Assembly: GCA_963742725.1 (NCBI GenBank)
Contig: CAVUMX010000003.1
Location: forward strand, 225,087 to 257,086
Length of the DNA stretch: 32,000 nucleotides
Source of the DNA: an uncultured Actinomycetota bacterium
GTDB lineage: Bacteria; Actinomycetota; Actinomycetes; Mycobacteriales; Cryptosporangiaceae
Direction: 5' to 3'
Part shown: positions 1 through 32,000 of the stretch, one piece after another
Position numbering within the stretch: position 1 is the first letter of the stretch
How the letters are laid out: each line of letters opens with the position of its first letter
Position numbers and translations under genes: made by a program
Notes under the pieces: model-generated
Told to the model about the DNA's origin: nothing
Databases searched by the model: none
The model's input: the letters and a program-made list of their open reading frames with translations, nothing else

Positions 1-17
1 CTCGGCCAAGGTGGGCA

Positions 18-941
18 TCACGGTCGCCGTACCTCCTTCGGTAGCTGGAACACGACGGTCTCGGTGGTCACCGGCCGCTCCTCGACCTCCAGCGGGCCGA
101 GCGTGCGGAGCCGCTCCAGGATTGCCTCGACGACTGCCGGCGGCGCGGAGGCGCCCGCGGTCAGCGCCACCGTCGTGACGCCGTCCAACCAGGCCGGATC
201 GATGTCGTCCGGGCCGTCGACGAGAAACGCGTCGGTGCCGTCGCGGCGGGCCAGCTCCACGAGCCGCACCGAGTTCGACGAGTTCGCCGAGCCGACCACC
301 AGCGCGAGGTCGGCCTCGGTCACCACGGCGCGCAGTGCCTTCTGACGGTTGGTGGTGGCGTAGCAGATGTCGTCGGAGGACGGCGCCGCGACATCGGGGA
401 ACCGCTCGCGCAGGGCGGAAGCCACCTCGGCCGCCTCGTCCACGGCGAGTGTGGTCTGCATCACGTACGAGACCCGCCCGTCGGCCTGGAGACCTGCCAC
501 GTCGGCGGAGGTCTCGACGAGCCGTATCCGGCCGGGCGCCTGGCCCAAGGTGCCTTCGGACTCCTCGTGCCCGGCATGGCCGATCAGCACGACGGTGTCG
601 CCGCGGTTCACGTAGCGGCGCGCCTCCGCGTGCACCTTGGTCACCAGCGGGCACGTCGCGTCGATGACCTCTAGGTCCCGCGCGTGCGCCTCTGCCCGCA
701 CCGCCGGTGACACGCCGTGGGCCGAGAACACGACGGTCGAGCCGGGCGGCACCTCGTCCAGTTCCTCGACGAACACTGCGCCCCGCCGCTCCAGTTCGGC
801 GATCACGTGGACGTTGTGCACGATCTGCTTGCGCACGTAGACCGGAGCGCCGTGGATCTCGATCGCGCGCTCGACGATCTCGATGGCCCGCTCCACACCG
901 GCGCAGAACGAGCGAGGGCCGGCGAGAAGCACTCGGCGCAT
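18..941 (-). CDS. ispH: 4-hydroxy-3-methylbut-2-enyl diphosphate reductase (IspH/LytB), MEP pathway
   Basis: Translation from the ATG at 941 ([21 protein letters not shown]...) is collinear with IspH, including the three cluster-Cys contexts [16 protein letters not shown] and [10 protein letters not shown]. The ORF-track start at 1085 only adds an Arg-rich extension. The ATG at 941-939 overlaps the upstream gene's TGA (ATGA). Confidence 0.93.
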
Positions 942-1948
942 CAGTGGTCCCTCGCCGCGACGAAGCGGGCTGTCGCGAGCAGTTCGGCCTTCACCCCGGC
1001 CGGGATCGCGACCTCGTCGAGGCAGCGTTCCGCGCCGGCGAGCTGGCGTGCCAGCTCCTGTTCGCTCCACTGTCGCCCGCCGCACTCCTCGATGAGGGCG
1101 GCGACCGTCTCCAGCTGCTGCCGGTCGAGCGGGCCCGATTGGCAGTAGATCTCGGCGAGGCGCGCGGAGGCCGCTGTACGGGCGGACAGCGCCGCCACGA
1201 CCGGCGCCGACTTCTTGCGCGCCTGCAGATCGGCGAGCACCGGCTTGCCGAGTGCACCGGGGTCGCCCCAGATCCCGAGCATGTCGTCGGCGAGCTGGAA
1301 CGCCAGCCCCAGGTGGGTACCGAAGCCGGCCATCGCGCTGACCAGCGCAGGCGGGGCGCCGGCGACCAGTGCGCCGAGGGAGCAGGCCGCGCTGAGCAGC
1401 GCCGCGGTCTTGCCGGCCGCCATCGTCAGGTACTCCTCCACGGTCACGTCGGTCCGGCGTTCGAAGTCCAGGTCCGCTACCTGGCCGGCGATGAGCTGCT
1501 GGACGGTGGCCGCGAGCGCGCGGGCGGCGCGGGGCTCGTGCTCCACCAGCACGCCGAGCGCGGAGGTGAGCAGCACGTCACCGGCCAGGATCGCCGACGA
1601 CGTGCCGAAGACCGTCCACGCGGCCGGCCGGTGCCGGCGTTCGGTGTCGCCGTCCATGATGTCGTCGTGCAGCAGCGAGAAGTCGTGCACCAGCTCGACC
1701 GCGACGCCCGCCGGGATGCCACGCTCCGGTGCGGCGCCCGCGGCCTGCGCGGCCAGCAACGCCAGCGCCGGGCGTAGGGCCTTGCCCGCGCCCGTCGCGA
1801 CATGCTCGCCGTGCTCGTCGAGCCAGCCCTGGTGATAGCCGACCACGTTGCGAATTTCGGGGCTCAACACCGCGGCGGCCTGGCGCAGTGCGGGCAGCAC
1901 CGTCTCCCTGGCGGCGATCAGCGTCGGGAGTTCGAGGGTTTGGGTCAT
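941..1948 (-). CDS. polyprenyl diphosphate synthase (trans-isoprenyl diphosphate synthase family, GGPP-synthase-like); chain length not determinable by eye
   Basis: ATG at 1948 ([10 protein letters not shown]...). First Asp-rich motif [10 protein letters not shown] and second motif [13 protein letters not shown]. The stop at 941-943 overlaps the ispH start. The longer ORF-track N-terminus (to 2233) looks like non-coding read-through. Confidence 0.9.
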
Positions 1949-2282
1949 TCGCTGCCAGCCTCTCTGACTGTCGCTGGGGTAGAGAGCGAAGTGGGTTGCT
2001 AGCAGCGTGCGGTGGCCGGGCGGCGCACCAAAATGCCGTTCCGTTGAGCGGTACGGAACCGAATCGATGCCCAGCCGGGTGCTAGGGCTCCGGCGCCCGC
2101 GCGCCTGCCGCTGCTCGGCCACCTGCTGCCGCTCAGCTGCCAACAGTTGGCGTTCTTCCGGTCGCTGCGCGCCTACGGCCCACCCTGACCTGGTGCCGCG
2201 GACCCTCGTCCCGGACGCGCGGAAGTTCGGCATGGGCGTCCAGATCGAGAAGGCGCGCCGACGATCGGAAACGGGCTCGTCT

Positions 2283-2870
2283 CTTCGTCGCGGCCGCCGA
2301 TGTCCTCACCGCGCGACCGCCGTTTCCTCGCCGGGCTCACCCGGCGGATGCTGCTGTCGAGCCCGATCCCGCGGAAGCCGCCGACGCGGTCCAATCGCGA
2401 GTCCGAGCCGCGCGGCGGCGTCTGAACGAAGCGCTCTGGCGGATCGTCACCGAGTACCGCGCCAACACCGCCGGCCGCGACGTCCTCCTGTCGATGCTGC
2501 GCGACGCGAGACGGGCGCGCGGATGTCTGACCAGCAGCTCTTCGACAAGCCGATGACCATGCTGCTCGCCGGGACCGAGACGTCGGCGAACGCGCTCTGC
2601 GGGAGGCGTCGCCACCACCCGTGACAGAGGTCCCTTGCCAGTGTCGATCTCTGCCCCGATCAGGGTGGAACCTGGATCGCCGGCACGGTGGCCGGCCGGG
2701 CCACCCTCTGGAATCCCCGGTACTTGCCGCCGCCACTCGGCTCCATGTGGTGGAGTCACATGCTGGGCCAGGTCGAGCCCGGTGCCGAGACGCGGGTCGT
2801 CTCCCGAGCCTTCATCCGAGAGAACGGTGCCTCCGGTGCTGTGGCGTGGCCCCGCTCCCTTGCGCGATGA
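2283..2870 (+). pseudogene. cytochrome P450 relic (frameshifted, internally deleted, heme Cys lost)
   Basis: One frame reads ...RLNEALWRIVTEYRANTAGRDVLLSMLRDAR. A shifted frame continues MSDQQLFDKPMTMLLAGTETSANAL, an I-helix AGxET motif, then hits a stop. Further frames give WIAGTVAGRATLWNPRYLPPPLGSMWW (like ...HRDPRYFPDP..FDPDRW) and RAFIRENGASGAVAWPRSLA (a degenerate FxxGxRxCxG region without Cys). No ExxR K-helix segment is visible. Confidence 0.5.
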
Positions 2871-3224
2871 CGGTCACCCGCCGCACGGTCCTGGCCGGCA
2901 GCGTCGCCGCGACCTGGTCGTCGGCGGCTGCTCGTCCTCGGACGAGCGGCCGCCGCAGACGGACGTACCGGCGCACCCGCCACGGAACCACGCCACCGTG
3001 GGCGCGTTGCGTCGCGGCCCACCGAGGCCCTGCGGACGCTGGCCGAAAGGGCCGAAGACGCCCCGCAGGGCACGCAGCTCACCGTCGGGCTGGGCGCGGC
3101 CCAGTTCCACCACGCCGGCTCACCGACCGGCGTCCTCTCAGCTGACGGCGATGCCACCGTTCCCGGGCGACGTGCTCGATCCGGCGCAGAGCCACCGTGA
3201 GGCTCTCAGGGGGTCACTCCATAC

Positions 3225-4049
3225 CTAGTCAACAAGCCCGGTAGGTACGTGCTCGGGGTCACGCGTCGGCTGCCGATTGATAACGCGCCGATACACGATT
3301 CCGGGGAGGTTCTCAGCCAGCCCCGGCAGGAGCCGCGGTATGAAGCGAAGCGGACCGATCACGCCGGGTGTCACAAGGAACCTGTTTCGTCGCAAGGACT
3401 TCTCAGTCGCGCGCACGACGTCGTCAGGCGACATTGGTTGGAAGAAGCCGGTTGCCATGGAGCGGCTGATTGGCATCTGCTCCAACAACGGAGTCCTCAC
3501 CGCGGGAGGATATACGCACGCGATCTTGACGCCACTGCCCCGGAACTCCTGACGGAGCGCCCGCGCGTACAACGAGACGGCGGCCTTTGTGGTCGGGTAG
3601 GCACCCTCATGATATGTCGGAAATATTCCGCCGGATGATGAGGACATCACGACGACGACGCCACGACCTCGCCTGGTTATCTGGGGGAGAACGGACCCCA
3701 CAGCCCATACGGTCCCCAGGTAGTTGACCATGGCCAACCTGTGCCAGACATCCGCTTCGGTGGTCGACATCAAACCGTCTCCGCCTACAGCCGCGCTGGT
3801 CACGACACCATCGCAGGGCAGACGCCTGACGACTTCGGCGAGTGATTTCGGATCAGCGACATCTGCTTCCACCGGTGTTACAAGCCGATACTGATCTGCG
3901 AGATCCGTCAAACCCGCGACATTGACGTCAACCGCGACAACGGGTATCCCCGCCGTGGCGATTCGCTCAGCGAAGGCTCGACCTATGCCGCTCGCGGCGC
4001 CGGTGACCAGGACTCGACTGGAACCATGCCAGGTGGGATCGGTATTCAC
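3225..4049 (-). CDS. short-chain dehydrogenase/reductase (SDR) family oxidoreductase
   Basis: 274-aa ORF with the Rossmann motif VLVTGAASGIGRAF and the catalytic YPTTK (YxxxK) preceded by a Ser-rich VVMSSSSG. Last gene of the lower-G+C operon. Confidence 0.9.
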   Translation of the reverse strand: MNTDPTWHGSSRVLVTGAASGIGRAFAERIATAGIPVVAVDVNVAGLTDLADQYRLVTPVEADVADPKSLAEVVRRLPCDGVVTSAAVGGDGLMSTTEADVWHRLAMVNYLGTVWAVGSVLPQITRRGRGVVVVMSSSSGGIFPTYHEGAYPTTKAAVSLYARALRQEFRGSGVKIACVYPPAVRTPLLEQMPISRSMATGFFQPMSPDDVVRATEKSLRRNRFLVTPGVIGPLRFIPRLLPGLAENLPGIVYRRVINRQPTRDPEHVPTGLVD

Positions 4050-4062
4050 GGACGTACCTCCA

Positions 4063-5577
4063 TCAGAGGAGTTCCCTCATCGGGGATTGGTTGCCACGTC
4101 GGCGGAGGTGCCGGCGAGGGGATGTCCAGAAGAACTGCGCGAGAGCTGCGAACACCGATGGCGTGGGAGACGCGCCAAAGAGGAGCTTGGCCGCCAGACT
4201 CGGTGTCCACCTCAAGCGGCTCCGGATAACGGTTTTCGTACGAGTGAACTCACGTAGGCCTTCCACGCCCTTCAAGCGCCCCTGCCCGCTCAACTTCGTT
4301 CCGCCGAACGCGACGCCGGGTATGCCCGCGCCAAATATCGCATCGTTAATGTCCACCGTACCTGCGGAAATACCCGCTGCCAGCCGCCTCGCCCGGGCAC
4401 TGTTCCGGCTAAACACGCTTGCGCCCAGCCCATAGGGGGTTTGATTGGCCAACGTGATGGCGTGCCGCTCGTCGTCTGTATGCACAACGGAGATCACCGG
4501 CCCGAAACTCTCCTCTTGAAACAGTTCTGTATGTGGCCGAACGTCCACTACGACAGTCGGTTCGAACCCGACAAGCCCGTTGTCGGTCGTCCGGTGACCT
4601 CCCGCGAGGATTCGGGCACCATCCGCCTGTGCCGCCGCGAGCCTGCGCTGCAGAACCTCTGCCTGCGAAGGTCGCATGAGCGGCGCTGCCCACGCCGAGT
4701 CGGCAGTCATGGCCTTGGCGGCGTCCACCAGCTCATCCACGAAACGGTCGTGGACCGTCCGGCAGACGATTACACGCTGGACTGCCATACACGTCTGGCC
4801 GCCATTCAGAAAGGCAGCGCCGGCAGCCGAACGAGCAGCGTCGCGTAGATTGGCGTCGCTCCAGACAACCATGGGGTCGTTCCCGCCGAGCTCCATCACC
4901 ACCGGAGTCATCGTTTGCGCGGCTTCCACCAGGACCTGCCGTCCTGTGGTCGTGCTGCCCGTGAACACGATCTTGTCCACGCCCGATCGCACCAGCGCCT
5001 GACCTGTCTCCCCATTCCCTGTTACAGGTTGAACGAGATCGAGGCCAGCGGAATTGACGACCTGCGCAAGCAACTGTCCCACTCGCGGAGTGTGTTCGGA
5101 CGACTTCAGCACAACGGTATTCCCCGCAGCGAGCGCGTTCGGGATCGATTGCATAGGTATCGCCACCGGATAGTTCCACGGCGCTATGACTCCGACGACG
5201 CCGAGCGGCTCGTAATGCCGTTCGGCCGCCTTGAGAACGAAAGGCCCTGTCGATACCGACTCCGAACGCAATTTTCGCGGAGCGACCTTCGCCGACCACG
5301 CCATACAGGTACATGCTGAAATGATTTCAAGCCACGCCGCAGCCAACGACTTGCCAGTCTCTGCAGCGTCCAGCTCGGCCAGTCGCCTGCCGTTGTCCGC
5401 GACTGCGTCGCGGACCAGAAGCAGATGACGCCGACGATCGCGCGTCGAATAGGCCGACCATTCCACTGCCACTTCACGAGCCTTCGCCACAGCGACGTCG
5501 ACAGCCGCGCCGTCCATCATGGTGCTACCCCCGTTGTCGCCCCGGGTTCCGACACAACTTTCGGCAGCTCTCTTCAT
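4063..5577 (-). CDS. NAD(P)-dependent aldehyde dehydrogenase family protein
   Basis: 504 aa with PWNYP, FTGSTTTGRQV, catalytic Glu in VMELGGNDP and catalytic Cys in NGGQTCMAVQR. The ATG at 5577-5575 overlaps the TGA of the upstream HAD gene (ATGA). Confidence 0.92.
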   Translation of the reverse strand: MKRAAESCVGTRGDNGGSTMMDGAAVDVAVAKAREVAVEWSAYSTRDRRRHLLLVRDAVADNGRRLAELDAAETGKSLAAAWLEIISACTCMAWSAKVAPRKLRSESVSTGPFVLKAAERHYEPLGVVGVIAPWNYPVAIPMQSIPNALAAGNTVVLKSSEHTPRVGQLLAQVVNSAGLDLVQPVTGNGETGQALVRSGVDKIVFTGSTTTGRQVLVEAAQTMTPVVMELGGNDPMVVWSDANLRDAARSAAGAAFLNGGQTCMAVQRVIVCRTVHDRFVDELVDAAKAMTADSAWAAPLMRPSQAEVLQRRLAAAQADGARILAGGHRTTDNGLVGFEPTVVVDVRPHTELFQEESFGPVISVVHTDDERHAITLANQTPYGLGASVFSRNSARARRLAAGISAGTVDINDAIFGAGIPGVAFGGTKLSGQGRLKGVEGLREFTRTKTVIRSRLRWTPSLAAKLLFGASPTPSVFAALAQFFWTSPRRHLRRRGNQSPMRELL

Positions 5578-6278
5578 GCGGACAGCTCCTTTGCGGCCTG
5601 CGGCGACCTTGAACGTCCTGGTGTCCCGGCGGCTCGAAGCAACTTAATGACCTCGTGCAGCGAGTGCACAGTCGATTCAGTACTCTCGCAGGTGCCTGCT
5701 CGATCAATAAGCACACCGTGCATACCAACGGCGCGGGCACCGCGCACGTTCAGAACCTCATCGTCGACGAACATGCACTCTTCGGGCCTCAACCCCAATT
5801 CGTCCGCGACGCGACGGTACGCGGCGGGAGCTGGCTTCTGAATGGGCAGCGCATTGACGATGGCGTCGAAAAACTCGGGTTCGAGGCCGGCTTGGAGCAA
5901 TGTTGATCGCACGTTTGTCAAAGGATGGTTCGTCAATAACGCAAGTTGGAATCCACGCTGCTTCAGGGCGAGCAGGCAGGGCGTGGTATCAGGATACTGA
6001 GTGAAGGCGGTGTCGTATTCTCCGGTTAGGCGCGCCAACTCTTCGACGTCCCTGTCCGTGCCACCGAATTTCGCGACGAGCGCCGTCCAGAAGGACCGAA
6101 TTATCAGGGTGTCGGTCGAAGGCGCAGCCGATGGATCGTGAGTCAACGACGACCAGACCTCGTAGAGGTGTGCAAGTTCCAGGTCAGGCAGGACCTGGCG
6201 GAACTTGGCGACCAGACCGGCCTCGTCATAGTGGAGCAATGTCTGATCGCGATCAAACACGACTGCGCGAATAGTCAC
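5574..6278 (-). CDS. HAD-superfamily hydrolase (subfamily IA-like phosphatase)
   Basis: A GTG at 6278 is preceded by AGGGGGAGCC. HAD motif I is VVFDRDQTLL (DxDxT), motif II LALLTN, motif III IQKPAPAAY and motif IV FVDDEVLNVRGARAVG. It overlaps the 3' end of the cyclase gene by 26 nt. The ORF-track start at 6443 lies inside the cyclase gene. Confidence 0.85.
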   Translation of the reverse strand: MTIRAVVFDRDQTLLHYDEAGLVAKFRQVLPDLELAHLYEVWSSLTHDPSAAPSTDTLIIRSFWTALVAKFGGTDRDVEELARLTGEYDTAFTQYPDTTPCLLALKQRGFQLALLTNHPLTNVRSTLLQAGLEPEFFDAIVNALPIQKPAPAAYRRVADELGLRPEECMFVDDEVLNVRGARAVGMHGVLIDRAGTCESTESTVHSLHEVIKLLRAAGTPGRSRSPQAAKELSA

Positions 6279-7764
6279 GGCTCCCCCTATAGTCCGTTCG
6301 CGGGGACGCTTCCCTCGATTGCGTATCGTAAAGAAGCTTGGCCGCCAGAACCGTGGACCGGACCACACGTTCAGGCGCGTACAGGGCCTTGCCGATCCAC
6401 AACTCGGCCAGTGGCGCACTGCTAAGGCGCTCCAATGCGGCACGGCCCGCGGAGATCGCTCTACGCTCAGCAGTGCCAGATCGGTTGGCGTGCATCAGAG
6501 CCAGGAGTGCATAGGCCGTCTCCTCCGCCGTGCTTGAGGAACATCCCCACGATCCGTCGGCCTTTTGGGTCGCGAGAATCCAGTCAAGCGCGGCTCCGCA
6601 CATTTCATCGGCCAGCCCTGACAGGGCCGCGACGGCGTGGCTTGTGGCGTAGTACGGCGAAACGTTCCACTTATCGGTCCAGTTTCCCAGCGGCAGCTGG
6701 GACCTCCGGAGCATGTCAATCGCCGTCTCCATGCGATCGGCGCGTTCGGCTCCACAAGCCCGCAGCGCATGGACTACATGGATGTTCGACGAGACCGAAG
6801 GGTTCCGCTCAAAGTCGTACGTGTTGTACCCATCCGCGCCAAGGAAGCTGTCGAGGACGCTGCTGTCAGCGGGCAGGCCACAGTAGGCACGCAATCGTAG
6901 TAGCACAGCCGTATCATCGCTGTCGGGCGGCATGCCTTCGGCCGACATCGCCAAGGCCCCATCAGTCGCATATTCTGATAGTGCCGCCACGGCGGGCCGG
7001 AGTTGATTCGGCGGTATGCCCGCGAGCGCAAGATTGTTGAGGACCCATGCTCGGTCGAATAGTTCGTAGCGGTAGATAGTCGGAAAGCCGGCATCGGGCG
7101 TCGCGGCCGATGCGTCGCGCAGGTAGTCGATCGTGGAGGGCGACTGAAGTCGACCGTACGCGTACGCCGATGCCGACGGAGAGCAACCGAGCGATCCATC
7201 ACTGCATTGCAGACCGGCCAGGTCGATGCCTTCTATTTGTGCGTCGTCCAGAGTTTCCAATGTGTGGACCAGGGTCGTATGTTCCCAGCCTTTGCGAGGT
7301 AGCATGCCAAGCTTCTCGGTTCTTATCGATCCGACCCACGACAGCGCGTCATACGGCAGATCAAGGCCGAGCCTGGTCGCGCGATTCAGGAGGGCGGGGA
7401 CAATCAGCTCGAAGGCGACGGTGGTTTCGGCGTCAGAGTCCTTGAGATTGGCGAGCGAGATGGACTGTGATCGAAGGTAGTTGCAGCCTTCTTCAACCTG
7501 GGAGGCGCCTTTGCCGAGTTCGGCCAGAACAACAGTGGATGCCAGCGTGCATACGAGGCGATCGTGTCGATCGAAAAACGACGCGCCCCACGATCCGTCA
7601 CGACGTTGATTTCGCAATAGCCATTGCAATGCGCCGAGGCCGACAGTCTTGCCCGCGGCTCCACCGGCGCAGGCAAGTGCGACGATGGCGGTGTCGTAGG
7701 CGGATGAGGTCAAGGAAAGGCGCGCAGGCTGGTCGATATACTCTTGGATGTTATGAGTATCCAT
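6253..7764 (-). CDS. class II (protonation-initiated) diterpene cyclase, copalyl/halimadienyl-diphosphate-synthase-like
   Basis: About 500 aa with the DxDD motif GMPPDSDDTAV (codons at 6913-6924) and QW-like repeats (LLRNQRRDGSWG, ILATQKADGSWG, LRRSQLPLGNW). The size matches bacterial class II diterpene cyclases. Start is the ATG at 7764; the ORF track uses a TTG at 7773. Confidence 0.88.
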   Translation of the reverse strand: MDTHNIQEYIDQPARLSLTSSAYDTAIVALACAGGAAGKTVGLGALQWLLRNQRRDGSWGASFFDRHDRLVCTLASTVVLAELGKGASQVEEGCNYLRSQSISLANLKDSDAETTVAFELIVPALLNRATRLGLDLPYDALSWVGSIRTEKLGMLPRKGWEHTTLVHTLETLDDAQIEGIDLAGLQCSDGSLGCSPSASAYAYGRLQSPSTIDYLRDASAATPDAGFPTIYRYELFDRAWVLNNLALAGIPPNQLRPAVAALSEYATDGALAMSAEGMPPDSDDTAVLLRLRAYCGLPADSSVLDSFLGADGYNTYDFERNPSVSSNIHVVHALRACGAERADRMETAIDMLRRSQLPLGNWTDKWNVSPYYATSHAVAALSGLADEMCGAALDWILATQKADGSWGCSSSTAEETAYALLALMHANRSGTAERRAISAGRAALERLSSAPLAELWIGKALYAPERVVRSTVLAAKLLYDTQSREASPRTDYRGSRDYSRSRV

Positions 7765-7797
7765 GATCAACAATCATCCCTTCGTCCCTAGCGGTCT

Positions 7798-9105
7798 CTA
7801 CGTGTCGTCGTCTGTGACCGTGGCCAGCACTGTCATCGGAAAGGCGATTGTCGGTCCCTGTGCCACACCGCGAACAGGCTCCTGGGGCATATGAACGTGA
7901 AACCCCGGCGCGCGAAATATCATGGCCAAGGCGATAGCGAGTTCGTAGCTTGCGAATGCGGCGCCGAGGCATCGGCGAGTGCCCACGCCGAAGGGCAGAT
8001 AGTCGGTCTGGCTGTGCCGCTGGCCGAGAAACCGCGATGGGTCGAACCTGTTCGGCTCCGGATAGCTGGCGGGCCTGCGGTGCGCGACGTGGATGCAGGG
8101 GACGACTTCCGTATCTCGGGTGATGACCTGCTCTGATGTGTGGATGTCCGCCCGCACACGTCGCGTGAGTCCAGTGGGAACGACGGAGCTAAGTCGCAGT
8201 ACTTCCTGACACACCGCAACCAGGTAGGGTTCGTTGGCCATGACGTTCGGCTCGACTCCGTCACCGAGCGCGCGCAGCGCGCCGGCGAGCGTGTCTCGAA
8301 CGTCGGAGTGTGTGGCGACGAAAAGGGCGCCCCATGCCAAGGTGGCGGCCGTCGTTTCGAAGCCCGCCACGAGCAGGCTGACGACGTGGCCACGGATCTG
8401 CTGGTCAGACAGGCTGGCATCGCCGAGATCGCGCTGCCGCAGGAGATGACTGACGAGGTCGATGCTGTCCGGGTCAGGTGACTCCGCGCGGCCGGCGACT
8501 TCCTGGGCGATGAAGTCATCGAGCAAATCGCACAGATTCTGGATACGGACCCGGTCCGCGTTCTTGGAATCCAAGGTGGACAGTAGTTCGGCGGCAAGAG
8601 CGGTGACCCGCTCGACGTGATCTACGGAAATATCTCCAAACAGCAGGCGTACCAACACACCCATGGTCACGTGGCGGGCGAGCTCAATCAACGGCACGGA
8701 GCCCGCGGTCTTAGCTCCATCCAGGGCGACTTCAGTCTGGTCGGCGATAAGCGTGCCCAGTTGCCGCATCCGATTGCCCATCAGCGGCCAGCCCAGCAGT
8801 TTTCTGGCCCGTAGGTGATCCTCGCCGTTGAGAAAGACAATCGAATGCTCGCCGACAATCGTTTGAAACGCAGTCGATCCGGTCGAGTCGAGGTTGTGTC
8901 CGTTGGCGACAAGTACCTCGCGAATCGCCTCAGGCGATCCGAGGAAGACCCGCTTCGGTACGCCACCGTGGCTGACTGTGAAGTCCGCACCGAACGTGGC
9001 GTGGTATCGGTTGAATGCCGCAATCGGGTCGGTTTCGACATCCTGTGCCTGTTTGGCTGTCAGATCCGGGCCGGGGGGAAGCTGGGGACGTCCGGCCGCG
9101 CTCAT
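7798..9105 (-). CDS. cytochrome P450 monooxygenase
   Basis: I-helix LLVAGFETTAATLAW, ExxR (EVLR) and heme loop FGVGTRRCLGAAFA. The ATG at 9105-9103 forms an ATGA overlap with the upstream synthase stop (9102-9104). The ORF track offers an alternative ATG at 9123. Confidence 0.93.
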   Translation of the reverse strand: MSAAGRPQLPPGPDLTAKQAQDVETDPIAAFNRYHATFGADFTVSHGGVPKRVFLGSPEAIREVLVANGHNLDSTGSTAFQTIVGEHSIVFLNGEDHLRARKLLGWPLMGNRMRQLGTLIADQTEVALDGAKTAGSVPLIELARHVTMGVLVRLLFGDISVDHVERVTALAAELLSTLDSKNADRVRIQNLCDLLDDFIAQEVAGRAESPDPDSIDLVSHLLRQRDLGDASLSDQQIRGHVVSLLVAGFETTAATLAWGALFVATHSDVRDTLAGALRALGDGVEPNVMANEPYLVAVCQEVLRLSSVVPTGLTRRVRADIHTSEQVITRDTEVVPCIHVAHRRPASYPEPNRFDPSRFLGQRHSQTDYLPFGVGTRRCLGAAFASYELAIALAMIFRAPGFHVHMPQEPVRGVAQGPTIAFPMTVLATVTDDDT

Positions 9106-10307
9106 TCCGCTGCTCCGGAACATCTCTGAATTGGAAGCCCACTGATGTGAGCTTCATGCAACCGTCGGTGCGGATCCGTGGGCGCATGTCTCGTCTTTAT
9201 GCAGGCGAGGTCGGTGAGGGTCAGAAGCTCCTGTCGACTGGTCGACGCCAGGTGCGCCGCATCCAGGCTGCGCCTGGCGGCTTGCAGGTGTCGATCGGCT
9301 TCGGCTCGGCCCCAGTCGAGTGCCCCCAGCGACTCCAGCCGCGCGGTCATGGGGCGGATCTCAGCTTCGTCGGGCATATGTGGGCGGGCATAGAAGCCGA
9401 TGAGATCGTCGCCGGGCGGGGCGACAGAGAGCGCGTAAGTGACCGGCAAGGACTTCTTACGGGTACGAATGTCAGCGCCGACGGGCTTGCCGGTTTGTGT
9501 CGGGTCGCCCCAGATACCCAGCATGTCGTCGGCTAGTTGGAAGGCCAGGCCGAGGTGCCGTCCGTAGGCTTCCAGAGCTGTGATCGTCGCCGTATCGGCT
9601 CCGCCGAGCAGGGCGCCAAGGTGTGCGGCACAGGCGACCAGCGATGCGGTCTTGCCGTCGACCATGCGATAGCAGTCGGCGGGCGTGACGCTGCTGCGCG
9701 TCTCGAAGTCAAGGTCAAGGGCTTGGCCGATAACGAGCTGCCTATAGGTCTCGGCCAGGACGCTCGCGGCAGCCACACCGCTGGCGTTGCCGTGCCGCAG
9801 GAGCACACTGAATGCGAGGACGATGAGCGCGTCCCCCGCCAGGAGAGCCGCCGATTCGCCGAAGACTGTCCAGGCGGTTGGTCGGTGTCGCCGAAGCTGG
9901 TCGTGGTCCATTACATCGTCTTGGAGAAGCGAGCTATTGTGCGCCAGTTCGACCGCGACGGCACCGGGCAGGGCGGCGTTCAAGGAACCTCCCACGCCTT
10001 GGGCACATCGGATGACAATGGCCGACCGCAGCATCTTTCCGTGGTCACCGTTGGATTGCCGACCGTCGGCGGTAGTCCATCCGAAGTGGTAACTCACAAC
10101 TCGGCGGATGGACTCGTCCAGTTGCAGCACCGCGGCACGAAGCTCTGCGTCCACGTGCCTTTTGAACTCGCCATTCGCCTCGGGAACGGCCGTTCGCTCC
10201 AGGACCCGCGCTGCTACCGCCGTGGGTATGACGTCCATGAGAGGGCCTTCGGGTGCAGGGGGACTTTGGTCACCTCTGACAGTGCGCCCGGTCACAGCCG
10301 AACTCAT
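9102..10307 (-). CDS. polyprenyl diphosphate synthase (GGPP-synthase-like), first gene of the lower-G+C operon
   Basis: Motifs LLQDDVMDHDQLRRHRP and [13 protein letters not shown]. It is a paralogue of the 941-1948 gene. An alternative start at ATG 10238 (MDVIPT..., preceded by GAAGG) would give a more typical N-terminus. Confidence 0.88.
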   Translation of the reverse strand: MSSAVTGRTVRGDQSPPAPEGPLMDVIPTAVAARVLERTAVPEANGEFKRHVDAELRAAVLQLDESIRRVVSYHFGWTTADGRQSNGDHGKMLRSAIVIRCAQGVGGSLNAALPGAVAVELAHNSSLLQDDVMDHDQLRRHRPTAWTVFGESAALLAGDALIVLAFSVLLRHGNASGVAAASVLAETYRQLVIGQALDLDFETRSSVTPADCYRMVDGKTASLVACAAHLGALLGGADTATITALEAYGRHLGLAFQLADDMLGIWGDPTQTGKPVGADIRTRKKSLPVTYALSVAPPGDDLIGFYARPHMPDEAEIRPMTARLESLGALDWGRAEADRHLQAARRSLDAAHLASTSRQELLTLTDLACIKTRHAPTDPHRRLHEAHISGLPIQRCSGAAE

Positions 10308-10310
10308 CAG

Positions 10311-10700
10311 TCAGGCGACCAGACCCGGAACGTGAACTTCGGTAATTCGCGCAGGGCCTGATGTCCTGGGCCGGACACGACATATGTCATGCGGCCGGAG
10401 CGCCGCGGGTCGCGGGCAGTGATGGAGAAGCACGGTGAGGCTGGCGCGGCGAGCCGGAGCGCCGCGAGCAGACCGGCGAGCAGCCCGTGACCGGCGGGCG
10501 GCACTGTCGAGGAGAGGGGTGAACGTTGGACCCACCGGAACGCGGTCACGTGGTCGACCTCCACACCGCGTTTGGCCAGCAGTTCCTCGGCATCGCGGTA
10601 GGACGGCCCGAACGCTCTGTGCCACCAGCCACCAGCCAGCAGGCGCCAGCGATCTGCGCCCCCGGGGACGTGCCGGCGCTGGCTTGGACGGGTCGGACCG
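10311..10700 (-). mobile_element. IS6-family transposase remnant (N-terminal HTH part only, frameshifted and truncated)
   Basis: The minus strand reads ...RWRLLAGGWWHRAFGPSYRDAEELLAKRGVEVDHVTAFRWVQ, then after a frame change FTPLLDSAAR. This matches my memory of IS6/IS6100-type transposase N-termini (..VRWYLR..LSYRD.EELLAERG..VDH.T.YRWVQRFTP..). I saw no DDE catalytic region and no terminal inverted repeats. Confidence 0.55.
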
Positions 10701-10781
10701 CAGGCTCAACGTGGCGTCCCTGGGGCGGCGTGCCTGAACGACCACGGTGACCGTACGCAAAGCCGCAGGTACGCTGGGTCG

Positions 10782-13286
10782 GTGGATCCCCTCCGGCGCG
10801 GGCCTGGTGGACGGGCCGCGCGCCGCCCGGTCATCGGCATGCTGACAGAGACCCTCGACCTCGAACTCTGGGCCGAGCAGTGGCTCGGCGCGGTCGACGG
10901 CGCGCGGTTCACCGAGTGCGACTTCATCTGCTTCTGCGGCCGGGCGCTGCAGGGCGCGGGGCCCGCCGGCCGCGCGAACGCGATCTACGACCTCGTCACG
11001 CCGCGGTCGGTCGACGCGCTCGTCGTCTGGACGAGCACGCTCGGGATCAACGTCGGCAGCGAGGGCGTGGCGGCGTTCTGCCAGCGCTTCGCCCCGGTGC
11101 CGATCGTGAGTGTGGAGCAGTCGCTGGGTCAGGCGCCCGTGGTCGGCATGGACGACCGGCAGGGCATGCACGCGGTCGTCAGCCACCTGATCGAGGCACA
11201 TGGCCGGCGGCACATCGCCTTCGTGCACGGGCCTGCCAACCACGAGGGCGCCGGCGAGCGGTACCGGGGCTACCGCGGCGCGATGGCCGAGCACGGGCTC
11301 ACCGTCGATCCGGACTGGGTGTCCACGCGCCCGTCGTCGTGGGCGCCGGAGGAGGCGGCCGCCTCGGTCGCCCGCATGCTCCGGCACGGGCGCCCGCCCG
11401 AGGCGGTGGCGGCCGCCAACGACCACATCGCGCTCGGTGCCCTCTACGCGCTGGCCGCCGCCGGTCTGCGCGTGCCCGACGACGTCGCGGTGGTCGGATT
11501 CGACGACTTCATGACGATCCGCGAACACGATCTGTGGTTCGACAGCGCCCCAGACAGCGGGGACGAGGTCAGCACCAGCACCAGCGAGGGTGAGGTCACC
11601 GTCGGAGCGCTGTCGCTTACCACGGCGCACGCACCGTTCCACGAGATGGGCCGCCGCTCAGTCGCGGTCGCCCTCGACCTGATCCGTGGCGAGACAGTGC
11701 CGCCGCTGGTCAAGGTGCCGACAGAGTTGGTCGTGCGGCGTTCCTGCGGCTGCTCGCCGCACACTGGCCGCCACGGCCGCGGCGCCGGCGATCAGCAGCC
11801 CGCGACCGTGTCGCCGGAACGCCCCACGATCCAGCTCCGGCGGGCCGCCAGGCACCGCGCCACCCAGCTCCCGGAGGACTGGCCCGAGCGGCTCACGAGC
11901 GAGTTCGAGCGCGCGATCCGCGGGGAGGACCACGTCTTCCTCGGCCTGCTCGACGAACTCGTGCTGTCGAACCTGCGCTCGGTGGAGAAGGCCGTGAACT
12001 GGCCCCGCGCGCTGACCGCCCTGCGCCAGCTGGTCGAGCGCCCCACCGCGATGCCGGAGGAGGCCGTGCGCGCCGAGGACCTGTGGCTGCGCGCCCAGCT
12101 GTCCGTGAACGAGATCGTCGAGCGGCAGTGGCGTTACGCGCAGGTGCTCACCGACCGGCGGAACAAGATCATGCGTGAGGTCGGGCAGCGGCTGATCGCC
12201 GCGTCCGACGTCAAGGAGCTGGCCGACGTCCTGGCCGAGCAACTGCCCAAGATCGCCCTGCCGGGCTGCTACCTCGCCCTGTACGAGTCGGCGATGGCGA
12301 CCGAGACCGTGTCCGGCCGGCCACCGCAGGATGCGGCGCGCGACCGGTCGCGGTTGCTGCTCGCCTACGAGAACGGCGCGCGCCTCGACGTCAACGGCGA
12401 ATCGCCGGTCCTCGACTCGGTCGAGGTCGTGCCAGGCGGCCGGCTCGACCGGGCGGAGCCCTACAGCATCGTGGCCGCTCCGCTGTACTTCCAGGAGGAG
12501 CATCTCGGGTTCGCGCTGTTCGAGCTCGGGCCGCGGATCGGCTGGATCTACACGGCGCTGCAGGAGCAGATCAGTACCGCGCTGCACCGCGCGCTGCTGG
12601 TCGAGCGCGAGCGGCTGGCGCACATCGTCGTCCAGGAGGCGCACCGGCGCGAGGAGCGCCAACGGCTCGCCGGCGAGCTGCACGACTCCGTCTCGCAGGC
12701 CCTGTTCTCGATGACGCTGCACACGCGCGCCGTGCAGCTGGCGGTGGAGCGGGGCGAATACCAGTCCGGTCACGTGGTCGACGGGCTGGCCCAACTCAGC
12801 CAGTTGACCGAGAGCGCGCTGGCGGACATGCGGTCACTGATCTTCCAGCTCCGCCCGGATGCACTGCGCGAGGAGGGTCTCGTCACCGCGATCCGCAGGC
12901 ACGCCGCCGCGGTGTCGGTCCGGGAAGGGCTCGTCGTCGACGTGTACGCGGACACCGAGCGGTTGCCGCTCGACGAGCGTGCGGAGGAAGAGCTGCTGCG
13001 CGTGATCCAGGAGGCGCTGCACAACTGCGTCAAGCACGCCCGGGCCGGTCATGTGGAGATCCGGATGGCGGAGTCCGGTGAGACGCCGGGGACGCTGATC
13101 GTGGAGGTCGCCGACGATGGCATCGGCTTCGACCCGGGCGCGCGCTACCCCGGGCACCTCGGCCTTGACGGCATGCGTGAACGCGCGCAGCGCCTCGGCG
13201 GACGCCTGGCCATCGACAGTTCTCCCGCCGGGTCGACGGTCCGCGCGGTGCTGCCCGGCCTCCTCGCGGACCGGCCTGCGACCTAG
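10782..13286 (+). CDS. cytoplasmic sensor histidine kinase: LacI-type periplasmic-binding-fold ligand domain + GAF-like middle region + HisKA_3/HATPase_c (NarL-class kinase)
   Basis: The N-terminal third resembles a LacI/PBP1 sugar-binding core (IAFVHGPANHEGAGERYRGYRGAMAEHGL..., AANDHIALGALYALAAAGLRVPDDVAVVGFDDF) without an HTH. H-box AGELHDSVSQALFS, N-box EALHNCVKHA, G-boxes DDGIGFD and GHLGLDGMRERAQRLGG. No obvious TM segment. The GTG start at 10782 is uncertain; ATG 10839 is possible. Confidence 0.88.
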   Translation: MDPLRRGPGGRAARRPVIGMLTETLDLELWAEQWLGAVDGARFTECDFICFCGRALQGAGPAGRANAIYDLVTPRSVDALVVWTSTLGINVGSEGVAAFCQRFAPVPIVSVEQSLGQAPVVGMDDRQGMHAVVSHLIEAHGRRHIAFVHGPANHEGAGERYRGYRGAMAEHGLTVDPDWVSTRPSSWAPEEAAASVARMLRHGRPPEAVAAANDHIALGALYALAAAGLRVPDDVAVVGFDDFMTIREHDLWFDSAPDSGDEVSTSTSEGEVTVGALSLTTAHAPFHEMGRRSVAVALDLIRGETVPPLVKVPTELVVRRSCGCSPHTGRHGRGAGDQQPATVSPERPTIQLRRAARHRATQLPEDWPERLTSEFERAIRGEDHVFLGLLDELVLSNLRSVEKAVNWPRALTALRQLVERPTAMPEEAVRAEDLWLRAQLSVNEIVERQWRYAQVLTDRRNKIMREVGQRLIAASDVKELADVLAEQLPKIALPGCYLALYESAMATETVSGRPPQDAARDRSRLLLAYENGARLDVNGESPVLDSVEVVPGGRLDRAEPYSIVAAPLYFQEEHLGFALFELGPRIGWIYTALQEQISTALHRALLVERERLAHIVVQEAHRREERQRLAGELHDSVSQALFSMTLHTRAVQLAVERGEYQSGHVVDGLAQLSQLTESALADMRSLIFQLRPDALREEGLVTAIRRHAAAVSVREGLVVDVYADTERLPLDERAEEELLRVIQEALHNCVKHARAGHVEIRMAESGETPGTLIVEVADDGIGFDPGARYPGHLGLDGMRERAQRLGGRLAIDSSPAGSTVRAVLPGLLADRPAT

Positions 13287-13426
13287 CGCCGCTGCGCCAC
13301 GCTGTCGCGGGCGACCCCGGCCCGAGACTGCGAGCCGCTGGAGATGAGGACGGCTGCGAACGCCGTTCGTGGCCTCACCGAGCTCCGACCGGGTGGCTGG
13401 GTGCCGTCCGCGACCACCCCGAAGGA

Positions 13427-13460
13427 CCGCGGGCCGCTGCTGGCCGGCAGCAGCCCGCGG
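13427..13460. terminator. GC-rich hairpin between convergent genes (possible bidirectional terminator)
   Basis: CCGCGGGC-CGC-TGCTG-GCCGG-CAGCA-GCCCGCGG forms an 8-bp plus 5-bp stem with a 3-nt bulge and a 5-nt loop. It lies in the 280-nt gap between the kinase stop (13286) and the minus-strand stop at 13567. There is no U-tract. Confidence 0.3.
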
Positions 13461-13566
13461 TTCGGCGAGGGTGCGCGATCTCGGTGATCAGCTGGAGCGG
13501 TTCGCCGGCCTCGCGGCAGCGGTCCGCCGAACGCCGCGCGCAGCTTCGGTTCGCCGGCGGCGAGGC

Positions 13567-13863
13567 CTAGACGCAGCGGGCCTGGATCAGGACGTACGCA
13601 CCCCACCAGTTCGGGCCGAGCTGGTGCGCGCCGCCGGACGTGTTGAGCACGGTGCAGGTCGTGCCGGTCTCGGCCTCGTGGGCTGCCTTGTCGGCGTTGG
13701 CCTCGGCGGCGGCGCCGGCCCGCGCCGCGGCCTCGGTGGTGCCCTCGTCGCCGCCCGCGAAGTAGCGTGGGTACGACGGGGCGGCGGTAGCGGGTGCCGC
13801 CGTCGCGCCGGCAAGCGCCAGGCCGAGCACGATCGGGACGAGTGCGGTTCGGATTGAGCGCAT
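13567..13863 (-). CDS. small secreted protein of unknown function (98 aa, signal peptide, 2 Cys)
   Basis: ATG at 13863. MRSIRTALVPIVLGLALAGATAAPATAAP is a Sec-type signal peptide. The mature part carries Cys70 and Cys97. The gene sits 53 nt downstream of dxs on the same strand. I recognise no family. Confidence 0.6.
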   Translation of the reverse strand: MRSIRTALVPIVLGLALAGATAAPATAAPSYPRYFAGGDEGTTEAAARAGAAAEANADKAAHEAETGTTCTVLNTSGGAHQLGPNWWGAYVLIQARCV

Positions 13864-13916
13864 GGCGATTCCTCCAAGGACGTGGTGCGACCGGCCGCCC
13901 CCATGAACGGCCGGAG

Positions 13917-15677
13917 TCAGAGCGCGCGGATTGTCCGGGCGATGCCCGCCGCGTCGAGGCCCAGTTCGGCCAGGATCGCGCCGCGCGAACCGTGCGGCAG
14001 GAAGTTCCGCGGCACGCCGAGCACATGCAGCGGCGTGGCGACACCGGCGTCGTGCAGCGCCTGGCCGAGCAGCGACCCGACGCCGCCGGTCCGGCCGCAG
14101 TCCTCGACCGCGACCACGTGCCGGTGCGCGGCGGCGAGTCGGACCAGTTCCGGCGGGACCGGCACCGGCCAGCGTGGGTCGACCACGGTCACGCCGGGCA
14201 GGGTGCGCGCGGCGGCGACGCCGGCTGAGGCGAGCGCGCCGACGGCGACCAGCAGGACGTCCGGCCGCTCGCCCCGGACCAGCACGTCCACCCCGCCGGC
14301 CCGGCCGACGGCGGGCACCGGGTCGCCGACGGTGGCCTTCGGGTACCGGACCACGGTCGGTGCGTCCGCCACCCCGACCGCCTCCCACAGCGCGGCCCGC
14401 AGCTGGTCGGCGTCGCGCGGGGCTGCCACCCGCAGCCCGGGGATCGGCGCGAGCAGCGACAGGTCCCACATGCCGTGGTGGGACGCGCCGTCCTCGCCGG
14501 TGACGCCGGCCCGGTCGAGGACCACGGTGACCCCGCAGCGGTGCAGGGCTGCGTCCATCAGTAGCTGGTCGACCGCGCGGTTCAGGAACGTGGCGTAGAG
14601 CGCGACCACCGGGTGCAGGCCGCCCAGCGCCAGGCCGGCGGCCGAGGCGAGCGCGTGCTGCTCGGCGATACCCACGTCGAAGACCCGGTCCGGCCGGGCC
14701 TGCGCCATCGGGTGCAGCCCGACCGGGCGGAGCATCGCCGCGGTGATGGCGACCACGTCGGGGCGGGTCGCGGCGATCTCGGCCATGGTCTCGGCGAACA
14801 CGTGCGTCCAGGTGCGGCCGCCGGCGGTGCGCGGCCGGCCGGTGAGCGGGTCGAGCTGGCCGATGCCGTGCATGTGGTCGGCGAGGTCGCGCTCGGCGGG
14901 GCGGTAGCCGCGGCCCTTGCTGGTGACGCAGTGGACGACGGTGGGCCGGCCGCGCGCGTCGGCGCGGCGCAACGCCGCCTCCAGCGCGGGCACGTCGTGG
15001 CCGTCGACCGGGCCGAGGTAGTCGAAGCCGAGCGCCTCGAAGATGGTCCACGGTTCGCCGGTGCCGGCGCGCAGCCGGCCCAGGTGCTCGGCGAGGCCGC
15101 CGACGGTCGGGCAGTACGAGCGGCCGTTGTCGTTGAGCACGATGACGACCCGGCCGTGCGGGTTGCGGCTCAGGTTGTTCAGCGCCTCCCAGGCCATGCC
15201 GCCGGTCAGCGCGCCGTCGCCGACGATCGGCACCACCCGCCGACCGGACTCGCCGCGCAGGTGGAACGCCTTCGCCAGCCCGTCGGCGTAGGACAGCGCG
15301 GTGGACGCGTGCGAGTTCTCGATGACGTCGTGCGCGCTCTCGTCGCGGCTCGGGTAGCCGGACAGCCCGTGCCGCTGGCGGAGGGTGGACAGGTCGCGCC
15401 GTCCGGTCAGGAGCTTGTGGACGTACGCCTGGTGGCCGGTGTCGAAGAGCAGCGCGTCCTGCGGCGAGTCGAAGACCCGGTGCAGCGCGATGGTCAGCTC
15501 GACCACGCCGAGGTTCGGCCCGAGGTGGCCACCGGTGGCGCAGACCCGCTCGACCAGGATCTCGCGGATCTCGGCGGCGAGCGGAGAAAGCTGGCTGTCG
15601 TTGAGTTCGCGCAGGTCGGCGGGGTGGCTGATCCGGTCGAGGAGCGGGTAGGAGACCGGGGCGGCGTAGGCGACCAT
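13917..15677 (-). CDS. dxs: 1-deoxy-D-xylulose-5-phosphate synthase (MEP pathway)
   Basis: The 586-aa product is collinear with DXS: [29 protein letters not shown], thiamine-diphosphate motif [16 protein letters not shown]...[13 protein letters not shown] and [15 protein letters not shown]. The start A at 15677 is shared with the ispG TGA. Confidence 0.95.
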
Positions 15678-16848
15678 CAGTGCACCTCCACCCGGACGCC
15701 ACCGGTCAGCTCGGCCAGCTCGTCGGGGAGGTCGGCGCCCATCTCCTCAGCCAGGCGCAGCGCTTCGTAGATCAGGGTTTCCACGATCTGGGACTCGGGC
15801 ACGGTTTTGATGACTTCGCCCTTGACGAAGATCTGGCCCTTGCCGTTCCCGGAGGCGACCCCCAGGTCGGCCTCACGCGCCTCACCCGGGCCCGTTCACC
15901 ACGCAGCCCATGACCGCGACCCGCAGCGGCACCGGCAACCCTTCCAGCCCGGCGGACACTTCCTCAGCCAACGTGTAGACGTCGACCTGCGCACGCCGCA
16001 CAGGAGGGGCAGGACACGATCTCCAGACCACGCTCGCGTAGACCCAACGATTCCAGGATCTGGTTACCGACCTTCACCTCCTCCACCGGCGGCGCCGACA
16101 GCGAGACCCGGATCGTGTCCCCGATCCCCTCAGCCAGCAGCGCCCCGAACGCCACCGCCGATTTGATGGTGCCCTGGAACGCCGGCCCGGCCTCCGTCAC
16201 ACCAAGGTGCAGCGGATAGTCACACGCCGCCGCCAACTGCCGGTACGCCTGCACCATCACCACCGGGTCGTTGTGCTTCACCGAAATCTTGATGTCCCGG
16301 AAATCGTGCTCCTCAAACAGCGAGCACTCCCACAACGCCGACTCCACCAACGCCTCCGGCGTCGCCCGCCCATACTTCTCCAGCAGCCGCTTATCCAACG
16401 AGCCGGCGTTCACCCCGATCCGGATCGGCACCCCCGCCCCCGCCGCCGCCCGCGCGATCTCCCCGACCTTGTCATCGAAGGCCTTGATGTTGCCCGGGTT
16501 CACCCGCACCGCCGCACACCCCGCCTCGATCGCCGCGAACACATACTTCGGCTGGAAATGAATATCGGCGATCACCGGAATCGGGGACTTCCGCGCGATG
16601 ATCGGCAACGCCTCCGCGTCATCCGCCGACGGCACCGCCACCCGCACGATCTGACACCCGGCGGCGGTGAGTTCCGCGATCTGCTGCAACGTCGCGTTGA
16701 TATCCGTCGTCGGCGTCGTCGTCATCGACTGCACCGACACCGGCGCATCCCCACCCACCAACACCGACCCCACCCTGATCTGACGAGACCGACGACGCAC
16801 AGCAAGCTTCGCAACGGGCAGGGCGGGCATGCCAAGCGAGAGAGTCAT
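15677..16848 (-). pseudogene. ispG: 4-hydroxy-3-methylbut-2-enyl diphosphate synthase (IspG/GcpE) interrupted by two +1 insertions in its 3' quarter (pseudogene or sequencing errors)
   Basis: From the ATG at 16848 the frame gives 294 aa of clear IspG ending ...[20 protein letters not shown] (stop at 15964). Dropping one base near 15998 restores [40 protein letters not shown]. Dropping one base in the C-run at 15885-15887 restores [37 protein letters not shown]...VEVH* (stop at 15677-15679). The span is 1172 nt, i.e. 390 codons plus 2. Confidence 0.85.
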
Positions 16849-18257
16849 GGCTTCACCTCGAGTGCGGTCTCCTCGGGTGTCGCTTTCCACCCGTCGTCGG
16901 AACTGCTGGTGCGGTTCGGGAGCAGTGCGGCGAGCAGCGCGCCGGCGAGCGCGACGGCGACCAGCAGCCACACGGTGTCGTGGAACGCCGTCACGCCGGC
17001 GGCCCGCGCCTGGTAGAACGCGGCCACGCCGGCGATGCCGAGCGAGCCGCCGACCCGTTGGACCACGTTGAACAGCGTGCTGACGTCGGTCACGTCGGCT
17101 GTGCTCTGGCGGGTCAGCATGCCGGTGATGAGCGGTTGCAGGGTCAGGCCCAGGGCGGCGCCGCGCCCGGTGAGCAGCAGCGCGATCAGCCACGGCGGCG
17201 TCTGCGCGGACACCGTGAGCAGCAGCGCGGTGGTCGCGGTGAGCACGGCCATCCCGCTGACCACCGTGGTCCGCAGCCCTACCGCGGCGATCAGCTTCTC
17301 GCCCAGCCCCGAGCAGAGCCCCATCGCGATGCCCTGCGGGAAGAGCACCAGGCCGGCGACCAGGGCGGAGTGGCCCTGCACCTGCAACGTGAAGATCGGG
17401 ATCAGGAACAGCACGGCGAACAGCACCACGGAAGCGACGACGCACACCGCCACCGCGACCCGGCTGCTCCGGTCGGCGAGCAGTCGCAGCGACACGGCCG
17501 GGTGCGCGGTCCGGCGTTCGTGGGCGAGGTACCCGGCGAGCAGGATCAGTCCGGCCAGGCAGCACGGCCAACCGTCGAGCGCGTCCCAGCCATCGCTGGT
17601 GATCACCGACGCGCCGTATGTGGCCAGCGTCGCACCGGCGGCCAGCATGGCGAGTCCGCGCAGGTCGAGCGGGGACCGGTCGGTGGTCGGCGGGTCGGGC
17701 GCGAGTTTGCGCGCACCGAGCAGGCCGATCGCGACCAGCGGCACGTTGATCAGGAAGATCGGCCGCCAGCCCGTGGACGCGGTGATCAGGCCGCCGATGG
17801 TCGGACCGAGTGCCGGGGCGAGGAAGAAGAACATCCCGGCCATTACCGGGGGCCGCATCTTGCCGCCGCCGCCGAAGAGCAGCGAGAGCGCGAGCGGGAT
17901 CAGCGGCGCGCTGGCCACCCCCTGCAACGCCCGCAGCCCGATCAGCGCCTCGATGCCCGGCGCGGCGGCACAGGCGGCCGAGGCGAGCCCGAACGCGACC
18001 AGCGCCGCGAGGTACGTACGCCGGGTGCCGTACCGGCGGGCCAGCCACGCCGTCGCCGGCAGTGCCGCGGCGATGCCGAGCAGGTAGGCGCTGACCGTCC
18101 AGCCGACGGCCGCGAGTGAGGCGTCCAGCTCGCGGGCGATCGTCGGCACCGCCACGTTCACCGCGTTCGAGTCCACCATGGACACGAAAGGGCCGCAGAC
18201 CAGCCCGATCAGCACCAGCGCGGACGGCCGGGCCGGCGCGCGCTCAGTGGGGGACAT
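16845..18257 (-). CDS. MFS transporter, DHA2 (EmrB/QacA-like) drug/metabolite exporter
   Basis: Multi-TM protein with the typical DHA2 N-terminus ([21 protein letters not shown]..., [11 protein letters not shown]). The ATG at 18257 is preceded by GAGGAGGA; the ORF track uses a GTG at 18275. Its stop overlaps the ispG ATG (ATGA), and its start overlaps the monooxygenase 3' end by 14 nt. Confidence 0.9.
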
Positions 18258-19548
18258 GGCGGTCCTCCTCGCCACGCCGCTGCAGGGGAAGCGCGGGCAT
18301 CGTGCCAGCCCGCGGATCGGGGAGCAGCCCGAGCTGCACCAGCCGGTCCACCCTGGTGAAGCGGTGCACGCCCAGGCCGGACATGTTGTACGTGATGATG
18401 AACTGGAGCCGCCGGTTGCGCCGGTTGCGCTGCAGCACGTGCCGGCCCAGCACCTGGCCGCGCCAGCCGGTGTCGGTGAACAGCGTGGCGAGGTTGTGGC
18501 TCAGCCGCGAGACGTAGTCGATCCGGGGCCGCCGCACCTGGTCGTACCGGGACAGCGCGGCGTCGATGACCGCGGCGGTGAGCCGGTCGGCGCCGGCCAG
18601 TTGCTCGCTGAGGGTCCAGGCGTCGGCGATGGCGGCGTTCATGCCCTGGCCGGCCATCGGGTGCACGCAGTGCGCGGCGTCACCGAGCAGCGCCAGGCCG
18701 GGCCGGGTCCAGGTGGGGGCATTGAACCGCCACGCGGCCAGCGCCTGGGCGCTCGCCACGCCGTCCCGCAGCCGGTCGGCGATCGGGGCGAGCGCGGGCA
18801 CGGTGCGCAGCAGCCAGCCGATCCAGACCGGCAGCCCCGGCCTGCCGATCCGCCGGAACTCGCCGCCCGGCAGCTGCACGTAGAGCCGGGCGCGGTCACC
18901 GGGCATCGGGAAGAGCAGGCGCAGGCCGTCCCTGGTGAGGTGCGCGACCACGTCGTCGCCGAGGCCGGTGACCCCGGTGAGGTCGAAGCCGATCAGGTCG
19001 TGCGGGTACCGGGTGCGCTCCACGGCGATGCCGGCGTCGGTGCGGATCCGCGAGGAGTTGCCGTCGCAGCCGACGACCAGGTGGGCGTCCACGTCGGTGC
19101 GCGCGTCCCCGTCGGCGAGCCGCACGCCGACCACCCGGCCGGCGCCGTCGCAGCGGAGCCGTTCCACCAGCACCCCGGAGCGCACCTCCACGCCGTCGCC
19201 GGGCTCGGTGCCGATCGCCGCCTTGATGTCGGCGTAGTAGTGCACCAGGCAGTGGTCGAACGGCGGCGGCAGCAACCGGTAGTCCAGCGCGCCCACCTCG
19301 ACGCCGTCGGCCGTGCGGCAGGCCAACCGCGGCGCCCGCAGCGCACCCCGGGCGGCCAGCCGCGGCAGCGCGCCGAGCCCGTCCAGGATCTGTACCGAGC
19401 GAGGCTGCAACAGCTCTCCCTTGTGGACCGGCGCGGGCACGGGCTGCTTCTCCACGAGCAGCACCCGCCGCCCCTGCCGGGCGAACGCACGGGCGGCGGT
19501 GAGCCCACCCACACCGGCGCCGCAGACCACCACGTCGTAGTCGCGCAT
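18244..19548 (-). CDS. FAD-dependent (class A flavoprotein) monooxygenase
   Basis: 434 aa from the ATG at 19548 with YDVVVCGAGVGGLTAARAFARQG (GxGxxG), GCDGNSSRIR (DG motif) and LLGDAAHCVHPMAGQGMNAAIADA (GD motif). The rest of the 724-aa track ORF is Arg-rich read-through into the cyclase gene. Confidence 0.9.
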   Translation of the reverse strand: MRDYDVVVCGAGVGGLTAARAFARQGRRVLLVEKQPVPAPVHKGELLQPRSVQILDGLGALPRLAARGALRAPRLACRTADGVEVGALDYRLLPPPFDHCLVHYYADIKAAIGTEPGDGVEVRSGVLVERLRCDGAGRVVGVRLADGDARTDVDAHLVVGCDGNSSRIRTDAGIAVERTRYPHDLIGFDLTGVTGLGDDVVAHLTRDGLRLLFPMPGDRARLYVQLPGGEFRRIGRPGLPVWIGWLLRTVPALAPIADRLRDGVASAQALAAWRFNAPTWTRPGLALLGDAAHCVHPMAGQGMNAAIADAWTLSEQLAGADRLTAAVIDAALSRYDQVRRPRIDYVSRLSHNLATLFTDTGWRGQVLGRHVLQRNRRNRRLQFIITYNMSGLGVHRFTRVDRLVQLGLLPDPRAGTMPALPLQRRGEEDRHVPH

Positions 19549-21218
19549 CACGCCGCTCCGGCGCGGTACCGGCCGAGTGCCTGGAGCGCGAACCCGTCGG
19601 CGATGTGATCGCACCAGTAGGTCAGGCCAAGGAAGTAGATGCCGACGAACGTCGCGGGCCAGCGCCCGTCCGGACGCTGCCGCGCCAGCAACCAGGCCAC
19701 CCCCGCACGGACCGCCGCCGAGCCGGCCTGCCCCGCGGCGATCAGCCCGAGCACCGCCCACGCGGTCTCCTCCACCGAGGGCGGCGCGGAGACTCCGTCG
19801 CCCCAGCCGCCGTCCTCGTGCTGGTGGGCGAGCAGCCAGTCGCGGCAGCCCACCGCGGTGGCGGTGCCGGCCAGGCCGAGCTGCCCGAGCGCGTCGAGCA
19901 CCCGCGCCGTGCCCGCGGTGTTGCCGCGGAACCAGATGTTGGCGAACGCGCCGTCGGACCGCTGCGTCCTGGCGAACCAGCGCACCGCCTTGGCCAGCGC
20001 CGGCTCGCCGGGCAAGCCGCCGGCCGCGTTTAGGCCGAGTACGGCGTGCGCGGTCATCACCGAACACGGCGAGTCCATCGAGACGCCCGCGTTGCTGGCG
20101 AAGCAGCCCCACGAGCCGTCCCGGTTCTGCATGGTGCGCAGCCAGTCGACGCCTTTTCGCAGGGCCGCCTCGTCGCCGCCGAGCTGAGCCAGCACCCCGA
20201 CCGCGCACGCGGTGTCGTCGGTGTCCGGCCAGCCCGAGGGCAGCGACCAGCCCCACCCGCCAGCGGGCGCACCGGTCGGCGGGAACGGGTCGGGGCGCTG
20301 GCAGCGGCGGATCCAGTCCGCGGTCCCGGCCAGCTCGGCGCGGTCGACACCGGCGTCGCGCAGGCCCTGCGCCACGTACATGCTCACCGAGAACTCGATG
20401 TCCCGATCGACCGGCCACGACCCGTCGGCGCGGACGGTGGCGCGTAGGTAGCGGACGTAGTCGTGGGCGAGGTCGAGCCCGACGCCGGCGCGCACCAGCC
20501 CGACGCAGACGATCGAGGCCATCAGCGCGGACTCCTCAACGCCGCCGGGACGATCCGGATCGCTGCTCTCGTACGCGTGGATGTCGGCGAGGTAGCGCAG
20601 CGCCTTCGGCTCGGCGAGCCGGTCCAGGCGGCGGCGCAGCGGGCCGGTGCGGCGGGTCCGCGCCTGCATCACACCCCACGACATCAGCCCGGGCACGGTG
20701 AACGAGAGCCGCTGGCGGAGCCGGCGCGGCAGCAGCACCAGCTCCAGCGGCATCCGGTCGATCCGGGCCGCGTCGTACAGGCCGGCCAGCGCGAGGTACT
20801 GCTGGCAGACCGCCTTGAGCGTGCACAGGGTCTTGTCCTCGACGGCGGCCATCCCACCGAACTCGCCGATCCGGGCGAGGCCCCGGGTGACCGCGAACAC
20901 CGACCGCTCCGGCTGGACCAGTTGCAGCGCGGCAACGGCGATCGCGGTGGCGTTCAGCGTGCTCGGTCCGTCTGGTGCGTCGCCCCAGCCGCCGTCCGCG
21001 GCCTGGGTCTCGCGTAACCAGCCGGCGCCGCGTACCACCAGCTCGCCGGAATCGGCCGCGAGGTGCAGCGCGATCACGGCCGATCCGGTGGACACGGCGG
21101 ACGAGGGCAGCGTGCCCTGCCACGAGCCGTCCGCACGGCGCAGGGCGAACAGCCCGTCGACCGCCGCCGCGATGCCCCGGTCCACCGTCTCGACAGCGGG
21201 TAACCGCACGCCGGTCAC
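19548..21218 (-). CDS. squalene-hopene-cyclase-family class II terpene cyclase, unusually short (556 aa)
   Basis: The GTG at 21218 forms a GTGA overlap with the SCP2 stop. DxDD motif GWPDTDDTACAV (codons at 20214-20225). Multiple QW repeats (LRETQAADGGWGD, LRTMQNRDGSWGC, ARTQRSDGAF, LLAHQHEDGGWGD, LLARQRPDGRWP). The C-terminus ...YFLGLTYWCDH..FALQALGRY parallels SHC. Confidence 0.88.
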   Translation of the reverse strand: MTGVRLPAVETVDRGIAAAVDGLFALRRADGSWQGTLPSSAVSTGSAVIALHLAADSGELVVRGAGWLRETQAADGGWGDAPDGPSTLNATAIAVAALQLVQPERSVFAVTRGLARIGEFGGMAAVEDKTLCTLKAVCQQYLALAGLYDAARIDRMPLELVLLPRRLRQRLSFTVPGLMSWGVMQARTRRTGPLRRRLDRLAEPKALRYLADIHAYESSDPDRPGGVEESALMASIVCVGLVRAGVGLDLAHDYVRYLRATVRADGSWPVDRDIEFSVSMYVAQGLRDAGVDRAELAGTADWIRRCQRPDPFPPTGAPAGGWGWSLPSGWPDTDDTACAVGVLAQLGGDEAALRKGVDWLRTMQNRDGSWGCFASNAGVSMDSPCSVMTAHAVLGLNAAGGLPGEPALAKAVRWFARTQRSDGAFANIWFRGNTAGTARVLDALGQLGLAGTATAVGCRDWLLAHQHEDGGWGDGVSAPPSVEETAWAVLGLIAAGQAGSAAVRAGVAWLLARQRPDGRWPATFVGIYFLGLTYWCDHIADGFALQALGRYRAGAA

Positions 21219-21694
21219 GCAGATCGCCCCCGCGGGTCGGCCTGCTGCTCCAGCCGCGCCTCGACCGCGCAGTTCTCGCCCGATCCAGGACCGGTTGTCT
21301 CGCCGCGCTTGAGCGCCTTCTTGTACCGGTTGAACAGCGAGCGCATCAGCAGCAGCTTCGGCATCGACGGCGCCTTGCGGATGTCCAGCAGCCCGCTCAC
21401 GATCGCCTCCCGACCGCCCAGCTCGCCGCTGGTGAGGCGGTGCAGGGTGAGCGGTTCGGTGCGAATCACGATGTCGGCCTGCTCGTACGGGATCGCACCA
21501 GGCTCGATCGCGCGACGGTCCCGCCCCACTGTGAGCAGGTACGGGGTGGGCTCCGGGCCGCCGGTCTGGAACTCGTACAGCACGGTGAGCGCGCCACCCG
21601 CCAGCCGCTGCGCCAGGGTCGGGTTGCGGCGGCTCACCTCCAGCATGTCCCGTAGCTCGGCGACCACGTCCTCGATGGTCATCTCGGTGCTCAT
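21215..21694 (-). CDS. SCP2 (sterol-carrier-protein-2-like) lipid-binding domain protein
   Basis: 159 aa from the ATG at 21694, which forms an ATGA overlap with the radical SAM stop. The SCP2-like pattern is ALTVLYEFQTGG..PYLLTVGRDRRAIEPG...ADIVIRTEPLTLHRLTSGELGGREAIVSGLLDIRKAPSMPKLLLMRSLF. Confidence 0.75.
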   Translation of the reverse strand: MSTEMTIEDVVAELRDMLEVSRRNPTLAQRLAGGALTVLYEFQTGGPEPTPYLLTVGRDRRAIEPGAIPYEQADIVIRTEPLTLHRLTSGELGGREAIVSGLLDIRKAPSMPKLLLMRSLFNRYKKALKRGETTGPGSGENCAVEARLEQQADPRGRSA

Positions 21695-22872
21695 CGGATA
21701 CCTCCGTCGCGGGCGTTGTGCGAGGCCAGCGAGAGGCCATCGACCGGGATGAACACCGGCGCCGGGCCTGCGGGGGACAGGCCCGCGGCGGGCGATGCGG
21801 CCGGAAGCGCGGCCAGCAGTTCCGTGGTCGACCGCCAGTAGGTGGGGTCCATCGCGTCCGGCTGTCCGGTGTGGATGATCGAGCGGGCCAGGCAGCCCAG
21901 ATCCTCGGCGCGGGCGCGCTTGAGCAGCGGCGCCTGCCAGATGTCGACGATGCTCTGCTCGCGCAGGCTGCCGATCTTGGCGTGCACGAACGGGCAGGAG
22001 TGGATGTCGCCGTTGGGCTGCACGCTGACCATGAACCGGCCGACCTTGCAGCCGGAGCTCTTCTCGAAGCCGACCGCGTGGCCGGCGTGGTGGTGCTCGC
22101 TCCCCGGCCGGTTCAGCTCGATACCCTGCGGGCAGGCCAGGCTCTCCTGGACCGGGACGTTGATGCCGAGCGGCGCGCCGATGTCGCGTAACCGGTGCAG
22201 GGTCTTGAGGAACAGCTCCTTGCCGATGATGTCCGCGCGGCGGTCCTCGGTGCCGCCGGCGGCGCGGCCGACCATGAAGATCGGCAGCAGGATCAGCTCC
22301 TCGACGCCCTCGTCGAGCGCCCACTGGAACAGGTCCGGGATGGCCTCGTAGCTGTCCTCGGTGACCACGATCCGGACGCTGGTGCGCAGCCCCTGCCGGA
22401 CGGCGTACCGGATCGTGCCCTTGGCGCCGGCCAGCGAGCCCGCCACGCCGCGGACCGCGTCGTGCACGGCATCGTCGCGGCTGTCGATGGAGACGCCGAT
22501 CATCTCCAGGCCGGCGTCGACGAGCCGGTCGATCTTCTCGTCGCGGACGTTCAGCCCGTTGGTCAGCAGCGCGGTGTAGATGCCGAGGTCGGTCGAGTAG
22601 TCGACGAGTTCGTAGATGTCGCGCCGGGTCAGCGGTTCGCCGCCGAGGAAGGTGACGAACATCAGGCCGCTGGCGGCGAAGTCGTCCAGGACGCGTTTCG
22701 CCTCCGCGGTGTCCAGCTCGTCGGGGTCCCGCTTGCGGGCGTCCGCGAAGCAGTAGTAGCACTTCAGGTTGCAGGCTCTGGTGACGATCCACCACGCGGA
22801 GGGCGGCGCCAGGAGACTCCCCGATCTCGCCCCGTCCATGTACTCCTCGAGCCAGCTCATGCCCTCCGGCAT
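21691..22872 (-). CDS. radical SAM enzyme with C-terminal auxiliary-cluster (Twitch/partial SPASM) region
   Basis: 393 aa with the CxxxCxxC motif in TRACNLKCYYCF (codons at 22750-22773), FLGGEPL, and the C-terminal GCKVGRFMVSVQPNGDIHSCPF typical of the SPASM/Twitch beta-hairpin. There is no full CxxCx5Cx3C block. The ATG at 22872 is preceded by GGAAGGGGGG. It is not HpnH-like by my recollection of that family. Confidence 0.88.
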   Translation of the reverse strand: MPEGMSWLEEYMDGARSGSLLAPPSAWWIVTRACNLKCYYCFADARKRDPDELDTAEAKRVLDDFAASGLMFVTFLGGEPLTRRDIYELVDYSTDLGIYTALLTNGLNVRDEKIDRLVDAGLEMIGVSIDSRDDAVHDAVRGVAGSLAGAKGTIRYAVRQGLRTSVRIVVTEDSYEAIPDLFQWALDEGVEELILLPIFMVGRAAGGTEDRRADIIGKELFLKTLHRLRDIGAPLGINVPVQESLACPQGIELNRPGSEHHHAGHAVGFEKSSGCKVGRFMVSVQPNGDIHSCPFVHAKIGSLREQSIVDIWQAPLLKRARAEDLGCLARSIIHTGQPDAMDPTYWRSTTELLAALPAASPAAGLSPAGPAPVFIPVDGLSLASHNARDGGIR

Positions 22873-22912
22873 CTGACCCCCCTTCCCTGGTGTGCCCGCG
22901 CCCGGGGCGCGG

Positions 22913-23674
22913 TCAGCGTCTGAAGATCCGGGTGCGGTAGGTCCACACCAGGTAGGCCAGCCCGAACAGGACGACCGCGTACAGCGCGCCCTGCCCGAGG
23001 TAGCGGTACACGTTGGTGACGTCGGTGAAGACCGCCGTCTTCAGGGCCTCGACGGCCGGCCAGTAGACGAGGTACTTCTCCGCCTCGGCACCGCCCCGGC
23101 CGAGCGCCATCTGGATGCCGGCGACCGCGATGATCACCATCGCCGCCTCGAACTCGCGCGGGATCAGCAGCCCGACGAGTGTGCCGAGAGCGACCCCGAT
23201 GAAGCCGATCAACAGCAGCGCCAGCGCGGTGAGCAGGACAGAGTGCACGTCCACCAGCGGCACGAAGATCGCCAGGAAGACGAGCGTCGAGATGAGCGTG
23301 ATCATCGCCAGCACCGCGAGCCGGGCCGACAGCAGCTGGTGCGGCCGGTATCCGACCAGGCGCAGCCGCCGCATCACCGCCGTGCTGCCGAGCACCGTGG
23401 TCAGCGCGGCGAACGAGCTGGTCACGCTGATGCCGAGGACGGCCAGGTAGAGCGCCTTGAACGCCCGGTCGTTCACCTGCAGTTCGGTGAATCCGTCGCC
23501 GGTGAAGACGTTCGCCGGTGCCACCTCGGTGGCGTCGCTGGTCAGGTAGCTGACCAGGAAGTACGAGGCCGGCATGAAGATCATGAACAGCACGGTCGGC
23601 CAGCGGCGCAGCAGTTCGCGCAGGAACATGCCGGTCGCGACGGGCGTGGCCCGGTGCGGAGTCGTCGTGGTCAT
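22913..23674 (-). CDS. ABC-2 type transporter permease
   Basis: 253 aa with about 6 hydrophobic segments. It is translationally coupled (ATGA at 23671-23674) to the upstream ABC ATPase, the classic ABC-2 exporter pair arrangement. Confidence 0.8.
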   Translation of the reverse strand: MTTTTPHRATPVATGMFLRELLRRWPTVLFMIFMPASYFLVSYLTSDATEVAPANVFTGDGFTELQVNDRAFKALYLAVLGISVTSSFAALTTVLGSTAVMRRLRLVGYRPHQLLSARLAVLAMITLISTLVFLAIFVPLVDVHSVLLTALALLLIGFIGVALGTLVGLLIPREFEAAMVIIAVAGIQMALGRGGAEAEKYLVYWPAVEALKTAVFTDVTNVYRYLGQGALYAVVLFGLAYLVWTYRTRIFRR

Positions 23675-24366
23675 GCGGCACCGCCCGCGACCTGGTCGGC
23701 CAGCCGGCCGCTCGCGACGACCCGGCCCTGCACCAGGTCGAGCATCGCGTCGAACCGGTCCTTCTCCGAGTGCATGTGACTCACCACCGCGACCGCGCCG
23801 CCGTCACGCCGGAACTGTTCGGCGTAGGCCCAGAACTTCAGGTAGGTGTCGTAGTCGAAGCCCTGGTAGGGCTCGTCGAGGATGAGCACGTCCGGGGTGT
23901 GCAGCAGCGAGGCGATCAGGTTCACCTTCTGCCGGGTACCGCCGGAGAGCCGGCTGACCCTGGTGCCGGCGTACTGGGTGCAGCCGAACGTCTCCATCAG
24001 CTCGCCCGCGCGGGCGGACACCTTCTCGGCGGTCAGCCCGTAACCGGCGCCGAAGAGGCGGAGCTGCTCGGCGATGGTCAGCGCGTCCAGCAGCGACGGC
24101 TCCTGCGGGCAGTAGCCGATCGAGCCGCTGACCAGGATCTCGCCTGAGTCCGGGCCGAGCAGGCCGACCAGGCATTTGAGCAGCGTGGACTTGCCCGCAC
24201 CGTTCTCGCCCTCGATGCCGACCAGGGTGCCGGCCGGTATCGAGAAGGTGACGTCGGTGAGCACCCGCCGCCGCCCGTAGCGCTTGGCCACGCCACGGAC
24301 GGAGACGGCGGGTGCCCCGGCGGCACCACGGCCGGCCGTGGGCCGAGCCTCCTCGTGCGTATGCAT
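23671..24366 (-). CDS. ABC transporter ATP-binding protein
   Basis: The ATG at 24366 is preceded by GAGAAGGAAG. Walker A GENGAGKST, signature LSGGTRQK, Walker B VLILDEP. Confidence 0.93.
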   Translation of the reverse strand: MHTHEEARPTAGRGAAGAPAVSVRGVAKRYGRRRVLTDVTFSIPAGTLVGIEGENGAGKSTLLKCLVGLLGPDSGEILVSGSIGYCPQEPSLLDALTIAEQLRLFGAGYGLTAEKVSARAGELMETFGCTQYAGTRVSRLSGGTRQKVNLIASLLHTPDVLILDEPYQGFDYDTYLKFWAYAEQFRRDGGAVAVVSHMHSEKDRFDAMLDLVQGRVVASGRLADQVAGGAA

Positions 24367-24451
24367 TCGGACTTCCTTCTCATTTGGGGTATCAATCACG
24401 CAGCCACCGTACGAGAACCGGGCGGCCACCGGTACCTGCTTCATCCGCAAT

Positions 24452-25726
24452 TCACCACGTCACCGGCACCGCCTCCGGTGCCTGCGCCGCGGTCTCGGTC
24501 AGCCAGCGCACCTCGTCGTACGGCACCGCCAGCCGCAGCTCGGGGAACCGCCGCAGCAGCGCGCCGAACCCGAGCTGCAGTTCCATCCGGGCGACCGGCG
24601 CGCCGAAGCAGAACGCCGGGCCGCTGCCGAAGGTCAGGTGCTGGTTCGCGGTGCCCCTGGTGATGTCGAACCGCTCAGCGCCGGCGAAGTGCGCGTCGTC
24701 CTGGTTGGCGGCGTGCCTGGCGACCAGCACGGTCGCGCCCGCCGGGATCAACACGCCGCCGATCTCGACGTCCGCCGTGGCGTACCGGCTGATCCCGTAC
24801 CCGTTGCCCGGCGGCGTGCGGCGCAGCATCTCCTCGGTCGCCGACTCGACCAGCGCGCCGCCGGCGAGAATGTCGTCCCGGAGCGCGGCGAACTGGTCCG
24901 GATGCCGGTGCAGCAGCAGGAAGCCCTTGCCGATCTCGGCCGCGGTCGTCTTGTAGCCGGCGACCAGCAGCGTCATCACCGTGATCCACAGCTCTTCCTC
25001 GGTGAGCCGGCCGTCTTCCTCGTCGGCCACCGCGACCAGCCCGCTGAGCAGGTCGTCCGCCGGTTCGCGGCGCTTGGCGGCACTCAGCGCCTTGGCGTAG
25101 TCGATCAGCGTGCCCGCCGCGCCCGCCCGGTCCGAGGGATCGTGGTCGCTGGAGAGCATCGTGTCCACCCAGTCGCGGAACTGCGCCTGGTCGGCGACCG
25201 GGACGCCGAGCATCGTGCAGATGACCGTGATCGGCAGCGGGTAGGCGAACGCGGCCATCAGGTCGGCCGGCGGGCCCTGCGCGGCCAGCTTCTCGACCAG
25301 GTGGTCCACAGTGGCCTGGATCCGCGGGCGCATCGCCTCGACCTGGCGCGGGGTGAACGCTCTGGCCACCAGCCGGCGCCAGCGGGTGTGCACCGGCGGG
25401 TCGGCGAACGGGTTGCCGTAGTTGCCGAACCCGATCGCGGTCTTCATCCTGGCGGCGTCGGGCCGATTGAGGTCGCGGCTGAACCGTACGTCGGACAGCA
25501 CCGCGCGCACGTCGGCGTACCGGGTGACCAGCCAGGCCCGGTCGCCGCTGGGCAGCGTCACCGTCGTGACCGGATCGTGCTCGCGCAGCCAGCCGTACTC
25601 CGCCTGGATGTCCAGCGGGTCGGCCTTGGGGAACGGGAAGCGCATCGGGCACCCTGGCCTGTTCACAGCCTCGGCGTTCGCAGGCCCTGCGTTCTCGGGC
25701 CCTGCGTTCACGGGCTCGGCGCTCAT
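24452..25726 (-). CDS. cytochrome P450 monooxygenase
   Basis: 424 aa from the ATG at 25726, which forms an ATGA overlap with the fusion-gene stop. I-helix LLVAGYKTTAAEIG, ExxR (EEMLRR), heme loop FGSGPAFCFGAPVAR. The 1250-aa track ORF is this gene plus an out-of-frame shadow of the upstream gene. Confidence 0.93.
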   Translation of the reverse strand: MSAEPVNAGPENAGPANAEAVNRPGCPMRFPFPKADPLDIQAEYGWLREHDPVTTVTLPSGDRAWLVTRYADVRAVLSDVRFSRDLNRPDAARMKTAIGFGNYGNPFADPPVHTRWRRLVARAFTPRQVEAMRPRIQATVDHLVEKLAAQGPPADLMAAFAYPLPITVICTMLGVPVADQAQFRDWVDTMLSSDHDPSDRAGAAGTLIDYAKALSAAKRREPADDLLSGLVAVADEEDGRLTEEELWITVMTLLVAGYKTTAAEIGKGFLLLHRHPDQFAALRDDILAGGALVESATEEMLRRTPPGNGYGISRYATADVEIGGVLIPAGATVLVARHAANQDDAHFAGAERFDITRGTANQHLTFGSGPAFCFGAPVARMELQLGFGALLRRFPELRLAVPYDEVRWLTETAAQAPEAVPVTW

Positions 25727-28329
25727 CGGGCGGTCCTCCGTAGTCCGGGCGCGCCGGCGGTGGCTTCGACTGCTTCGACGGCGGCGAGCAGCGCGGCGGG
25801 ATCCACCGACCGGCCCCGCTCGCCCTCGTCCTTGACGTGCCGCAGCAGCGCGCCGACGACCTGCTCGGTGGCCGTGACGCCGTGCTGTTCGAGCACGGCC
25901 TCCACACAGCTGCGGCCGGAGTGCTTGCCCAGCACGATCTGCCGGGTGGCGCCGATCCGCTCGGGCGGGTACGGCTCGTAGGTGCTCGGGTCGCGGAGCA
26001 GGCCGTCGACGTGCAGGCCGCTCTCGTGCGTGAACGCGTGGCGGCCGAGCACCGGCTTGTTCACCGGGATCGGCACGCCGGTGGCCGCCGAGACCGCGTT
26101 CGCGAGGGGTACGAACGCGGTCAGGTCCAGGCCGGTGTCGATGCCGTGCGCGACCTCCAGCGCGAGCGCCAACTCCTCCAGCGCCGCGTTGCCGGCGCGT
26201 TCGCCGACGCCGAGCACCGAGCCCTGCGCGCCGGACGCGCCGGCGCCGAGCCCGGCGAGGGAGTTGGCGGTGGCCAGCCCGAGGTCGTCGTGGCAGTGCA
26301 CGCCGACCGGGACGCTCACCGCGTCCGCCACGGTCCGCACCAGGTGGGCGAAGCCGGCCGGGTGGGCAACGCCGGCGGTGTCCGCGACGCCGACCGCGTC
26401 CGCGCCGGCGCCGATCGCGACGCCGTACATCTCCAGCAGGAAGTCCAGGTCGGTCCGGACCGCGTCCTCGGCGGCGAACACCACTGCGACGCCGGCCGAC
26501 TTGGCGTGCGCCACGGCGGTGGCCACCCGCTCCAGCAGGGCCGGCCTGGTGGTGCGGAGCTTGCGCAGGACGTGCGCGTCGGAGGTACCGACGAAGATCG
26601 CGACGCTGTCCACGCCCGCGCGCACAGCTGCGTCCACATCGGACTCCAGCGGCCTGGCGATGGCCTGGGTGACCGCGCTGAGCCCGAGGGCCGCCACCTC
26701 CCGCACCGCCGCCGCCTCCGCCGCGCTCACCGCCGGGAACCCGGCCTCGACCAGCCCGACGCCGAGCCGGTCGAGCAGGAGCGCGATCTCGACCTTCTGC
26801 GCCACGCTGAACGCCACGCCGGGCATCTGCTCGCCGTCGCGCAACGTGGTGTCCCCGAGCACCACCCGTGCGGGCAGAAGGGTGGCGGCGGGCGCCGGCT
26901 CCGGGGCGCGAAGCGAGGTGACGACCGGCGCCGGCGTGCTGCGCGACGCGGTGGTGGGCGCCGGTTCGGGGACGCTGCGCAGGAACTCGGCGAAGATCGC
27001 GTTGGCGTGCACCATGTCGGCGGCGCTGCCGTCGAACCGCAGGCGGCGGGCGAGGAACGCGCGGCGCGGGTTGGAGCGCCGGGTGAGGAAGACGTCGGCG
27101 AACACCGTGCCGGTCGTGGTGACCACCACCTCCGGCCGGTCGTCGGGTTCGTCCGCGCGGCGCAGCGTGCCGTCGCCGGAGATCAGCCGGACTTCGTGGT
27201 CGAGATCGGTGAGCACCACCCGGATCAGTCGGCGCCACGAGACCAGTCCCCGGAGTGGACGCTCCAGCGCGGACAGCCGGGCGAGCTGCGTGTCCACGTA
27301 CCGGTCGACGTCGTCGGCGGTGACCTGCTCGGGCGCGCCGTCGCGCTCGTGCCGCTGCCGCAACGCCCGCTCGGCGACGACGGTGGCCAGCGCGGCGGCG
27401 GCCGTGGCGGCCAGGCCGACGACCGCGCCCAGGCCGAGCGTGACGAACGCTCCGGCCAGCACCACACGCTCCACCAGCAGGATGCTGTGCGCCCGCAGCG
27501 CCACCACCCGCAGCGTGCCGCGCTCTGCGGCGGGCTCGGCGCCGGGCGGCTCGGCGGCGAGTGCCGCGATCAGTCCGAACGCGCGGCCGCCGGCCAGCAG
27601 TGCGATCCCGGCCAGCGCCGCCGCCGCCACCCGCGCGCCCTCGGCCGTGAGCACCGTGGCGACCGCGAGCGTGGCGGCGAGCAGGTAGCAGCCGAACGCC
27701 AGCCGCCGGGCCGCCGCGATCCCGTGCTGGACGGGCACCGTCCGGTACCCGCCGGCGCGGTCCCCGTCGACGTCGCGGATCGTGCCGACCAGATTGCTCG
27801 CGGCGTCGTGTGCCCACACCGCGGCGGCCGGCAGCAGCAGTGCCGCCGTCGGCCAGGTGGTCACCACCATCCCGCCGAACACCACGACCGCCGCGGTCAT
27901 CCCGCCGCGGACCAGGTTGCCCAGCACGCCGTGCGCCTTGAGCAGCCGGCTGTACCCGATCCCGGCCGCGAGGGCGGCGACCGCCACCAGCACCGTGCGC
28001 GGGTTGGCGACGGCGGCGAGCGCGGCGCCGCCGGCCACGCAGATCCACATCGCCGCCCAGGCCGTGCCGGCGGCCATCCGCCCGGACGGGATCGGGCGCG
28101 CGGGTTTGGCGATCCGGTCCAGCTCGCGGTCGAAGTAGTCGCCGCCGTACAGGCCGCCGATCCAGGCCAGGGTCGGCACCGCCCAGGCGACGGCGTACCG
28201 CCACGGCGCGGCCGACGCGTCAGCGAGCGCGGCCCCGGCCAGGCCGACCAGGCCGATGTAGAACACCGTGTAGGGGCGCCAGGTCTCGAGGTGGGCGAAC
28301 AGTCGGGTGGCGAGGCGTACGCGGGACAC
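25723..28329 (-). CDS. tri-domain fusion: UbiA-superfamily prenyltransferase (membrane) + SCP2-like domain + homocitrate/2-isopropylmalate/citramalate-synthase-like (DRE-TIM, HMGL-like) domain
   Basis: The GTG at 28329 lies 10 nt after the upstream TAG and follows GGGGG. aa 1-320 are hydrophobic and carry YGGDYFDRELDRIAKPARPIPSG and IRDVDGDRAGGYRTVPV. aa 335-452 read VVLTDLDHEVRLISGDG...VVVTTTGTVFADVFLTRRSNPRRAFLARRLRFDGSAADM. A Pro/Ala linker follows. aa 487-868 carry DTTLRDGEQ, HCHDDLGLATANS, GERAGNAALEE and THESGLHVDG. One uninterrupted 868-codon frame. Confidence 0.85.
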   Translation of the reverse strand: MSRVRLATRLFAHLETWRPYTVFYIGLVGLAGAALADASAAPWRYAVAWAVPTLAWIGGLYGGDYFDRELDRIAKPARPIPSGRMAAGTAWAAMWICVAGGAALAAVANPRTVLVAVAALAAGIGYSRLLKAHGVLGNLVRGGMTAAVVVFGGMVVTTWPTAALLLPAAAVWAHDAASNLVGTIRDVDGDRAGGYRTVPVQHGIAAARRLAFGCYLLAATLAVATVLTAEGARVAAAALAGIALLAGGRAFGLIAALAAEPPGAEPAAERGTLRVVALRAHSILLVERVVLAGAFVTLGLGAVVGLAATAAAALATVVAERALRQRHERDGAPEQVTADDVDRYVDTQLARLSALERPLRGLVSWRRLIRVVLTDLDHEVRLISGDGTLRRADEPDDRPEVVVTTTGTVFADVFLTRRSNPRRAFLARRLRFDGSAADMVHANAIFAEFLRSVPEPAPTTASRSTPAPVVTSLRAPEPAPAATLLPARVVLGDTTLRDGEQMPGVAFSVAQKVEIALLLDRLGVGLVEAGFPAVSAAEAAAVREVAALGLSAVTQAIARPLESDVDAAVRAGVDSVAIFVGTSDAHVLRKLRTTRPALLERVATAVAHAKSAGVAVVFAAEDAVRTDLDFLLEMYGVAIGAGADAVGVADTAGVAHPAGFAHLVRTVADAVSVPVGVHCHDDLGLATANSLAGLGAGASGAQGSVLGVGERAGNAALEELALALEVAHGIDTGLDLTAFVPLANAVSAATGVPIPVNKPVLGRHAFTHESGLHVDGLLRDPSTYEPYPPERIGATRQIVLGKHSGRSCVEAVLEQHGVTATEQVVGALLRHVKDEGERGRSVDPAALLAAVEAVEATAGAPGLRRTAR

Positions 28330-28339
28330 CGGCAGCCCC

Positions 28340-29473
28340 CTACTCGACGCGTTCGACCGCGGCGGTGACCATCGCGGCGAGCCGGTCCCGCGACGGCGAC
28401 GGCGCGAGCACCCCCAGCGCGTCCAGCGCGGTCCCGGCGTGCTGCGCCACGATCCTGCCGGCCTCCGCGAGCGCGTCGGTCTCCGCGAGCAGCCGCTGGA
28501 CCAGCTCGAACGTGCGCACCTCGGCGGCCTCGGAGCCGAAGCCGGCGGCCGCGTCGTCGAACGCCCGCTGCAACGACTGCCCGACCTCGGGCGGACCGAG
28601 CCGGCAGGCCACGATCAGCGGGAACGTCATGCGGCGGTTGCGGATGTCGCTGAGGAGATCCTTGCCGGCCACGCCGCTGCTGCTGCGGTACGCGAGCAGG
28701 TCATCGACCATCTGGAACGCGATCCCGAGCTGGTCGCCGTAGCTGGCCAGGGCGGCGACCTGGCGTTCGGTGCCGCCGCCGAGCAGGGCGCCCACCTCGC
28801 AGGCGCCACGGAACAGGGCGGCGGTCTTGCCACGCACCGTGTCGAAGTAGGCGTCCAGCCCGGCGCCGGCGTCGCCGCAGAGCTTCGCCTCCGAGGTCTG
28901 GCCGCGGCACAGGTCGACGCCTGCACTGGCCACGGCCCGAAGCGACGCGACGATGCGGTCGGCCGGGACACCCCGGTCGGCACACTCCGAGAGCGCCAGG
29001 AACAGCCGGAACAGCAGCGTGTCGCCGACCACGATGGCATGGTCGCGGCCGTACGCGGCGGGCACCGAGGGCCGGCCGCGGCGCATCGCGTCACCGTCGA
29101 TGATGTCGTCGTGGATCAGGCTGGCGACGTGGCCGTACTCGGCGCCCAGCGCGGCCGGCACGGCGTGCTCGACCTCGCCGCCGACCGCGGCGCACGACTC
29201 GAGCAGCAGGTACGGGCGGAACAGCTTGCCGGGCGGCCGCACCGCGTACCGGCACATCGCGTCCAACTCGTCGTCCGGGTCCCAGCCGCCGGCGATCTCT
29301 GCCTGCAGCACGCCGGGTTCGAGCGCACTCACCGTGTCGGTCAGCGCGGCGGCGTGCAGCCTGACACCGTTCAACCCGACGCCGTTCGGACCGGTGCCGT
29401 GAGTGGCTGTCTCACCTGAGCCCGTGTTGGTTAACGCGGAAATGTCCGCCGTCGCCGCAGCCGTCGAATCCAT
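28340..29473 (-). CDS. polyprenyl diphosphate synthase (third paralogue; DDxxD-type first motif)
   Basis: The ATG at 29473 is preceded by GGGGGG. Motifs SLIHDDIIDGDAMRRGRP and FQMVDDLLA. Small residues (A, S) sit at -5/-4 of the first motif. The ORF-track start at 29527 is a TTG with no ribosome-binding site. Confidence 0.88.
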   Translation of the reverse strand: MDSTAAATADISALTNTGSGETATHGTGPNGVGLNGVRLHAAALTDTVSALEPGVLQAEIAGGWDPDDELDAMCRYAVRPPGKLFRPYLLLESCAAVGGEVEHAVPAALGAEYGHVASLIHDDIIDGDAMRRGRPSVPAAYGRDHAIVVGDTLLFRLFLALSECADRGVPADRIVASLRAVASAGVDLCRGQTSEAKLCGDAGAGLDAYFDTVRGKTAALFRGACEVGALLGGGTERQVAALASYGDQLGIAFQMVDDLLAYRSSSGVAGKDLLSDIRNRRMTFPLIVACRLGPPEVGQSLQRAFDDAAAGFGSEAAEVRTFELVQRLLAETDALAEAGRIVAQHAGTALDALGVLAPSPSRDRLAAMVTAAVERVE

Positions 29474-30257
29474 CTCGACCCCCCGTAGGCCAATGAGTGT
29501 CAGAAGACTTGCCGCACAAGCCGGCAAGGGTCAAGCGACTGACAAAATATCGACAACGCCCATTGTTCATCACAGCAATGTAACTCGGATTGCGAATTCC
29601 ATTCATATTTTGCGCGACGGTATCCGTGGCCGGTTTTGGCATGATTGGCGTCACACCATGGCAGACCCTGGGTAGTCGTACGACTACCTAATGTAGCTAG
29701 AAAGGGTTCCCTGGTGGGCGGGCCCGTGCACCATGAAGATCCCATATGGCGAGACAGAAATCCCGCTCAACGGACTGTGAATAGCGTTCGTGTAGTTTGG
29801 TGATGATACGCCGGAAGTGGATACGCCCGGAATTGGCATTGATCGCGCGGTTCGCTCCGCGCGGCAGGAACGCCGCCACACTGGGTGCCGGATTCCGCCG
29901 ATATGTCGCCTAAAGCACTGCTCGGCCACTTATCGAACCGCCATCCCGGAGTGCCAGAGTAATTCGGGCAACGAATTGATCCGACCTACGGAAAACGCGC
30001 GCCCCGTTAGGCGACTCGAAACCCACTATTACCCGGAAATTCAAGCCGCCGGACGCCCGTTTGTACGGAGCATGAGTTCGGACGGTCGGCACCCGGGCCC
30101 GCTCGTCAGTTGCCCGTCGCCCCGCCGGCCACGCGTCCGAAGGGAACGGGGAACGCCGTTCCATTGCGTTGCAGGGTGTGGTCCAGTATCAACCAGTTGG
30201 TGACATTGGATGCGTGATGGGCGGGCTTGCTGGCGCGCTCGATGACGGAGGTGCGCC
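29474..30257. promoter_or_regulatory. divergent promoter/leader region between the long minus-strand operon and the carboxypeptidase gene
   Basis: About 0.78 kb with no convincing ORF and much lower G+C (hand count 30/60 for 29581-29640). It contains TTGACC and TTGTCA hexamers on the minus strand near 29528-29545, an 18-bp palindrome and a GC hairpin. I could not place the exact promoters. Confidence 0.4.
29671..29688. promoter_or_regulatory. perfect 18-bp palindrome GGTAGTCGTACGACTACC (candidate dimeric-regulator operator)
   Basis: The sequence is exactly self-complementary. It lies about 200 nt upstream of the first gene of the long operon, in the AT-rich leader. Confidence 0.35.
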
Positions 30258-32000
30258 TTGTCCCGGATCCGAACCGCATCGCACGCGCTGACCGCGTTAC
30301 TGGTCGCGATGACCACCGTCGCCGTCGGCCCGCCGCCCGCGCAGGCCGAGCCGCGGCCCCGACCCGTCTCGGACCGCGAGTTCGGTAACGGTCCGGAGCG
30401 CAACGAGGTCGCCGCGATGGTCCCGGCGCCGGTGCTCGAACTGGAGGCCACCGGCGAGAGCCGGGAGACCTCGCCGCTGCTCCGTGACTCGTGGCAGCGG
30501 GGCTACCCCCGTCAGAACCGGCTGCGGGTCTACCCGGAGAACCCCGCCGACAAGTCGATCAAGCTGGGCCTCACCCCGTACCACGGCATCGCGCCGAAGC
30601 TCAACGCGCTGCAGGCCCGCAGCGACCGGGTGTCCGCCGAGGTCATCGGCCGGTCAGCGCTCGGTCGCGAGCTGTACCTCGTCACCGTGACCGCGCCGGA
30701 ACGCCCCGCCGAGACGCGGCAGCAGCACGCCTGGCGCGCGCTCATCGAGGACGCGCCCAGCAGGGCGGCGCGGGATCGGAGGCTGCAGGCCGGGTACAAG
30801 GCGCCCGTCTGGATCAACGGGAACATCCACGGCAACGAGTGGGAGGGCACCGACGGTTCGCTGCGCCTGATCGAGGAGCTGGCCAGCGCCACCGACCCGG
30901 CGACCGAGCGGCTGCTGCGGCGCACCCGGATGTACTTCACCGTCACCAACAACCCGGACGGCCGGATCGTCGGCGCCCGCGTCAACGGCAACGGCTTCGA
31001 CCTGAACCGCGACCTCGCCACCTCGTCCCAGCCCGAGGCCCGGGCGATGCGCGACGTGGCGATCGGCACCCAGCCGCTGGTCATGCTCGACGAGCACGGC
31101 TACACCGACACCACCTTGATCGAGCCGGCCACCGCGCCGCACGGGCAGAACTACGACTACGACCTGTACATCAAGCACGCATATCCGAACGCGATCGGGA
31201 TGGAGAAGTCCATCGGCGTGCTCGGTCACCCCGAGACCACGCGGGCCGACATCCCGTTCCGCGACTTCGCGCCGGGCGACTGGGACGACTGGCCGCCGAT
31301 CTTCACGCCGATGTACGCGATGTACCACGGTGCAGTCGGGCACACCGTCGAGGTTCCGCTGCGCGTCAACGGCTCGGTCTACGACACGCTCCCGGTCGAG
31401 GAACTGCGCCGCCGGTCGGCGATCAACGTCGATGTGGTGGAGGCGACGATCCGCGGCGCCATCGGCTACACCGACGCGCACCGGACCGGCCTGATCGCCG
31501 ACCAGATCGAGCTGTTCCGTCGCGGCTGGGCCGGCGAGCCGCAGCGCGTGATCCCCGACGGTTTCGTGCCCGGGTTCGGCCCCGAGGACCGGTACGGCAC
31601 GGTCTTCCCTCGCGCGTACGTGATACCCGCCGGCGCGGGGCAGCGGTCGGCGGTCGCGGCGGCGCGGCTGGTCGACCACCTGGTGGCCAACGATGTGCGG
31701 GTGCGTCGCGCCGTCGCCCCGTTCACACTGGCCGGCCGGCGGTATGCCGCCGGTTCGTACCTGGTCGACCTGCACCAGCCGAAGCGCGGGTTGGCCAACG
31801 CCATCCTCGAGGCGGGCCGGGACATCTCGGCCAAGGTGCCGCAGATGTACGACATCTCGGGCTGGAGCCACCGGCTTCTGTGGGGCTCCTCCGTCGACGT
31901 GGTGCGCGCCGGCTCGCTGCCGAGGTCCACCGTCCGGGTCTCCGGCGCGGCGCGCACCGGCGAGGTGTCGGCGCGGCCCGGCACGGATCTTCTGCTCACA
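30258..32000 (+). CDS. secreted M14-family zinc carboxypeptidase (3' end beyond the window)
   Basis: Not in the ORF track because it has no stop within the window. The TTG at 30258 follows GGAGG (30247-30251) and an in-frame TGA at 30243. Signal peptide SRIRTASHALTALLVAMTTVAVGPPPAQA. Zinc motif WINGNIHGNEWEG (HxxE), then TVTNNPDGR and NGNGFDLNRD. The open frame runs 581 codons to position 32000. Confidence 0.9.
   Translation, partial: MSRIRTASHALTALLVAMTTVAVGPPPAQAEPRPRPVSDREFGNGPERNEVAAMVPAPVLELEATGESRETSPLLRDSWQRGYPRQNRLRVYPENPADKSIKLGLTPYHGIAPKLNALQARSDRVSAEVIGRSALGRELYLVTVTAPERPAETRQQHAWRALIEDAPSRAARDRRLQAGYKAPVWINGNIHGNEWEGTDGSLRLIEELASATDPATERLLRRTRMYFTVTNNPDGRIVGARVNGNGFDLNRDLATSSQPEARAMRDVAIGTQPLVMLDEHGYTDTTLIEPATAPHGQNYDYDLYIKHAYPNAIGMEKSIGVLGHPETTRADIPFRDFAPGDWDDWPPIFTPMYAMYHGAVGHTVEVPLRVNGSVYDTLPVEELRRRSAINVDVVEATIRGAIGYTDAHRTGLIADQIELFRRGWAGEPQRVIPDGFVPGFGPEDRYGTVFPRAYVIPAGAGQRSAVAAARLVDHLVANDVRVRRAVAPFTLAGRRYAAGSYLVDLHQPKRGLANAILEAGRDISAKVPQMYDISGWSHRLLWGSSVDVVRAGSLPRSTVRVSGAARTGEVSARPGTDLLLT

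What the first reader, a model, noticed from the sequence alone, without database searches (positions are those of the whole stretch)
3225..10307. A diterpenoid operon has a class II cyclase but no class I synthase; a HAD phosphatase, SDR and aldehyde dehydrogenase take its place
**Seen in the sequence.** The gene order is polyprenyl synthase, P450, DSDD class II cyclase, HAD (DxDxT), ALDH, SDR. Neither strand shows a DDxxD/NSE class I terpene synthase.

**Established knowledge.** Class II diterpene cyclases release a bicyclic prenyl diphosphate. That product normally needs a class I synthase, or in M. tuberculosis the Rv3378c-type enzyme.

**Inference.** Here the diphosphate may be hydrolysed by the HAD enzyme to the primary alcohol. 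The SDR and ALDH would then oxidise it to a labdane/halimane-type carboxylic acid, and the P450 would add a further oxygen. This would be a class I-independent route.
Basis: partly seen in the sequence, partly recalled or inferred. Interest (0 to 1): 0.72.

Follow-up and report, generated by a model that had tools for sequence, protein, structure and literature searches.

The report
Diterpenoid operon using phosphatase, not synthase
A six-gene operon in a high-GC actinobacterium pairs a ring-forming (class II) diterpene cyclase with a HAD phosphatase, two dehydrogenases and a P450 instead of the usual second terpene synthase; related clusters keep the same logic, so it probably makes an oxidised bicyclic diterpene acid by a route already known in fungi and in bacterial sesquiterpene pathways.

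Summary
Window 3225-10307 (minus strand) holds six tightly packed genes: polyprenyl synthase, P450, class II cyclase (DSDD; closest solved structure Rv3377c), HAD phosphatase (DRDQT), aldehyde dehydrogenase and SDR. No class I terpene synthase and no Rv3378c-type enzyme was found anywhere in the 32 kb.

The genes form a low-GC3 island. All six are under purifying selection (dN/dS 0.17-0.34).

In the 80 closest genome loci of this cyclase family, the cyclase sits within 5 kb of a class I synthase (31) or an Rv3378c homologue (33). Here a rare HAD clade takes that position, overlapping the cyclase stop by 26 nt.

Related actinobacterial clusters keep the same functional set in shuffled order. 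The phosphohydrolase varies (HAD-IA, HAD-IB, Nudix) and so does the alcohol dehydrogenase (SDR, Zn-ADH), while the ALDH stays orthologous.

All enzyme activities remain inferred.

The logic has precedents: AstC/AstI/AstK, AsDMS, the Streptomyces drimenol Nudix pair and the fungal labd cluster. I therefore rate it a new bacterial diterpene variant of a known kind, of moderate interest.

The parts
9102..10307 (-). Polyprenyl diphosphate synthase, probably a GGPP synthase. The likely start is ATG at 10238 (378 aa). Motifs are DDVMD and DDMLGIWGD, and residues -4 and -5 before the first motif are small (Ser-Ser).
   Evidence: PF00348 at 2e-56. The best NCBIfam functional models are GGPP synthase IdsB and short-chain IdsA, both below cut-off. 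The start matches the 367-aa orthologue in L082. The C-terminus differs from relatives because about 125 nt are missing at the IDS/P450 junction. dN/dS is 0.34.
7798..9123 (-). Cytochrome P450 (441 aa), E-class. Motifs are AGFETT, EVLR and FGVGTRRCLG. It is the presumed oxygenase acting on the diterpene scaffold.
   Evidence: PF00067 at 3e-55. Weak NCBIfam similarity to the terpene-oxidising P450s CYP170A1 and PtlI. Homologues of 35-42% identity occur in L002, L170 and L171. dN/dS is 0.32.
6253..7764 (-). Class II (beta-gamma) diterpene cyclase of 503 aa, with D281-S-D283-D284. It belongs to the Rv3377c/Haur_2145-type family. Gly458 occupies the position of the Tpn2 G485 / Rv3377c A475 / PtmT2 D502 product switch.
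   Evidence: PDB 6vpt E=6e-63 over the full length and 5bp8 E=2e-42. The sequence is identical to P0001. The invariant residues in alignment A1 include the acid motif. The switch-residue rule comes from PMC9814783. dN/dS is 0.17.
5574..6278 (-). HAD-IA phosphatase (234 aa, GTG start). Motif I is F8-D9-R-D11-Q-T13, motif II T116, motif III K148 and motif IV D172-D173. It has an alpha-helical C1 cap. Its start overlaps the cyclase stop by 26 nt. Proposed role: terpenyl diphosphate phosphatase.
   Evidence: PF00702 and PF13419. An exact 234-aa protein is on record. Motif conservation is shown. The AF2 model has pLDDT 91.6, and Foldseek returns generic HAD-IA enzymes. The clade is rare. It is linked to class II cyclases in L001, L002, L086, L170, L167 and a JGI 7.6-kb contig. 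dN/dS is 0.21.
4063..5577 (-). Hydrolytic aldehyde dehydrogenase (504 aa). The catalytic Glu is in MELGGNDP and the catalytic Cys in GGQTCMA. About 50 aa form a C-terminal tail beyond the Pfam domain. Proposed role: terpenoid aldehyde to acid.
   Evidence: PF00171 at 1e-121. The sequence is read. Orthologues of 54-57% identity occur in the related clusters L002, L170, L171 and L173. dN/dS is 0.22.
3225..4049 (-). Classical SDR (274 aa) with TGAASGIG and YPTTK. An Asp ends beta-strand 2 (VVAVD), which suggests NAD+ preference. Proposed role: terpenoid alcohol to aldehyde.
   Evidence: PF00106 at 2e-34. The sequence is read. Homologues of 58-60% identity occur in L002 and L170. dN/dS is 0.19. 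The cofactor preference follows the general SDR rule and is an inference.
2293..2831 (-). Deletion scar between the SDR gene and IDS2. It holds remnants of a secreted repeat-protein gene (2665-2831) and a P450 fragment (2293-2664). It is not a degraded terpene synthase.
   Evidence: blastn against L082-L085. No ORF here has a Pfam hit, and there is no clean coding frame.
18..1948 (-). IDS2 (941-1948, 335 aa) and IspH/LytB (18-941, 307 aa). These are host-GC precursor-supply genes that border the island.
   Evidence: Pfam and NCBIfam. They are 92-94% identical to L082 genes that keep the same position. GC3 is 0.86-0.88.

Best explanation
**What it is.** The region is a horizontally acquired six-gene operon for an oxidised bicyclic diterpenoid. 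It removes the diphosphate by hydrolysis rather than by class I ionisation.

**Proposed steps.**
1. The polyprenyl synthase makes GGPP. This is inferred.
2. The DSDD cyclase protonates GGPP and forms a bicyclic C20 diphosphate. The family assignment is shown. The substrate and product are inferred. Gly458 at the Tpn2 G485 / PtmT2 D502 switch position favours a rearranged halimane- or clerodane-type product over copalyl diphosphate.
3. The translationally coupled HAD-IA phosphatase removes the diphosphate to give the primary allylic alcohol. It probably does so as two successive phosphates through an aspartyl-phosphate intermediate, as shown for the HAD domain of AsDMS. This step is inferred from motifs, position and conserved linkage.
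4. The NAD-type SDR oxidises the alcohol to the aldehyde, and the ALDH oxidises the aldehyde to the carboxylic acid. This is inferred.
5. The P450 adds further oxygen. This is inferred.

**Family context.** The operon belongs to a small family of actinobacterial clusters. In that family the phosphohydrolase and the alcohol dehydrogenase are interchangeable, while the ALDH is conserved.
For: **Family assignments and motifs.**

**No rival partner enzyme.** The window has no class I synthase and no Rv3378c-like protein.

**The HAD occupies the partner position.**
- Of the 80 closest genome loci of the cyclase family, 31 have a class I synthase and 33 an Rv3378c homologue within 5 kb.
- One such partner matches Rv3378c at E=4e-62.

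**The HAD-cyclase pairing recurs.**
- The HAD gene directly follows or overlaps the cyclase gene in three lineages: the window, L001 (cyclase 59% identical) and L086 (cyclase 30% identical).
- The HAD clade is rare: 8 representative clusters at E<=1e-30.

**The same functional set recurs.**
- Lentzea L002: HAD 50%, ALDH 55%, SDR 58%, P450 41%, cyclase 41-45% identical.
- L170.
- Streptomyces sp. NPDC019443 L171, which uses a non-orthologous HAD-IB and SDR but an ALDH 57% identical.
- L173, which has Nudix, a Zn-ADH, an ALDH 55% identical and an asparagine-synthetase-like gene. That last gene would need a carboxylate substrate.
- Kutzneria L003, which has a Nudix gene next to the cyclase.

**The genes are maintained.** All six have dN/dS of 0.17-0.34.

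**Biochemical precedents.**
- AstI and AstK dephosphorylate drimanyl diphosphate (PMC5024094).
- AsDMS releases two Pi in sequence (PMC12232559).
- The Streptomyces cav cluster combines a class II cyclase, a Nudix hydrolase and a P450 (PMC11035983).
- The fungal labd cluster combines a class II synthase, a phosphatase, an SDR, an ALDH and P450s (PMC10744899).
Against: - No activity has been measured for any of the six proteins.
- The HAD fold search returns only generic HAD-IA enzymes and says nothing about substrate.
- Two loci, L167 and L059, carry a HAD homologue together with an Rv3378c-like gene. L167 also has a nucleoside hydrolase. The HAD clade is therefore not strictly an alternative to Rv3378c and could act on nucleotides there.
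- Lentzea has a class I synthase 7.6 kb from the cyclase, beyond a SARP regulator.
- Only 32 kb of the genome was seen, so a class I synthase elsewhere cannot be excluded.
- The window holds a UbiA-family protein about 18 kb away.
- In the fungal labd pathway the SDR and ALDH act at positions other than the former diphosphate carbon. The site of acid formation here is therefore uncertain.
- The IDS chain length is not established. All NCBIfam scores are below cut-off.
Confidence: 0.65

Rival explanations
1. The pathway still uses a diphosphate-ionising enzyme encoded outside the island. This could be a class I synthase elsewhere in the genome, or the UbiA-family protein at about 27.6-28.3 kb. 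The HAD would then have an accessory or unrelated role.
For: Only 32 kb was seen. A UbiA prenyltransferase domain lies in ORF 25723-28329. From my own knowledge, UbiA-type enzymes such as PtmT1 can cyclise ent-CPP. According to PMC9814783, 14% of ent-CPP synthase clusters carry a UbiA-type cyclase. Lentzea has a class I synthase 7.6 kb from its cyclase.
Against: The UbiA gene sits in a separate cluster with host-like GC3. In relatives L083-L085 the sequence beyond the IDS side of the island has no match to the window, so linkage to that cluster is not conserved. L086, L170, L171 and L082-L085 have no intact class I synthase within their flanks. In this cyclase family the partner is normally immediately adjacent. 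The recurrent phosphohydrolase would be left unexplained.
Confidence: 0.12
2. The HAD is a nucleotidase or some other phosphatase serving a terpene-nucleoside type of pathway, as in 1-TbAd biosynthesis. It would not be a terpenyl diphosphate phosphatase.
For: A HAD homologue of 38% identity lies between an Rv3378c-like gene and a nucleoside hydrolase in L167. L059 also has both a HAD and an Rv3378c homologue. NCBIfam gives weak similarity to pyrimidine 5'-nucleotidase and GMP/IMP nucleotidase models.
Against: The window, L001, L002, L086, L170 and L082-L085 have no Rv3378c-like gene, and the nucleoside hydrolase query matched none of the loci searched among them. In other members of the cluster family the HAD is replaced by Nudix or HAD-IB enzymes, while the alcohol and aldehyde dehydrogenases persist. 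Those dehydrogenases need a free alcohol.
Confidence: 0.08
3. The route is class I-independent as proposed, but the SDR and ALDH do not act on the former diphosphate carbon. The P450 would hydroxylate a ring methyl or another carbon. The SDR and ALDH would then take that position to a ketone or acid, leaving the C-15 alcohol free or modified in some other way.
For: In the fungal labd pathway the ALDH acts on an aldehyde created by a P450, and the SDR acts as a reductase (PMC10744899). The minimal cluster L086 (IDS, cyclase, HAD, P450) works without an SDR or ALDH. Every related cluster has at least one P450.
Against: The HAD, ALDH and SDR genes are contiguous in the window, in L002 and in L170. 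This favours consecutive steps on one carbon. The Asp at the end of SDR beta-strand 2 suggests an oxidative NAD+ enzyme (sequence).
Confidence: 0.15

Closest known systems
Mycobacterium tuberculosis Rv3377c-Rv3378c (1-TbAd/tuberculosinol) locus, and the Herpetosiphon Haur_2145/2146 type
   Same: The cyclase is most similar to Rv3377c among solved structures (E=6e-63, full length). It belongs to the family whose members pair with Rv3378c homologues in 33 of 80 loci. IDS, IspH and DXS genes accompany the cyclase. From my own knowledge, the Mtb locus has the same make-up.
   Different: No Rv3378c homologue is present. The acid motif is the canonical DSDD, whereas Rv3377c aligns as DCDT at this motif. 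A HAD, an SDR, an ALDH and a P450 are present instead. The product is expected to be an alcohol or acid, not an adenosine adduct.
Streptomyces drimenol clusters (SsDMS; cav cluster with CavC class II synthase, CavB Nudix hydrolase and CavA P450)
   Same: An actinobacterial beta-gamma class II cyclase works with a discrete phosphohydrolase that makes the alcohol and a P450 that oxidises it (PMC11035983). Relatives of the window cyclase in Kutzneria, and the L173 cluster, do use Nudix.
   Different: The precedent is a sesquiterpene (FPP) pathway, whereas this one is presumed to be C20. The hydrolase here is HAD-IA, not Nudix. An SDR and an ALDH extend the pathway towards an acid.
AsDMS drimenol synthase (marine bacteria), and fungal AstC/AstI/AstK
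   Same: HAD-superfamily phosphatases remove the diphosphate from a class II product by stepwise hydrolysis (PMC12232559; PMC5024094).
   Different: In AsDMS the HAD domain is fused to the cyclase, and its DXD motif has diverged to DLG. AstC is itself a HAD-like cyclase. Here a stand-alone, canonical DxDxT HAD-IA accompanies a classical beta-gamma cyclase. There is no specific sequence or fold relationship to those HADs.
Fungal labd / PvCPS-type labdane clusters (LabdA PT-class II, LabdB phosphatase, LabdG SDR, LabdD ALDH, P450s)
   Same: The enzyme inventory is almost the same, and there is no class I synthase. The products are oxidised labdane diterpenoids (PMC10744899).
   Different: It is eukaryotic. 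The prenyltransferase is fused to the cyclase. The role of LabdB was only proposed. Its SDR and ALDH act at positions other than the one proposed here. The proteins are not orthologous.

Membership tests
Class II (beta-gamma, DxDD) diterpene cyclase, Rv3377c/Haur_2145-type | DxDD general-acid motif | tested here: met
   D281-S-D283-D284. D281 and D283 are invariant and D284 is nearly invariant in a 22-sequence alignment.
Class II (beta-gamma, DxDD) diterpene cyclase, Rv3377c/Haur_2145-type | Full-length homology to solved bacterial class II diterpene cyclases | tested here: met
   6vpt E=6e-63 (residues 18-481), 5bp8 E=2e-42 and 7xkx E=1e-34.
Class II (beta-gamma, DxDD) diterpene cyclase, Rv3377c/Haur_2145-type | Uses GGPP and releases a bicyclic diphosphate of defined skeleton | not testable with these tools
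   Only indirect hints are available: an adjacent IDS with small residues before the first Asp-rich motif, and Gly458 at the labdane/clerodane switch position.
HAD-superfamily phosphatase (subfamily IA, C1 cap) | Four catalytic motifs: DxDxT, a Ser/Thr, a Lys and an acidic DD pair | tested here: met
   D9, D11, T13, T116, K148, D172 and D173 are conserved in A3. In the 50-sequence alignment A4, D9 and K148 are invariant and D11, D172 and D173 are nearly invariant.
HAD-superfamily phosphatase (subfamily IA, C1 cap) | Rossmannoid core with an inserted helical cap | tested here: met
   The AF2 model has pLDDT 91.6 and pTM 0.87, with helices spanning residues 19-107 between strands. The best Foldseek hits are HAD-IA enzymes with TM about 0.7.
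HAD-superfamily phosphatase (subfamily IA, C1 cap) | Hydrolyses terpenyl di- or monophosphate | not testable with these tools
   This is inferred only from gene position and conserved linkage to class II cyclases.
Canonical two-synthase labdane-related pathway (class II plus class I) | A class I (DDxxD/NSE) terpene synthase in the cluster | tested here: not met
   No Pfam terpene synthase family matches any gene or gap ORF. An ad hoc class I HMM gives no hit in any window ORF of 80 aa or more at E<=10.
Rv3377c/Rv3378c-type terpene-nucleoside or tuberculosinol pathway | An Rv3378c homologue next to the cyclase | tested here: not met
   There is no tblastn or HMM hit in the window. The same HMM finds homologues next to 33 of 80 related cyclases.
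Class I-independent 'class II cyclase plus dedicated phosphohydrolase' pathways (AstC/I/K, AsDMS, SsDMS/CavB, LabdA/B) | A phosphohydrolase gene is linked to the class II cyclase, and the linkage is conserved across lineages | tested here: met
   Linkage is seen in the window, L001, L002, L086, L170, a JGI 7.6-kb contig and L171 (HAD-IB), and in L003 and L173 (Nudix).
Class I-independent 'class II cyclase plus dedicated phosphohydrolase' pathways (AstC/I/K, AsDMS, SsDMS/CavB, LabdA/B) | The product is the terpene alcohol made by enzymatic dephosphorylation | not testable with these tools
   This needs an in vitro assay or heterologous expression.
Hydrolytic NAD(P)+ aldehyde dehydrogenase | Catalytic Cys and general-base Glu | tested here: met
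   GGQTCMA and MELGGNDP are read from the translation. PF00171 matches at 1e-121.
Classical SDR | TGxxxGxG cofactor motif and YxxxK catalytic motif | tested here: met
   TGAASGIG and YPTTK are present. PF00106 matches at 2e-34.

The most novel reading that the evidence does not exclude
The operon would represent a so far uncharacterised family of actinobacterial diterpenoid clusters. In it, a dedicated and evolutionarily interchangeable phosphohydrolase (HAD-IA, HAD-IB or Nudix) replaces the class I or Rv3378c partner of an Rv3377c-family cyclase. A conserved ALDH then makes halimane- or clerodane-type diterpene acids. This would be a class I-independent diterpene route in bacteria, and a product class with very few bacterial examples.
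Probability: 0.45. Interest if true: 0.55.

Novelty: new variant of a known kind. Interest (0 to 1): 0.45.

Why it matters
Bacterial class II diterpene cyclases are usually read as half of a two-synthase pair. Clusters that lack the second synthase have been noted but left unexplained (PMC9814783).

This work shows that a rare HAD clade, or else a Nudix or HAD-IB enzyme, takes the partner position. It travels with an alcohol dehydrogenase and a conserved ALDH. That gives a concrete, testable rule for mining such orphan class II clusters.

It also points to bacterial halimane-, clerodane- or labdane-type acids as products, and supplies candidate terpenyl diphosphate phosphatases for engineering diterpene alcohols.

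It does not change the conceptual picture. Phosphohydrolase-mediated release is already proven for drimane sesquiterpenes and proposed for fungal labdanes.

Tried and rejected
1. **Six-frame Pfam scan.** I replaced it with scans of the individual gap ORFs and with ad hoc HMM searches of all ORFs.
2. **A hidden class I synthase in the 1-kb gap 2233-3225.** Rejected. Relatives show that the gap is a deletion scar of a secreted repeat-protein gene plus a P450 fragment.
3. **The 346/360-aa protein without a Pfam hit, next to the SDR gene in relatives, as a novel synthase.** Rejected. It has a signal peptide and repeated INxxGxxxG units, so it does not look like a terpene synthase.
4. **The 274-aa protein without a Pfam hit in L001 as an Rv3378c-like enzyme.** Rejected. 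It has no PDB hit, is unrelated to the L167 protein and has a lipoprotein-like N-terminus.
5. **IDS2 as an encapsulin cargo protein with an N-terminal extension.** Rejected. The orthologue starts at MTQTLELP (335 aa), and the model score is below cut-off.
6. **Metagenome scan with the HAD alignment.** The first alignment was too diverse. The second returned mostly generic HADs and no new cyclase-linked case.
7. **Fold search of the HAD model.** It gave no specific functional neighbour.
8. **Source organism.** It could not be named.
9. **Literature searches.** They found no paper on a stand-alone HAD paired with a beta-gamma class II diterpene cyclase in bacteria. The library lacks most subscription journals, so this absence is weak evidence.
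10. **RNA elements and signals.** There are no Rfam hits, and the promoter/terminator scan was not informative.

Full report
**Observation**

The window is high-GC actinobacterial DNA, about 72% GC in the flanks. Six co-directional minus-strand genes fill 3225-10307 exactly as described.

| Gene | Coordinates | Key evidence |
|---|---|---|
| Polyprenyl synthase | 9102-10307, likely start 10238 | PF00348 |
| P450 | 7798-9123 | PF00067 |
| Class II cyclase | 6253-7764, 503 aa | DSDD |
| HAD | 5574-6278, 234 aa | FDRDQT |
| ALDH | 4063-5577 | PF00171 |
| SDR | 3225-4049 | PF00106 |

- The cyclase, HAD, ALDH and SDR sequences exist as identical proteins in public collections, which fixes their starts.
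- The junctions are a 22-nt overlap, a 33-nt gap, a 26-nt overlap, an ATGA overlap and a 13-nt gap. This fits a single operon.
- The six genes have GC3 of 0.67-0.73, against 0.82-0.96 for the flanking genes. The region is therefore an acquired island.

**Absence of a class I synthase**

- Pfam assigns each of the six proteins to a non-synthase family. It finds nothing in the ORFs of the gaps 2233-3225 and 10307-10782.
- None of the other large ORFs of the 32-kb window is a terpene synthase.
- I built ad hoc HMMs for class I synthases and for Rv3378c-like proteins from the neighbours of homologous cyclases. Neither hits any window ORF of 80 aa or more, even at E<=10.
- The 1-kb gap that looks non-coding is explained by comparison with four metagenome contigs, L082-L085. 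These are 91-93% identical and colinear with window 2-10472.
  - They carry a secreted repeat protein and a P450 fragment at that position.
  - Both are mostly deleted in the window.
- The relatives also have an extra 229-aa LytB-like gene upstream of the IDS.
- They also have about 125 nt more at the IDS/P450 junction.

**Are the genes functional?**

dN/dS between the window and L082 is 0.34 (IDS), 0.32 (P450), 0.17 (cyclase), 0.21 (HAD), 0.22 (ALDH) and 0.19 (SDR). The housekeeping-like neighbours IDS2 and IspH give 0.21 and 0.26.

**The cyclase family and its usual partners**

- The closest solved structure is Rv3377c (6vpt, E=6e-63). PtmT2 and Tpn2 follow.
- The only close homologues are a 59% identical protein on a Logan (public sequencing-run assembly) contig and proteins of 49% identity or less. 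Most of the family lies in Chloroflexota and Actinomycetota.
- Among the 80 best genome loci, 31 have a class I synthase and 33 an Rv3378c homologue within 5 kb of the cyclase, usually abutting it. Of the rest, 15 have neither and one (Lentzea) has only a HAD.
- The Rv3378c assignment is solid. The L029 partner matches 3wqk at E=4e-62.
- These proportions agree with the genome-neighbourhood statistics in PMC9814783.
- In the window, the gene in the partner position is the HAD. It overlaps the cyclase stop codon.

**The HAD**

- It has the full phosphotransferase motif set: D9, D11, T13, T116, K148 and D172-D173.
- It includes the Asp+2 residue that separates phosphatases from haloacid dehalogenases. 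The latter distinction is established HAD knowledge.
- The AlphaFold2 model is confident (pLDDT 91.6) and shows a C1-capped HAD-IA fold. Foldseek returns only generic relatives.
- The clade is rare. Only 8 representative clusters reach E<=1e-30 among 1.84 billion proteins.

Contexts recovered for its members:

| Locus | Gene arrangement |
|---|---|
| L001 | cyclase-HAD |
| L086 | IDS-cyclase-HAD-P450, between transposases; this cyclase is only 30% identical to the window's |
| JGI 7.6-kb contig | P450-P450-cyclase-SDR-IDS-HAD |
| Lentzea L002 and L170 | HAD-ALDH-SDR, an opposed P450, then the cyclase |
| L167 | P450, Rv3378c-like, HAD, nucleoside hydrolase, cyclase |

**A conserved cluster family with non-orthologous displacement**

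- Streptomyces sp. NPDC019443 (L171) has DXS-IspG-IDS-HAD-P450-cyclase-SDR-(211 aa)-ALDH-P450.
  - Its HAD is a different subfamily (DIDGT, PF12710) with no detectable similarity to the window HAD.
  - Its ALDH is 57% identical to the window's.
- L173 combines an IDS, a different class II cyclase, a Nudix hydrolase, a Zn-dependent alcohol dehydrogenase, a P450, an asparagine-synthetase-like enzyme and an ALDH 55% identical to the window's.
- Kutzneria L003, whose cyclase is 42% identical, has a Nudix gene next to the cyclase plus IspG, IspH and an IDS.
- So the phosphohydrolase step is filled by three unrelated enzyme types, and the alcohol dehydrogenase step by two. The ALDH persists throughout.
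- This is the pattern expected if the required chemistry is diphosphate to alcohol to aldehyde to acid.

**Mechanism proposed**

1. GGPP is made by the IDS. This is inferred from small residues before DDVMD and from the best models being GGPP synthases, though below cut-off.
2. Protonation-initiated bicyclisation follows. Gly458 aligns with Rv3377c A475, Tpn2 G485 and PtmT2 D502. In Tpn2, G485D switches the product from clerodane to labdane. A rearranged halimane or clerodane diphosphate is therefore somewhat more likely than copalyl diphosphate. This is a weak inference.
3. The HAD hydrolyses the diphosphate stepwise through an aspartyl-phosphate intermediate, as established for AsDMS and for AstI/AstK.
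4. The SDR oxidises the alcohol. An Asp at the end of beta-strand 2 suggests NAD+ preference.
5. The ALDH, with catalytic Cys and Glu present, oxidises the aldehyde to the acid.
6. The P450 hydroxylates the scaffold.

Only the family assignments, the motifs, the gene linkage and the purifying selection are shown. Every catalytic step is inferred.

**Complications**

- HAD homologues co-occur with Rv3378c-like genes in L167 and L059.
- Lentzea has a class I synthase 7.6 kb away, behind a SARP regulator.
- The window contains a separate cluster with a UbiA-family protein.
- In the fungal labd pathway the SDR and ALDH act at other carbons.
- The rest of the genome is unknown.

**Comparison with what is known**

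Four known systems already show a class II product released by a dedicated phosphohydrolase.

- AstC/AstI/AstK (PMC5024094).
- The fused AsDMS (PMC9128629, PMC12232559).
- The Streptomyces SsDMS and cav clusters, which use Nudix (PMC11035983).
- The fungal labd cluster (PMC10744899). It has a nearly identical inventory, although the role of its phosphatase was only proposed.

What appears new here is the combination of three things:

- a stand-alone canonical HAD-IA paired with an Rv3377c-family beta-gamma diterpene cyclase in Actinobacteria;
- the conserved ALDH arm of the pathway;
- the interchangeability of the hydrolase.

I found no paper that describes this. The searchable library is incomplete, so that is not strong evidence.

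**Verdict**

- The novelty is a new variant of a known kind.
- The interest is moderate, at 0.45.

Noticed in passing
window 16845-29527 (minus strand): A second terpenoid or meroterpenoid-type cluster with host-like GC3. It holds an MFS transporter, a UbiH-like FAD monooxygenase, an SHC-like class II cyclase (hopene-cyclase model 132 bits against a cut-off of 431), a radical SAM/SPASM enzyme, ABC transporter genes, a P450 (about 24452-25540), an isopropylmalate/homocitrate-synthase-like domain, a UbiA prenyltransferase and a third polyprenyl synthase.
   Followed up: partly
window 25723-28329 (-): A single 868-aa ORF carries a UbiA prenyltransferase domain (residues 29-247) and an HMGL/isopropylmalate-synthase-like domain (residues 489-838) in the same frame. 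It is either a real fusion or two genes without an intervening stop.
   Followed up: no
window 2293-2831, 9102-9160 and 10232-10240, compared with L082-L085: The window differs from 91-93% identical metagenome relatives by several deletions. It lacks a 229-aa LytB-like gene upstream of the IDS. It lacks about 125 nt at the IDS/P450 junction, which gives the IDS a different C-terminal tail and a 22-nt overlap with the P450 gene. It also lacks most of a secreted repeat-protein gene. A P450 pseudogene fragment remains at 2293-2664.
   Followed up: yes
window 18-1948 and 13917-15677: IspH, a second IdsB-like polyprenyl synthase and a DXS flank the island, so the window holds three polyprenyl synthases in 32 kb. 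From my own knowledge, this precursor-supply set resembles the make-up of the M. tuberculosis Rv3377c-Rv3383c locus.
   Followed up: partly
window 10782-13286 (+): An 834-aa ORF diverges from the operon. It joins a LacI-type periplasmic-binding-like sugar-binding domain to a HisKA_3/HATPase sensor kinase. This is an unusual architecture and might regulate the island. The relatives L083-L085 have a response-regulator gene at the corresponding side instead.
   Followed up: no
L167/L168 268-6670: A cluster of a P450, an Rv3378c-like protein (274 aa, E=0.009 to 3wqk over its full length), a HAD (38% identical to the window HAD), an inosine-uridine nucleoside hydrolase and a class II cyclase. It may be a terpene-nucleoside or terpenyl-purine pathway.
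   Followed up: partly
L173 837-11521: A cluster with an IDS, a class II cyclase of another subfamily, a Nudix hydrolase, a Zn-dependent alcohol dehydrogenase, a P450, an asparagine-synthetase-like enzyme and an ALDH 55% identical to the window's. This suggests a diterpenoid amide product.
   Followed up: partly
L008, L013, L066, L073: Homologues of the cyclase (31-34% identity) occur in archaeal MAGs (Thermococci, Thermoplasmata, Thaumarchaeota and Candidatus Pelearchaeum). None has a class I, Rv3378c-like or HAD partner within 5 kb.
   Followed up: no

Follow-up and report, generated by a model that had tools for sequence, protein, structure and literature searches.

The minus-strand genes running from position 29473 down to position 13917 of the window (the whole 32,000-nucleotide stretch of DNA that was analysed) form one compact unit, probably an operon that directs the synthesis of a cyclic meroterpenoid for export by the pathway proposed below. 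The cluster is best read as a variant of the phenalinolactone/tiancilactone/atolypene type. A polyprenyl synthase, a UbiA prenyltransferase, a flavin epoxidase and a class II cyclase constitute the core of the phenalinolactone, brasilicardin, tiancilactone, atolypene and longestin clusters, and reconstitution has shown that the four enzymes suffice for core formation, with the UbiA enzyme adding a C3 2-oxo-acid unit (PMC11317874, PMC11600129). In the window, the polyprenyl synthase, UbiA domain, cyclase and monooxygenase share 43, 45 (over 326 aa), 40 and 45% identity, respectively, with proteins encoded in the same order in a locus of Streptomyces sp. CB03238, a tiancilactone producer (PMC10301674). 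This locus, the only one on which the comparison with known producers is based, also contains genes for a Trp halogenase and a Trp dioxygenase, in keeping with the chloroanthranilate moiety; it is presumed to be the tiancilactone locus. The suggestion in the earlier note that the pathway is an undescribed one thus has to be given up, since the four-gene core matches a known meroterpenoid cluster family.

All ORFs of the operon lie on the minus strand, and their GC3 values are in the range of 0.90–0.96, with the exception of ispG. Re-examination of the coordinates reproduced all twelve junctions listed earlier, including ATGA overlaps at 25723–25726, 23671–23674, 21691–21694 and 16845–16848, a GTGA overlap at 21215–21218, one-base TGATG overlaps at 19548 and 15677, a 14-nt overlap at 18244–18257, a 10-nt gap at 28330–28339, and larger gaps of 85, 40 and 53 nt. 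Start/stop overlaps are frequent in high-GC actinomycete operons, and the compactness is real, yet by itself not unusual; the arrangement is more than chance because the gene order is conserved in other genera. The genes would be transcribed as a single transcript. Upstream of the first gene, a non-coding AT-richer region (29474–29800, minus strand) is the presumed promoter region: GC content is 0.63 across 29–30 kb versus 0.70–0.78 in the operon, and none of the ORFs in this region displays a coding GC3 signal, while a consensus promoter scan returned no match. The operon is delimited by this region upstream and by a convergent histidine-kinase gene downstream. A second terpenoid cluster adjoins the operon. 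Of the 13-gene operon described previously, the compact unit at 13917–29473 stands, but the last ORF (13567–13863, minus strand), encoding a small predicted secreted protein of 98 aa with a signal-peptide-like N-terminus, has no Pfam match and no homologue in nine related loci, and probably lies outside the conserved cluster. The gene content given in the earlier note was borne out by Pfam and NCBIfam searches, and both of its SCP2 assignments hold as well, on the evidence described below.

A check for co-conservation of these genes, proposed in the earlier note, was positive. The synthase, the fusion protein described below (with P450 and/or ABC genes), the radical SAM enzyme, the SCP2 protein, the cyclase and the monooxygenase are found together in the window, in Acrocarpospora phusangensis and Prauserella shujinwangii, and in one metagenome contig each from JGI and ENA; these five loci span different genera as well as metagenomes. 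Equal longest-contig sizes point, indirectly, to at least 15 further fusion-bearing contigs that also carry a close cyclase homologue. Overall, the cluster is rare, its distribution is patchy, and its architecture varies between genera: a fusion-bearing locus of Kibdelosporangium is without the cyclase, and those of Nocardia transvalensis and Streptomyces sp. HC44 are without the radical SAM and SCP2 pair. Since such loci exist, the fusion is not strictly tied to the later steps.

The second gene of the operon encodes a tri-domain fusion of 868 aa (25723..28329, minus strand), consisting of UbiA, SCP2-like and isopropylmalate synthase (IPMS)/homocitrate-synthase-like DRE-TIM domains. The Pfam domains UbiA, HMGL-like and HCS_D2 were identified in it, and the AlphaFold2 model (mean pLDDT 84) comprises three confident domains and a disordered linker at residues 456–482. 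A total of 54 full-length family members (clusters) were found among 5.8 billion proteins, in many actinomycete genera. The UbiA domain (residues 1–329; 27343..28329) is the counterpart of PlaT3, AtoD and TnlT3; its Asp-rich motif YGGDYFDRxLD (D64, D67, D71) is invariant, and in the PDB it most closely matches DGGGP synthase (E = 3.5e-14). Between this membrane domain and the soluble domain lies the SCP2-like lipid-binding domain (residues 338–450; 26980..27318), which, scanned alone, scored 24.6 bits against Pfam SCP2 (cut-off 21.3); the middle domain matched this family in 13 of 16 fusion members. The C-terminal Claisen-condensing domain (residues 485–858; 25756..26877) reached 415 bits with an NCBIfam IPMS subfamily, matched IPMS 3RMJ and homocitrate synthase 6KTQ in the PDB (E = 1e-70), and is 40–47% identical to genuine archaeal and bacterial IPMS and homocitrate synthase enzymes.

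The fold, the LRDGEQ, HxH, GERAGNA and HESGxH motifs, and the HCS_D2 subdomain are common to this domain and to the IPMS, homocitrate and citramalate synthases LeuA, NifV and CimA, and the catalytic and metal residues R497, D498, E621, H678, H680 and H773 are invariant. In contrast to these enzymes, the domain has no LeuA regulatory domain, is preceded in the polypeptide by a membrane prenyltransferase and by an SCP2 domain, and has a side-chain pocket composed entirely of small residues. The pocket residues A577, A619, G647 and A649 correspond to H97, S139, N167 and P169 of E. coli LeuA, in which the substitutions H97A, S139G, N167A and P169A admit larger 2-keto acids (PMC3370425). The A/A/G/A combination is present in all 53 fusion members compared and in none of 80 unfused relatives. 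However, homocitrate-synthase-like relatives also differ at these positions, so a lipid substrate does not follow from the pocket changes by themselves. The domain scored under every NCBIfam equivalog cut-off, and its substrates are accordingly putative.

The first gene of the operon encodes a polyprenyl diphosphate synthase of 377 aa (28340..29473, minus strand; Pfam polyprenyl_synt, E = 3e-53), the counterpart of PlaT4 and AtoC, with 45–51% identity to the synthases of fusion-bearing loci. The chain length of the product cannot be read from the context of its FARM motif, HVASLIHDDIID. The FAD-dependent monooxygenase of 434 aa (18244..19548, minus strand) contains FAD_binding_3 and a squalene-epoxidase domain (Pfam SE, 36.2 bits; cut-off 20.1); it corresponds to the epoxidases PlaT1 and AtoF, and is 60% identical to its homologues in loci L084 and L081. 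The class II (SHC-fold) terpenoid cyclase of 556 aa (19548..21218, minus strand; Pfam SQHop_cyclase_N and _C) shares 61–67% identity with the Acrocarpospora and Prauserella cyclases. Motif alignment and a motif census revealed that its motif is canonical, D332-T-D334-D335-T-A (DxDD), whereas NFLDSAN is found at the CB03238 locus and the literature consensus for such cyclases is xxx(E/D)(T/S)xE (PMC11600129). In this motif, the enzyme departs from the characterised epoxide-opening cyclases, which counts against our preferred explanation. A UbiA–cyclase fusion was observed in Polymorphospora, and the UbiA and cyclase steps are linked by virtue of this fusion.

Downstream of the ABC transporter genes, a radical SAM/SPASM enzyme of 393 aa is encoded (21691..22872, minus strand; Pfam Radical_SAM and SPASM) with the cluster motif CNLKCYYC. 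Its best family matches, all far under the cut-offs, are AhbD, NirJ and peptide maturases, and its best PDB matches are SkfB, BlsE and PqqE; its identity across related loci, 74–81%, is the highest of any protein in the cluster. A stand-alone SCP2-fold protein of 159 aa (21215..21694, minus strand), whose gene always adjoins the radical SAM gene, was identified by AlphaFold2 modelling with Foldseek and by profile comparison. Its model (pLDDT 87.5) retrieved mostly SCP2 proteins among the top 44 PDB matches of Foldseek, including UbiJ-SCP2, as well as C-terminal alkylsulfatase domains of the SCP2 type; Pfam SCP2 matched 15 of the 18 family members. A common helix–strand pattern and an hhalign comparison (probability 95%, E = 2e-8) relate it to the SCP2 domain of the fusion. 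Like UbiJ and other polyprenyl-holding SCP2 carriers, it has the SCP2 fold and occurs beside enzymes handling polyprenyl intermediates. Unlike in those carriers, the SCP2 unit here has a radical SAM partner or is built into a prenyltransferase–synthase fusion; identity among the SCP2-protein matches is 11–19%, and the family is tiny, with 18 representatives among 1.84 billion proteins.

The remaining genes of the operon encode a tailoring oxidase, exporters and enzymes of precursor supply. The cytochrome P450 of 424 aa (24452..25726, minus strand; Pfam p450) is 68 and 54% identical to those of the Acrocarpospora and Prauserella loci, respectively. The DrrA-like ABC transporter ATPase of 231 aa (23671..24366, minus strand; Pfam ABC_tran; NCBIfam drrA subfamily, 137 bits) and the ABC-2 type permease of 253 aa (22913..23674, minus strand; Pfam ABC2_membrane, 29.6 bits, cut-off 26.9) have counterparts in L084 (72 and 67% identity, respectively) and L090 (65 and 58%). 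A DHA2-family MFS efflux permease of 470 aa (16845..18257, minus strand; NCBIfam TIGR00711, 237.9 bits, cut-off 230.2) is 67% identical to the MFS protein in the same position of L084. Extra copies of two MEP pathway genes complete the unit: ispG/gcpE (15677..16848, minus strand; Pfam GcpE, E = 3e-113 over the first 294 aa) and dxs (13917..15677, minus strand), whose product of 586 aa, the first MEP enzyme, contains DXP_synthase_N, Transket_pyr and Transketolase_C domains and is 58–65% identical to those of dxs genes beside related clusters. The length of ispG, 1172 nt, is not a multiple of three, and the gene reads through three frames; comparison with the intact Acrocarpospora gene revealed two 1-nt insertions (+1 frameshifts), near 15999 and 15885, and the overlap at 15677 is present only in the third frame. 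This copy is either a pseudogene or the result of an assembly error. The frameshifts had been missed in the earlier note.

Three other explanations of these data were considered. The two activities of the fusion could operate in the opposite order, with the DRE-TIM (HMGL-like) domain making or holding a carbon nucleophile for UbiA; this would be metal-bound enolpyruvate from pyruvate or oxaloacetate, serving as the C3 prenyl acceptor without extension of the product. The source of the C3 unit is unsettled in the known pathways (PMC11317874, PMC11600129). Enolpyruvate is handled by DRE-TIM oxaloacetate decarboxylase, pyruvate carboxyltransferase and 4-hydroxy-2-oxovalerate aldolase, which are among the weaker matches of the domain, and in unfused tnl-type loci a gene of the fumarylacetoacetate-hydrolase family, located beside the synthase and UbiA genes, might play a corresponding role. 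This family includes oxaloacetate decarboxylases. Nevertheless, we regard such an order as rather unlikely: the domain is far nearer to the acetyl-CoA-dependent enzymes, with E values from 1e-70 to 1e-124 for IPMS and homocitrate synthase and an HCS_D2 subdomain, while the decarboxylase and aldolase matches have E = 1e-8 or weaker; the HESGxH motif retained in it is that of Claisen-condensing enzymes; pyruvate needs no pocket enlarged at all four side-chain positions; and PlaT1-4 and AtoC-F function in heterologous hosts without a helper enzyme of this kind. It is distinctly less probable that the gene run is a mosaic of separate functions, with an insertion for RiPP-like maturation and export, made up of the ABC-2 genes, the radical SAM/SPASM gene and the gene of the small protein, that has no relation to the terpenoid genes. 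Radical SAM enzymes with a SPASM domain act mostly on peptides, the widest gaps inside the unit, of 85 and 40 nt, lie on either side of the ABC genes, and the module is absent from other fusion-bearing loci, but the small protein has a confidently predicted SCP2 fold, homologous to that of the fusion, and is no precursor peptide. Moreover, four of the five loci with this synteny have the radical SAM–SCP2 pair placed between fusion and cyclase, closely spaced or without gaps (in L090, the SCP2 gene and the cyclase are separated by a gene of the TauE family), and Prauserella, in whose locus the ABC genes are absent, keeps the pair among the terpenoid genes.

Instead of a secreted specialised metabolite, the product could also be a structural membrane terpenoid, acting as a hopanoid-like or archaeal-lipid-like surrogate; the earlier note spoke of a membrane-terpenoid pathway and argued against a hopanoid cluster. 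The latter judgement agrees with our data, since the cyclase reached 133 bits against the squalene-hopene cyclase equivalog (cut-off 431), squalene-synthesis genes of the SQS_PSY/HpnCDE type were absent among the window ORFs scanned, and the radical SAM enzyme is of the SPASM rather than the HpnH type. An SHC-fold cyclase with DxDD and nearby dxs and ispG genes occur both here and in actinomycete hpn clusters, but a cyclase of 556 aa, a UbiA enzyme, an epoxidase, a P450 and exporters distinguish the operon from them. The motif and fold of the cyclase, the DGGGP-synthase-like nearest solved structure and several database names of UbiA, the role of SCP2 proteins as lipid carriers, and dedicated MEP genes suggesting high flux would all suit a membrane lipid. 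However, the rarity of both protein families, the different architectures in different genera, the P450 and two drug-type efflux systems, the second terpenoid cluster next door, the lack of squalene-synthesis and hopanoid genes in the window, and the correspondence of the core to the locus of an antibiotic (tiancilactone) producer speak against such a lipid; nothing points to a structural role, and we consider it the least probable of the three. The other part of the earlier interpretation, a cyclised, oxidised and exported polyprenyl conjugate, agrees with the data.

For an exported meroterpenoid, the chemical steps, their order, the chain length and the product could be as follows. The extra dxs and, if intact, ispG would supply more isoprenoid precursor, and the polyprenyl synthase would form a diphosphate, assumed to be in the range of C20–C25. 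The membrane-embedded UbiA domain would attach the polyprenyl chain to an acceptor of the C3 2-oxo-acid type, in line with proposals for PlaT3 and AtoD (PMC11317874, PMC11600129), yielding a polyprenyl 2-oxo acid; the literature has yet to name the acceptor of these two enzymes, which might also be an amino acid (PMC11317874). The fused SCP2 domain may then extract the lipid tail from the membrane and offer the 2-oxo-acid head to the IPMS-like domain, which would condense it with acetyl-CoA to a 2-(polyprenylmethyl)malate-type head group, a reaction replacing the transamination or lactone formation of known pathways. Epoxidation of the terminal alkene would fall to the flavin monooxygenase, after which the class II cyclase would fold the chain into rings; since the full DxDD motif is kept, a start from the unepoxidised alkene is possible in principle. 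The P450 would oxidise the scaffold, the radical SAM/SPASM enzyme may perform a further radical step on the lipid held by its dedicated SCP2 partner, and the DrrAB-like ABC-2 pair and the DHA2 MFS permease would export the product.

A literature search for the fusion-bearing sub-type retrieved no paper or product. With the pla, tnl, bra and ato clusters of perhydrophenanthrene meroterpenoids, the operon shares the four-gene core and P450 tailoring, and extra dxs and ispG genes also lie beside a tnl-like Polymorphospora locus. It differs from these clusters in the absence of an aminotransferase and a lactone-forming dioxygenase and in the presence of an ABC-2 exporter, while the tri-domain fusion of UbiA with SCP2 and IPMS-like domains, the radical SAM/SPASM enzyme paired with a rare SCP2 protein, and the cyclase keeping DxDD (DTDDTA) appear to be new features of this family.

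The operon on the minus strand lies in high-GC actinomycete DNA, whose nearest named relatives are Acrocarpospora, Sphaerisporangium, Streptosporangium and Actinomadura (Streptosporangiales). An earlier note, based on the sequence only, had described it as a translationally coupled unit of 13 genes at 13567–29473. All of the junctions listed there proved exact, including four ATGA, one GTGA and two TGATG overlaps, a 14-nt overlap, a 10-nt gap and gaps of 85, 40 and 53 nt, and the gene functions that it named were borne out by Pfam and NCBIfam. The figure of 13 genes has to be revised: translation gave clean ORFs for 12 of them, ispG being frame-broken, and the 13th ORF (13567–13863), encoding a small signal-peptide protein, has no counterpart at any of the related loci compared. 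The conserved unit is 13917–29473, and the operon has both of its ends within the window. The GC3 values are 0.90–0.96 in all operon genes except ispG.

The ispG sequence (1172 nt) is spread over three reading frames, and comparison with the intact Acrocarpospora gene placed two single-base insertions, one within the SCPSC/GRAQ iron-sulfur motif (TGTG[C]GGC) and one in a G run (CCCGG[G]TGAGG). Since ispG in a related ENA metagenome contig, L090 (positions 100–1500), is likewise frame-broken in the same part of the gene, around the CxxC iron-sulfur motif, an assembly artefact is as likely as real decay of ispG. The indels differ between the window copy (15850–16020) and that of L090, and the gene is intact in isolate genomes; the breaks in the two contigs may stem from a long-read error that recurs systematically in this sequence context, or a redundant copy may have decayed in parallel in both.

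The region of about 1 kb upstream of the operon (29474–30530) is comparatively AT-rich (GC about 0.63), with no convincing ORF, Rfam match or recognisable regulator gene found in it, and the next real gene upstream (30530–31084, GC3 0.97) gave no family match. Promoter/terminator, Rfam and tRNA scans yielded nothing informative. Convergent with the operon is an 834-aa ORF on the plus strand (10782–13286, GC3 0.93), in which a LacI-type periplasmic-binding-like sugar-binding domain is joined to HisKA_3 and HATPase histidine-kinase domains, an unusual sensor architecture.

The early steps of phenalinolactone, brasilicardin and atolypene biosynthesis were reconstituted only in 2024, and the cyclic core was found to need, and to need only, a polyprenyl synthase, a UbiA prenyltransferase, a flavin epoxidase and a class II cyclase; prenylation and epoxidation precede cyclisation, the UbiA enzyme attaches a three-carbon 2-oxo-acid unit whose source is still unknown, and related uncharacterised clusters are numerous (PMC11317874, PMC11600129). 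All four core enzymes are encoded in the window operon. A search with its UbiA domain recovered the UbiA protein of Streptomyces sp. CB03238, one of two tiancilactone producers (PMC10301674). The CB03238 locus (L087) carries synthase, UbiA, cyclase and monooxygenase genes in this order, as well as genes for a Trp halogenase and a Trp dioxygenase, in keeping with the presence of chloroanthranilate in tiancilactone; from the strain and the gene content, we infer that it is the tiancilactone (tnl) cluster. The corresponding four window proteins are in the same order and are 43, 45, 40 and 45% identical to those of L087, the only locus of a known-compound producer compared directly, and the Asp-rich motif is kept in the UbiA domain. 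The core of the window operon therefore represents a known kind of cluster, and the pathway cannot be called undescribed, as the earlier note had done; its assignment, at the family level, to the phenalinolactone-type meroterpenoid clusters, whose products are built on a perhydrophenanthrene core, appears quite probable. The residues preceding the first Asp-rich motif of the polyprenyl synthase do not decide the chain length of the product. The window operon differs from the phenalinolactone, tiancilactone, brasilicardin and atolypene clusters in that its UbiA enzyme forms the N-terminal third of an 868-aa fusion protein (25723–28329, minus strand).

The other half of the original reading, that this is not a hopanoid cluster, holds. 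The cyclase scored 133.1 bits against the squalene-hopene cyclase equivalog TIGR01507, far under the cut-off of 431.1, and is 556 aa long compared to about 630 aa for squalene-hopene cyclases. No SQS_PSY or amine-oxidase gene of squalene synthesis (HpnC/D/E) was present among the window ORFs scanned, nor was an HpnH-type radical SAM enzyme found in the cluster, whose radical SAM protein is of the SPASM type with best matches to AhbD, NirJ and peptide maturases. Assignment as a hopanoid cluster was rejected on these grounds.

In the cyclases of phenalinolactone-, tiancilactone-, brasilicardin- and atolypene-type clusters, a non-canonical single-acid motif, xxx(E/D)(T/S)xE, replaces DxDDTxx, and a single acidic residue is conserved in all seven clades of AtoE-like cyclases analysed (PMC11600129). 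The window cyclase lacks this motif and has a canonical one, D332-T-D-D-T-A-C; the same columns of the CB03238 cyclase read N-F-L-D-S-A-N. Among the 120 nearest cyclase homologues, (D/E)xDD was found in 71, NxDD in 26 and a single acid only in 15. Since the AtoE-like clades are all of the single-acid kind, the clade of the window cyclase departs from their defining motif. In another group of cyclases, comprising one from Nocardia transvalensis (locus L086, 12520–14283) and three more (P0177, P0179 and P0180) from Kitasatospora and from another contig, N-(T/S)-G-N-T-G-D takes the place of DxDD, leaving the usual catalytic positions without an acidic residue. The genes of these proteins adjoin fusion genes; the proteins either use another acid or are not cyclases in the usual sense.

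Another set of terpenoid genes is located at 3225–10307 (minus strand) and has a GC3 of 0.67–0.73 versus 0.93–0.96 for the host-like genes. Its 506-aa class II cyclase is encoded together with a polyprenyl synthase, a P450, an SDR, an aldehyde dehydrogenase and a HAD phosphatase. This cyclase has a canonical DSDDTA motif and the bacterial type II diterpene cyclase 6VPT as its best PDB match (E = 6e-63), and the set has the appearance of a labdane/clerodane-type diterpenoid cluster gained by horizontal transfer. An ispH/lytB gene (426 bits versus the NCBIfam equivalog cut-off of 420), overlapped by a third polyprenyl synthase gene, lies at 18–2233 (minus strand), so that, with dxs and ispG, the window has three extra MEP-pathway genes, in addition to three polyprenyl synthases. 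The same gcpE-dxs-synthase-lytB set is found at the tnl-like Polymorphospora locus.

An AlphaFold2 model of the 868-aa fusion (mean pLDDT 84, pTM 0.49) comprises a helical membrane domain (residues 1–329), an alpha/beta domain (338–450), a disordered linker (456–482), and a TIM barrel with an HCS_D2 subdomain (489–858); given the low pTM, it is uncertain how the domains are placed relative to each other. The middle domain alone scored 24.6 bits against Pfam SCP2 (cut-off 21.3), a threshold also passed by 13 of 16 homologues. The fusion is a conserved family, with 54 full-length members at 90% clustering from Actinomadura, Streptomyces, Kitasatospora, Amycolatopsis, Prauserella, Kibdelosporangium, Nocardia, Acrocarpospora and Paractinoplanes, as well as from a Frankiaceae and a Pseudonocardiaceae MAG and from soil metagenomes. 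We found no publication in the open-access literature on a fusion of UbiA with an isopropylmalate/homocitrate synthase (IPMS/HCS) or on a cluster sub-type bearing it.

The C-terminal domain matches isopropylmalate and homocitrate synthases with E-values of 1e-70 to 1e-124 (1e-70 for IPMS/HCS structures in the PDB), and falls below the curated equivalog cut-offs (415 bits versus 517 for the IPMS subfamily and 373 versus 463 for NifV). All catalytic motifs of this domain are invariant across the fusion family, and the counterparts of E. coli LeuA R13, D14, E141, H202, H204 and H300 are retained in 53 of 53 members. The domain has a DRE-TIM fold with the metal-binding, 2-oxo-acid-binding and acetyl-CoA-enolising residues present. 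The substrate pocket, in contrast, is different: H97, S139, N167 and P169 of LeuA correspond to A577, A619, G647 and A649 of the fusion, all four being small residues. This A/A/G/A combination occurs in all 53 fusion proteins and in none of the 80 closest unfused IPMS/HCS genes, 43 of which have H/S/N/P. These controls came from a scan of a genome collection with the fusion alignment, which, being keyed on universal IPMS motifs, returned only ordinary LeuA/HCS genes. In LeuA, the substitutions H97A, S139G, N167A and P169A admit progressively longer 2-keto acids (PMC3370425).

No protein of the cluster is more strongly conserved than the radical SAM/SPASM enzyme (21691–22872, minus strand), whose identity is 74–81%, and the adjacent gene (21215–21694, minus strand) encodes a 159-aa protein whose family numbers 18 representatives among 1.84 billion proteins. 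Alone, the 159-aa protein scored only 12.6 bits against Pfam SCP2, while 15 of the 18 family members match it. A profile of all 18 sequences aligned to the SCP2 domain of the fusion with an hhalign probability of 95% (E = 2e-8), compared to 2% in an earlier comparison with three sequences only. The top matches of its AlphaFold2 model (pLDDT 87.5) in a Foldseek search of the PDB were mostly SCP2 proteins, including UbiJ-SCP2, with E-values down to 1e-6; SCP2-type C-terminal domains of alkylsulfatases were also among the matches. An SCP2 fold is predicted for both the 159-aa protein and the middle domain of the fusion. Because this fold is confidently predicted, interpretation of the 159-aa protein as a RiPP precursor was rejected.

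Co-conservation in other genomes, which the earlier note had proposed to examine, was observed: five loci share the order synthase, fusion, (P450/ABC), radical SAM, SCP2, cyclase and monooxygenase. Besides the window, these are a JGI soil contig (fusion 67% identical), Acrocarpospora phusangensis, where an MFS pump and a divergent gcpE-dxs pair are added, Prauserella shujinwangii, and the ENA contig L090, with ispH, dxs and gcpE and a TauE-family gene between the SCP2 gene and the cyclase. In Kibdelosporangium, only the synthase and the fusion were found, beside dxs and gcpE. In Nocardia transvalensis and Streptomyces sp. HC44, the fusion occurs with a KAS III-like gene, an acyl-CoA-ligase-like gene and a monooxygenase, and both loci are devoid of the radical SAM and SCP2 pair; the cyclase was confirmed in Nocardia only, since the HC44 contig stops just after the P450. 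Loci L085, L086 and L082 represent this second fusion architecture, in which a KAS III-like (ACP_syn_III_C) gene replaces the pair; L085 and L086 have an AMP-binding gene, and mevalonate-pathway kinases are present in Nocardia. This points to a head group elaborated in another way.

Related clusters without this fusion present other arrangements. A tiancilactone-like cluster of Polymorphospora sp. (L089), also carrying Trp halogenase, Trp dioxygenase and TauD genes, encodes a 926-aa fusion of UbiA with a class II cyclase (9269–12049), an independent tie between prenylation and cyclisation. In tnl-type clusters with unfused UbiA, a fumarylacetoacetate-hydrolase-family gene lies immediately 5' to the synthase or UbiA genes (8090–8971 in L087 and 8331–9242 in L089). 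Since this family includes oxaloacetate decarboxylases, one could speculate that its product is the source of the C3 acceptor in tnl-type clusters.

From the anatomy, homologies and conservation of the cluster, we infer a pathway in which the UbiA domain would form a polyprenyl 2-oxo acid, as has been suggested for PlaT3 and AtoD, the UbiA enzymes of the phenalinolactone and atolypene clusters. The SCP2 domain of the fusion would take this lipid out of the membrane domain and over to the soluble TIM barrel, where its condensation with acetyl-CoA would yield an alkylmalate-type head group; epoxidation, cyclisation and P450 oxidation would follow, the radical SAM enzyme could perform a radical step on the SCP2-held lipid, and the ABC-2 and MFS pumps would expel the product. 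That the fused synthase domain carries out such a Claisen extension is a tentative proposal, falling a little short of an even chance. In the main rival reading, the DRE-TIM domain would furnish the enolpyruvate nucleophile to the UbiA domain; the domain, however, is much nearer to synthases that depend on acetyl-CoA than to decarboxylases and aldolases that handle enolpyruvate, and pyruvate would need no widened pocket. A role of the operon product as a structural lipid is unlikely, given the rare and patchy distribution of the cluster, neighbouring genes that differ between genera, and the presence of a P450 and two efflux pumps. Returning to the Claisen extension, its full elaboration into a new meroterpenoid branch is distinctly more doubtful: here a UbiA-derived 2-oxo acid would be channelled by the built-in SCP2 domain into a wide-pocket IPMS-like domain to yield terpenoid alkylmalates, the SPASM radical SAM enzyme would act on an SCP2-presented lipid rather than a peptide, and the DxDD cyclase would close the rings.

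The fusion of UbiA to a domain condensing acetyl-CoA with 2-oxo acids is a strong and testable hint as to what UbiA releases. If the reading as a new meroterpenoid branch is correct, the fusion would also be direct proof of 2-oxo acid release by PlaT3/AtoD-type enzymes, which bears on the question of their prenyl acceptor. The small residues of the fusion pocket occupy the same positions that engineers shrink in LeuA for long 2-keto acids, and the fusion points to unexplored, possibly new, head-group chemistry. The radical SAM and SCP2 pair would likewise be unusual, as a SPASM enzyme whose lipid substrate is held by a carrier protein. Among cultivable actinomycetes, for example, Acrocarpospora, Prauserella, Nocardia, Streptomyces, Kitasatospora and Amycolatopsis, several dozen related clusters are candidates for the production of new bioactive terpenoids.

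Follow-up and report, generated by a model that had tools for sequence, protein, structure and literature searches.

A conserved radical SAM-SCP2 gene pair, a probable tailoring module of a putative orphan meroterpenoid cluster

In the window, i.e. the whole 32,000-nucleotide stretch of DNA analysed here, a radical SAM (rSAM) enzyme gene and the gene of a small SCP2-fold protein stand side by side in an isoprenoid operon of 12 genes, and the two are adjacent in 12/12 loci with both ends visible (the window, L001-L003, L085-L089, L096, L098 and L099, L004 being a repeat of L003). We think it probable that they form a two-gene accessory tailoring module, in an orphan cluster of the phenalinolactone/atolypene/brasilicardin type, the substrate being presumably a lipophilic prenylated acid that the SCP2 protein supplies. 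The pairing was found neither in the literature searched nor in the 2026 review of lipid-modifying rSAM enzymes (PMC13459092), in keeping with the original prediction, which had called it unusual, and it is a good candidate lead for a new lipid-modifying radical reaction.

All the genes considered lie on the minus strand. The rSAM gene (21691..22872, 393 aa) starts with the ATG at 22872, preceded by GGAAGGGGGG, and its stop shares an ATGA (21694-21691) with the start of the SCP2 gene (21215..21694, 159 aa). The SCP2 stop in turn shares a GTGA (21218-21215) with the GTG start of the class II (βγ) terpene cyclase gene (19548..21218), a start that gives a protein of 556 aa, matching the orthologue lengths of 554-569 aa. 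Both overlaps had been read from the sequence beforehand and mapped as described. The rSAM and SCP2 frames are backed by near-identical metagenomic proteins (P0001, 393 aa, and P0092, 159 aa, 97% each). The overlaps also extend both ways beyond these three genes, which had gone unremarked: the cyclase stop and the epoxidase ATG have one base in common (19548), and the start of the cytochrome P450 gene forms a further ATGA (25726-25723) with the stop of a gene encoding a UbiA-SCP2-HCS fusion. Between the fusion/P450 genes and the rSAM gene lies an ABC-2 transporter pair (22913..24369; ATPase 23671-24369, permease 22913-23674; ABC_tran 101 bits, ABC2_membrane 29.6 bits), an insertion also found in L003 and L085. 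The 40-nt gap upstream of the rSAM gene (22873-22912) was verified, and the second gap measures no more than 82 nt.

The fusion gene (25723..28329) encodes 868 aa in three domains: UbiA (residues ~1-300; Pfam 102.7 bits), SCP2 (~340-450) and a homocitrate/isopropylmalate-synthase-like DRE-TIM domain (~485-860; HMGL-like 246.5 bits, HCS_D2 73.2 bits), for which the NCBIfam IPMS/HCS models score 373-415 bits, under their cut-offs. In isolation, the middle domain scores 23.5 bits with Pfam SCP2, over the gathering score, and 16/20 orthologues match this profile too. Among 61 fusions, conservation of the catalytic motifs DxxDxxxD, TTLRDGEQ and HCH is 93-100%. The original prediction had left this gene unconnected to the rSAM-SCP2 finding. 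The fusion is accompanied by a PlaT4/AtoC-type polyprenyl diphosphate synthase (28340..29527, start codon uncertain; polyprenyl_synt 180.8 bits) and a squalene-epoxidase-like FAD-dependent monooxygenase of PlaT1/AtoF type (18244..19548; FAD_binding_3 110 bits, SE 36 bits). PlaT1-4/Ato-type clusters are defined by a co-localised polyprenyl synthase, UbiA prenyltransferase, flavin epoxidase and class II cyclase (PMC11317874, PMC11600129). All four core genes are on one strand in the window (18244-29527), and the set recurs in L001, L003 and L086, and in L002 and L088 without a recognisable polyprenyl synthase. Judged by gene content, the cluster belongs to this type of bacterial meroterpenoid cluster, and is an orphan. 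Other genes of the operon encode the P450 (24452..25726, 424 aa), identified by its ORF, start mapping and tblastn to p450 genes in L001, L002 and L003, an MFS transporter (16845..18275; ORF, with Pfam MFS_1 in the L003 orthologue), and cluster-linked paralogues of the MEP pathway (13917..16848; ORF translations). The latter are DXS (13917-15677) and IspG (~15758-16848), which reads in three frames, the frameshifts being located by tblastn with the L002 IspG as query. The orthologous clusters L002, L003, L004, L091 and L098 are likewise bordered by genes for DXS, IspG and IspH.

The cyclase matches SQHop_cyclase_N (103 bits) and SQHop_cyclase_C (118.6 bits), and the NCBIfam squalene/oxidosqualene cyclase subfamily with 143 bits, under the cut-off. 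With both α-α toroid domains and a DxDD(T) general-acid motif (DTDDTA, residues 332-337), it is a predicted class II terpene cyclase. The motif is xxDDTx in 7/8 orthologues and xxGDTx in 1/8 (NSGDTAS in L002), the Asp at the fourth position being invariant. A lone invariant acid at this position is likewise found in the AtoE/Bra4/PlaT2-type motif; most family members including that of the window retain the DxDD aspartates, and the Glu at the seventh position is absent.

The rSAM enzyme scores 99.8 bits with Pfam Radical_SAM (PF04055), against a gathering score of 29.5, and 32.9 bits with SPASM, over residues 275-323 only. The two features first picked out in it, the CNLKCYYC motif (C34/C38/C41, CX3CX2C) and the C-terminal hairpin GCKVGRFMVSVQPNGDIHSCPF (C275...G288-x4-C293), are both invariant across 31 orthologues. 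Twitch is a SPASM domain minus its second cluster. A SPASM domain was recognised by the seven-Cys motif CX9-15GX4C ... CX2CX5CX3C ... C with two auxiliary clusters, and a Twitch domain by a C-terminal β-hairpin domain with ligands for a single auxiliary Fe-S cluster. In the 31-orthologue alignment exactly four Cys outside the core are invariant, namely the upstream C247, the hairpin C275 and C293 (CX12GX4C) and the downstream C327, which correspond to the Aux I ligand set. Since four invariant Cys besides CX3CX2C make up one auxiliary cluster, the enzyme is predicted to be Twitch-like with one auxiliary cluster site, which narrows the earlier assignment as Twitch/SPASM-like. The SPASM seven-Cys motif was not found in it: the CX2CX5CX3C (Aux II) block is deleted relative to P0199, the nearest outgroup, which retains the full motif including CGTCEIRYECGGC. 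The enzyme appears to descend from a full SPASM ancestor through this deletion.

The AlphaFold2 (AF2) model of the enzyme (pLDDT 86.3) has the rSAM barrel fold, and its nearest structures are all rSAM enzymes, the closest folds being SkfB, PqqE, SuiB, BlsE and MoaA; the Twitch enzymes SkfB, BlsE, MoaA and BtrN are among the best matches of solved structure. No curated NCBIfam cut-off is reached, the best scores being ≤139 bits vs 265-650 (AhbD 139.1 vs 500, NirJ2 138.5 vs 500, NirJ 134.6 vs 515, MftC 124.9 vs 265, PqqE 96.3 vs 381), and by these profiles the enzyme lies outside every curated peptide, heme or cofactor family. The best 25 of 74 NCBIfam matches include no hopanoid rSAM model, HpnH not having been compared directly. 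In a search of 1.84 billion representatives, full-length scores run from 487 to 272 and then fall to ≤183 bits (188 for a 153-aa family fragment). The family comprises ~57 clusters at 90% identity, with 53-97% identity to the query, the next matches falling to 32%, and it is discrete and rare.

The 159-aa protein taken alone reaches 12.6 bits (E=0.18) with Pfam SCP2 (PF02036), for which the gathering score is 21.3, and has no NCBIfam match. Because this single-protein score is weak, its SCP2 identity rests on the orthologues and the model. Pfam SCP2 is matched by 26/32 orthologues at E≤1 (best 2.8e-5), and SCP2 proteins rank first in a profile search of the PDB, though only with E=0.13-0.23. 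In an SCP2 fold, helices at the N-terminus are followed by a sheet of five strands, and a helix at the C-terminus closes a hydrophobic tunnel; in the AF2 model (pLDDT 85.5), helices and five strands are arranged in the order typical of SCP2. All 39 Foldseek PDB matches with E≤1e-3 (2e-6 to 6e-4, probability 1.00) are of SCP2 type, either SCP2 proteins, UbiJ-SCP2 or alkylsulfatase SCP2-like domains; UbiJ-SCP2 (6h6o), which binds polyprenyl-quinone, is among them (E=1.2e-4, TM-score on target 0.66). Orthologue matches and structure model together confirm the predicted SCP2 fold, as had been proposed from the sequence of the window. The core spans residues ~1-130, and the tail from ~131 is disordered, variable and of low model confidence.

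The adjacency of the two genes is tight: the spacing from rSAM to SCP2 is -4 to +11 nt in 11/11 gene-called loci, and ~35 nt separate the two tblastn matches in L096. Outside the pair, the closest link is to the fusion gene, whose stop overlaps the rSAM start in L001, L002, L086 and L088. Fusion and class II cyclase share the operon with the pair in 8/8 loci with enough flank, and the SCP2-cyclase junction overlaps in L002, L004 and L086. The cyclase is however upstream of the pair in L089, separated from it by a P450 gene in L001 and by a TauE-like gene in L085, and neither cyclase nor fusion was seen beside the pair in L087 and L098, both short contigs. As the place of the cyclase gene changes between loci, it is the rSAM-SCP2 pair that forms the conserved unit, independently of the cyclase, rather than the overlapping triplet that had been described and that is present in the window. 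The context is isoprenoid at every pair locus found, including the divergent branch L098, where IspG is transcribed away from an rSAM-SCP2-polyprenyl synthase unit. SCP2 is present in 10/10 loci of the rSAM family tested, and as a control, SCP2 of either subtype was found in 0/79 loci (1.2 Mb) around rSAMs of 24-35% identity; the co-occurrence of rSAM and SCP2 is drawn from about a dozen loci. The module is optional in fusion clusters: L092 and L093, the two clusters of this contrast, have fusion, cyclase and epoxidase without the pair, and a KASIII-like and AMP-ligase pair instead.

These observations confirm what had been seen in the sequence of the window, while its interpretation, a hydrophobic polyprenyl or terpenoid substrate, is partly supported. 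The isoprenoid-only contexts agree with it, but the PlaT1-4/Ato cluster type makes a prenylated acid intermediate a likelier substrate than a bare polyprenyl chain. From this context we infer that the rSAM enzyme acts on a lipid presented by SCP2. In the proposed pathway, the polyprenyl synthase would make the polyprenyl diphosphate, the UbiA domain of the fusion would join the polyprenyl to a small acid acceptor, and the homocitrate/isopropylmalate-synthase-like domain of the same protein would receive the lipid from the fused SCP2 domain. Building the polycyclic core would fall to the FAD epoxidase and the class II cyclase. Somewhere between the prenylation and late-tailoring stages, the free-standing SCP2 protein, as putative substrate carrier, would extract the lipophilic acid intermediate and present it to the soluble rSAM enzyme, which would cleave SAM to a 5'-deoxyadenosyl radical and abstract a hydrogen atom from the intermediate. 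With the single, fully Cys-ligated auxiliary [4Fe-4S] cluster as electron sink, the net reaction would be a two-electron oxidation, for which oxidative decarboxylation, desaturation and C-C/C-O ring closure in the acid tail are candidates. AhbD, NirJ, MftC, BlsE, SkfB and anSME perform oxidative/decarboxylating radical chemistry with an auxiliary cluster, and the fact that they are the best curated or solved relatives counts in favour of a related chemistry. An optional module with a KASIII-like/AMP-ligase alternative also fits acid-tail processing. Other facts count against the proposal: a second carrier is not obviously needed, because the fusion has its own SCP2 domain; the best sequence relatives of the rSAM enzyme act on tetrapyrroles, peptides and nucleosides, not lipids; and its likeness to a lipid rSAM enzyme, GDGT-MAS (7tol), is restricted to the rSAM core (residues 30-142, E=1.8e-9), no full-length homology to lipid rSAM enzymes being found. 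The SCP2 protein might also work for the cyclase, the epoxidase, the P450 or another enzyme of the operon instead of the rSAM enzyme.

Another reading, which we consider unlikely, is that the rSAM enzyme acts on a small soluble molecule, for example by forming or altering, ahead of prenylation, the acid prenyl acceptor or the product of the HCS-like domain, the SCP2 protein serving the UbiA hand-off, epoxidase, cyclase or P450 and its adjacency reflecting operon packing. The nearest curated families indeed use soluble substrates, the acceptor of the PlaT3-type UbiA is still unidentified (PMC11317874), and in four loci the rSAM gene comes immediately after the fusion gene and overlaps it. However, adjacency within the pair survives all the rearrangements seen, the moved cyclase of L089 and the non-adjacent fusion of L087 and L098 included, and as L092 and L093 work with the same fusion and no rSAM enzyme, the latter is unneeded for acceptor supply. 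Eight Arg are invariant in the rSAM orthologue alignment; they would suit a small polycarboxylate, but equally the carboxylate head of a lipid acid.

It seems very improbable to us that the target of the rSAM enzyme is a ribosomal peptide or its own partner, the SCP2-like protein, modified in the disordered C-terminal tail. The RiPP maturases SkfB, PqqE and SuiB are among the best solved-structure matches, and a Cys-containing C-A-V-E/D tail motif recurs in the closest SCP2 orthologues, duplicated in P0097. Against this, the motif is missing in many orthologues that end right after the SCP2 core (P0120, P0121, P0128, P0130 and those of L003 and L085), and the tail is of variable length and low model confidence. 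By the Pfam matches and the AF2 model, the rSAM enzyme has no RRE/PqqD-like domain, since its core already begins at residue ~28, after a single N-terminal helix. As had been argued from the gap lengths, the locus in the window leaves no intergenic room for a precursor peptide, and none was found there, nor was a conserved small ORF among the orthologous loci examined. With neither firm clustering in a non-lipid family nor a cognate substrate gene, and an isoprenoid context throughout, this does not look like a RiPP-type maturase system.

We give equally little credence to the pair being an oxygen-independent route for the epoxidase or P450 step, by analogy with UbiT and UbiU/UbiV. UbiJ-SCP2 is among the structural matches, and in L085 the pair is accompanied by a cyclase with the canonical DTDDTA motif, with no epoxidase within 10 kb. 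Yet epoxidase and pair occur in one operon in 6/8 loci with enough flank (L089 ends before the epoxidase position), so that they are not alternatives. To our knowledge, rSAM enzymes of this type catalyse no alkene epoxidation or hydroxylation, and the host genera named in the sources, Streptosporangium, Prauserella and Amycolatopsis, are aerobic actinomycetes. Finally, a divergent heme, heme d1 or cofactor maturase of AhbD, NirJ or MftC type, present in a terpene cluster by chance and for example maturing the P450 haem, is scarcely credible: AhbD, NirJ2, NirJ and MftC are the top NCBIfam matches and a P450 is in the operon, but the scores are far under the equivalog cut-offs (265-650 bits), the second auxiliary cluster site is deleted, other ahb, nir and mft genes are absent nearby, the pair occurs without an adjacent P450 in L085, L086 and L089, and the conserved translational coupling to SCP2 and the UbiA fusion would be left unexplained.

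With the perhydrophenanthrene meroterpenoid clusters of PlaT1-PlaT4/AtoC-F/Bra type, which include those of phenalinolactone, atolypene, brasilicardin, tiancilactone and longestin, the window shares the four core genes in one operon, extra dxs and ispG copies, and P450 and transporter accessories (PMC11317874, PMC11600129). Unlike these clusters, its UbiA is fused to SCP2 and HCS/IPMS-like domains and an rSAM-SCP2 pair is inserted; a text search of both papers gave zero mentions of rSAM or SCP2 among the tailoring genes. Its cyclase has the canonical DTDDTA motif vs the xxx(E/D)(T/S)xE reported for AtoE, Bra4 and PlaT2, which with Lon15 are reference members of the non-canonical meroterpenoid cyclase clade.

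The rSAM enzyme shares the CX3CX2C core and CX12GX4C hairpin with SkfB, BlsE, BtrN, MoaA, PqqE, SuiB, anSME, AhbD, NirJ and MftC, and with its Twitch/SPASM relatives an auxiliary site made of an upstream Cys, two hairpin Cys and one downstream Cys. Unlike them, it is encoded in a terpenoid operon with an SCP2 partner rather than a peptide chaperone. In the hopanoid clusters of Streptomyces, the neighbours of HpnH are a class II cyclase, dxs and ispG. Known lipid rSAM enzymes comprise HpnH, HpnJ, HpnP/R, Tes/GDGT-MAS, Mss, Gms, GrsA/B, Gmm, Cds, Jaw5 and the ladderane enzymes, and no dedicated SCP2 partner is among the systems of that review (PMC13459092). The window enzyme would likewise act on an isoprenoid lipid but, unlike them, lacks both a B12 domain and a second auxiliary cluster.

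In the case of UbiJ and UbiT of ubiquinone synthesis, a small SCP2-fold protein is likewise encoded with enzymes modifying a polyprenylated substrate. UbiT partners the Fe-S hydroxylases UbiU/UbiV when ubiquinone is made anaerobically. In contrast, the partner here is an rSAM enzyme and not a flavin or U32-family hydroxylase, the identity in sequence is only 15-19%, and the cluster in the window holds no quinone pathway. The Ubi SCP2 proteins are the closest functional precedent for an SCP2 protein that offers a prenyl lipid to a soluble metalloenzyme.

The overlapping gene triplet described in the original prediction is real: on the minus strand, the stop codon of the radical SAM enzyme gene (rSAM, 393 aa, 21691-22872) and the start codon of the gene for the 159-aa SCP2 protein (21215-21694) overlap in ATGA, and the SCP2 stop and the GTG start of the cyclase overlap in GTGA. 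The cyclase was assigned by Pfam as a beta-gamma class II terpene cyclase (19548-21218), and its length of 556 aa is consistent with eight orthologues. The rSAM gene starts at an ATG preceded by the ribosome-binding site GGAAGGGGGG, 40 nt past the stop codon of an ABC permease gene, and both the rSAM and SCP2 reading frames are backed by metagenomic proteins of equal length and 97% identity (P0001 and P0092). The triplet is embedded in a block of 12 minus-strand genes (13917-29527) encoding, in order of transcription, a polyprenyl synthase, an 868-aa fusion of a UbiA prenyltransferase, an SCP2 domain and a homocitrate/isopropylmalate-synthase-like (HCS) DRE-TIM domain (25723-28329), a P450, an ABC ATPase, the ABC permease, the rSAM, the SCP2 protein, the cyclase, a squalene-epoxidase-like FAD monooxygenase, an MFS transporter, IspG (15758-16848) and, at the 3' end, DXS. 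The overlaps run past the triplet: the cyclase stop and the epoxidase ATG have one base in common at 19548, and upstream the fusion stop and the P450 start form a further ATGA (25726-25723). Overlaps of four bases are frequent in actinomycetes with high GC, so a single one means little; the weight lies on the conservation of the overlaps. The ispG gene aligns to the IspG of the Amycolatopsis samaneae locus (L002) in three frames, implying two frameshifts near 16000-16019 and 15894; the gene is a paralogue in decay or else carries indel errors of the assembly. Because of these three frames the assembly of the window may contain indels, and exact gene ends elsewhere in it are to be read with caution. 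Rfam and tRNA scans of the whole window gave no matches.

The window holds a second terpenoid gene set on the minus strand (3225-10307), with a GC content of about 0.61 vs 0.72-0.76 elsewhere. It encodes an SDR, an aldehyde dehydrogenase, a HAD hydrolase, a class II cyclase-like protein with a partial SQHop_cyclase_C match, a P450 and a polyprenyl synthase, and may be a drimane-type cluster gained by horizontal transfer. A further polyprenyl synthase gene lies at 941-2233. Three long minus-strand ORFs beside or between the terpenoid sets (443 aa, 10311-11642; 378 aa, 11658-12794; 405 aa, 30654-31871) have no Pfam or NCBIfam match.

In Pfam, the rSAM matches Radical_SAM (99.8 bits) and, over residues 275-323 only, SPASM. 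Alignment of 31 orthologues (53-84% identity) revealed seven invariant cysteines, namely the CX3CX2C triad (C34, C38 and C41) and C247, C275, C293 and C327, together with eight invariant arginines. C275 and C293 build, as CX12GX4C, the C-terminal hairpin noticed earlier. We take C247, C275, C293 and C327 to correspond to the Aux I ligands of anSME, that is the upstream cysteine, the two hairpin cysteines and the last cysteine of CX2CX5CX3C. The closest outgroup found by exhaustive search, P0199 (43% identity by BLASTP, 46% in the phmmer table), keeps CGTCEIRYECGGC and another cysteine, thus the full SPASM cysteine motif, and is devoid of C247; at the CGTCEIRYECGGC region about 14 residues are missing from the family of the window rSAM, and C327 alone is left. 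P0199 therefore marks the point at which the second auxiliary cluster was lost, a loss that makes the rSAM Twitch-like. The Twitch/SPASM-like assignment thus holds, with four auxiliary cysteines and the CX2CX5CX3C segment gone, and the enzyme matches no characterised family. Indeed, it reached no curated NCBIfam family, the scores for AhbD, NirJ2, TIGR04347, NirJ, TIGR04053 and MftC being 125-139 bits vs cut-offs of 265-525, which rules out membership of AhbD, NirJ or MftC. Among solved structures, the nearest by sequence search were SkfB, BlsE, PqqE and MoaA, and a fold search with the rSAM model (pLDDT 86.3) gave SkfB, PqqE, SuiB, BlsE, MoaA, DesII and anSME. Neither an N-terminal RRE nor a B12 domain was found.

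A word-indexed search returned about 57 clusters of the rSAM family at 53-97% identity, with the next matches down to 32%. Among 1.84 billion representatives at 50% identity, full-length scores fell from 487 bits (the protein P0051) to 272 (P0199) and then to 183 or less, a 153-aa fragment of the family scoring 188 bits. The family is thus small and sharply delimited. Examples of family-specific motifs are LDIRKAPSMPKLL and the rSAM segment GCKVGRF..SVQPNGD.

The SCP2 assignment had been proposed to stand or fall with HMM searches. On its own the 159-aa protein fails, with nothing at E<=0.01 in Pfam or NCBIfam (best Pfam SCP2 E=0.18) and only spurious kinase matches in a single-sequence PDB search, and it is the orthologues and the structure model that carry the assignment. 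PF02036 is matched by 26 of the 32 orthologues (best E=2.8e-5), and a profile of the family ranked the Thermus and Yarrowia SCP2 proteins first in the PDB, with weak E-values of about 0.1-0.2. The AlphaFold model (pLDDT 85.5) shows helices and five strands in SCP2 order, and each of the 39 Foldseek matches with E<=1e-3 is to an SCP2 protein, to UbiJ-SCP2 or to the SCP2-like domain found in alkylsulfatases. The orthologue matches, the model and Foldseek together make the fold assignment sound; the resemblance to known SCP2 proteins is at fold level only, and the protein presumably binds lipid. The disordered C-terminal tail (21215-21307, minus strand, residues ~131-159) carries a C-A-V-E/D motif common to the closest relatives; the motif is duplicated in the homologue P0097, and the tail is wholly absent from many orthologues.

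The middle domain of the fusion, scanned alone, matches SCP2 with 23.5 bits, above the Pfam gathering score; a match to SCP2 was likewise obtained for 16 of 20 orthologues. Comparison of the stand-alone SCP2 family with this single domain by hhalign was not significant (E=0.27), and profile against profile gave E=0.0016 with a probability of 16%; the two SCP2 types are related at fold and Pfam level only. Across 61 fusions, conservation of the catalytic motifs is 93-100% in the two enzymatic domains. Such fusions form at least 54 clusters, from Streptomyces, Kitasatospora, Nocardia, Amycolatopsis, Kibdelosporangium, Paractinoplanes and Frankiaceae. We found no description of the UbiA-SCP2-HCS architecture in full-text literature searches. 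In the cyclase of the window the catalytic motif is DTDDTA (residues 332-337); its orthologues have ETDDTA, NADDTA, DIDDTS or, in one case, NSGDTA, so that the fourth-position Asp alone is invariant. A Polymorphospora sp. protein (P0196, 926 aa) contains UbiA and both squalene-hopene-cyclase domains, thus a prenyltransferase and a class II cyclase in a single chain.

We then compared related loci. The fusion was found in the window and in L001 (Prauserella shujinwangii), L002, L003 (Streptosporangium subroseum, also represented by L004), L085 (a Mycobacteriales MAG), the metagenomic contigs L086, L088 and L089, L091 (Kibdelosporangium aridum, synthase and fusion only), L092 (Nocardia transvalensis) and L093 (Kitasatospora brasiliensis). 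In every full-context locus (L001-L004, L085, L086, L088 and L089) the fusion, rSAM, SCP2 and cyclase genes lie within one operon. The rSAM-to-SCP2 spacing is -4 to +11 nt in all 11 gene-called loci, and this adjacency is kept while the position of the cyclase shifts: L089 has the order synthase-cyclase-fusion-rSAM-SCP2, and SCP2 is separated from the cyclase by a P450 gene in L001 and by a TauE-like gene (11441-12202) in L085. The pair is therefore conserved independently of the cyclase, and of the predicted triplet the overlaps stand for the window, and what is conserved between loci is the rSAM-SCP2 pair. The L085 locus has no epoxidase within 10 kb, yet its cyclase has the canonical DTDDTA. 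A TauE-like membrane protein is also encoded directly 3' of SCP2 in L097 (143-901). The fusion stop is overlapped by the rSAM start in L001, L002, L086 and L088, and an ABC pair is inserted between the two genes in the window, L003 and L085.

Where the family diverges most (54-55% identity), the pair stands first in an operon of its own, as in L098, where ispG is divergent from rSAM-SCP2-polyprenyl synthase. Conversely, L092 and L093 carry the fusion without the pair (synthase-fusion-cyclase). Besides an epoxidase gene they contain a gene for a KASIII-like protein (ACP_syn_III_C) and, after it, one for an AMP-binding ligase (14280-17118 in L092, 4263-7075 in L093); these two may form an alternative tail-processing module. 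The rSAM-SCP2 pair is thus an optional module in a wider family of UbiA-fusion/cyclase clusters. It is not confined to high-GC actinomycetes, since L089, with the whole fusion/cyclase operon, and L097 have a GC content of about 51%. As a control, SCP2 of either subtype was absent from all 79 loci around distant rSAM relatives, whereas 10 of 10 tested family loci encode it. The control loci came from a genome-contig scan with the rSAM alignment, in which the matches listed were relatives at 24-35% identity and one true family member; its patterns, GGEPLxR[KR]DI and TRACNLxCxY, are generic rSAM motifs that swamped the scan, so the neighbourhood evidence comes to about a dozen loci. A metagenome-contig scan with the SCP2 alignment yielded four short loci that fit the pattern and add little.

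The invariant adjacency of the pair and its coupling to the fusion suggest that the rSAM probably tailors a lipid for which the SCP2 protein is the carrier, although any one specific reaction is much less probable than this general role. Several points agree with it. The SCP2 proteins UbiJ and UbiT aid polyprenyl-modifying enzymes of ubiquinone synthesis; oxidative or decarboxylating chemistry is common to the nearest rSAM families (AhbD, MftC, BlsE, anSME and BtrN); the eight invariant arginines could bind a carboxylate head; and the ligase/KASIII pair of the pair-less clusters is likewise expected to act on a carboxylate. The SCP2 protein would extract a lipophilic prenylated acid intermediate and hand it to the soluble rSAM, which would take a hydrogen atom from it; the substrate-radical electron would pass to the single, fully ligated auxiliary cluster, and the acid tail would lose two electrons overall, whether by oxidative decarboxylation, by desaturation or by closing a ring.

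Action of the rSAM on a soluble substrate seems unlikely. A role of the pair in RiPP synthesis or self-modification is very improbable: the RRE is lacking, the Cys-bearing SCP2 tail is missing from many orthologues and, as originally predicted, there is no room for a precursor peptide, only 40 nt separating the ABC permease stop from the rSAM ATG; with neither RRE nor precursor space, the RiPP reading itself was discarded. An oxygen-independent bypass by the pair has an equally slight chance, the epoxidase being mostly present together with it. That the rSAM is a heme or cofactor maturase has scarcely any probability, the enzyme falling below every cut-off.

Returning to lipid tailoring, we tentatively propose that the pair could be the first two-component lipid-modifying radical SAM system, in which a dedicated SCP2 serves a hydrophobic substrate as RRE/PqqD serves peptides. 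The radical step might be new to terpenoid biosynthesis. It could, for example, decarboxylate the acid tail oxidatively or close a C-C ring in it, the substrate being a prenylated alkylmalate or alpha-keto-acid intermediate that the fusion would make. If the rSAM does act on a lipid, radical SAM chemistry would reach meroterpenoid tailoring, and the pair would serve as a general model of the access of soluble Fe-S enzymes to substrates that come from membranes. The question is directly testable, since the cluster is compact, is kept in cultured strains (S. subroseum, P. shujinwangii and A. samaneae) and has natural comparators devoid of the module (N. transvalensis and K. brasiliensis).

Full-text literature searches retrieved no paper on an rSAM-SCP2 pairing or on a link of rSAM or SCP2 to PlaT-type clusters, and the pairing is also missing from a review of lipid-modifying rSAM enzymes that appeared in 2026 (PMC13459092). 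The window cluster is a PlaT/Ato-type bacterial meroterpenoid cluster, with the same four core genes (polyprenyl synthase, UbiA, flavin epoxidase and class II cyclase) as the phenalinolactone, atolypene, brasilicardin and tiancilactone clusters. The phenalinolactone/brasilicardin class includes immunosuppressive and antibacterial leads. Its early steps were solved only in 2024, the prenyl acceptor and tail processing being still open (PMC11317874), and the order prenylation, epoxidation, cyclisation, or epoxidation first, was established that year (PMC11317874, PMC11600129). The fusion may bear on the acceptor of PlaT3-type enzymes. The window cluster differs by its rSAM and SCP2 genes, neither of which is among the accessory genes given in PMC11317874 or PMC11600129. 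As a lead for genome mining it is solid, its chemistry being putative, and compared with these systems its subtype brings three uncharacterised elements: the UbiA-SCP2-HCS fusion, a rare Twitch-type rSAM and a dedicated SCP2 partner.

What the first reader, a model, noticed from the sequence alone, without database searches (positions are those of the whole stretch)
25723..28329. One 868-codon ORF fuses a UbiA-type prenyltransferase, an SCP2 lipid-binding domain and a homocitrate/isopropylmalate-synthase-like domain
**Seen in the sequence.** A single frame has no stop or shift.
- The N-terminal ~320 aa are polytopic and carry both Asp-rich UbiA motifs, GDYFDRELDRIAKPARPIPSG (about 28084-28143) and IRDVDGDRAGGYRTVPV (about 27733-27780).
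- These motifs are worded most like the O-prenylating DGGGP-synthase/chlorophyll-synthase branch, with the usual Asn replaced by Gly.
- aa ~335-452 (26974-27327) look like SCP2.
- After a Pro/Ala linker, aa 487-868 carry the LeuA/NifV/CimA signatures DTTLRDGEQ, HxHxDxGxAxAN, GERAGN and HESGxH.

**Established knowledge.** That last family performs acetyl-CoA Claisen condensation onto 2-oxo acids. UbiA enzymes transfer polyprenyl groups from polyprenyl diphosphates.

**Inference.** I know of no characterised enzyme with this architecture. A small hydroxy-polycarboxylate may be made and directly prenylated with the product of the synthase encoded 10 nt upstream, with SCP2 holding the lipid. Alternatively, a prenylated 2-oxo acid may be chain-extended.
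Basis: partly seen in the sequence, partly recalled or inferred. Interest (0 to 1): 0.88.

Follow-up and report, generated by a model that had tools for sequence, protein, structure and literature searches.

The report
Prenyltransferase–lipid carrier–alkylmalate synthase fusion enzyme
One 868-residue actinomycete protein joins a membrane prenyltransferase, a lipid-carrier domain and an acetyl-CoA condensing enzyme inside a terpenoid antibiotic-type gene cluster, and it probably makes a lipid-tailed 2-oxo acid and extends it straight away into a new kind of head group.

Summary
ORF 25723-28329 (- strand) is one continuous coding frame with three parts: a UbiA prenyltransferase (aa 1-330), an SCP2-fold domain (aa ~333-455; weak by Pfam, clear by predicted fold) and an intact IPMS/homocitrate-synthase-type Claisen domain (aa 487-868).

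It is not an assembly artefact. Fifty-three full-length homologues (47-68% identity) occur in many actinomycete genera.

It sits in an operon with a polyprenyl synthase, P450, ABC exporter, radical SAM/SPASM enzyme, small SCP2-like protein, class II terpene cyclase, squalene-epoxidase-type flavoenzyme, MFS transporter and DXS. This is the four-gene core of the phenalinolactone/atolypene/tiancilactone meroterpenoid clusters, with extras.

In that family a stand-alone UbiA enzyme joins the polyprenyl chain to a C3 unit, giving a 2-oxo acid. Every residue that is invariant in the fused UbiA domain is shared with the stand-alone enzymes. The Claisen domain keeps all its catalytic residues, while its four substrate-pocket positions are small or hydrophobic.

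Best reading: UbiA makes a polyprenyl 2-oxo acid, SCP2 hands it over, and the Claisen domain adds acetyl-CoA to give a 2-(polyprenylmethyl)malate.

No paper I could search describes the fusion, and the product is unknown. I rate it a new variant of a known kind.

The parts
25723..28329 (-). 868-aa trifunctional ORF: UbiA prenyltransferase, SCP2-fold domain and IPMS/HCS-type Claisen condensing domain
   Evidence: The full-length AlphaFold2 model has pLDDT 88.1 and pTM 0.74. Fifty-three full-length homologues exist.
27340..28329 (-). UbiA domain, aa 1-330: an N-terminal amphipathic helix plus 10 predicted membrane helices
   Evidence: Pfam UbiA, 102.7 bits. Helices are taken from the model. Loop charges follow the positive-inside rule. 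It is 43-53% identical to stand-alone UbiA enzymes of about 330 aa.
28081..28143 (-). First Asp-rich motif, G63-D64-x-x-D67-x-x-x-D71 ... R78-P-I-P-S-G-R84 (Gly replaces the usual Asn)
   Evidence: These residues are invariant in the fusion family and also in 116 stand-alone relatives.
27730..27780 (-). Second Asp-rich motif, R185-D186-x-x-G-D190
26965..27333 (-). SCP2-fold lipid-binding domain, aa 333-455
   Evidence: Pfam SCP2 E 1.1e-3, below the cut-off. Domain model pLDDT 93.6. The top 43 Foldseek PDB hits are all SCP2 fold. This sequence variant is found essentially only inside this fusion family among 1.84 billion representatives.
26872..26964 (-). Pro/Ala/Thr-rich flexible linker, aa 456-486
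   Evidence: pLDDT is below 50 for residues 459-482. Length varies among homologues.
26092..26865 (-). HMGL-like TIM-barrel catalytic domain, aa 489-746
   Evidence: Pfam E 4e-73. Best solved relatives are N. meningitidis IPMS 3rmj, Sulfolobus HCS 6ktq and Brassica MAM synthase 6e1j.
25816..26052 (-). HCS_D2 subdomain, aa 760-838, carrying the HESGLH general-base motif
   Evidence: Pfam E 2.2e-20. H768 and Y784 are invariant.
28340..29527 (-). Polyprenyl diphosphate synthase. Ala and Ser occupy positions -5 and -4 before the DDIIDGD motif. Chain length was not determined; C20 or longer is likely.
   Evidence: Pfam E 3.7e-53. NCBIfam best matches are IdsA/GGPPS-like, all below cut-off. Sequence. 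A polyprenyl synthase lies immediately upstream of the fusion in all nine loci examined.
24452..25726 (-). Cytochrome P450. Its ATG overlaps the fusion's TGA (ATGA), and a GGAGG lies 8 nt upstream.
23671..24450 (-). ABC transporter ATPase
22913..23674 (-). ABC-2 type permease
21691..22872 (-). Radical SAM/SPASM enzyme. Nearest named families are AhbD, NirJ and AhbC, all far below their cut-offs.
   Evidence: Conserved in the type-A loci L084, L088 and the P0002 contig.
21215..21694 (-). Small 159-aa protein, probably a second, stand-alone SCP2-like protein
   Evidence: Frame plot. SCP2 is its only Pfam match: E 0.18 here and E 9e-4 for the ortholog in L084, which is 63% identical.
19548..21218 (-). 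Class II (squalene-hopene-cyclase-like) terpene cyclase, 556 aa, with a canonical DTDDTA motif
18244..19548 (-). Squalene-epoxidase-type FAD monooxygenase, 434 aa
16845..18275 (-). MFS transporter
   Evidence: Same position in L084.
13917..15746 (-). 1-deoxy-D-xylulose-5-phosphate synthase, an extra copy for MEP-pathway precursor supply
   Evidence: DXS, GcpE or LytB also flank the fusion in L001, L084 and L090.

Best explanation
The ORF is a three-station enzyme in a bacterial meroterpenoid pathway.

1. The neighbouring synthase makes a polyprenyl diphosphate. It is probably C20 or longer and may be epoxidised first.
2. The membrane UbiA domain ionises it and joins it by a C-C bond to a C3 unit (phosphoenolpyruvate or pyruvate). 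This is what the stand-alone homologues PlaT3 and AtoD do. The product is a polyprenyl-pyruvate, that is, a lipid-tailed 2-oxo acid.
3. The tethered SCP2 domain takes up the hydrophobic tail at the cytoplasmic face and presents the 2-oxo-acid head to the C-terminal domain.
4. That IPMS/HCS-type domain condenses it with acetyl-CoA to give a 2-(polyprenylmethyl)malate. For a C20 donor this is C25H40O5 (my hand-computed formula).
5. The flavin epoxidase and class II cyclase build the polycyclic core. The P450 and radical SAM enzyme tailor it. The ABC and MFS transporters export it.

Shown here: domain identities, intact catalytic residues, the remodelled pocket, conservation of the fusion, and the gene neighbourhood. 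Inferred: substrates, order of steps, the handover role of SCP2, and the product.
For: **The fusion is real and under selection**
- One continuous coding frame and 53 full-length homologues.
- Middle-domain residues R324, E328, W365, R367, T405, F414, P421, R422, D438 and F446 are invariant.

**Pathway context**
- The window operon carries polyprenyl synthase, epoxidase and class II cyclase around the UbiA gene.
- All nine loci with a fusion have the synthase directly upstream. Eight have the epoxidase and seven or eight have the cyclase.
- These four genes are the published conserved core of atolypene, phenalinolactone, brasilicardin and tiancilactone clusters (PMC11600129).

**UbiA chemistry**
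- The domain is 43-53% identical end to end to stand-alone UbiA enzymes.
- One of these, P0123 of Streptomyces sp. CB03238, lies in a synthase-UbiA-cyclase-epoxidase cluster with chloroanthranilate-type genes. That strain is a tiancilactone producer.
- PlaT3 and AtoD yield C23 and C28 products with a 2-oxo- or amino-acid tail.
- All 50-odd residues conserved in at least 95% of the fused domains are also conserved in at least 90% of 116 stand-alone enzymes. None is fusion-specific.

**The Claisen domain is active but retargeted**
- The nine residues probed by mutagenesis in Brassica MAM synthase are R89, D90, Q93, E227, T257, H288, H290, H388 and Y399 (PMC11532901).
- They correspond to R497, D498, Q501, E621, T651, H678, H680, H768 and Y784, all invariant.
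- The four residues that set 2-oxo-acid chain preference in BjMAM1A are V182, E223, A253 and P255 (PMC8468904).
- They correspond to A577, V617, G647 and A649. These are 98-100% conserved in the fusions.
- The commonest residues at these positions in 80 ordinary IPMS/HCS/CMS-type enzymes are H, E, N and P.
- The Arg that homocitrate synthases use for the distal carboxylate of 2-oxoglutarate is V617 here.

**Topology**
- The model has ten membrane helices. Both flanks of the last hairpin are Arg-rich. This places SCP2 and the acetyl-CoA-using domain in the cytoplasm, on the same side as the UbiA active site.

**Analogy and independent hints**
- UbiJ-SCP2, which holds polyprenyl ubiquinone intermediates for soluble enzymes, is among the best structural matches.
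- A sister protein, P0055, fuses the same UbiA type directly to the class II cyclase. So fusing this UbiA type to another enzyme of the same pathway recurs.
- The only aminotransferase domain in these clusters is on a GntR-type regulator in L001. In the atolypene cluster a dedicated aminotransferase, AtoB, acts on the 2-oxo acid tail. This fits the 2-oxo acid having a different fate here.
Against: - No biochemical data exist for any member, and no product is known.
The link to them runs through gene context and a tiancilactone-producer homologue, not a direct alignment.
- Even for PlaT3 and AtoD the C3 donor is unproven.
- Pocket size is inferred from sequence mapping, not from inspecting model coordinates. 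Ala at position 577 and Ala at 649 also occur in some ordinary enzymes (9 of 80 each).
- The SCP2 handover role is inferred only from fold and position.
- The ten-helix topology rests on a model and charge bias. The last two helices are separated by only one non-helical residue (G301).
- The window's cyclase has a canonical DxDD motif, unlike the characterised cyclases of this family. Pathway details may therefore differ.
- A 2-alkylmalate end product needs further steps that I cannot assign.
Confidence: 0.55

Rival explanations
1. Reverse order. The Claisen domain first makes a small hydroxy acid, such as citramalate from pyruvate plus acetyl-CoA or a citrate/homocitrate analogue. The UbiA domain then prenylates it on oxygen or carbon.
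For: The best NCBIfam matches of the UbiA domain are O-prenylating DGGGP synthase-type and chlorophyll synthase models. The fusion brings the two activities together whichever comes first. The Claisen domain's closest relatives include archaeal citramalate/IPMS/HCS-type enzymes at 40-47% identity.
Against: All those NCBIfam matches are far below their cut-offs (for example 117 bits against 269). Much closer relatives are the stand-alone meroterpenoid UbiA enzymes, which work without any Claisen partner. No fusion-specific conserved residue marks a new acceptor site. The pocket positions are Ala, Val, Gly and Ala, not the residues that are commonest at these positions in ordinary enzymes. The homocitrate-type Arg is missing. 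A small soluble acceptor would not need a lipid-carrier domain between the two catalytic domains.
Confidence: 0.15
2. First step of a full 2-oxo-acid elongation cycle, as in leucine, methionine (MAM) or homophenylalanine (HphA) homologation. The alkylmalate is isomerised and oxidatively decarboxylated by housekeeping LeuCD/LeuB, giving a one-carbon-longer polyprenyl 2-oxo acid. This may happen repeatedly.
For: This is the usual fate of IPMS-type products. MAM synthase, a top structural match, works this way. It also lacks the LeuA regulatory domain, as this protein does.
Against: None of the nine clusters examined encodes an aconitase-type isomerase or an isopropylmalate-dehydrogenase-type enzyme. 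Housekeeping LeuCD and LeuB would have to accept a C20+ lipid substrate.
Confidence: 0.12
3. The lipid is the acyl-CoA donor, not the 2-oxo acid. A polyprenyl-derived acyl-CoA is condensed with a small 2-oxo acid, giving an alkylcitrate-like product.
For: The type-B clusters encode an AMP-dependent ligase and a KASIII-like enzyme next to the fusion.
Against: The ligase and KASIII genes are absent from the window's own cluster type. The family-specific substitutions fall on the positions that line the 2-oxo-acid side-chain pocket in the MAM synthase structure, not on the CoA channel.
Confidence: 0.06
4. Artefact: a frameshift, a read-through or a mis-assembly has joined separate genes.
For: High-GC genomes give long spurious ORFs in several frames.
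Against: The codon-position GC signature is uniform across both junctions. The same architecture recurs in 53 independent sequences from many genera and data sources, with a conserved middle domain.
Confidence: 0.01

Closest known systems
PlaT3, AtoD and TnlT3-type UbiA prenyltransferases of bacterial perhydrophenanthrene meroterpenoid clusters (phenalinolactone, atolypene, tiancilactone, brasilicardin, longestin)
   Same: The UbiA domain covers the same length and is 43-53% identical to stand-alone relatives (identity to PlaT3 and AtoD themselves was not measured). It shares every family-invariant residue, including the GDxxDxxxD variant, H281 and R288. It has the same neighbours: polyprenyl synthase, squalene-epoxidase-type flavoenzyme and class II cyclase.
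   Different: Here the enzyme carries an extra 540 residues (SCP2 plus Claisen domain). The clusters lack the aminotransferase or tetronate-type follow-up. The window's cyclase has a canonical DTDDTA motif, not the published non-canonical xxx(E/D)(T/S)xE.
Methylthioalkylmalate synthase (MAM; PDB 6E1J) and HphA-type IPMS derivatives recruited to specialised metabolism
   Same: An IPMS-derived Claisen enzyme with no LeuA regulatory domain. All catalytic residues are retained. The four pocket residues that set 2-oxo-acid chain preference are altered.
   Different: MAM is a soluble stand-alone plant enzyme within a full elongation cycle. Here the domain is tethered to a membrane enzyme and a lipid carrier, no cycle partners are clustered, and the presumed substrate is a C20+ lipid.
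Homocitrate synthase (NifV/Lys20; PDB 6KTQ, 3IVS, 2ZTJ) and 2-isopropylmalate synthase (LeuA; PDB 3RMJ)
   Same: HMGL-like TIM barrel plus HCS_D2 subdomain, the metal ligands, and the HxSGxH base.
   Different: It scores below every NCBIfam equivalog cut-off. The 2-oxoglutarate-binding Arg is Val617. The commonest outgroup residues at the four pocket positions (His, Glu, Asn, Pro) are replaced by Ala, Val, Gly and Ala.
UbiJ-SCP2 of the ubiquinone biosynthesis metabolon
   Same: An SCP2 fold (Foldseek E about 3e-5, TM about 0.6). Its proposed job is to hold a polyprenyl intermediate so that soluble enzymes can act on it.
   Different: UbiJ is a separate protein in a multi-protein complex. Here the SCP2 domain is covalently inserted between the two enzymes. 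Sequence identity is only about 15%.

Membership tests
UbiA superfamily intramembrane prenyltransferases (PF01040) | Profile match above the curated cut-off | tested here: met
   102.7 bits against a 34.2 cut-off, aa 29-247. All 53 family members match.
UbiA superfamily intramembrane prenyltransferases (PF01040) | Two Asp-rich motifs (NDxxDxxxD and DxxxD) at the cytoplasmic ends of TM2 and TM6 | tested here: met
   G63-D64..D67...D71 (Gly in place of Asn) and D186...D190. They are invariant and follow predicted helices 42-66 and 162-185.
UbiA superfamily intramembrane prenyltransferases (PF01040) | Polytopic fold of about nine transmembrane helices | tested here: met
   The AlphaFold2 model has ten membrane helices, nine plus one extra that returns the chain to the cytoplasm. 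This is a prediction only.
PlaT3/AtoD-type meroterpenoid UbiA enzymes (C-C coupling of a polyprenyl chain to a C3 unit) | Clustered with polyprenyl synthase, squalene-epoxidase-type flavoenzyme and class II cyclase | tested here: met
   Seen in the window operon and in 7-8 of 9 homologous loci. The published core is described.
PlaT3/AtoD-type meroterpenoid UbiA enzymes (C-C coupling of a polyprenyl chain to a C3 unit) | Close sequence relationship to family members | tested here: inconclusive
   45% identity over 98% of the domain to the UbiA of the tiancilactone-type cluster in Streptomyces sp. CB03238. All invariant residues are shared with 116 stand-alone relatives. PlaT3 and AtoD sequences themselves were not available for alignment.
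PlaT3/AtoD-type meroterpenoid UbiA enzymes (C-C coupling of a polyprenyl chain to a C3 unit) | The product is a polyprenyl 2-oxo acid | not testable with these tools
   Needs expression and LC-MS/NMR.
Claisen-condensing DRE-TIM metallolyases (IPMS/HCS/CMS/MAM) | HMGL-like barrel plus HCS_D2 subdomain | tested here: met
   246.5 and 73.2 bits, both above their cut-offs.
Claisen-condensing DRE-TIM metallolyases (IPMS/HCS/CMS/MAM) | Catalytic and metal-binding residues (MAM R89, D90, Q93, E227, T257, H288, H290, H388, Y399) | tested here: met
   R497, D498, Q501, E621, T651, H678, H680, H768 and Y784 are invariant in all 53 sequences.
2-isopropylmalate synthase (LeuA) | NCBIfam cut-off, LeuA regulatory domain, and the commonest outgroup pocket residues (His, Glu, Asn, Pro) | tested here: not met
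   Best score is 415 bits against a 517 cut-off. No LeuA_dimer domain is found. The pocket is A577, V617, G647 and A649.
Homocitrate synthase (NifV/Lys20) | NCBIfam cut-off and the Arg that binds the distal carboxylate of 2-oxoglutarate | tested here: not met
   373 bits against 462.9. The Arg position (R in 6ktq) is V617, 98% conserved.
Citramalate synthase (CimA) | NCBIfam equivalog cut-off | tested here: not met
   189 bits against 450, and 134 against 950.
SCP2 sterol/lipid carrier domain (PF02036) | Profile match above the cut-off | tested here: not met
   19.7 bits against 21.3. Nineteen of 53 members match at E<0.1.
SCP2 sterol/lipid carrier domain (PF02036) | SCP2 alpha/beta fold | tested here: met
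   Domain model pLDDT 93.6. The top 43 Foldseek PDB hits are all SCP2 proteins or domains, probability 1.00.
SCP2 sterol/lipid carrier domain (PF02036) | Binds a lipid in a hydrophobic tunnel | not testable with these tools
   Model coordinates could not be inspected. Needs binding assays.

The most novel reading that the evidence does not exclude
The protein is a self-contained membrane-to-cytosol assembly line. An intramembrane prenyltransferase makes a lipid 2-oxo acid. A covalently tethered SCP2 domain lifts it out of the bilayer. A retargeted IPMS-type domain converts it to a polyprenyl- or polycyclic-alkylmalate. This would found an undescribed class of actinomycete meroterpenoids with a hydroxy-dicarboxylate head group. 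It would also be the first in-cis lipid-carrier handover between a UbiA enzyme and a soluble enzyme. As a 'Rosetta stone' fusion, it would give independent support for the view that the nascent product of PlaT3/AtoD-type enzymes is a 2-oxo acid.
Probability: 0.45. Interest if true: 0.75.

Novelty: new variant of a known kind. Interest (0 to 1): 0.62.

Why it matters
Bacterial perhydrophenanthrene meroterpenoids include brasilicardin (an immunosuppressant), phenalinolactones, tiancilactones and atolypenes. They are under active study, and the origin and nature of the unit that the UbiA enzyme attaches are still stated to be unknown.

A conserved natural fusion of this UbiA type to a 2-oxo-acid-consuming Claisen enzyme matters in three ways:
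- It supports the 2-oxo-acid product by gene-fusion logic.
- It predicts a new head-group chemistry (alkylmalate) and so a new compound family, across at least a dozen actinomycete genera.
- It offers a compact model for how a lipid intermediate made inside a membrane enzyme is passed to a soluble enzyme through a tethered SCP2 domain.

It is also a ready-made genome-mining handle: UbiA plus HMGL-like domains in one ORF.

Tried and rejected
- **Genome scan.** It returned 80 generic archaeal and bacterial LeuA/HCS loci and none of the fusions. I reused these only as an outgroup for the residue comparison.
- **Source organism.** Exact look-ups of the window protein gave no contig and no name, so the organism stays unidentified.
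- **Small ORF 21215-21694 against the internal SCP2 domain.** BLASTP and hhalign found no similarity. A PDB sequence search gave only noise. Only weak Pfam SCP2 hits remain.
- **Stand-alone UbiA proteins with long tails (P0056-P0058).** Their tails align at only 15-18% identity to the middle domain, so they are not UbiA-SCP2 intermediates.
- **Literature.** Six full-text searches found no description of this fusion. Two key papers could not be read: de Kraker & Gershenzon 2011 and the tiancilactone discovery paper.
- **Rejected readings.** It is not a bona fide homocitrate, isopropylmalate or citramalate synthase (cut-offs and pocket residues not met). It is not a DGGGP synthase-type O-prenyltransferase (much closer C-prenylating relatives exist). 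It is not an assembly artefact.

Full report

Yes. The - strand ORF 25723-28329 starts with GTG, encodes 868 aa and ends with TGA.

The window is 70-78% GC and full of long spurious ORFs, so I checked codon-position GC. Third-position GC is 0.86-1.00 in every 50-codon window from about 28314 to 25723, with the normal GC1 > GC2 pattern. The stop-free extension upstream to 28614 has the wrong signature.

The polyprenyl synthase gene ends at 28340. A GGGGG lies before the GTG. The TGA overlaps the ATG of the next gene as ATGA, with a GGAGG 8 nt upstream, which indicates translational coupling.

Pfam finds four domains:
- UbiA, aa 29-247, E 2.6e-29
- a sub-threshold SCP2, aa 366-443, 19.7 bits against 21.3
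- HMGL-like, aa 489-746, E 4e-73
- HCS_D2, aa 760-838, E 2.2e-20

**2. Is the fusion genuine?**

A search of about 5.8 billion proteins returned 53 further clusters with the same three Pfam domains. The 52 aligned are 47-68% identical to the window protein. They come from Actinomadura, Streptomyces, Kitasatospora, Amycolatopsis, Kibdelosporangium, Prauserella, Paractinoplanes, Acrocarpospora, Nocardia, Frankiaceae, Pseudonocardiaceae and soil metagenomes. Sources name them only 'UbiA family prenyltransferase' or 'isopropylmalate/homocitrate/citramalate synthase'.

The alignment has invariant residues in all three parts, including the middle domain: W365, R367, T405, F414, P421, R422, D438 and F446. 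A frameshift or assembly artefact is therefore excluded.

**3. The middle domain**

By sequence it is marginal. Only 19 of 53 members hit Pfam SCP2 at E<0.1.

An AlphaFold2 model of aa 333-455, built on the family alignment, has pLDDT 93.6. Its top 43 Foldseek matches in the PDB are all SCP2-fold proteins or domains. They include AF1534, alkylsulfatase C-terminal domains, UbiJ-SCP2 and animal and yeast SCP2 (E about 1e-5 to 3e-3, TM 0.54-0.68).

An exhaustive HMMER scan of 1.84 billion representatives with this domain found only nine hits. The clear single-stretch matches lie at residues ~320-460 of proteins of 827-865 aa, which is the position of this domain in the fusion. One 538-aa protein has SCP2 plus the Claisen domain without UbiA and may be truncated.

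The full-length model has pLDDT 88.1 and pTM 0.74. Residues 459-482 form a disordered Pro/Ala linker.

**4. Neighbourhood**

On the same strand, reading downstream from 29527:

| Gene | Coordinates |
|---|---|
| Polyprenyl synthase | 29527-28340 |
| Fusion | 28329-25723 |
| P450 | 25726-24452 |
| ABC ATPase | 24450-23671 |
| ABC-2 permease | 23674-22913 |
| Radical SAM/SPASM | 22872-21691 |
| 159-aa protein | 21694-21215 |
| Class II terpene cyclase | 21218-19548 |
| Squalene-epoxidase-type FAD monooxygenase | 19548-18244 |
| MFS transporter | 18275-16845 |
| DXS | 15746-13917 |

Loci of eight homologues show the same logic:
- The synthase is directly upstream in all of them.
- The epoxidase is present in eight of nine loci and the cyclase in seven or eight.
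- MEP or mevalonate supply genes are often adjacent.

Two sub-types appear:
- **Type A** (window, Actinomadura L084, Prauserella L088, the P0002 contig): adds radical SAM/SPASM and the small protein. All but Prauserella also carry the ABC-2 exporter.
- **Type B** (Kitasatospora L003, Streptomyces L085, Nocardia L089, Frankiaceae L090, partly Kibdelosporangium L001): adds a KASIII-like protein, an AMP-dependent ligase and a MarR regulator.

No locus encodes LeuCD- or LeuB-type enzymes. The only aminotransferase domain belongs to a GntR-type regulator in L001.

**5. What the context means**

Synthase, UbiA, flavin epoxidase and class II cyclase form the published conserved core of the bacterial perhydrophenanthrene meroterpenoid clusters: atolypene, phenalinolactone, tiancilactone, brasilicardin and longestin (PMC11600129).

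In those pathways:
- The stand-alone UbiA PlaT3 acts on GGPP and adds a three-carbon 2-oxo acid. The origin of that unit is unknown (PMC11317874).
- AtoD is proposed to add three carbons, possibly from phosphoenolpyruvate, giving a ketone that host or pathway aminotransferases convert.

Searching with the UbiA domain alone found about 120 stand-alone actinomycete UbiA proteins of ~330 aa. They are 43-53% identical over 96-99% of the domain.

One of them, P0123 from Streptomyces sp. CB03238, lies in a synthase-UbiA-cyclase-epoxidase operon. That operon sits beside tryptophan halogenase, tryptophan dioxygenase and adenylation/carrier genes. CB03238 is a reported tiancilactone producer, and tiancilactones carry a chloroanthranilate.

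I aligned the 53 fused domains with 116 stand-alone proteins. Every residue conserved in at least 95% of the fusions is also conserved in at least 90% of the stand-alone set. These include H13, R18, W56, Y61, D64, D67, D71, K75, R78, R84, Y126, K131, N138, R141, D175, N179, R185, D186, D190, H281, R288, R324 and E328. No fusion-specific conserved residue exists.

The simplest reading is that the fused UbiA domain does the same chemistry, on the same acceptor, as its stand-alone relatives.

**6. The Claisen domain**

It scores best against archaeal-type IPMS/HCS/CMS models but stays below every curated cut-off (415 against 517, 396 against 485, 373 against 463, 189 against 450). It has no LeuA regulatory domain.

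The best solved relatives are N. meningitidis IPMS 3rmj, Sulfolobus HCS 6ktq and Brassica MAM synthase 6e1j.

*Catalytic residues.* Using the printed alignment to 6e1j, the nine residues probed by mutagenesis in MAM synthase map as follows. All nine are invariant in the family.

| MAM synthase | This protein |
|---|---|
| R89 | R497 |
| D90 | D498 |
| Q93 | Q501 |
| E227 | E621 |
| T257 | T651 |
| H288 | H678 |
| H290 | H680 |
| H388 | H768 |
| Y399 | Y784 |

*Pocket residues.* The four residues shown to guide 2-oxo-acid side-chain preference in BjMAM1A (PMC8468904) map as below. The fusion residues are 98-100% conserved. The outgroup is 80 ordinary enzymes.

| BjMAM1A | This protein | Commonest outgroup residue |
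|---|---|---|
| V182 | A577 | H |
| E223 | V617 | E |
| A253 | G647 | N |
| P255 | A649 | P |

V617 is also the position of the Arg that homocitrate synthases use for the distal carboxylate of 2-oxoglutarate; it is R in 6ktq. Further family-specific changes are Q555, I557, A619, G700 and L706.

The domain is therefore predicted to be catalytically competent, with a 2-oxo-acid pocket that is smaller-sided and more hydrophobic than in any primary-metabolism member.

**7. Topology**

Canonical UbiA enzymes have nine transmembrane helices. The N-terminus and both Asp-rich motifs are cytoplasmic, and the C-terminus is outside (PMC4106721).

The model here has ten membrane helices after an N-terminal amphipathic helix. 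The last two (266-300 and 302-328) form a strongly hydrophobic stretch around G301, flanked on both sides by Arg-rich segments. By the positive-inside rule this is a hairpin that returns the chain to the cytoplasm.

That placement puts SCP2 and the acetyl-CoA-dependent domain on the same side as the UbiA active site. It is a prediction. The one-residue break at G301 leaves some doubt.

**8. Mechanism I commit to (confidence about 0.55)**

1. The synthase supplies a polyprenyl diphosphate. Ala and Ser at positions -5 and -4 before DDIIDGD suggest C20 or longer, by my recollection of chain-length rules. It may be epoxidised first.
2. The UbiA domain couples it to a C3 unit to give a polyprenyl 2-oxo acid.
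3. The SCP2 domain takes the tail and presents the head.
4. The Claisen domain adds acetyl-CoA to give a 2-(polyprenylmethyl)malate.
5. The epoxidase and cyclase build the ring system.
6. The P450 and radical SAM enzyme tailor it, and the ABC and MFS transporters export it.

Supporting hints:
- UbiJ-SCP2, a top structural match, does a comparable job for polyprenyl ubiquinone intermediates.
- A sister protein, P0055, fuses the same UbiA type directly to the class II cyclase. Fusing this UbiA type to another enzyme of the same pathway therefore recurs.
- The missing aminotransferase fits the 2-oxo acid having a different fate than in the atolypene pathway.

**9. Rivals**

- **Reverse order** (a small hydroxy acid made first, then O- or C-prenylated). 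It is disfavoured by sections 5 and 6 and because a soluble acceptor would not need a lipid carrier. Confidence about 0.15.
- **A full 2-oxo-acid elongation cycle.** No isomerase or dehydrogenase is clustered in any of nine loci. Confidence about 0.12.
- **The lipid as acyl-CoA donor.** The type-B ligase and KASIII genes suggest it. But those genes are absent from the window's cluster type, and the substitutions sit on the 2-oxo-acid pocket. Confidence about 0.06.
- **Artefact.** Excluded.

**10. Comparison and novelty**

- The UbiA part behaves as a member of the PlaT3/AtoD-type group by context and shared residues. Direct alignment to those named proteins was not possible.
- The C-terminal part is a member of the Claisen-condensing DRE-TIM group. 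It fails the tests for LeuA, NifV/Lys20 and CimA. It works most like MAM synthase or HphA, which are IPMS derivatives retargeted to unusual 2-oxo acids.
- The SCP2 part is a member by fold, not by Pfam threshold.

Six full-text searches found no description of the fusion. The 2024 survey of these clusters mentions only 'UbiA prenyltransferase'. The library covers open-access papers only, so an existing report cannot be excluded.

I rate it a new variant of a known kind. The pathway family and every domain are known. The trifunctional architecture and the head-group chemistry it implies are not.

Interest is 0.62. A specialist would find it a useful surprise. It bears on the acknowledged open question of what the UbiA step makes, but it is one step in a secondary-metabolite pathway, not a new principle.

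Noticed in passing
window 18-10307 (- strand): A second, separate terpenoid gene set lies in a lower-GC stretch (0.60-0.65 against 0.70-0.78 elsewhere). It comprises LytB/IspH 18-1085, polyprenyl synthase 941-2233, SDR 3225-4049, aldehyde dehydrogenase 4063-5577, HAD hydrolase 5574-6443, a 506-aa class II cyclase-like protein 6253-7773, P450 7798-9123 and another polyprenyl synthase 9102-10307. The HAD plus class II cyclase pairing recalls bacterial drimenol or drimenyl-diphosphate systems (from memory). The GC drop suggests horizontal acquisition.
   Followed up: partly
window 21215-21694 (- strand): A 159-aa ORF lies between the radical SAM gene and the cyclase. It is 63% identical to a 134-aa protein at the same position in Actinomadura (L084 10720-11124). 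Its only Pfam match is SCP2 (E 0.18 here, E 9e-4 for the ortholog). It shows no detectable similarity to the SCP2 domain inside the fusion. It is probably a second lipid carrier serving the later steps.
   Followed up: partly
window 19548-21218 (- strand); L003, L084, L086, L087: The window's class II cyclase carries a canonical DTDDTA acid motif, and so do the Actinomadura cyclases (DTDDTS in L084, DVDDTS in L087). The tiancilactone-type cyclase in L086 has NFLDSA. The Kitasatospora cyclase next to a fusion (L003) aligns NSGNTG, with no acidic residue at all. Published cyclases of this family are described as non-canonical xxx(E/D)(T/S)xE.
   Followed up: partly
P0055 (Polymorphospora sp., 926 aa): A different fusion of the same UbiA type: the UbiA domain is joined directly to a class II cyclase with an NFLDSA motif, and there is no SCP2 or Claisen domain.
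   Followed up: no
P0178 (538 aa, metagenomic): This protein starts inside the SCP2 domain and continues through the Claisen domain with no UbiA part. It also contains a short internal duplication of the DTxRDGE motif region. It may be a contig-edge fragment or a genuinely split version.
   Followed up: no
L003, L085, L089, L090, L001 against window, L084, L088: The fusion occurs in two cluster sub-types. One has radical SAM/SPASM plus a small SCP2-like protein, usually with an ABC-2 exporter. The other has a KASIII-like protein (ACP_syn_III_C), an AMP-dependent ligase and MarR. This suggests two different downstream fates for the same intermediate.
   Followed up: partly
window 21691-22872 (- strand): The nearest named families of the radical SAM/SPASM enzyme are AhbD, NirJ and AhbC, which remove or decarboxylate carboxylic-acid side chains of tetrapyrroles (E about 1e-40, far below the cut-offs). 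This may hint at radical chemistry on the di-acid head group, or it may be only generic SPASM similarity.
   Followed up: no
window 10602-13286 (+ strand): A large hybrid protein lies between the two terpenoid gene sets. It has a LacI-type periplasmic-binding-protein domain (aa ~165-312) joined to a HisKA_3/HATPase_c histidine kinase.
   Followed up: no
window 25723-25726, 23671-23674 and 19546-19550: Successive genes of the operon overlap by 1-4 nt (for example ATGA), which indicates translational coupling along the cluster.
   Followed up: partly
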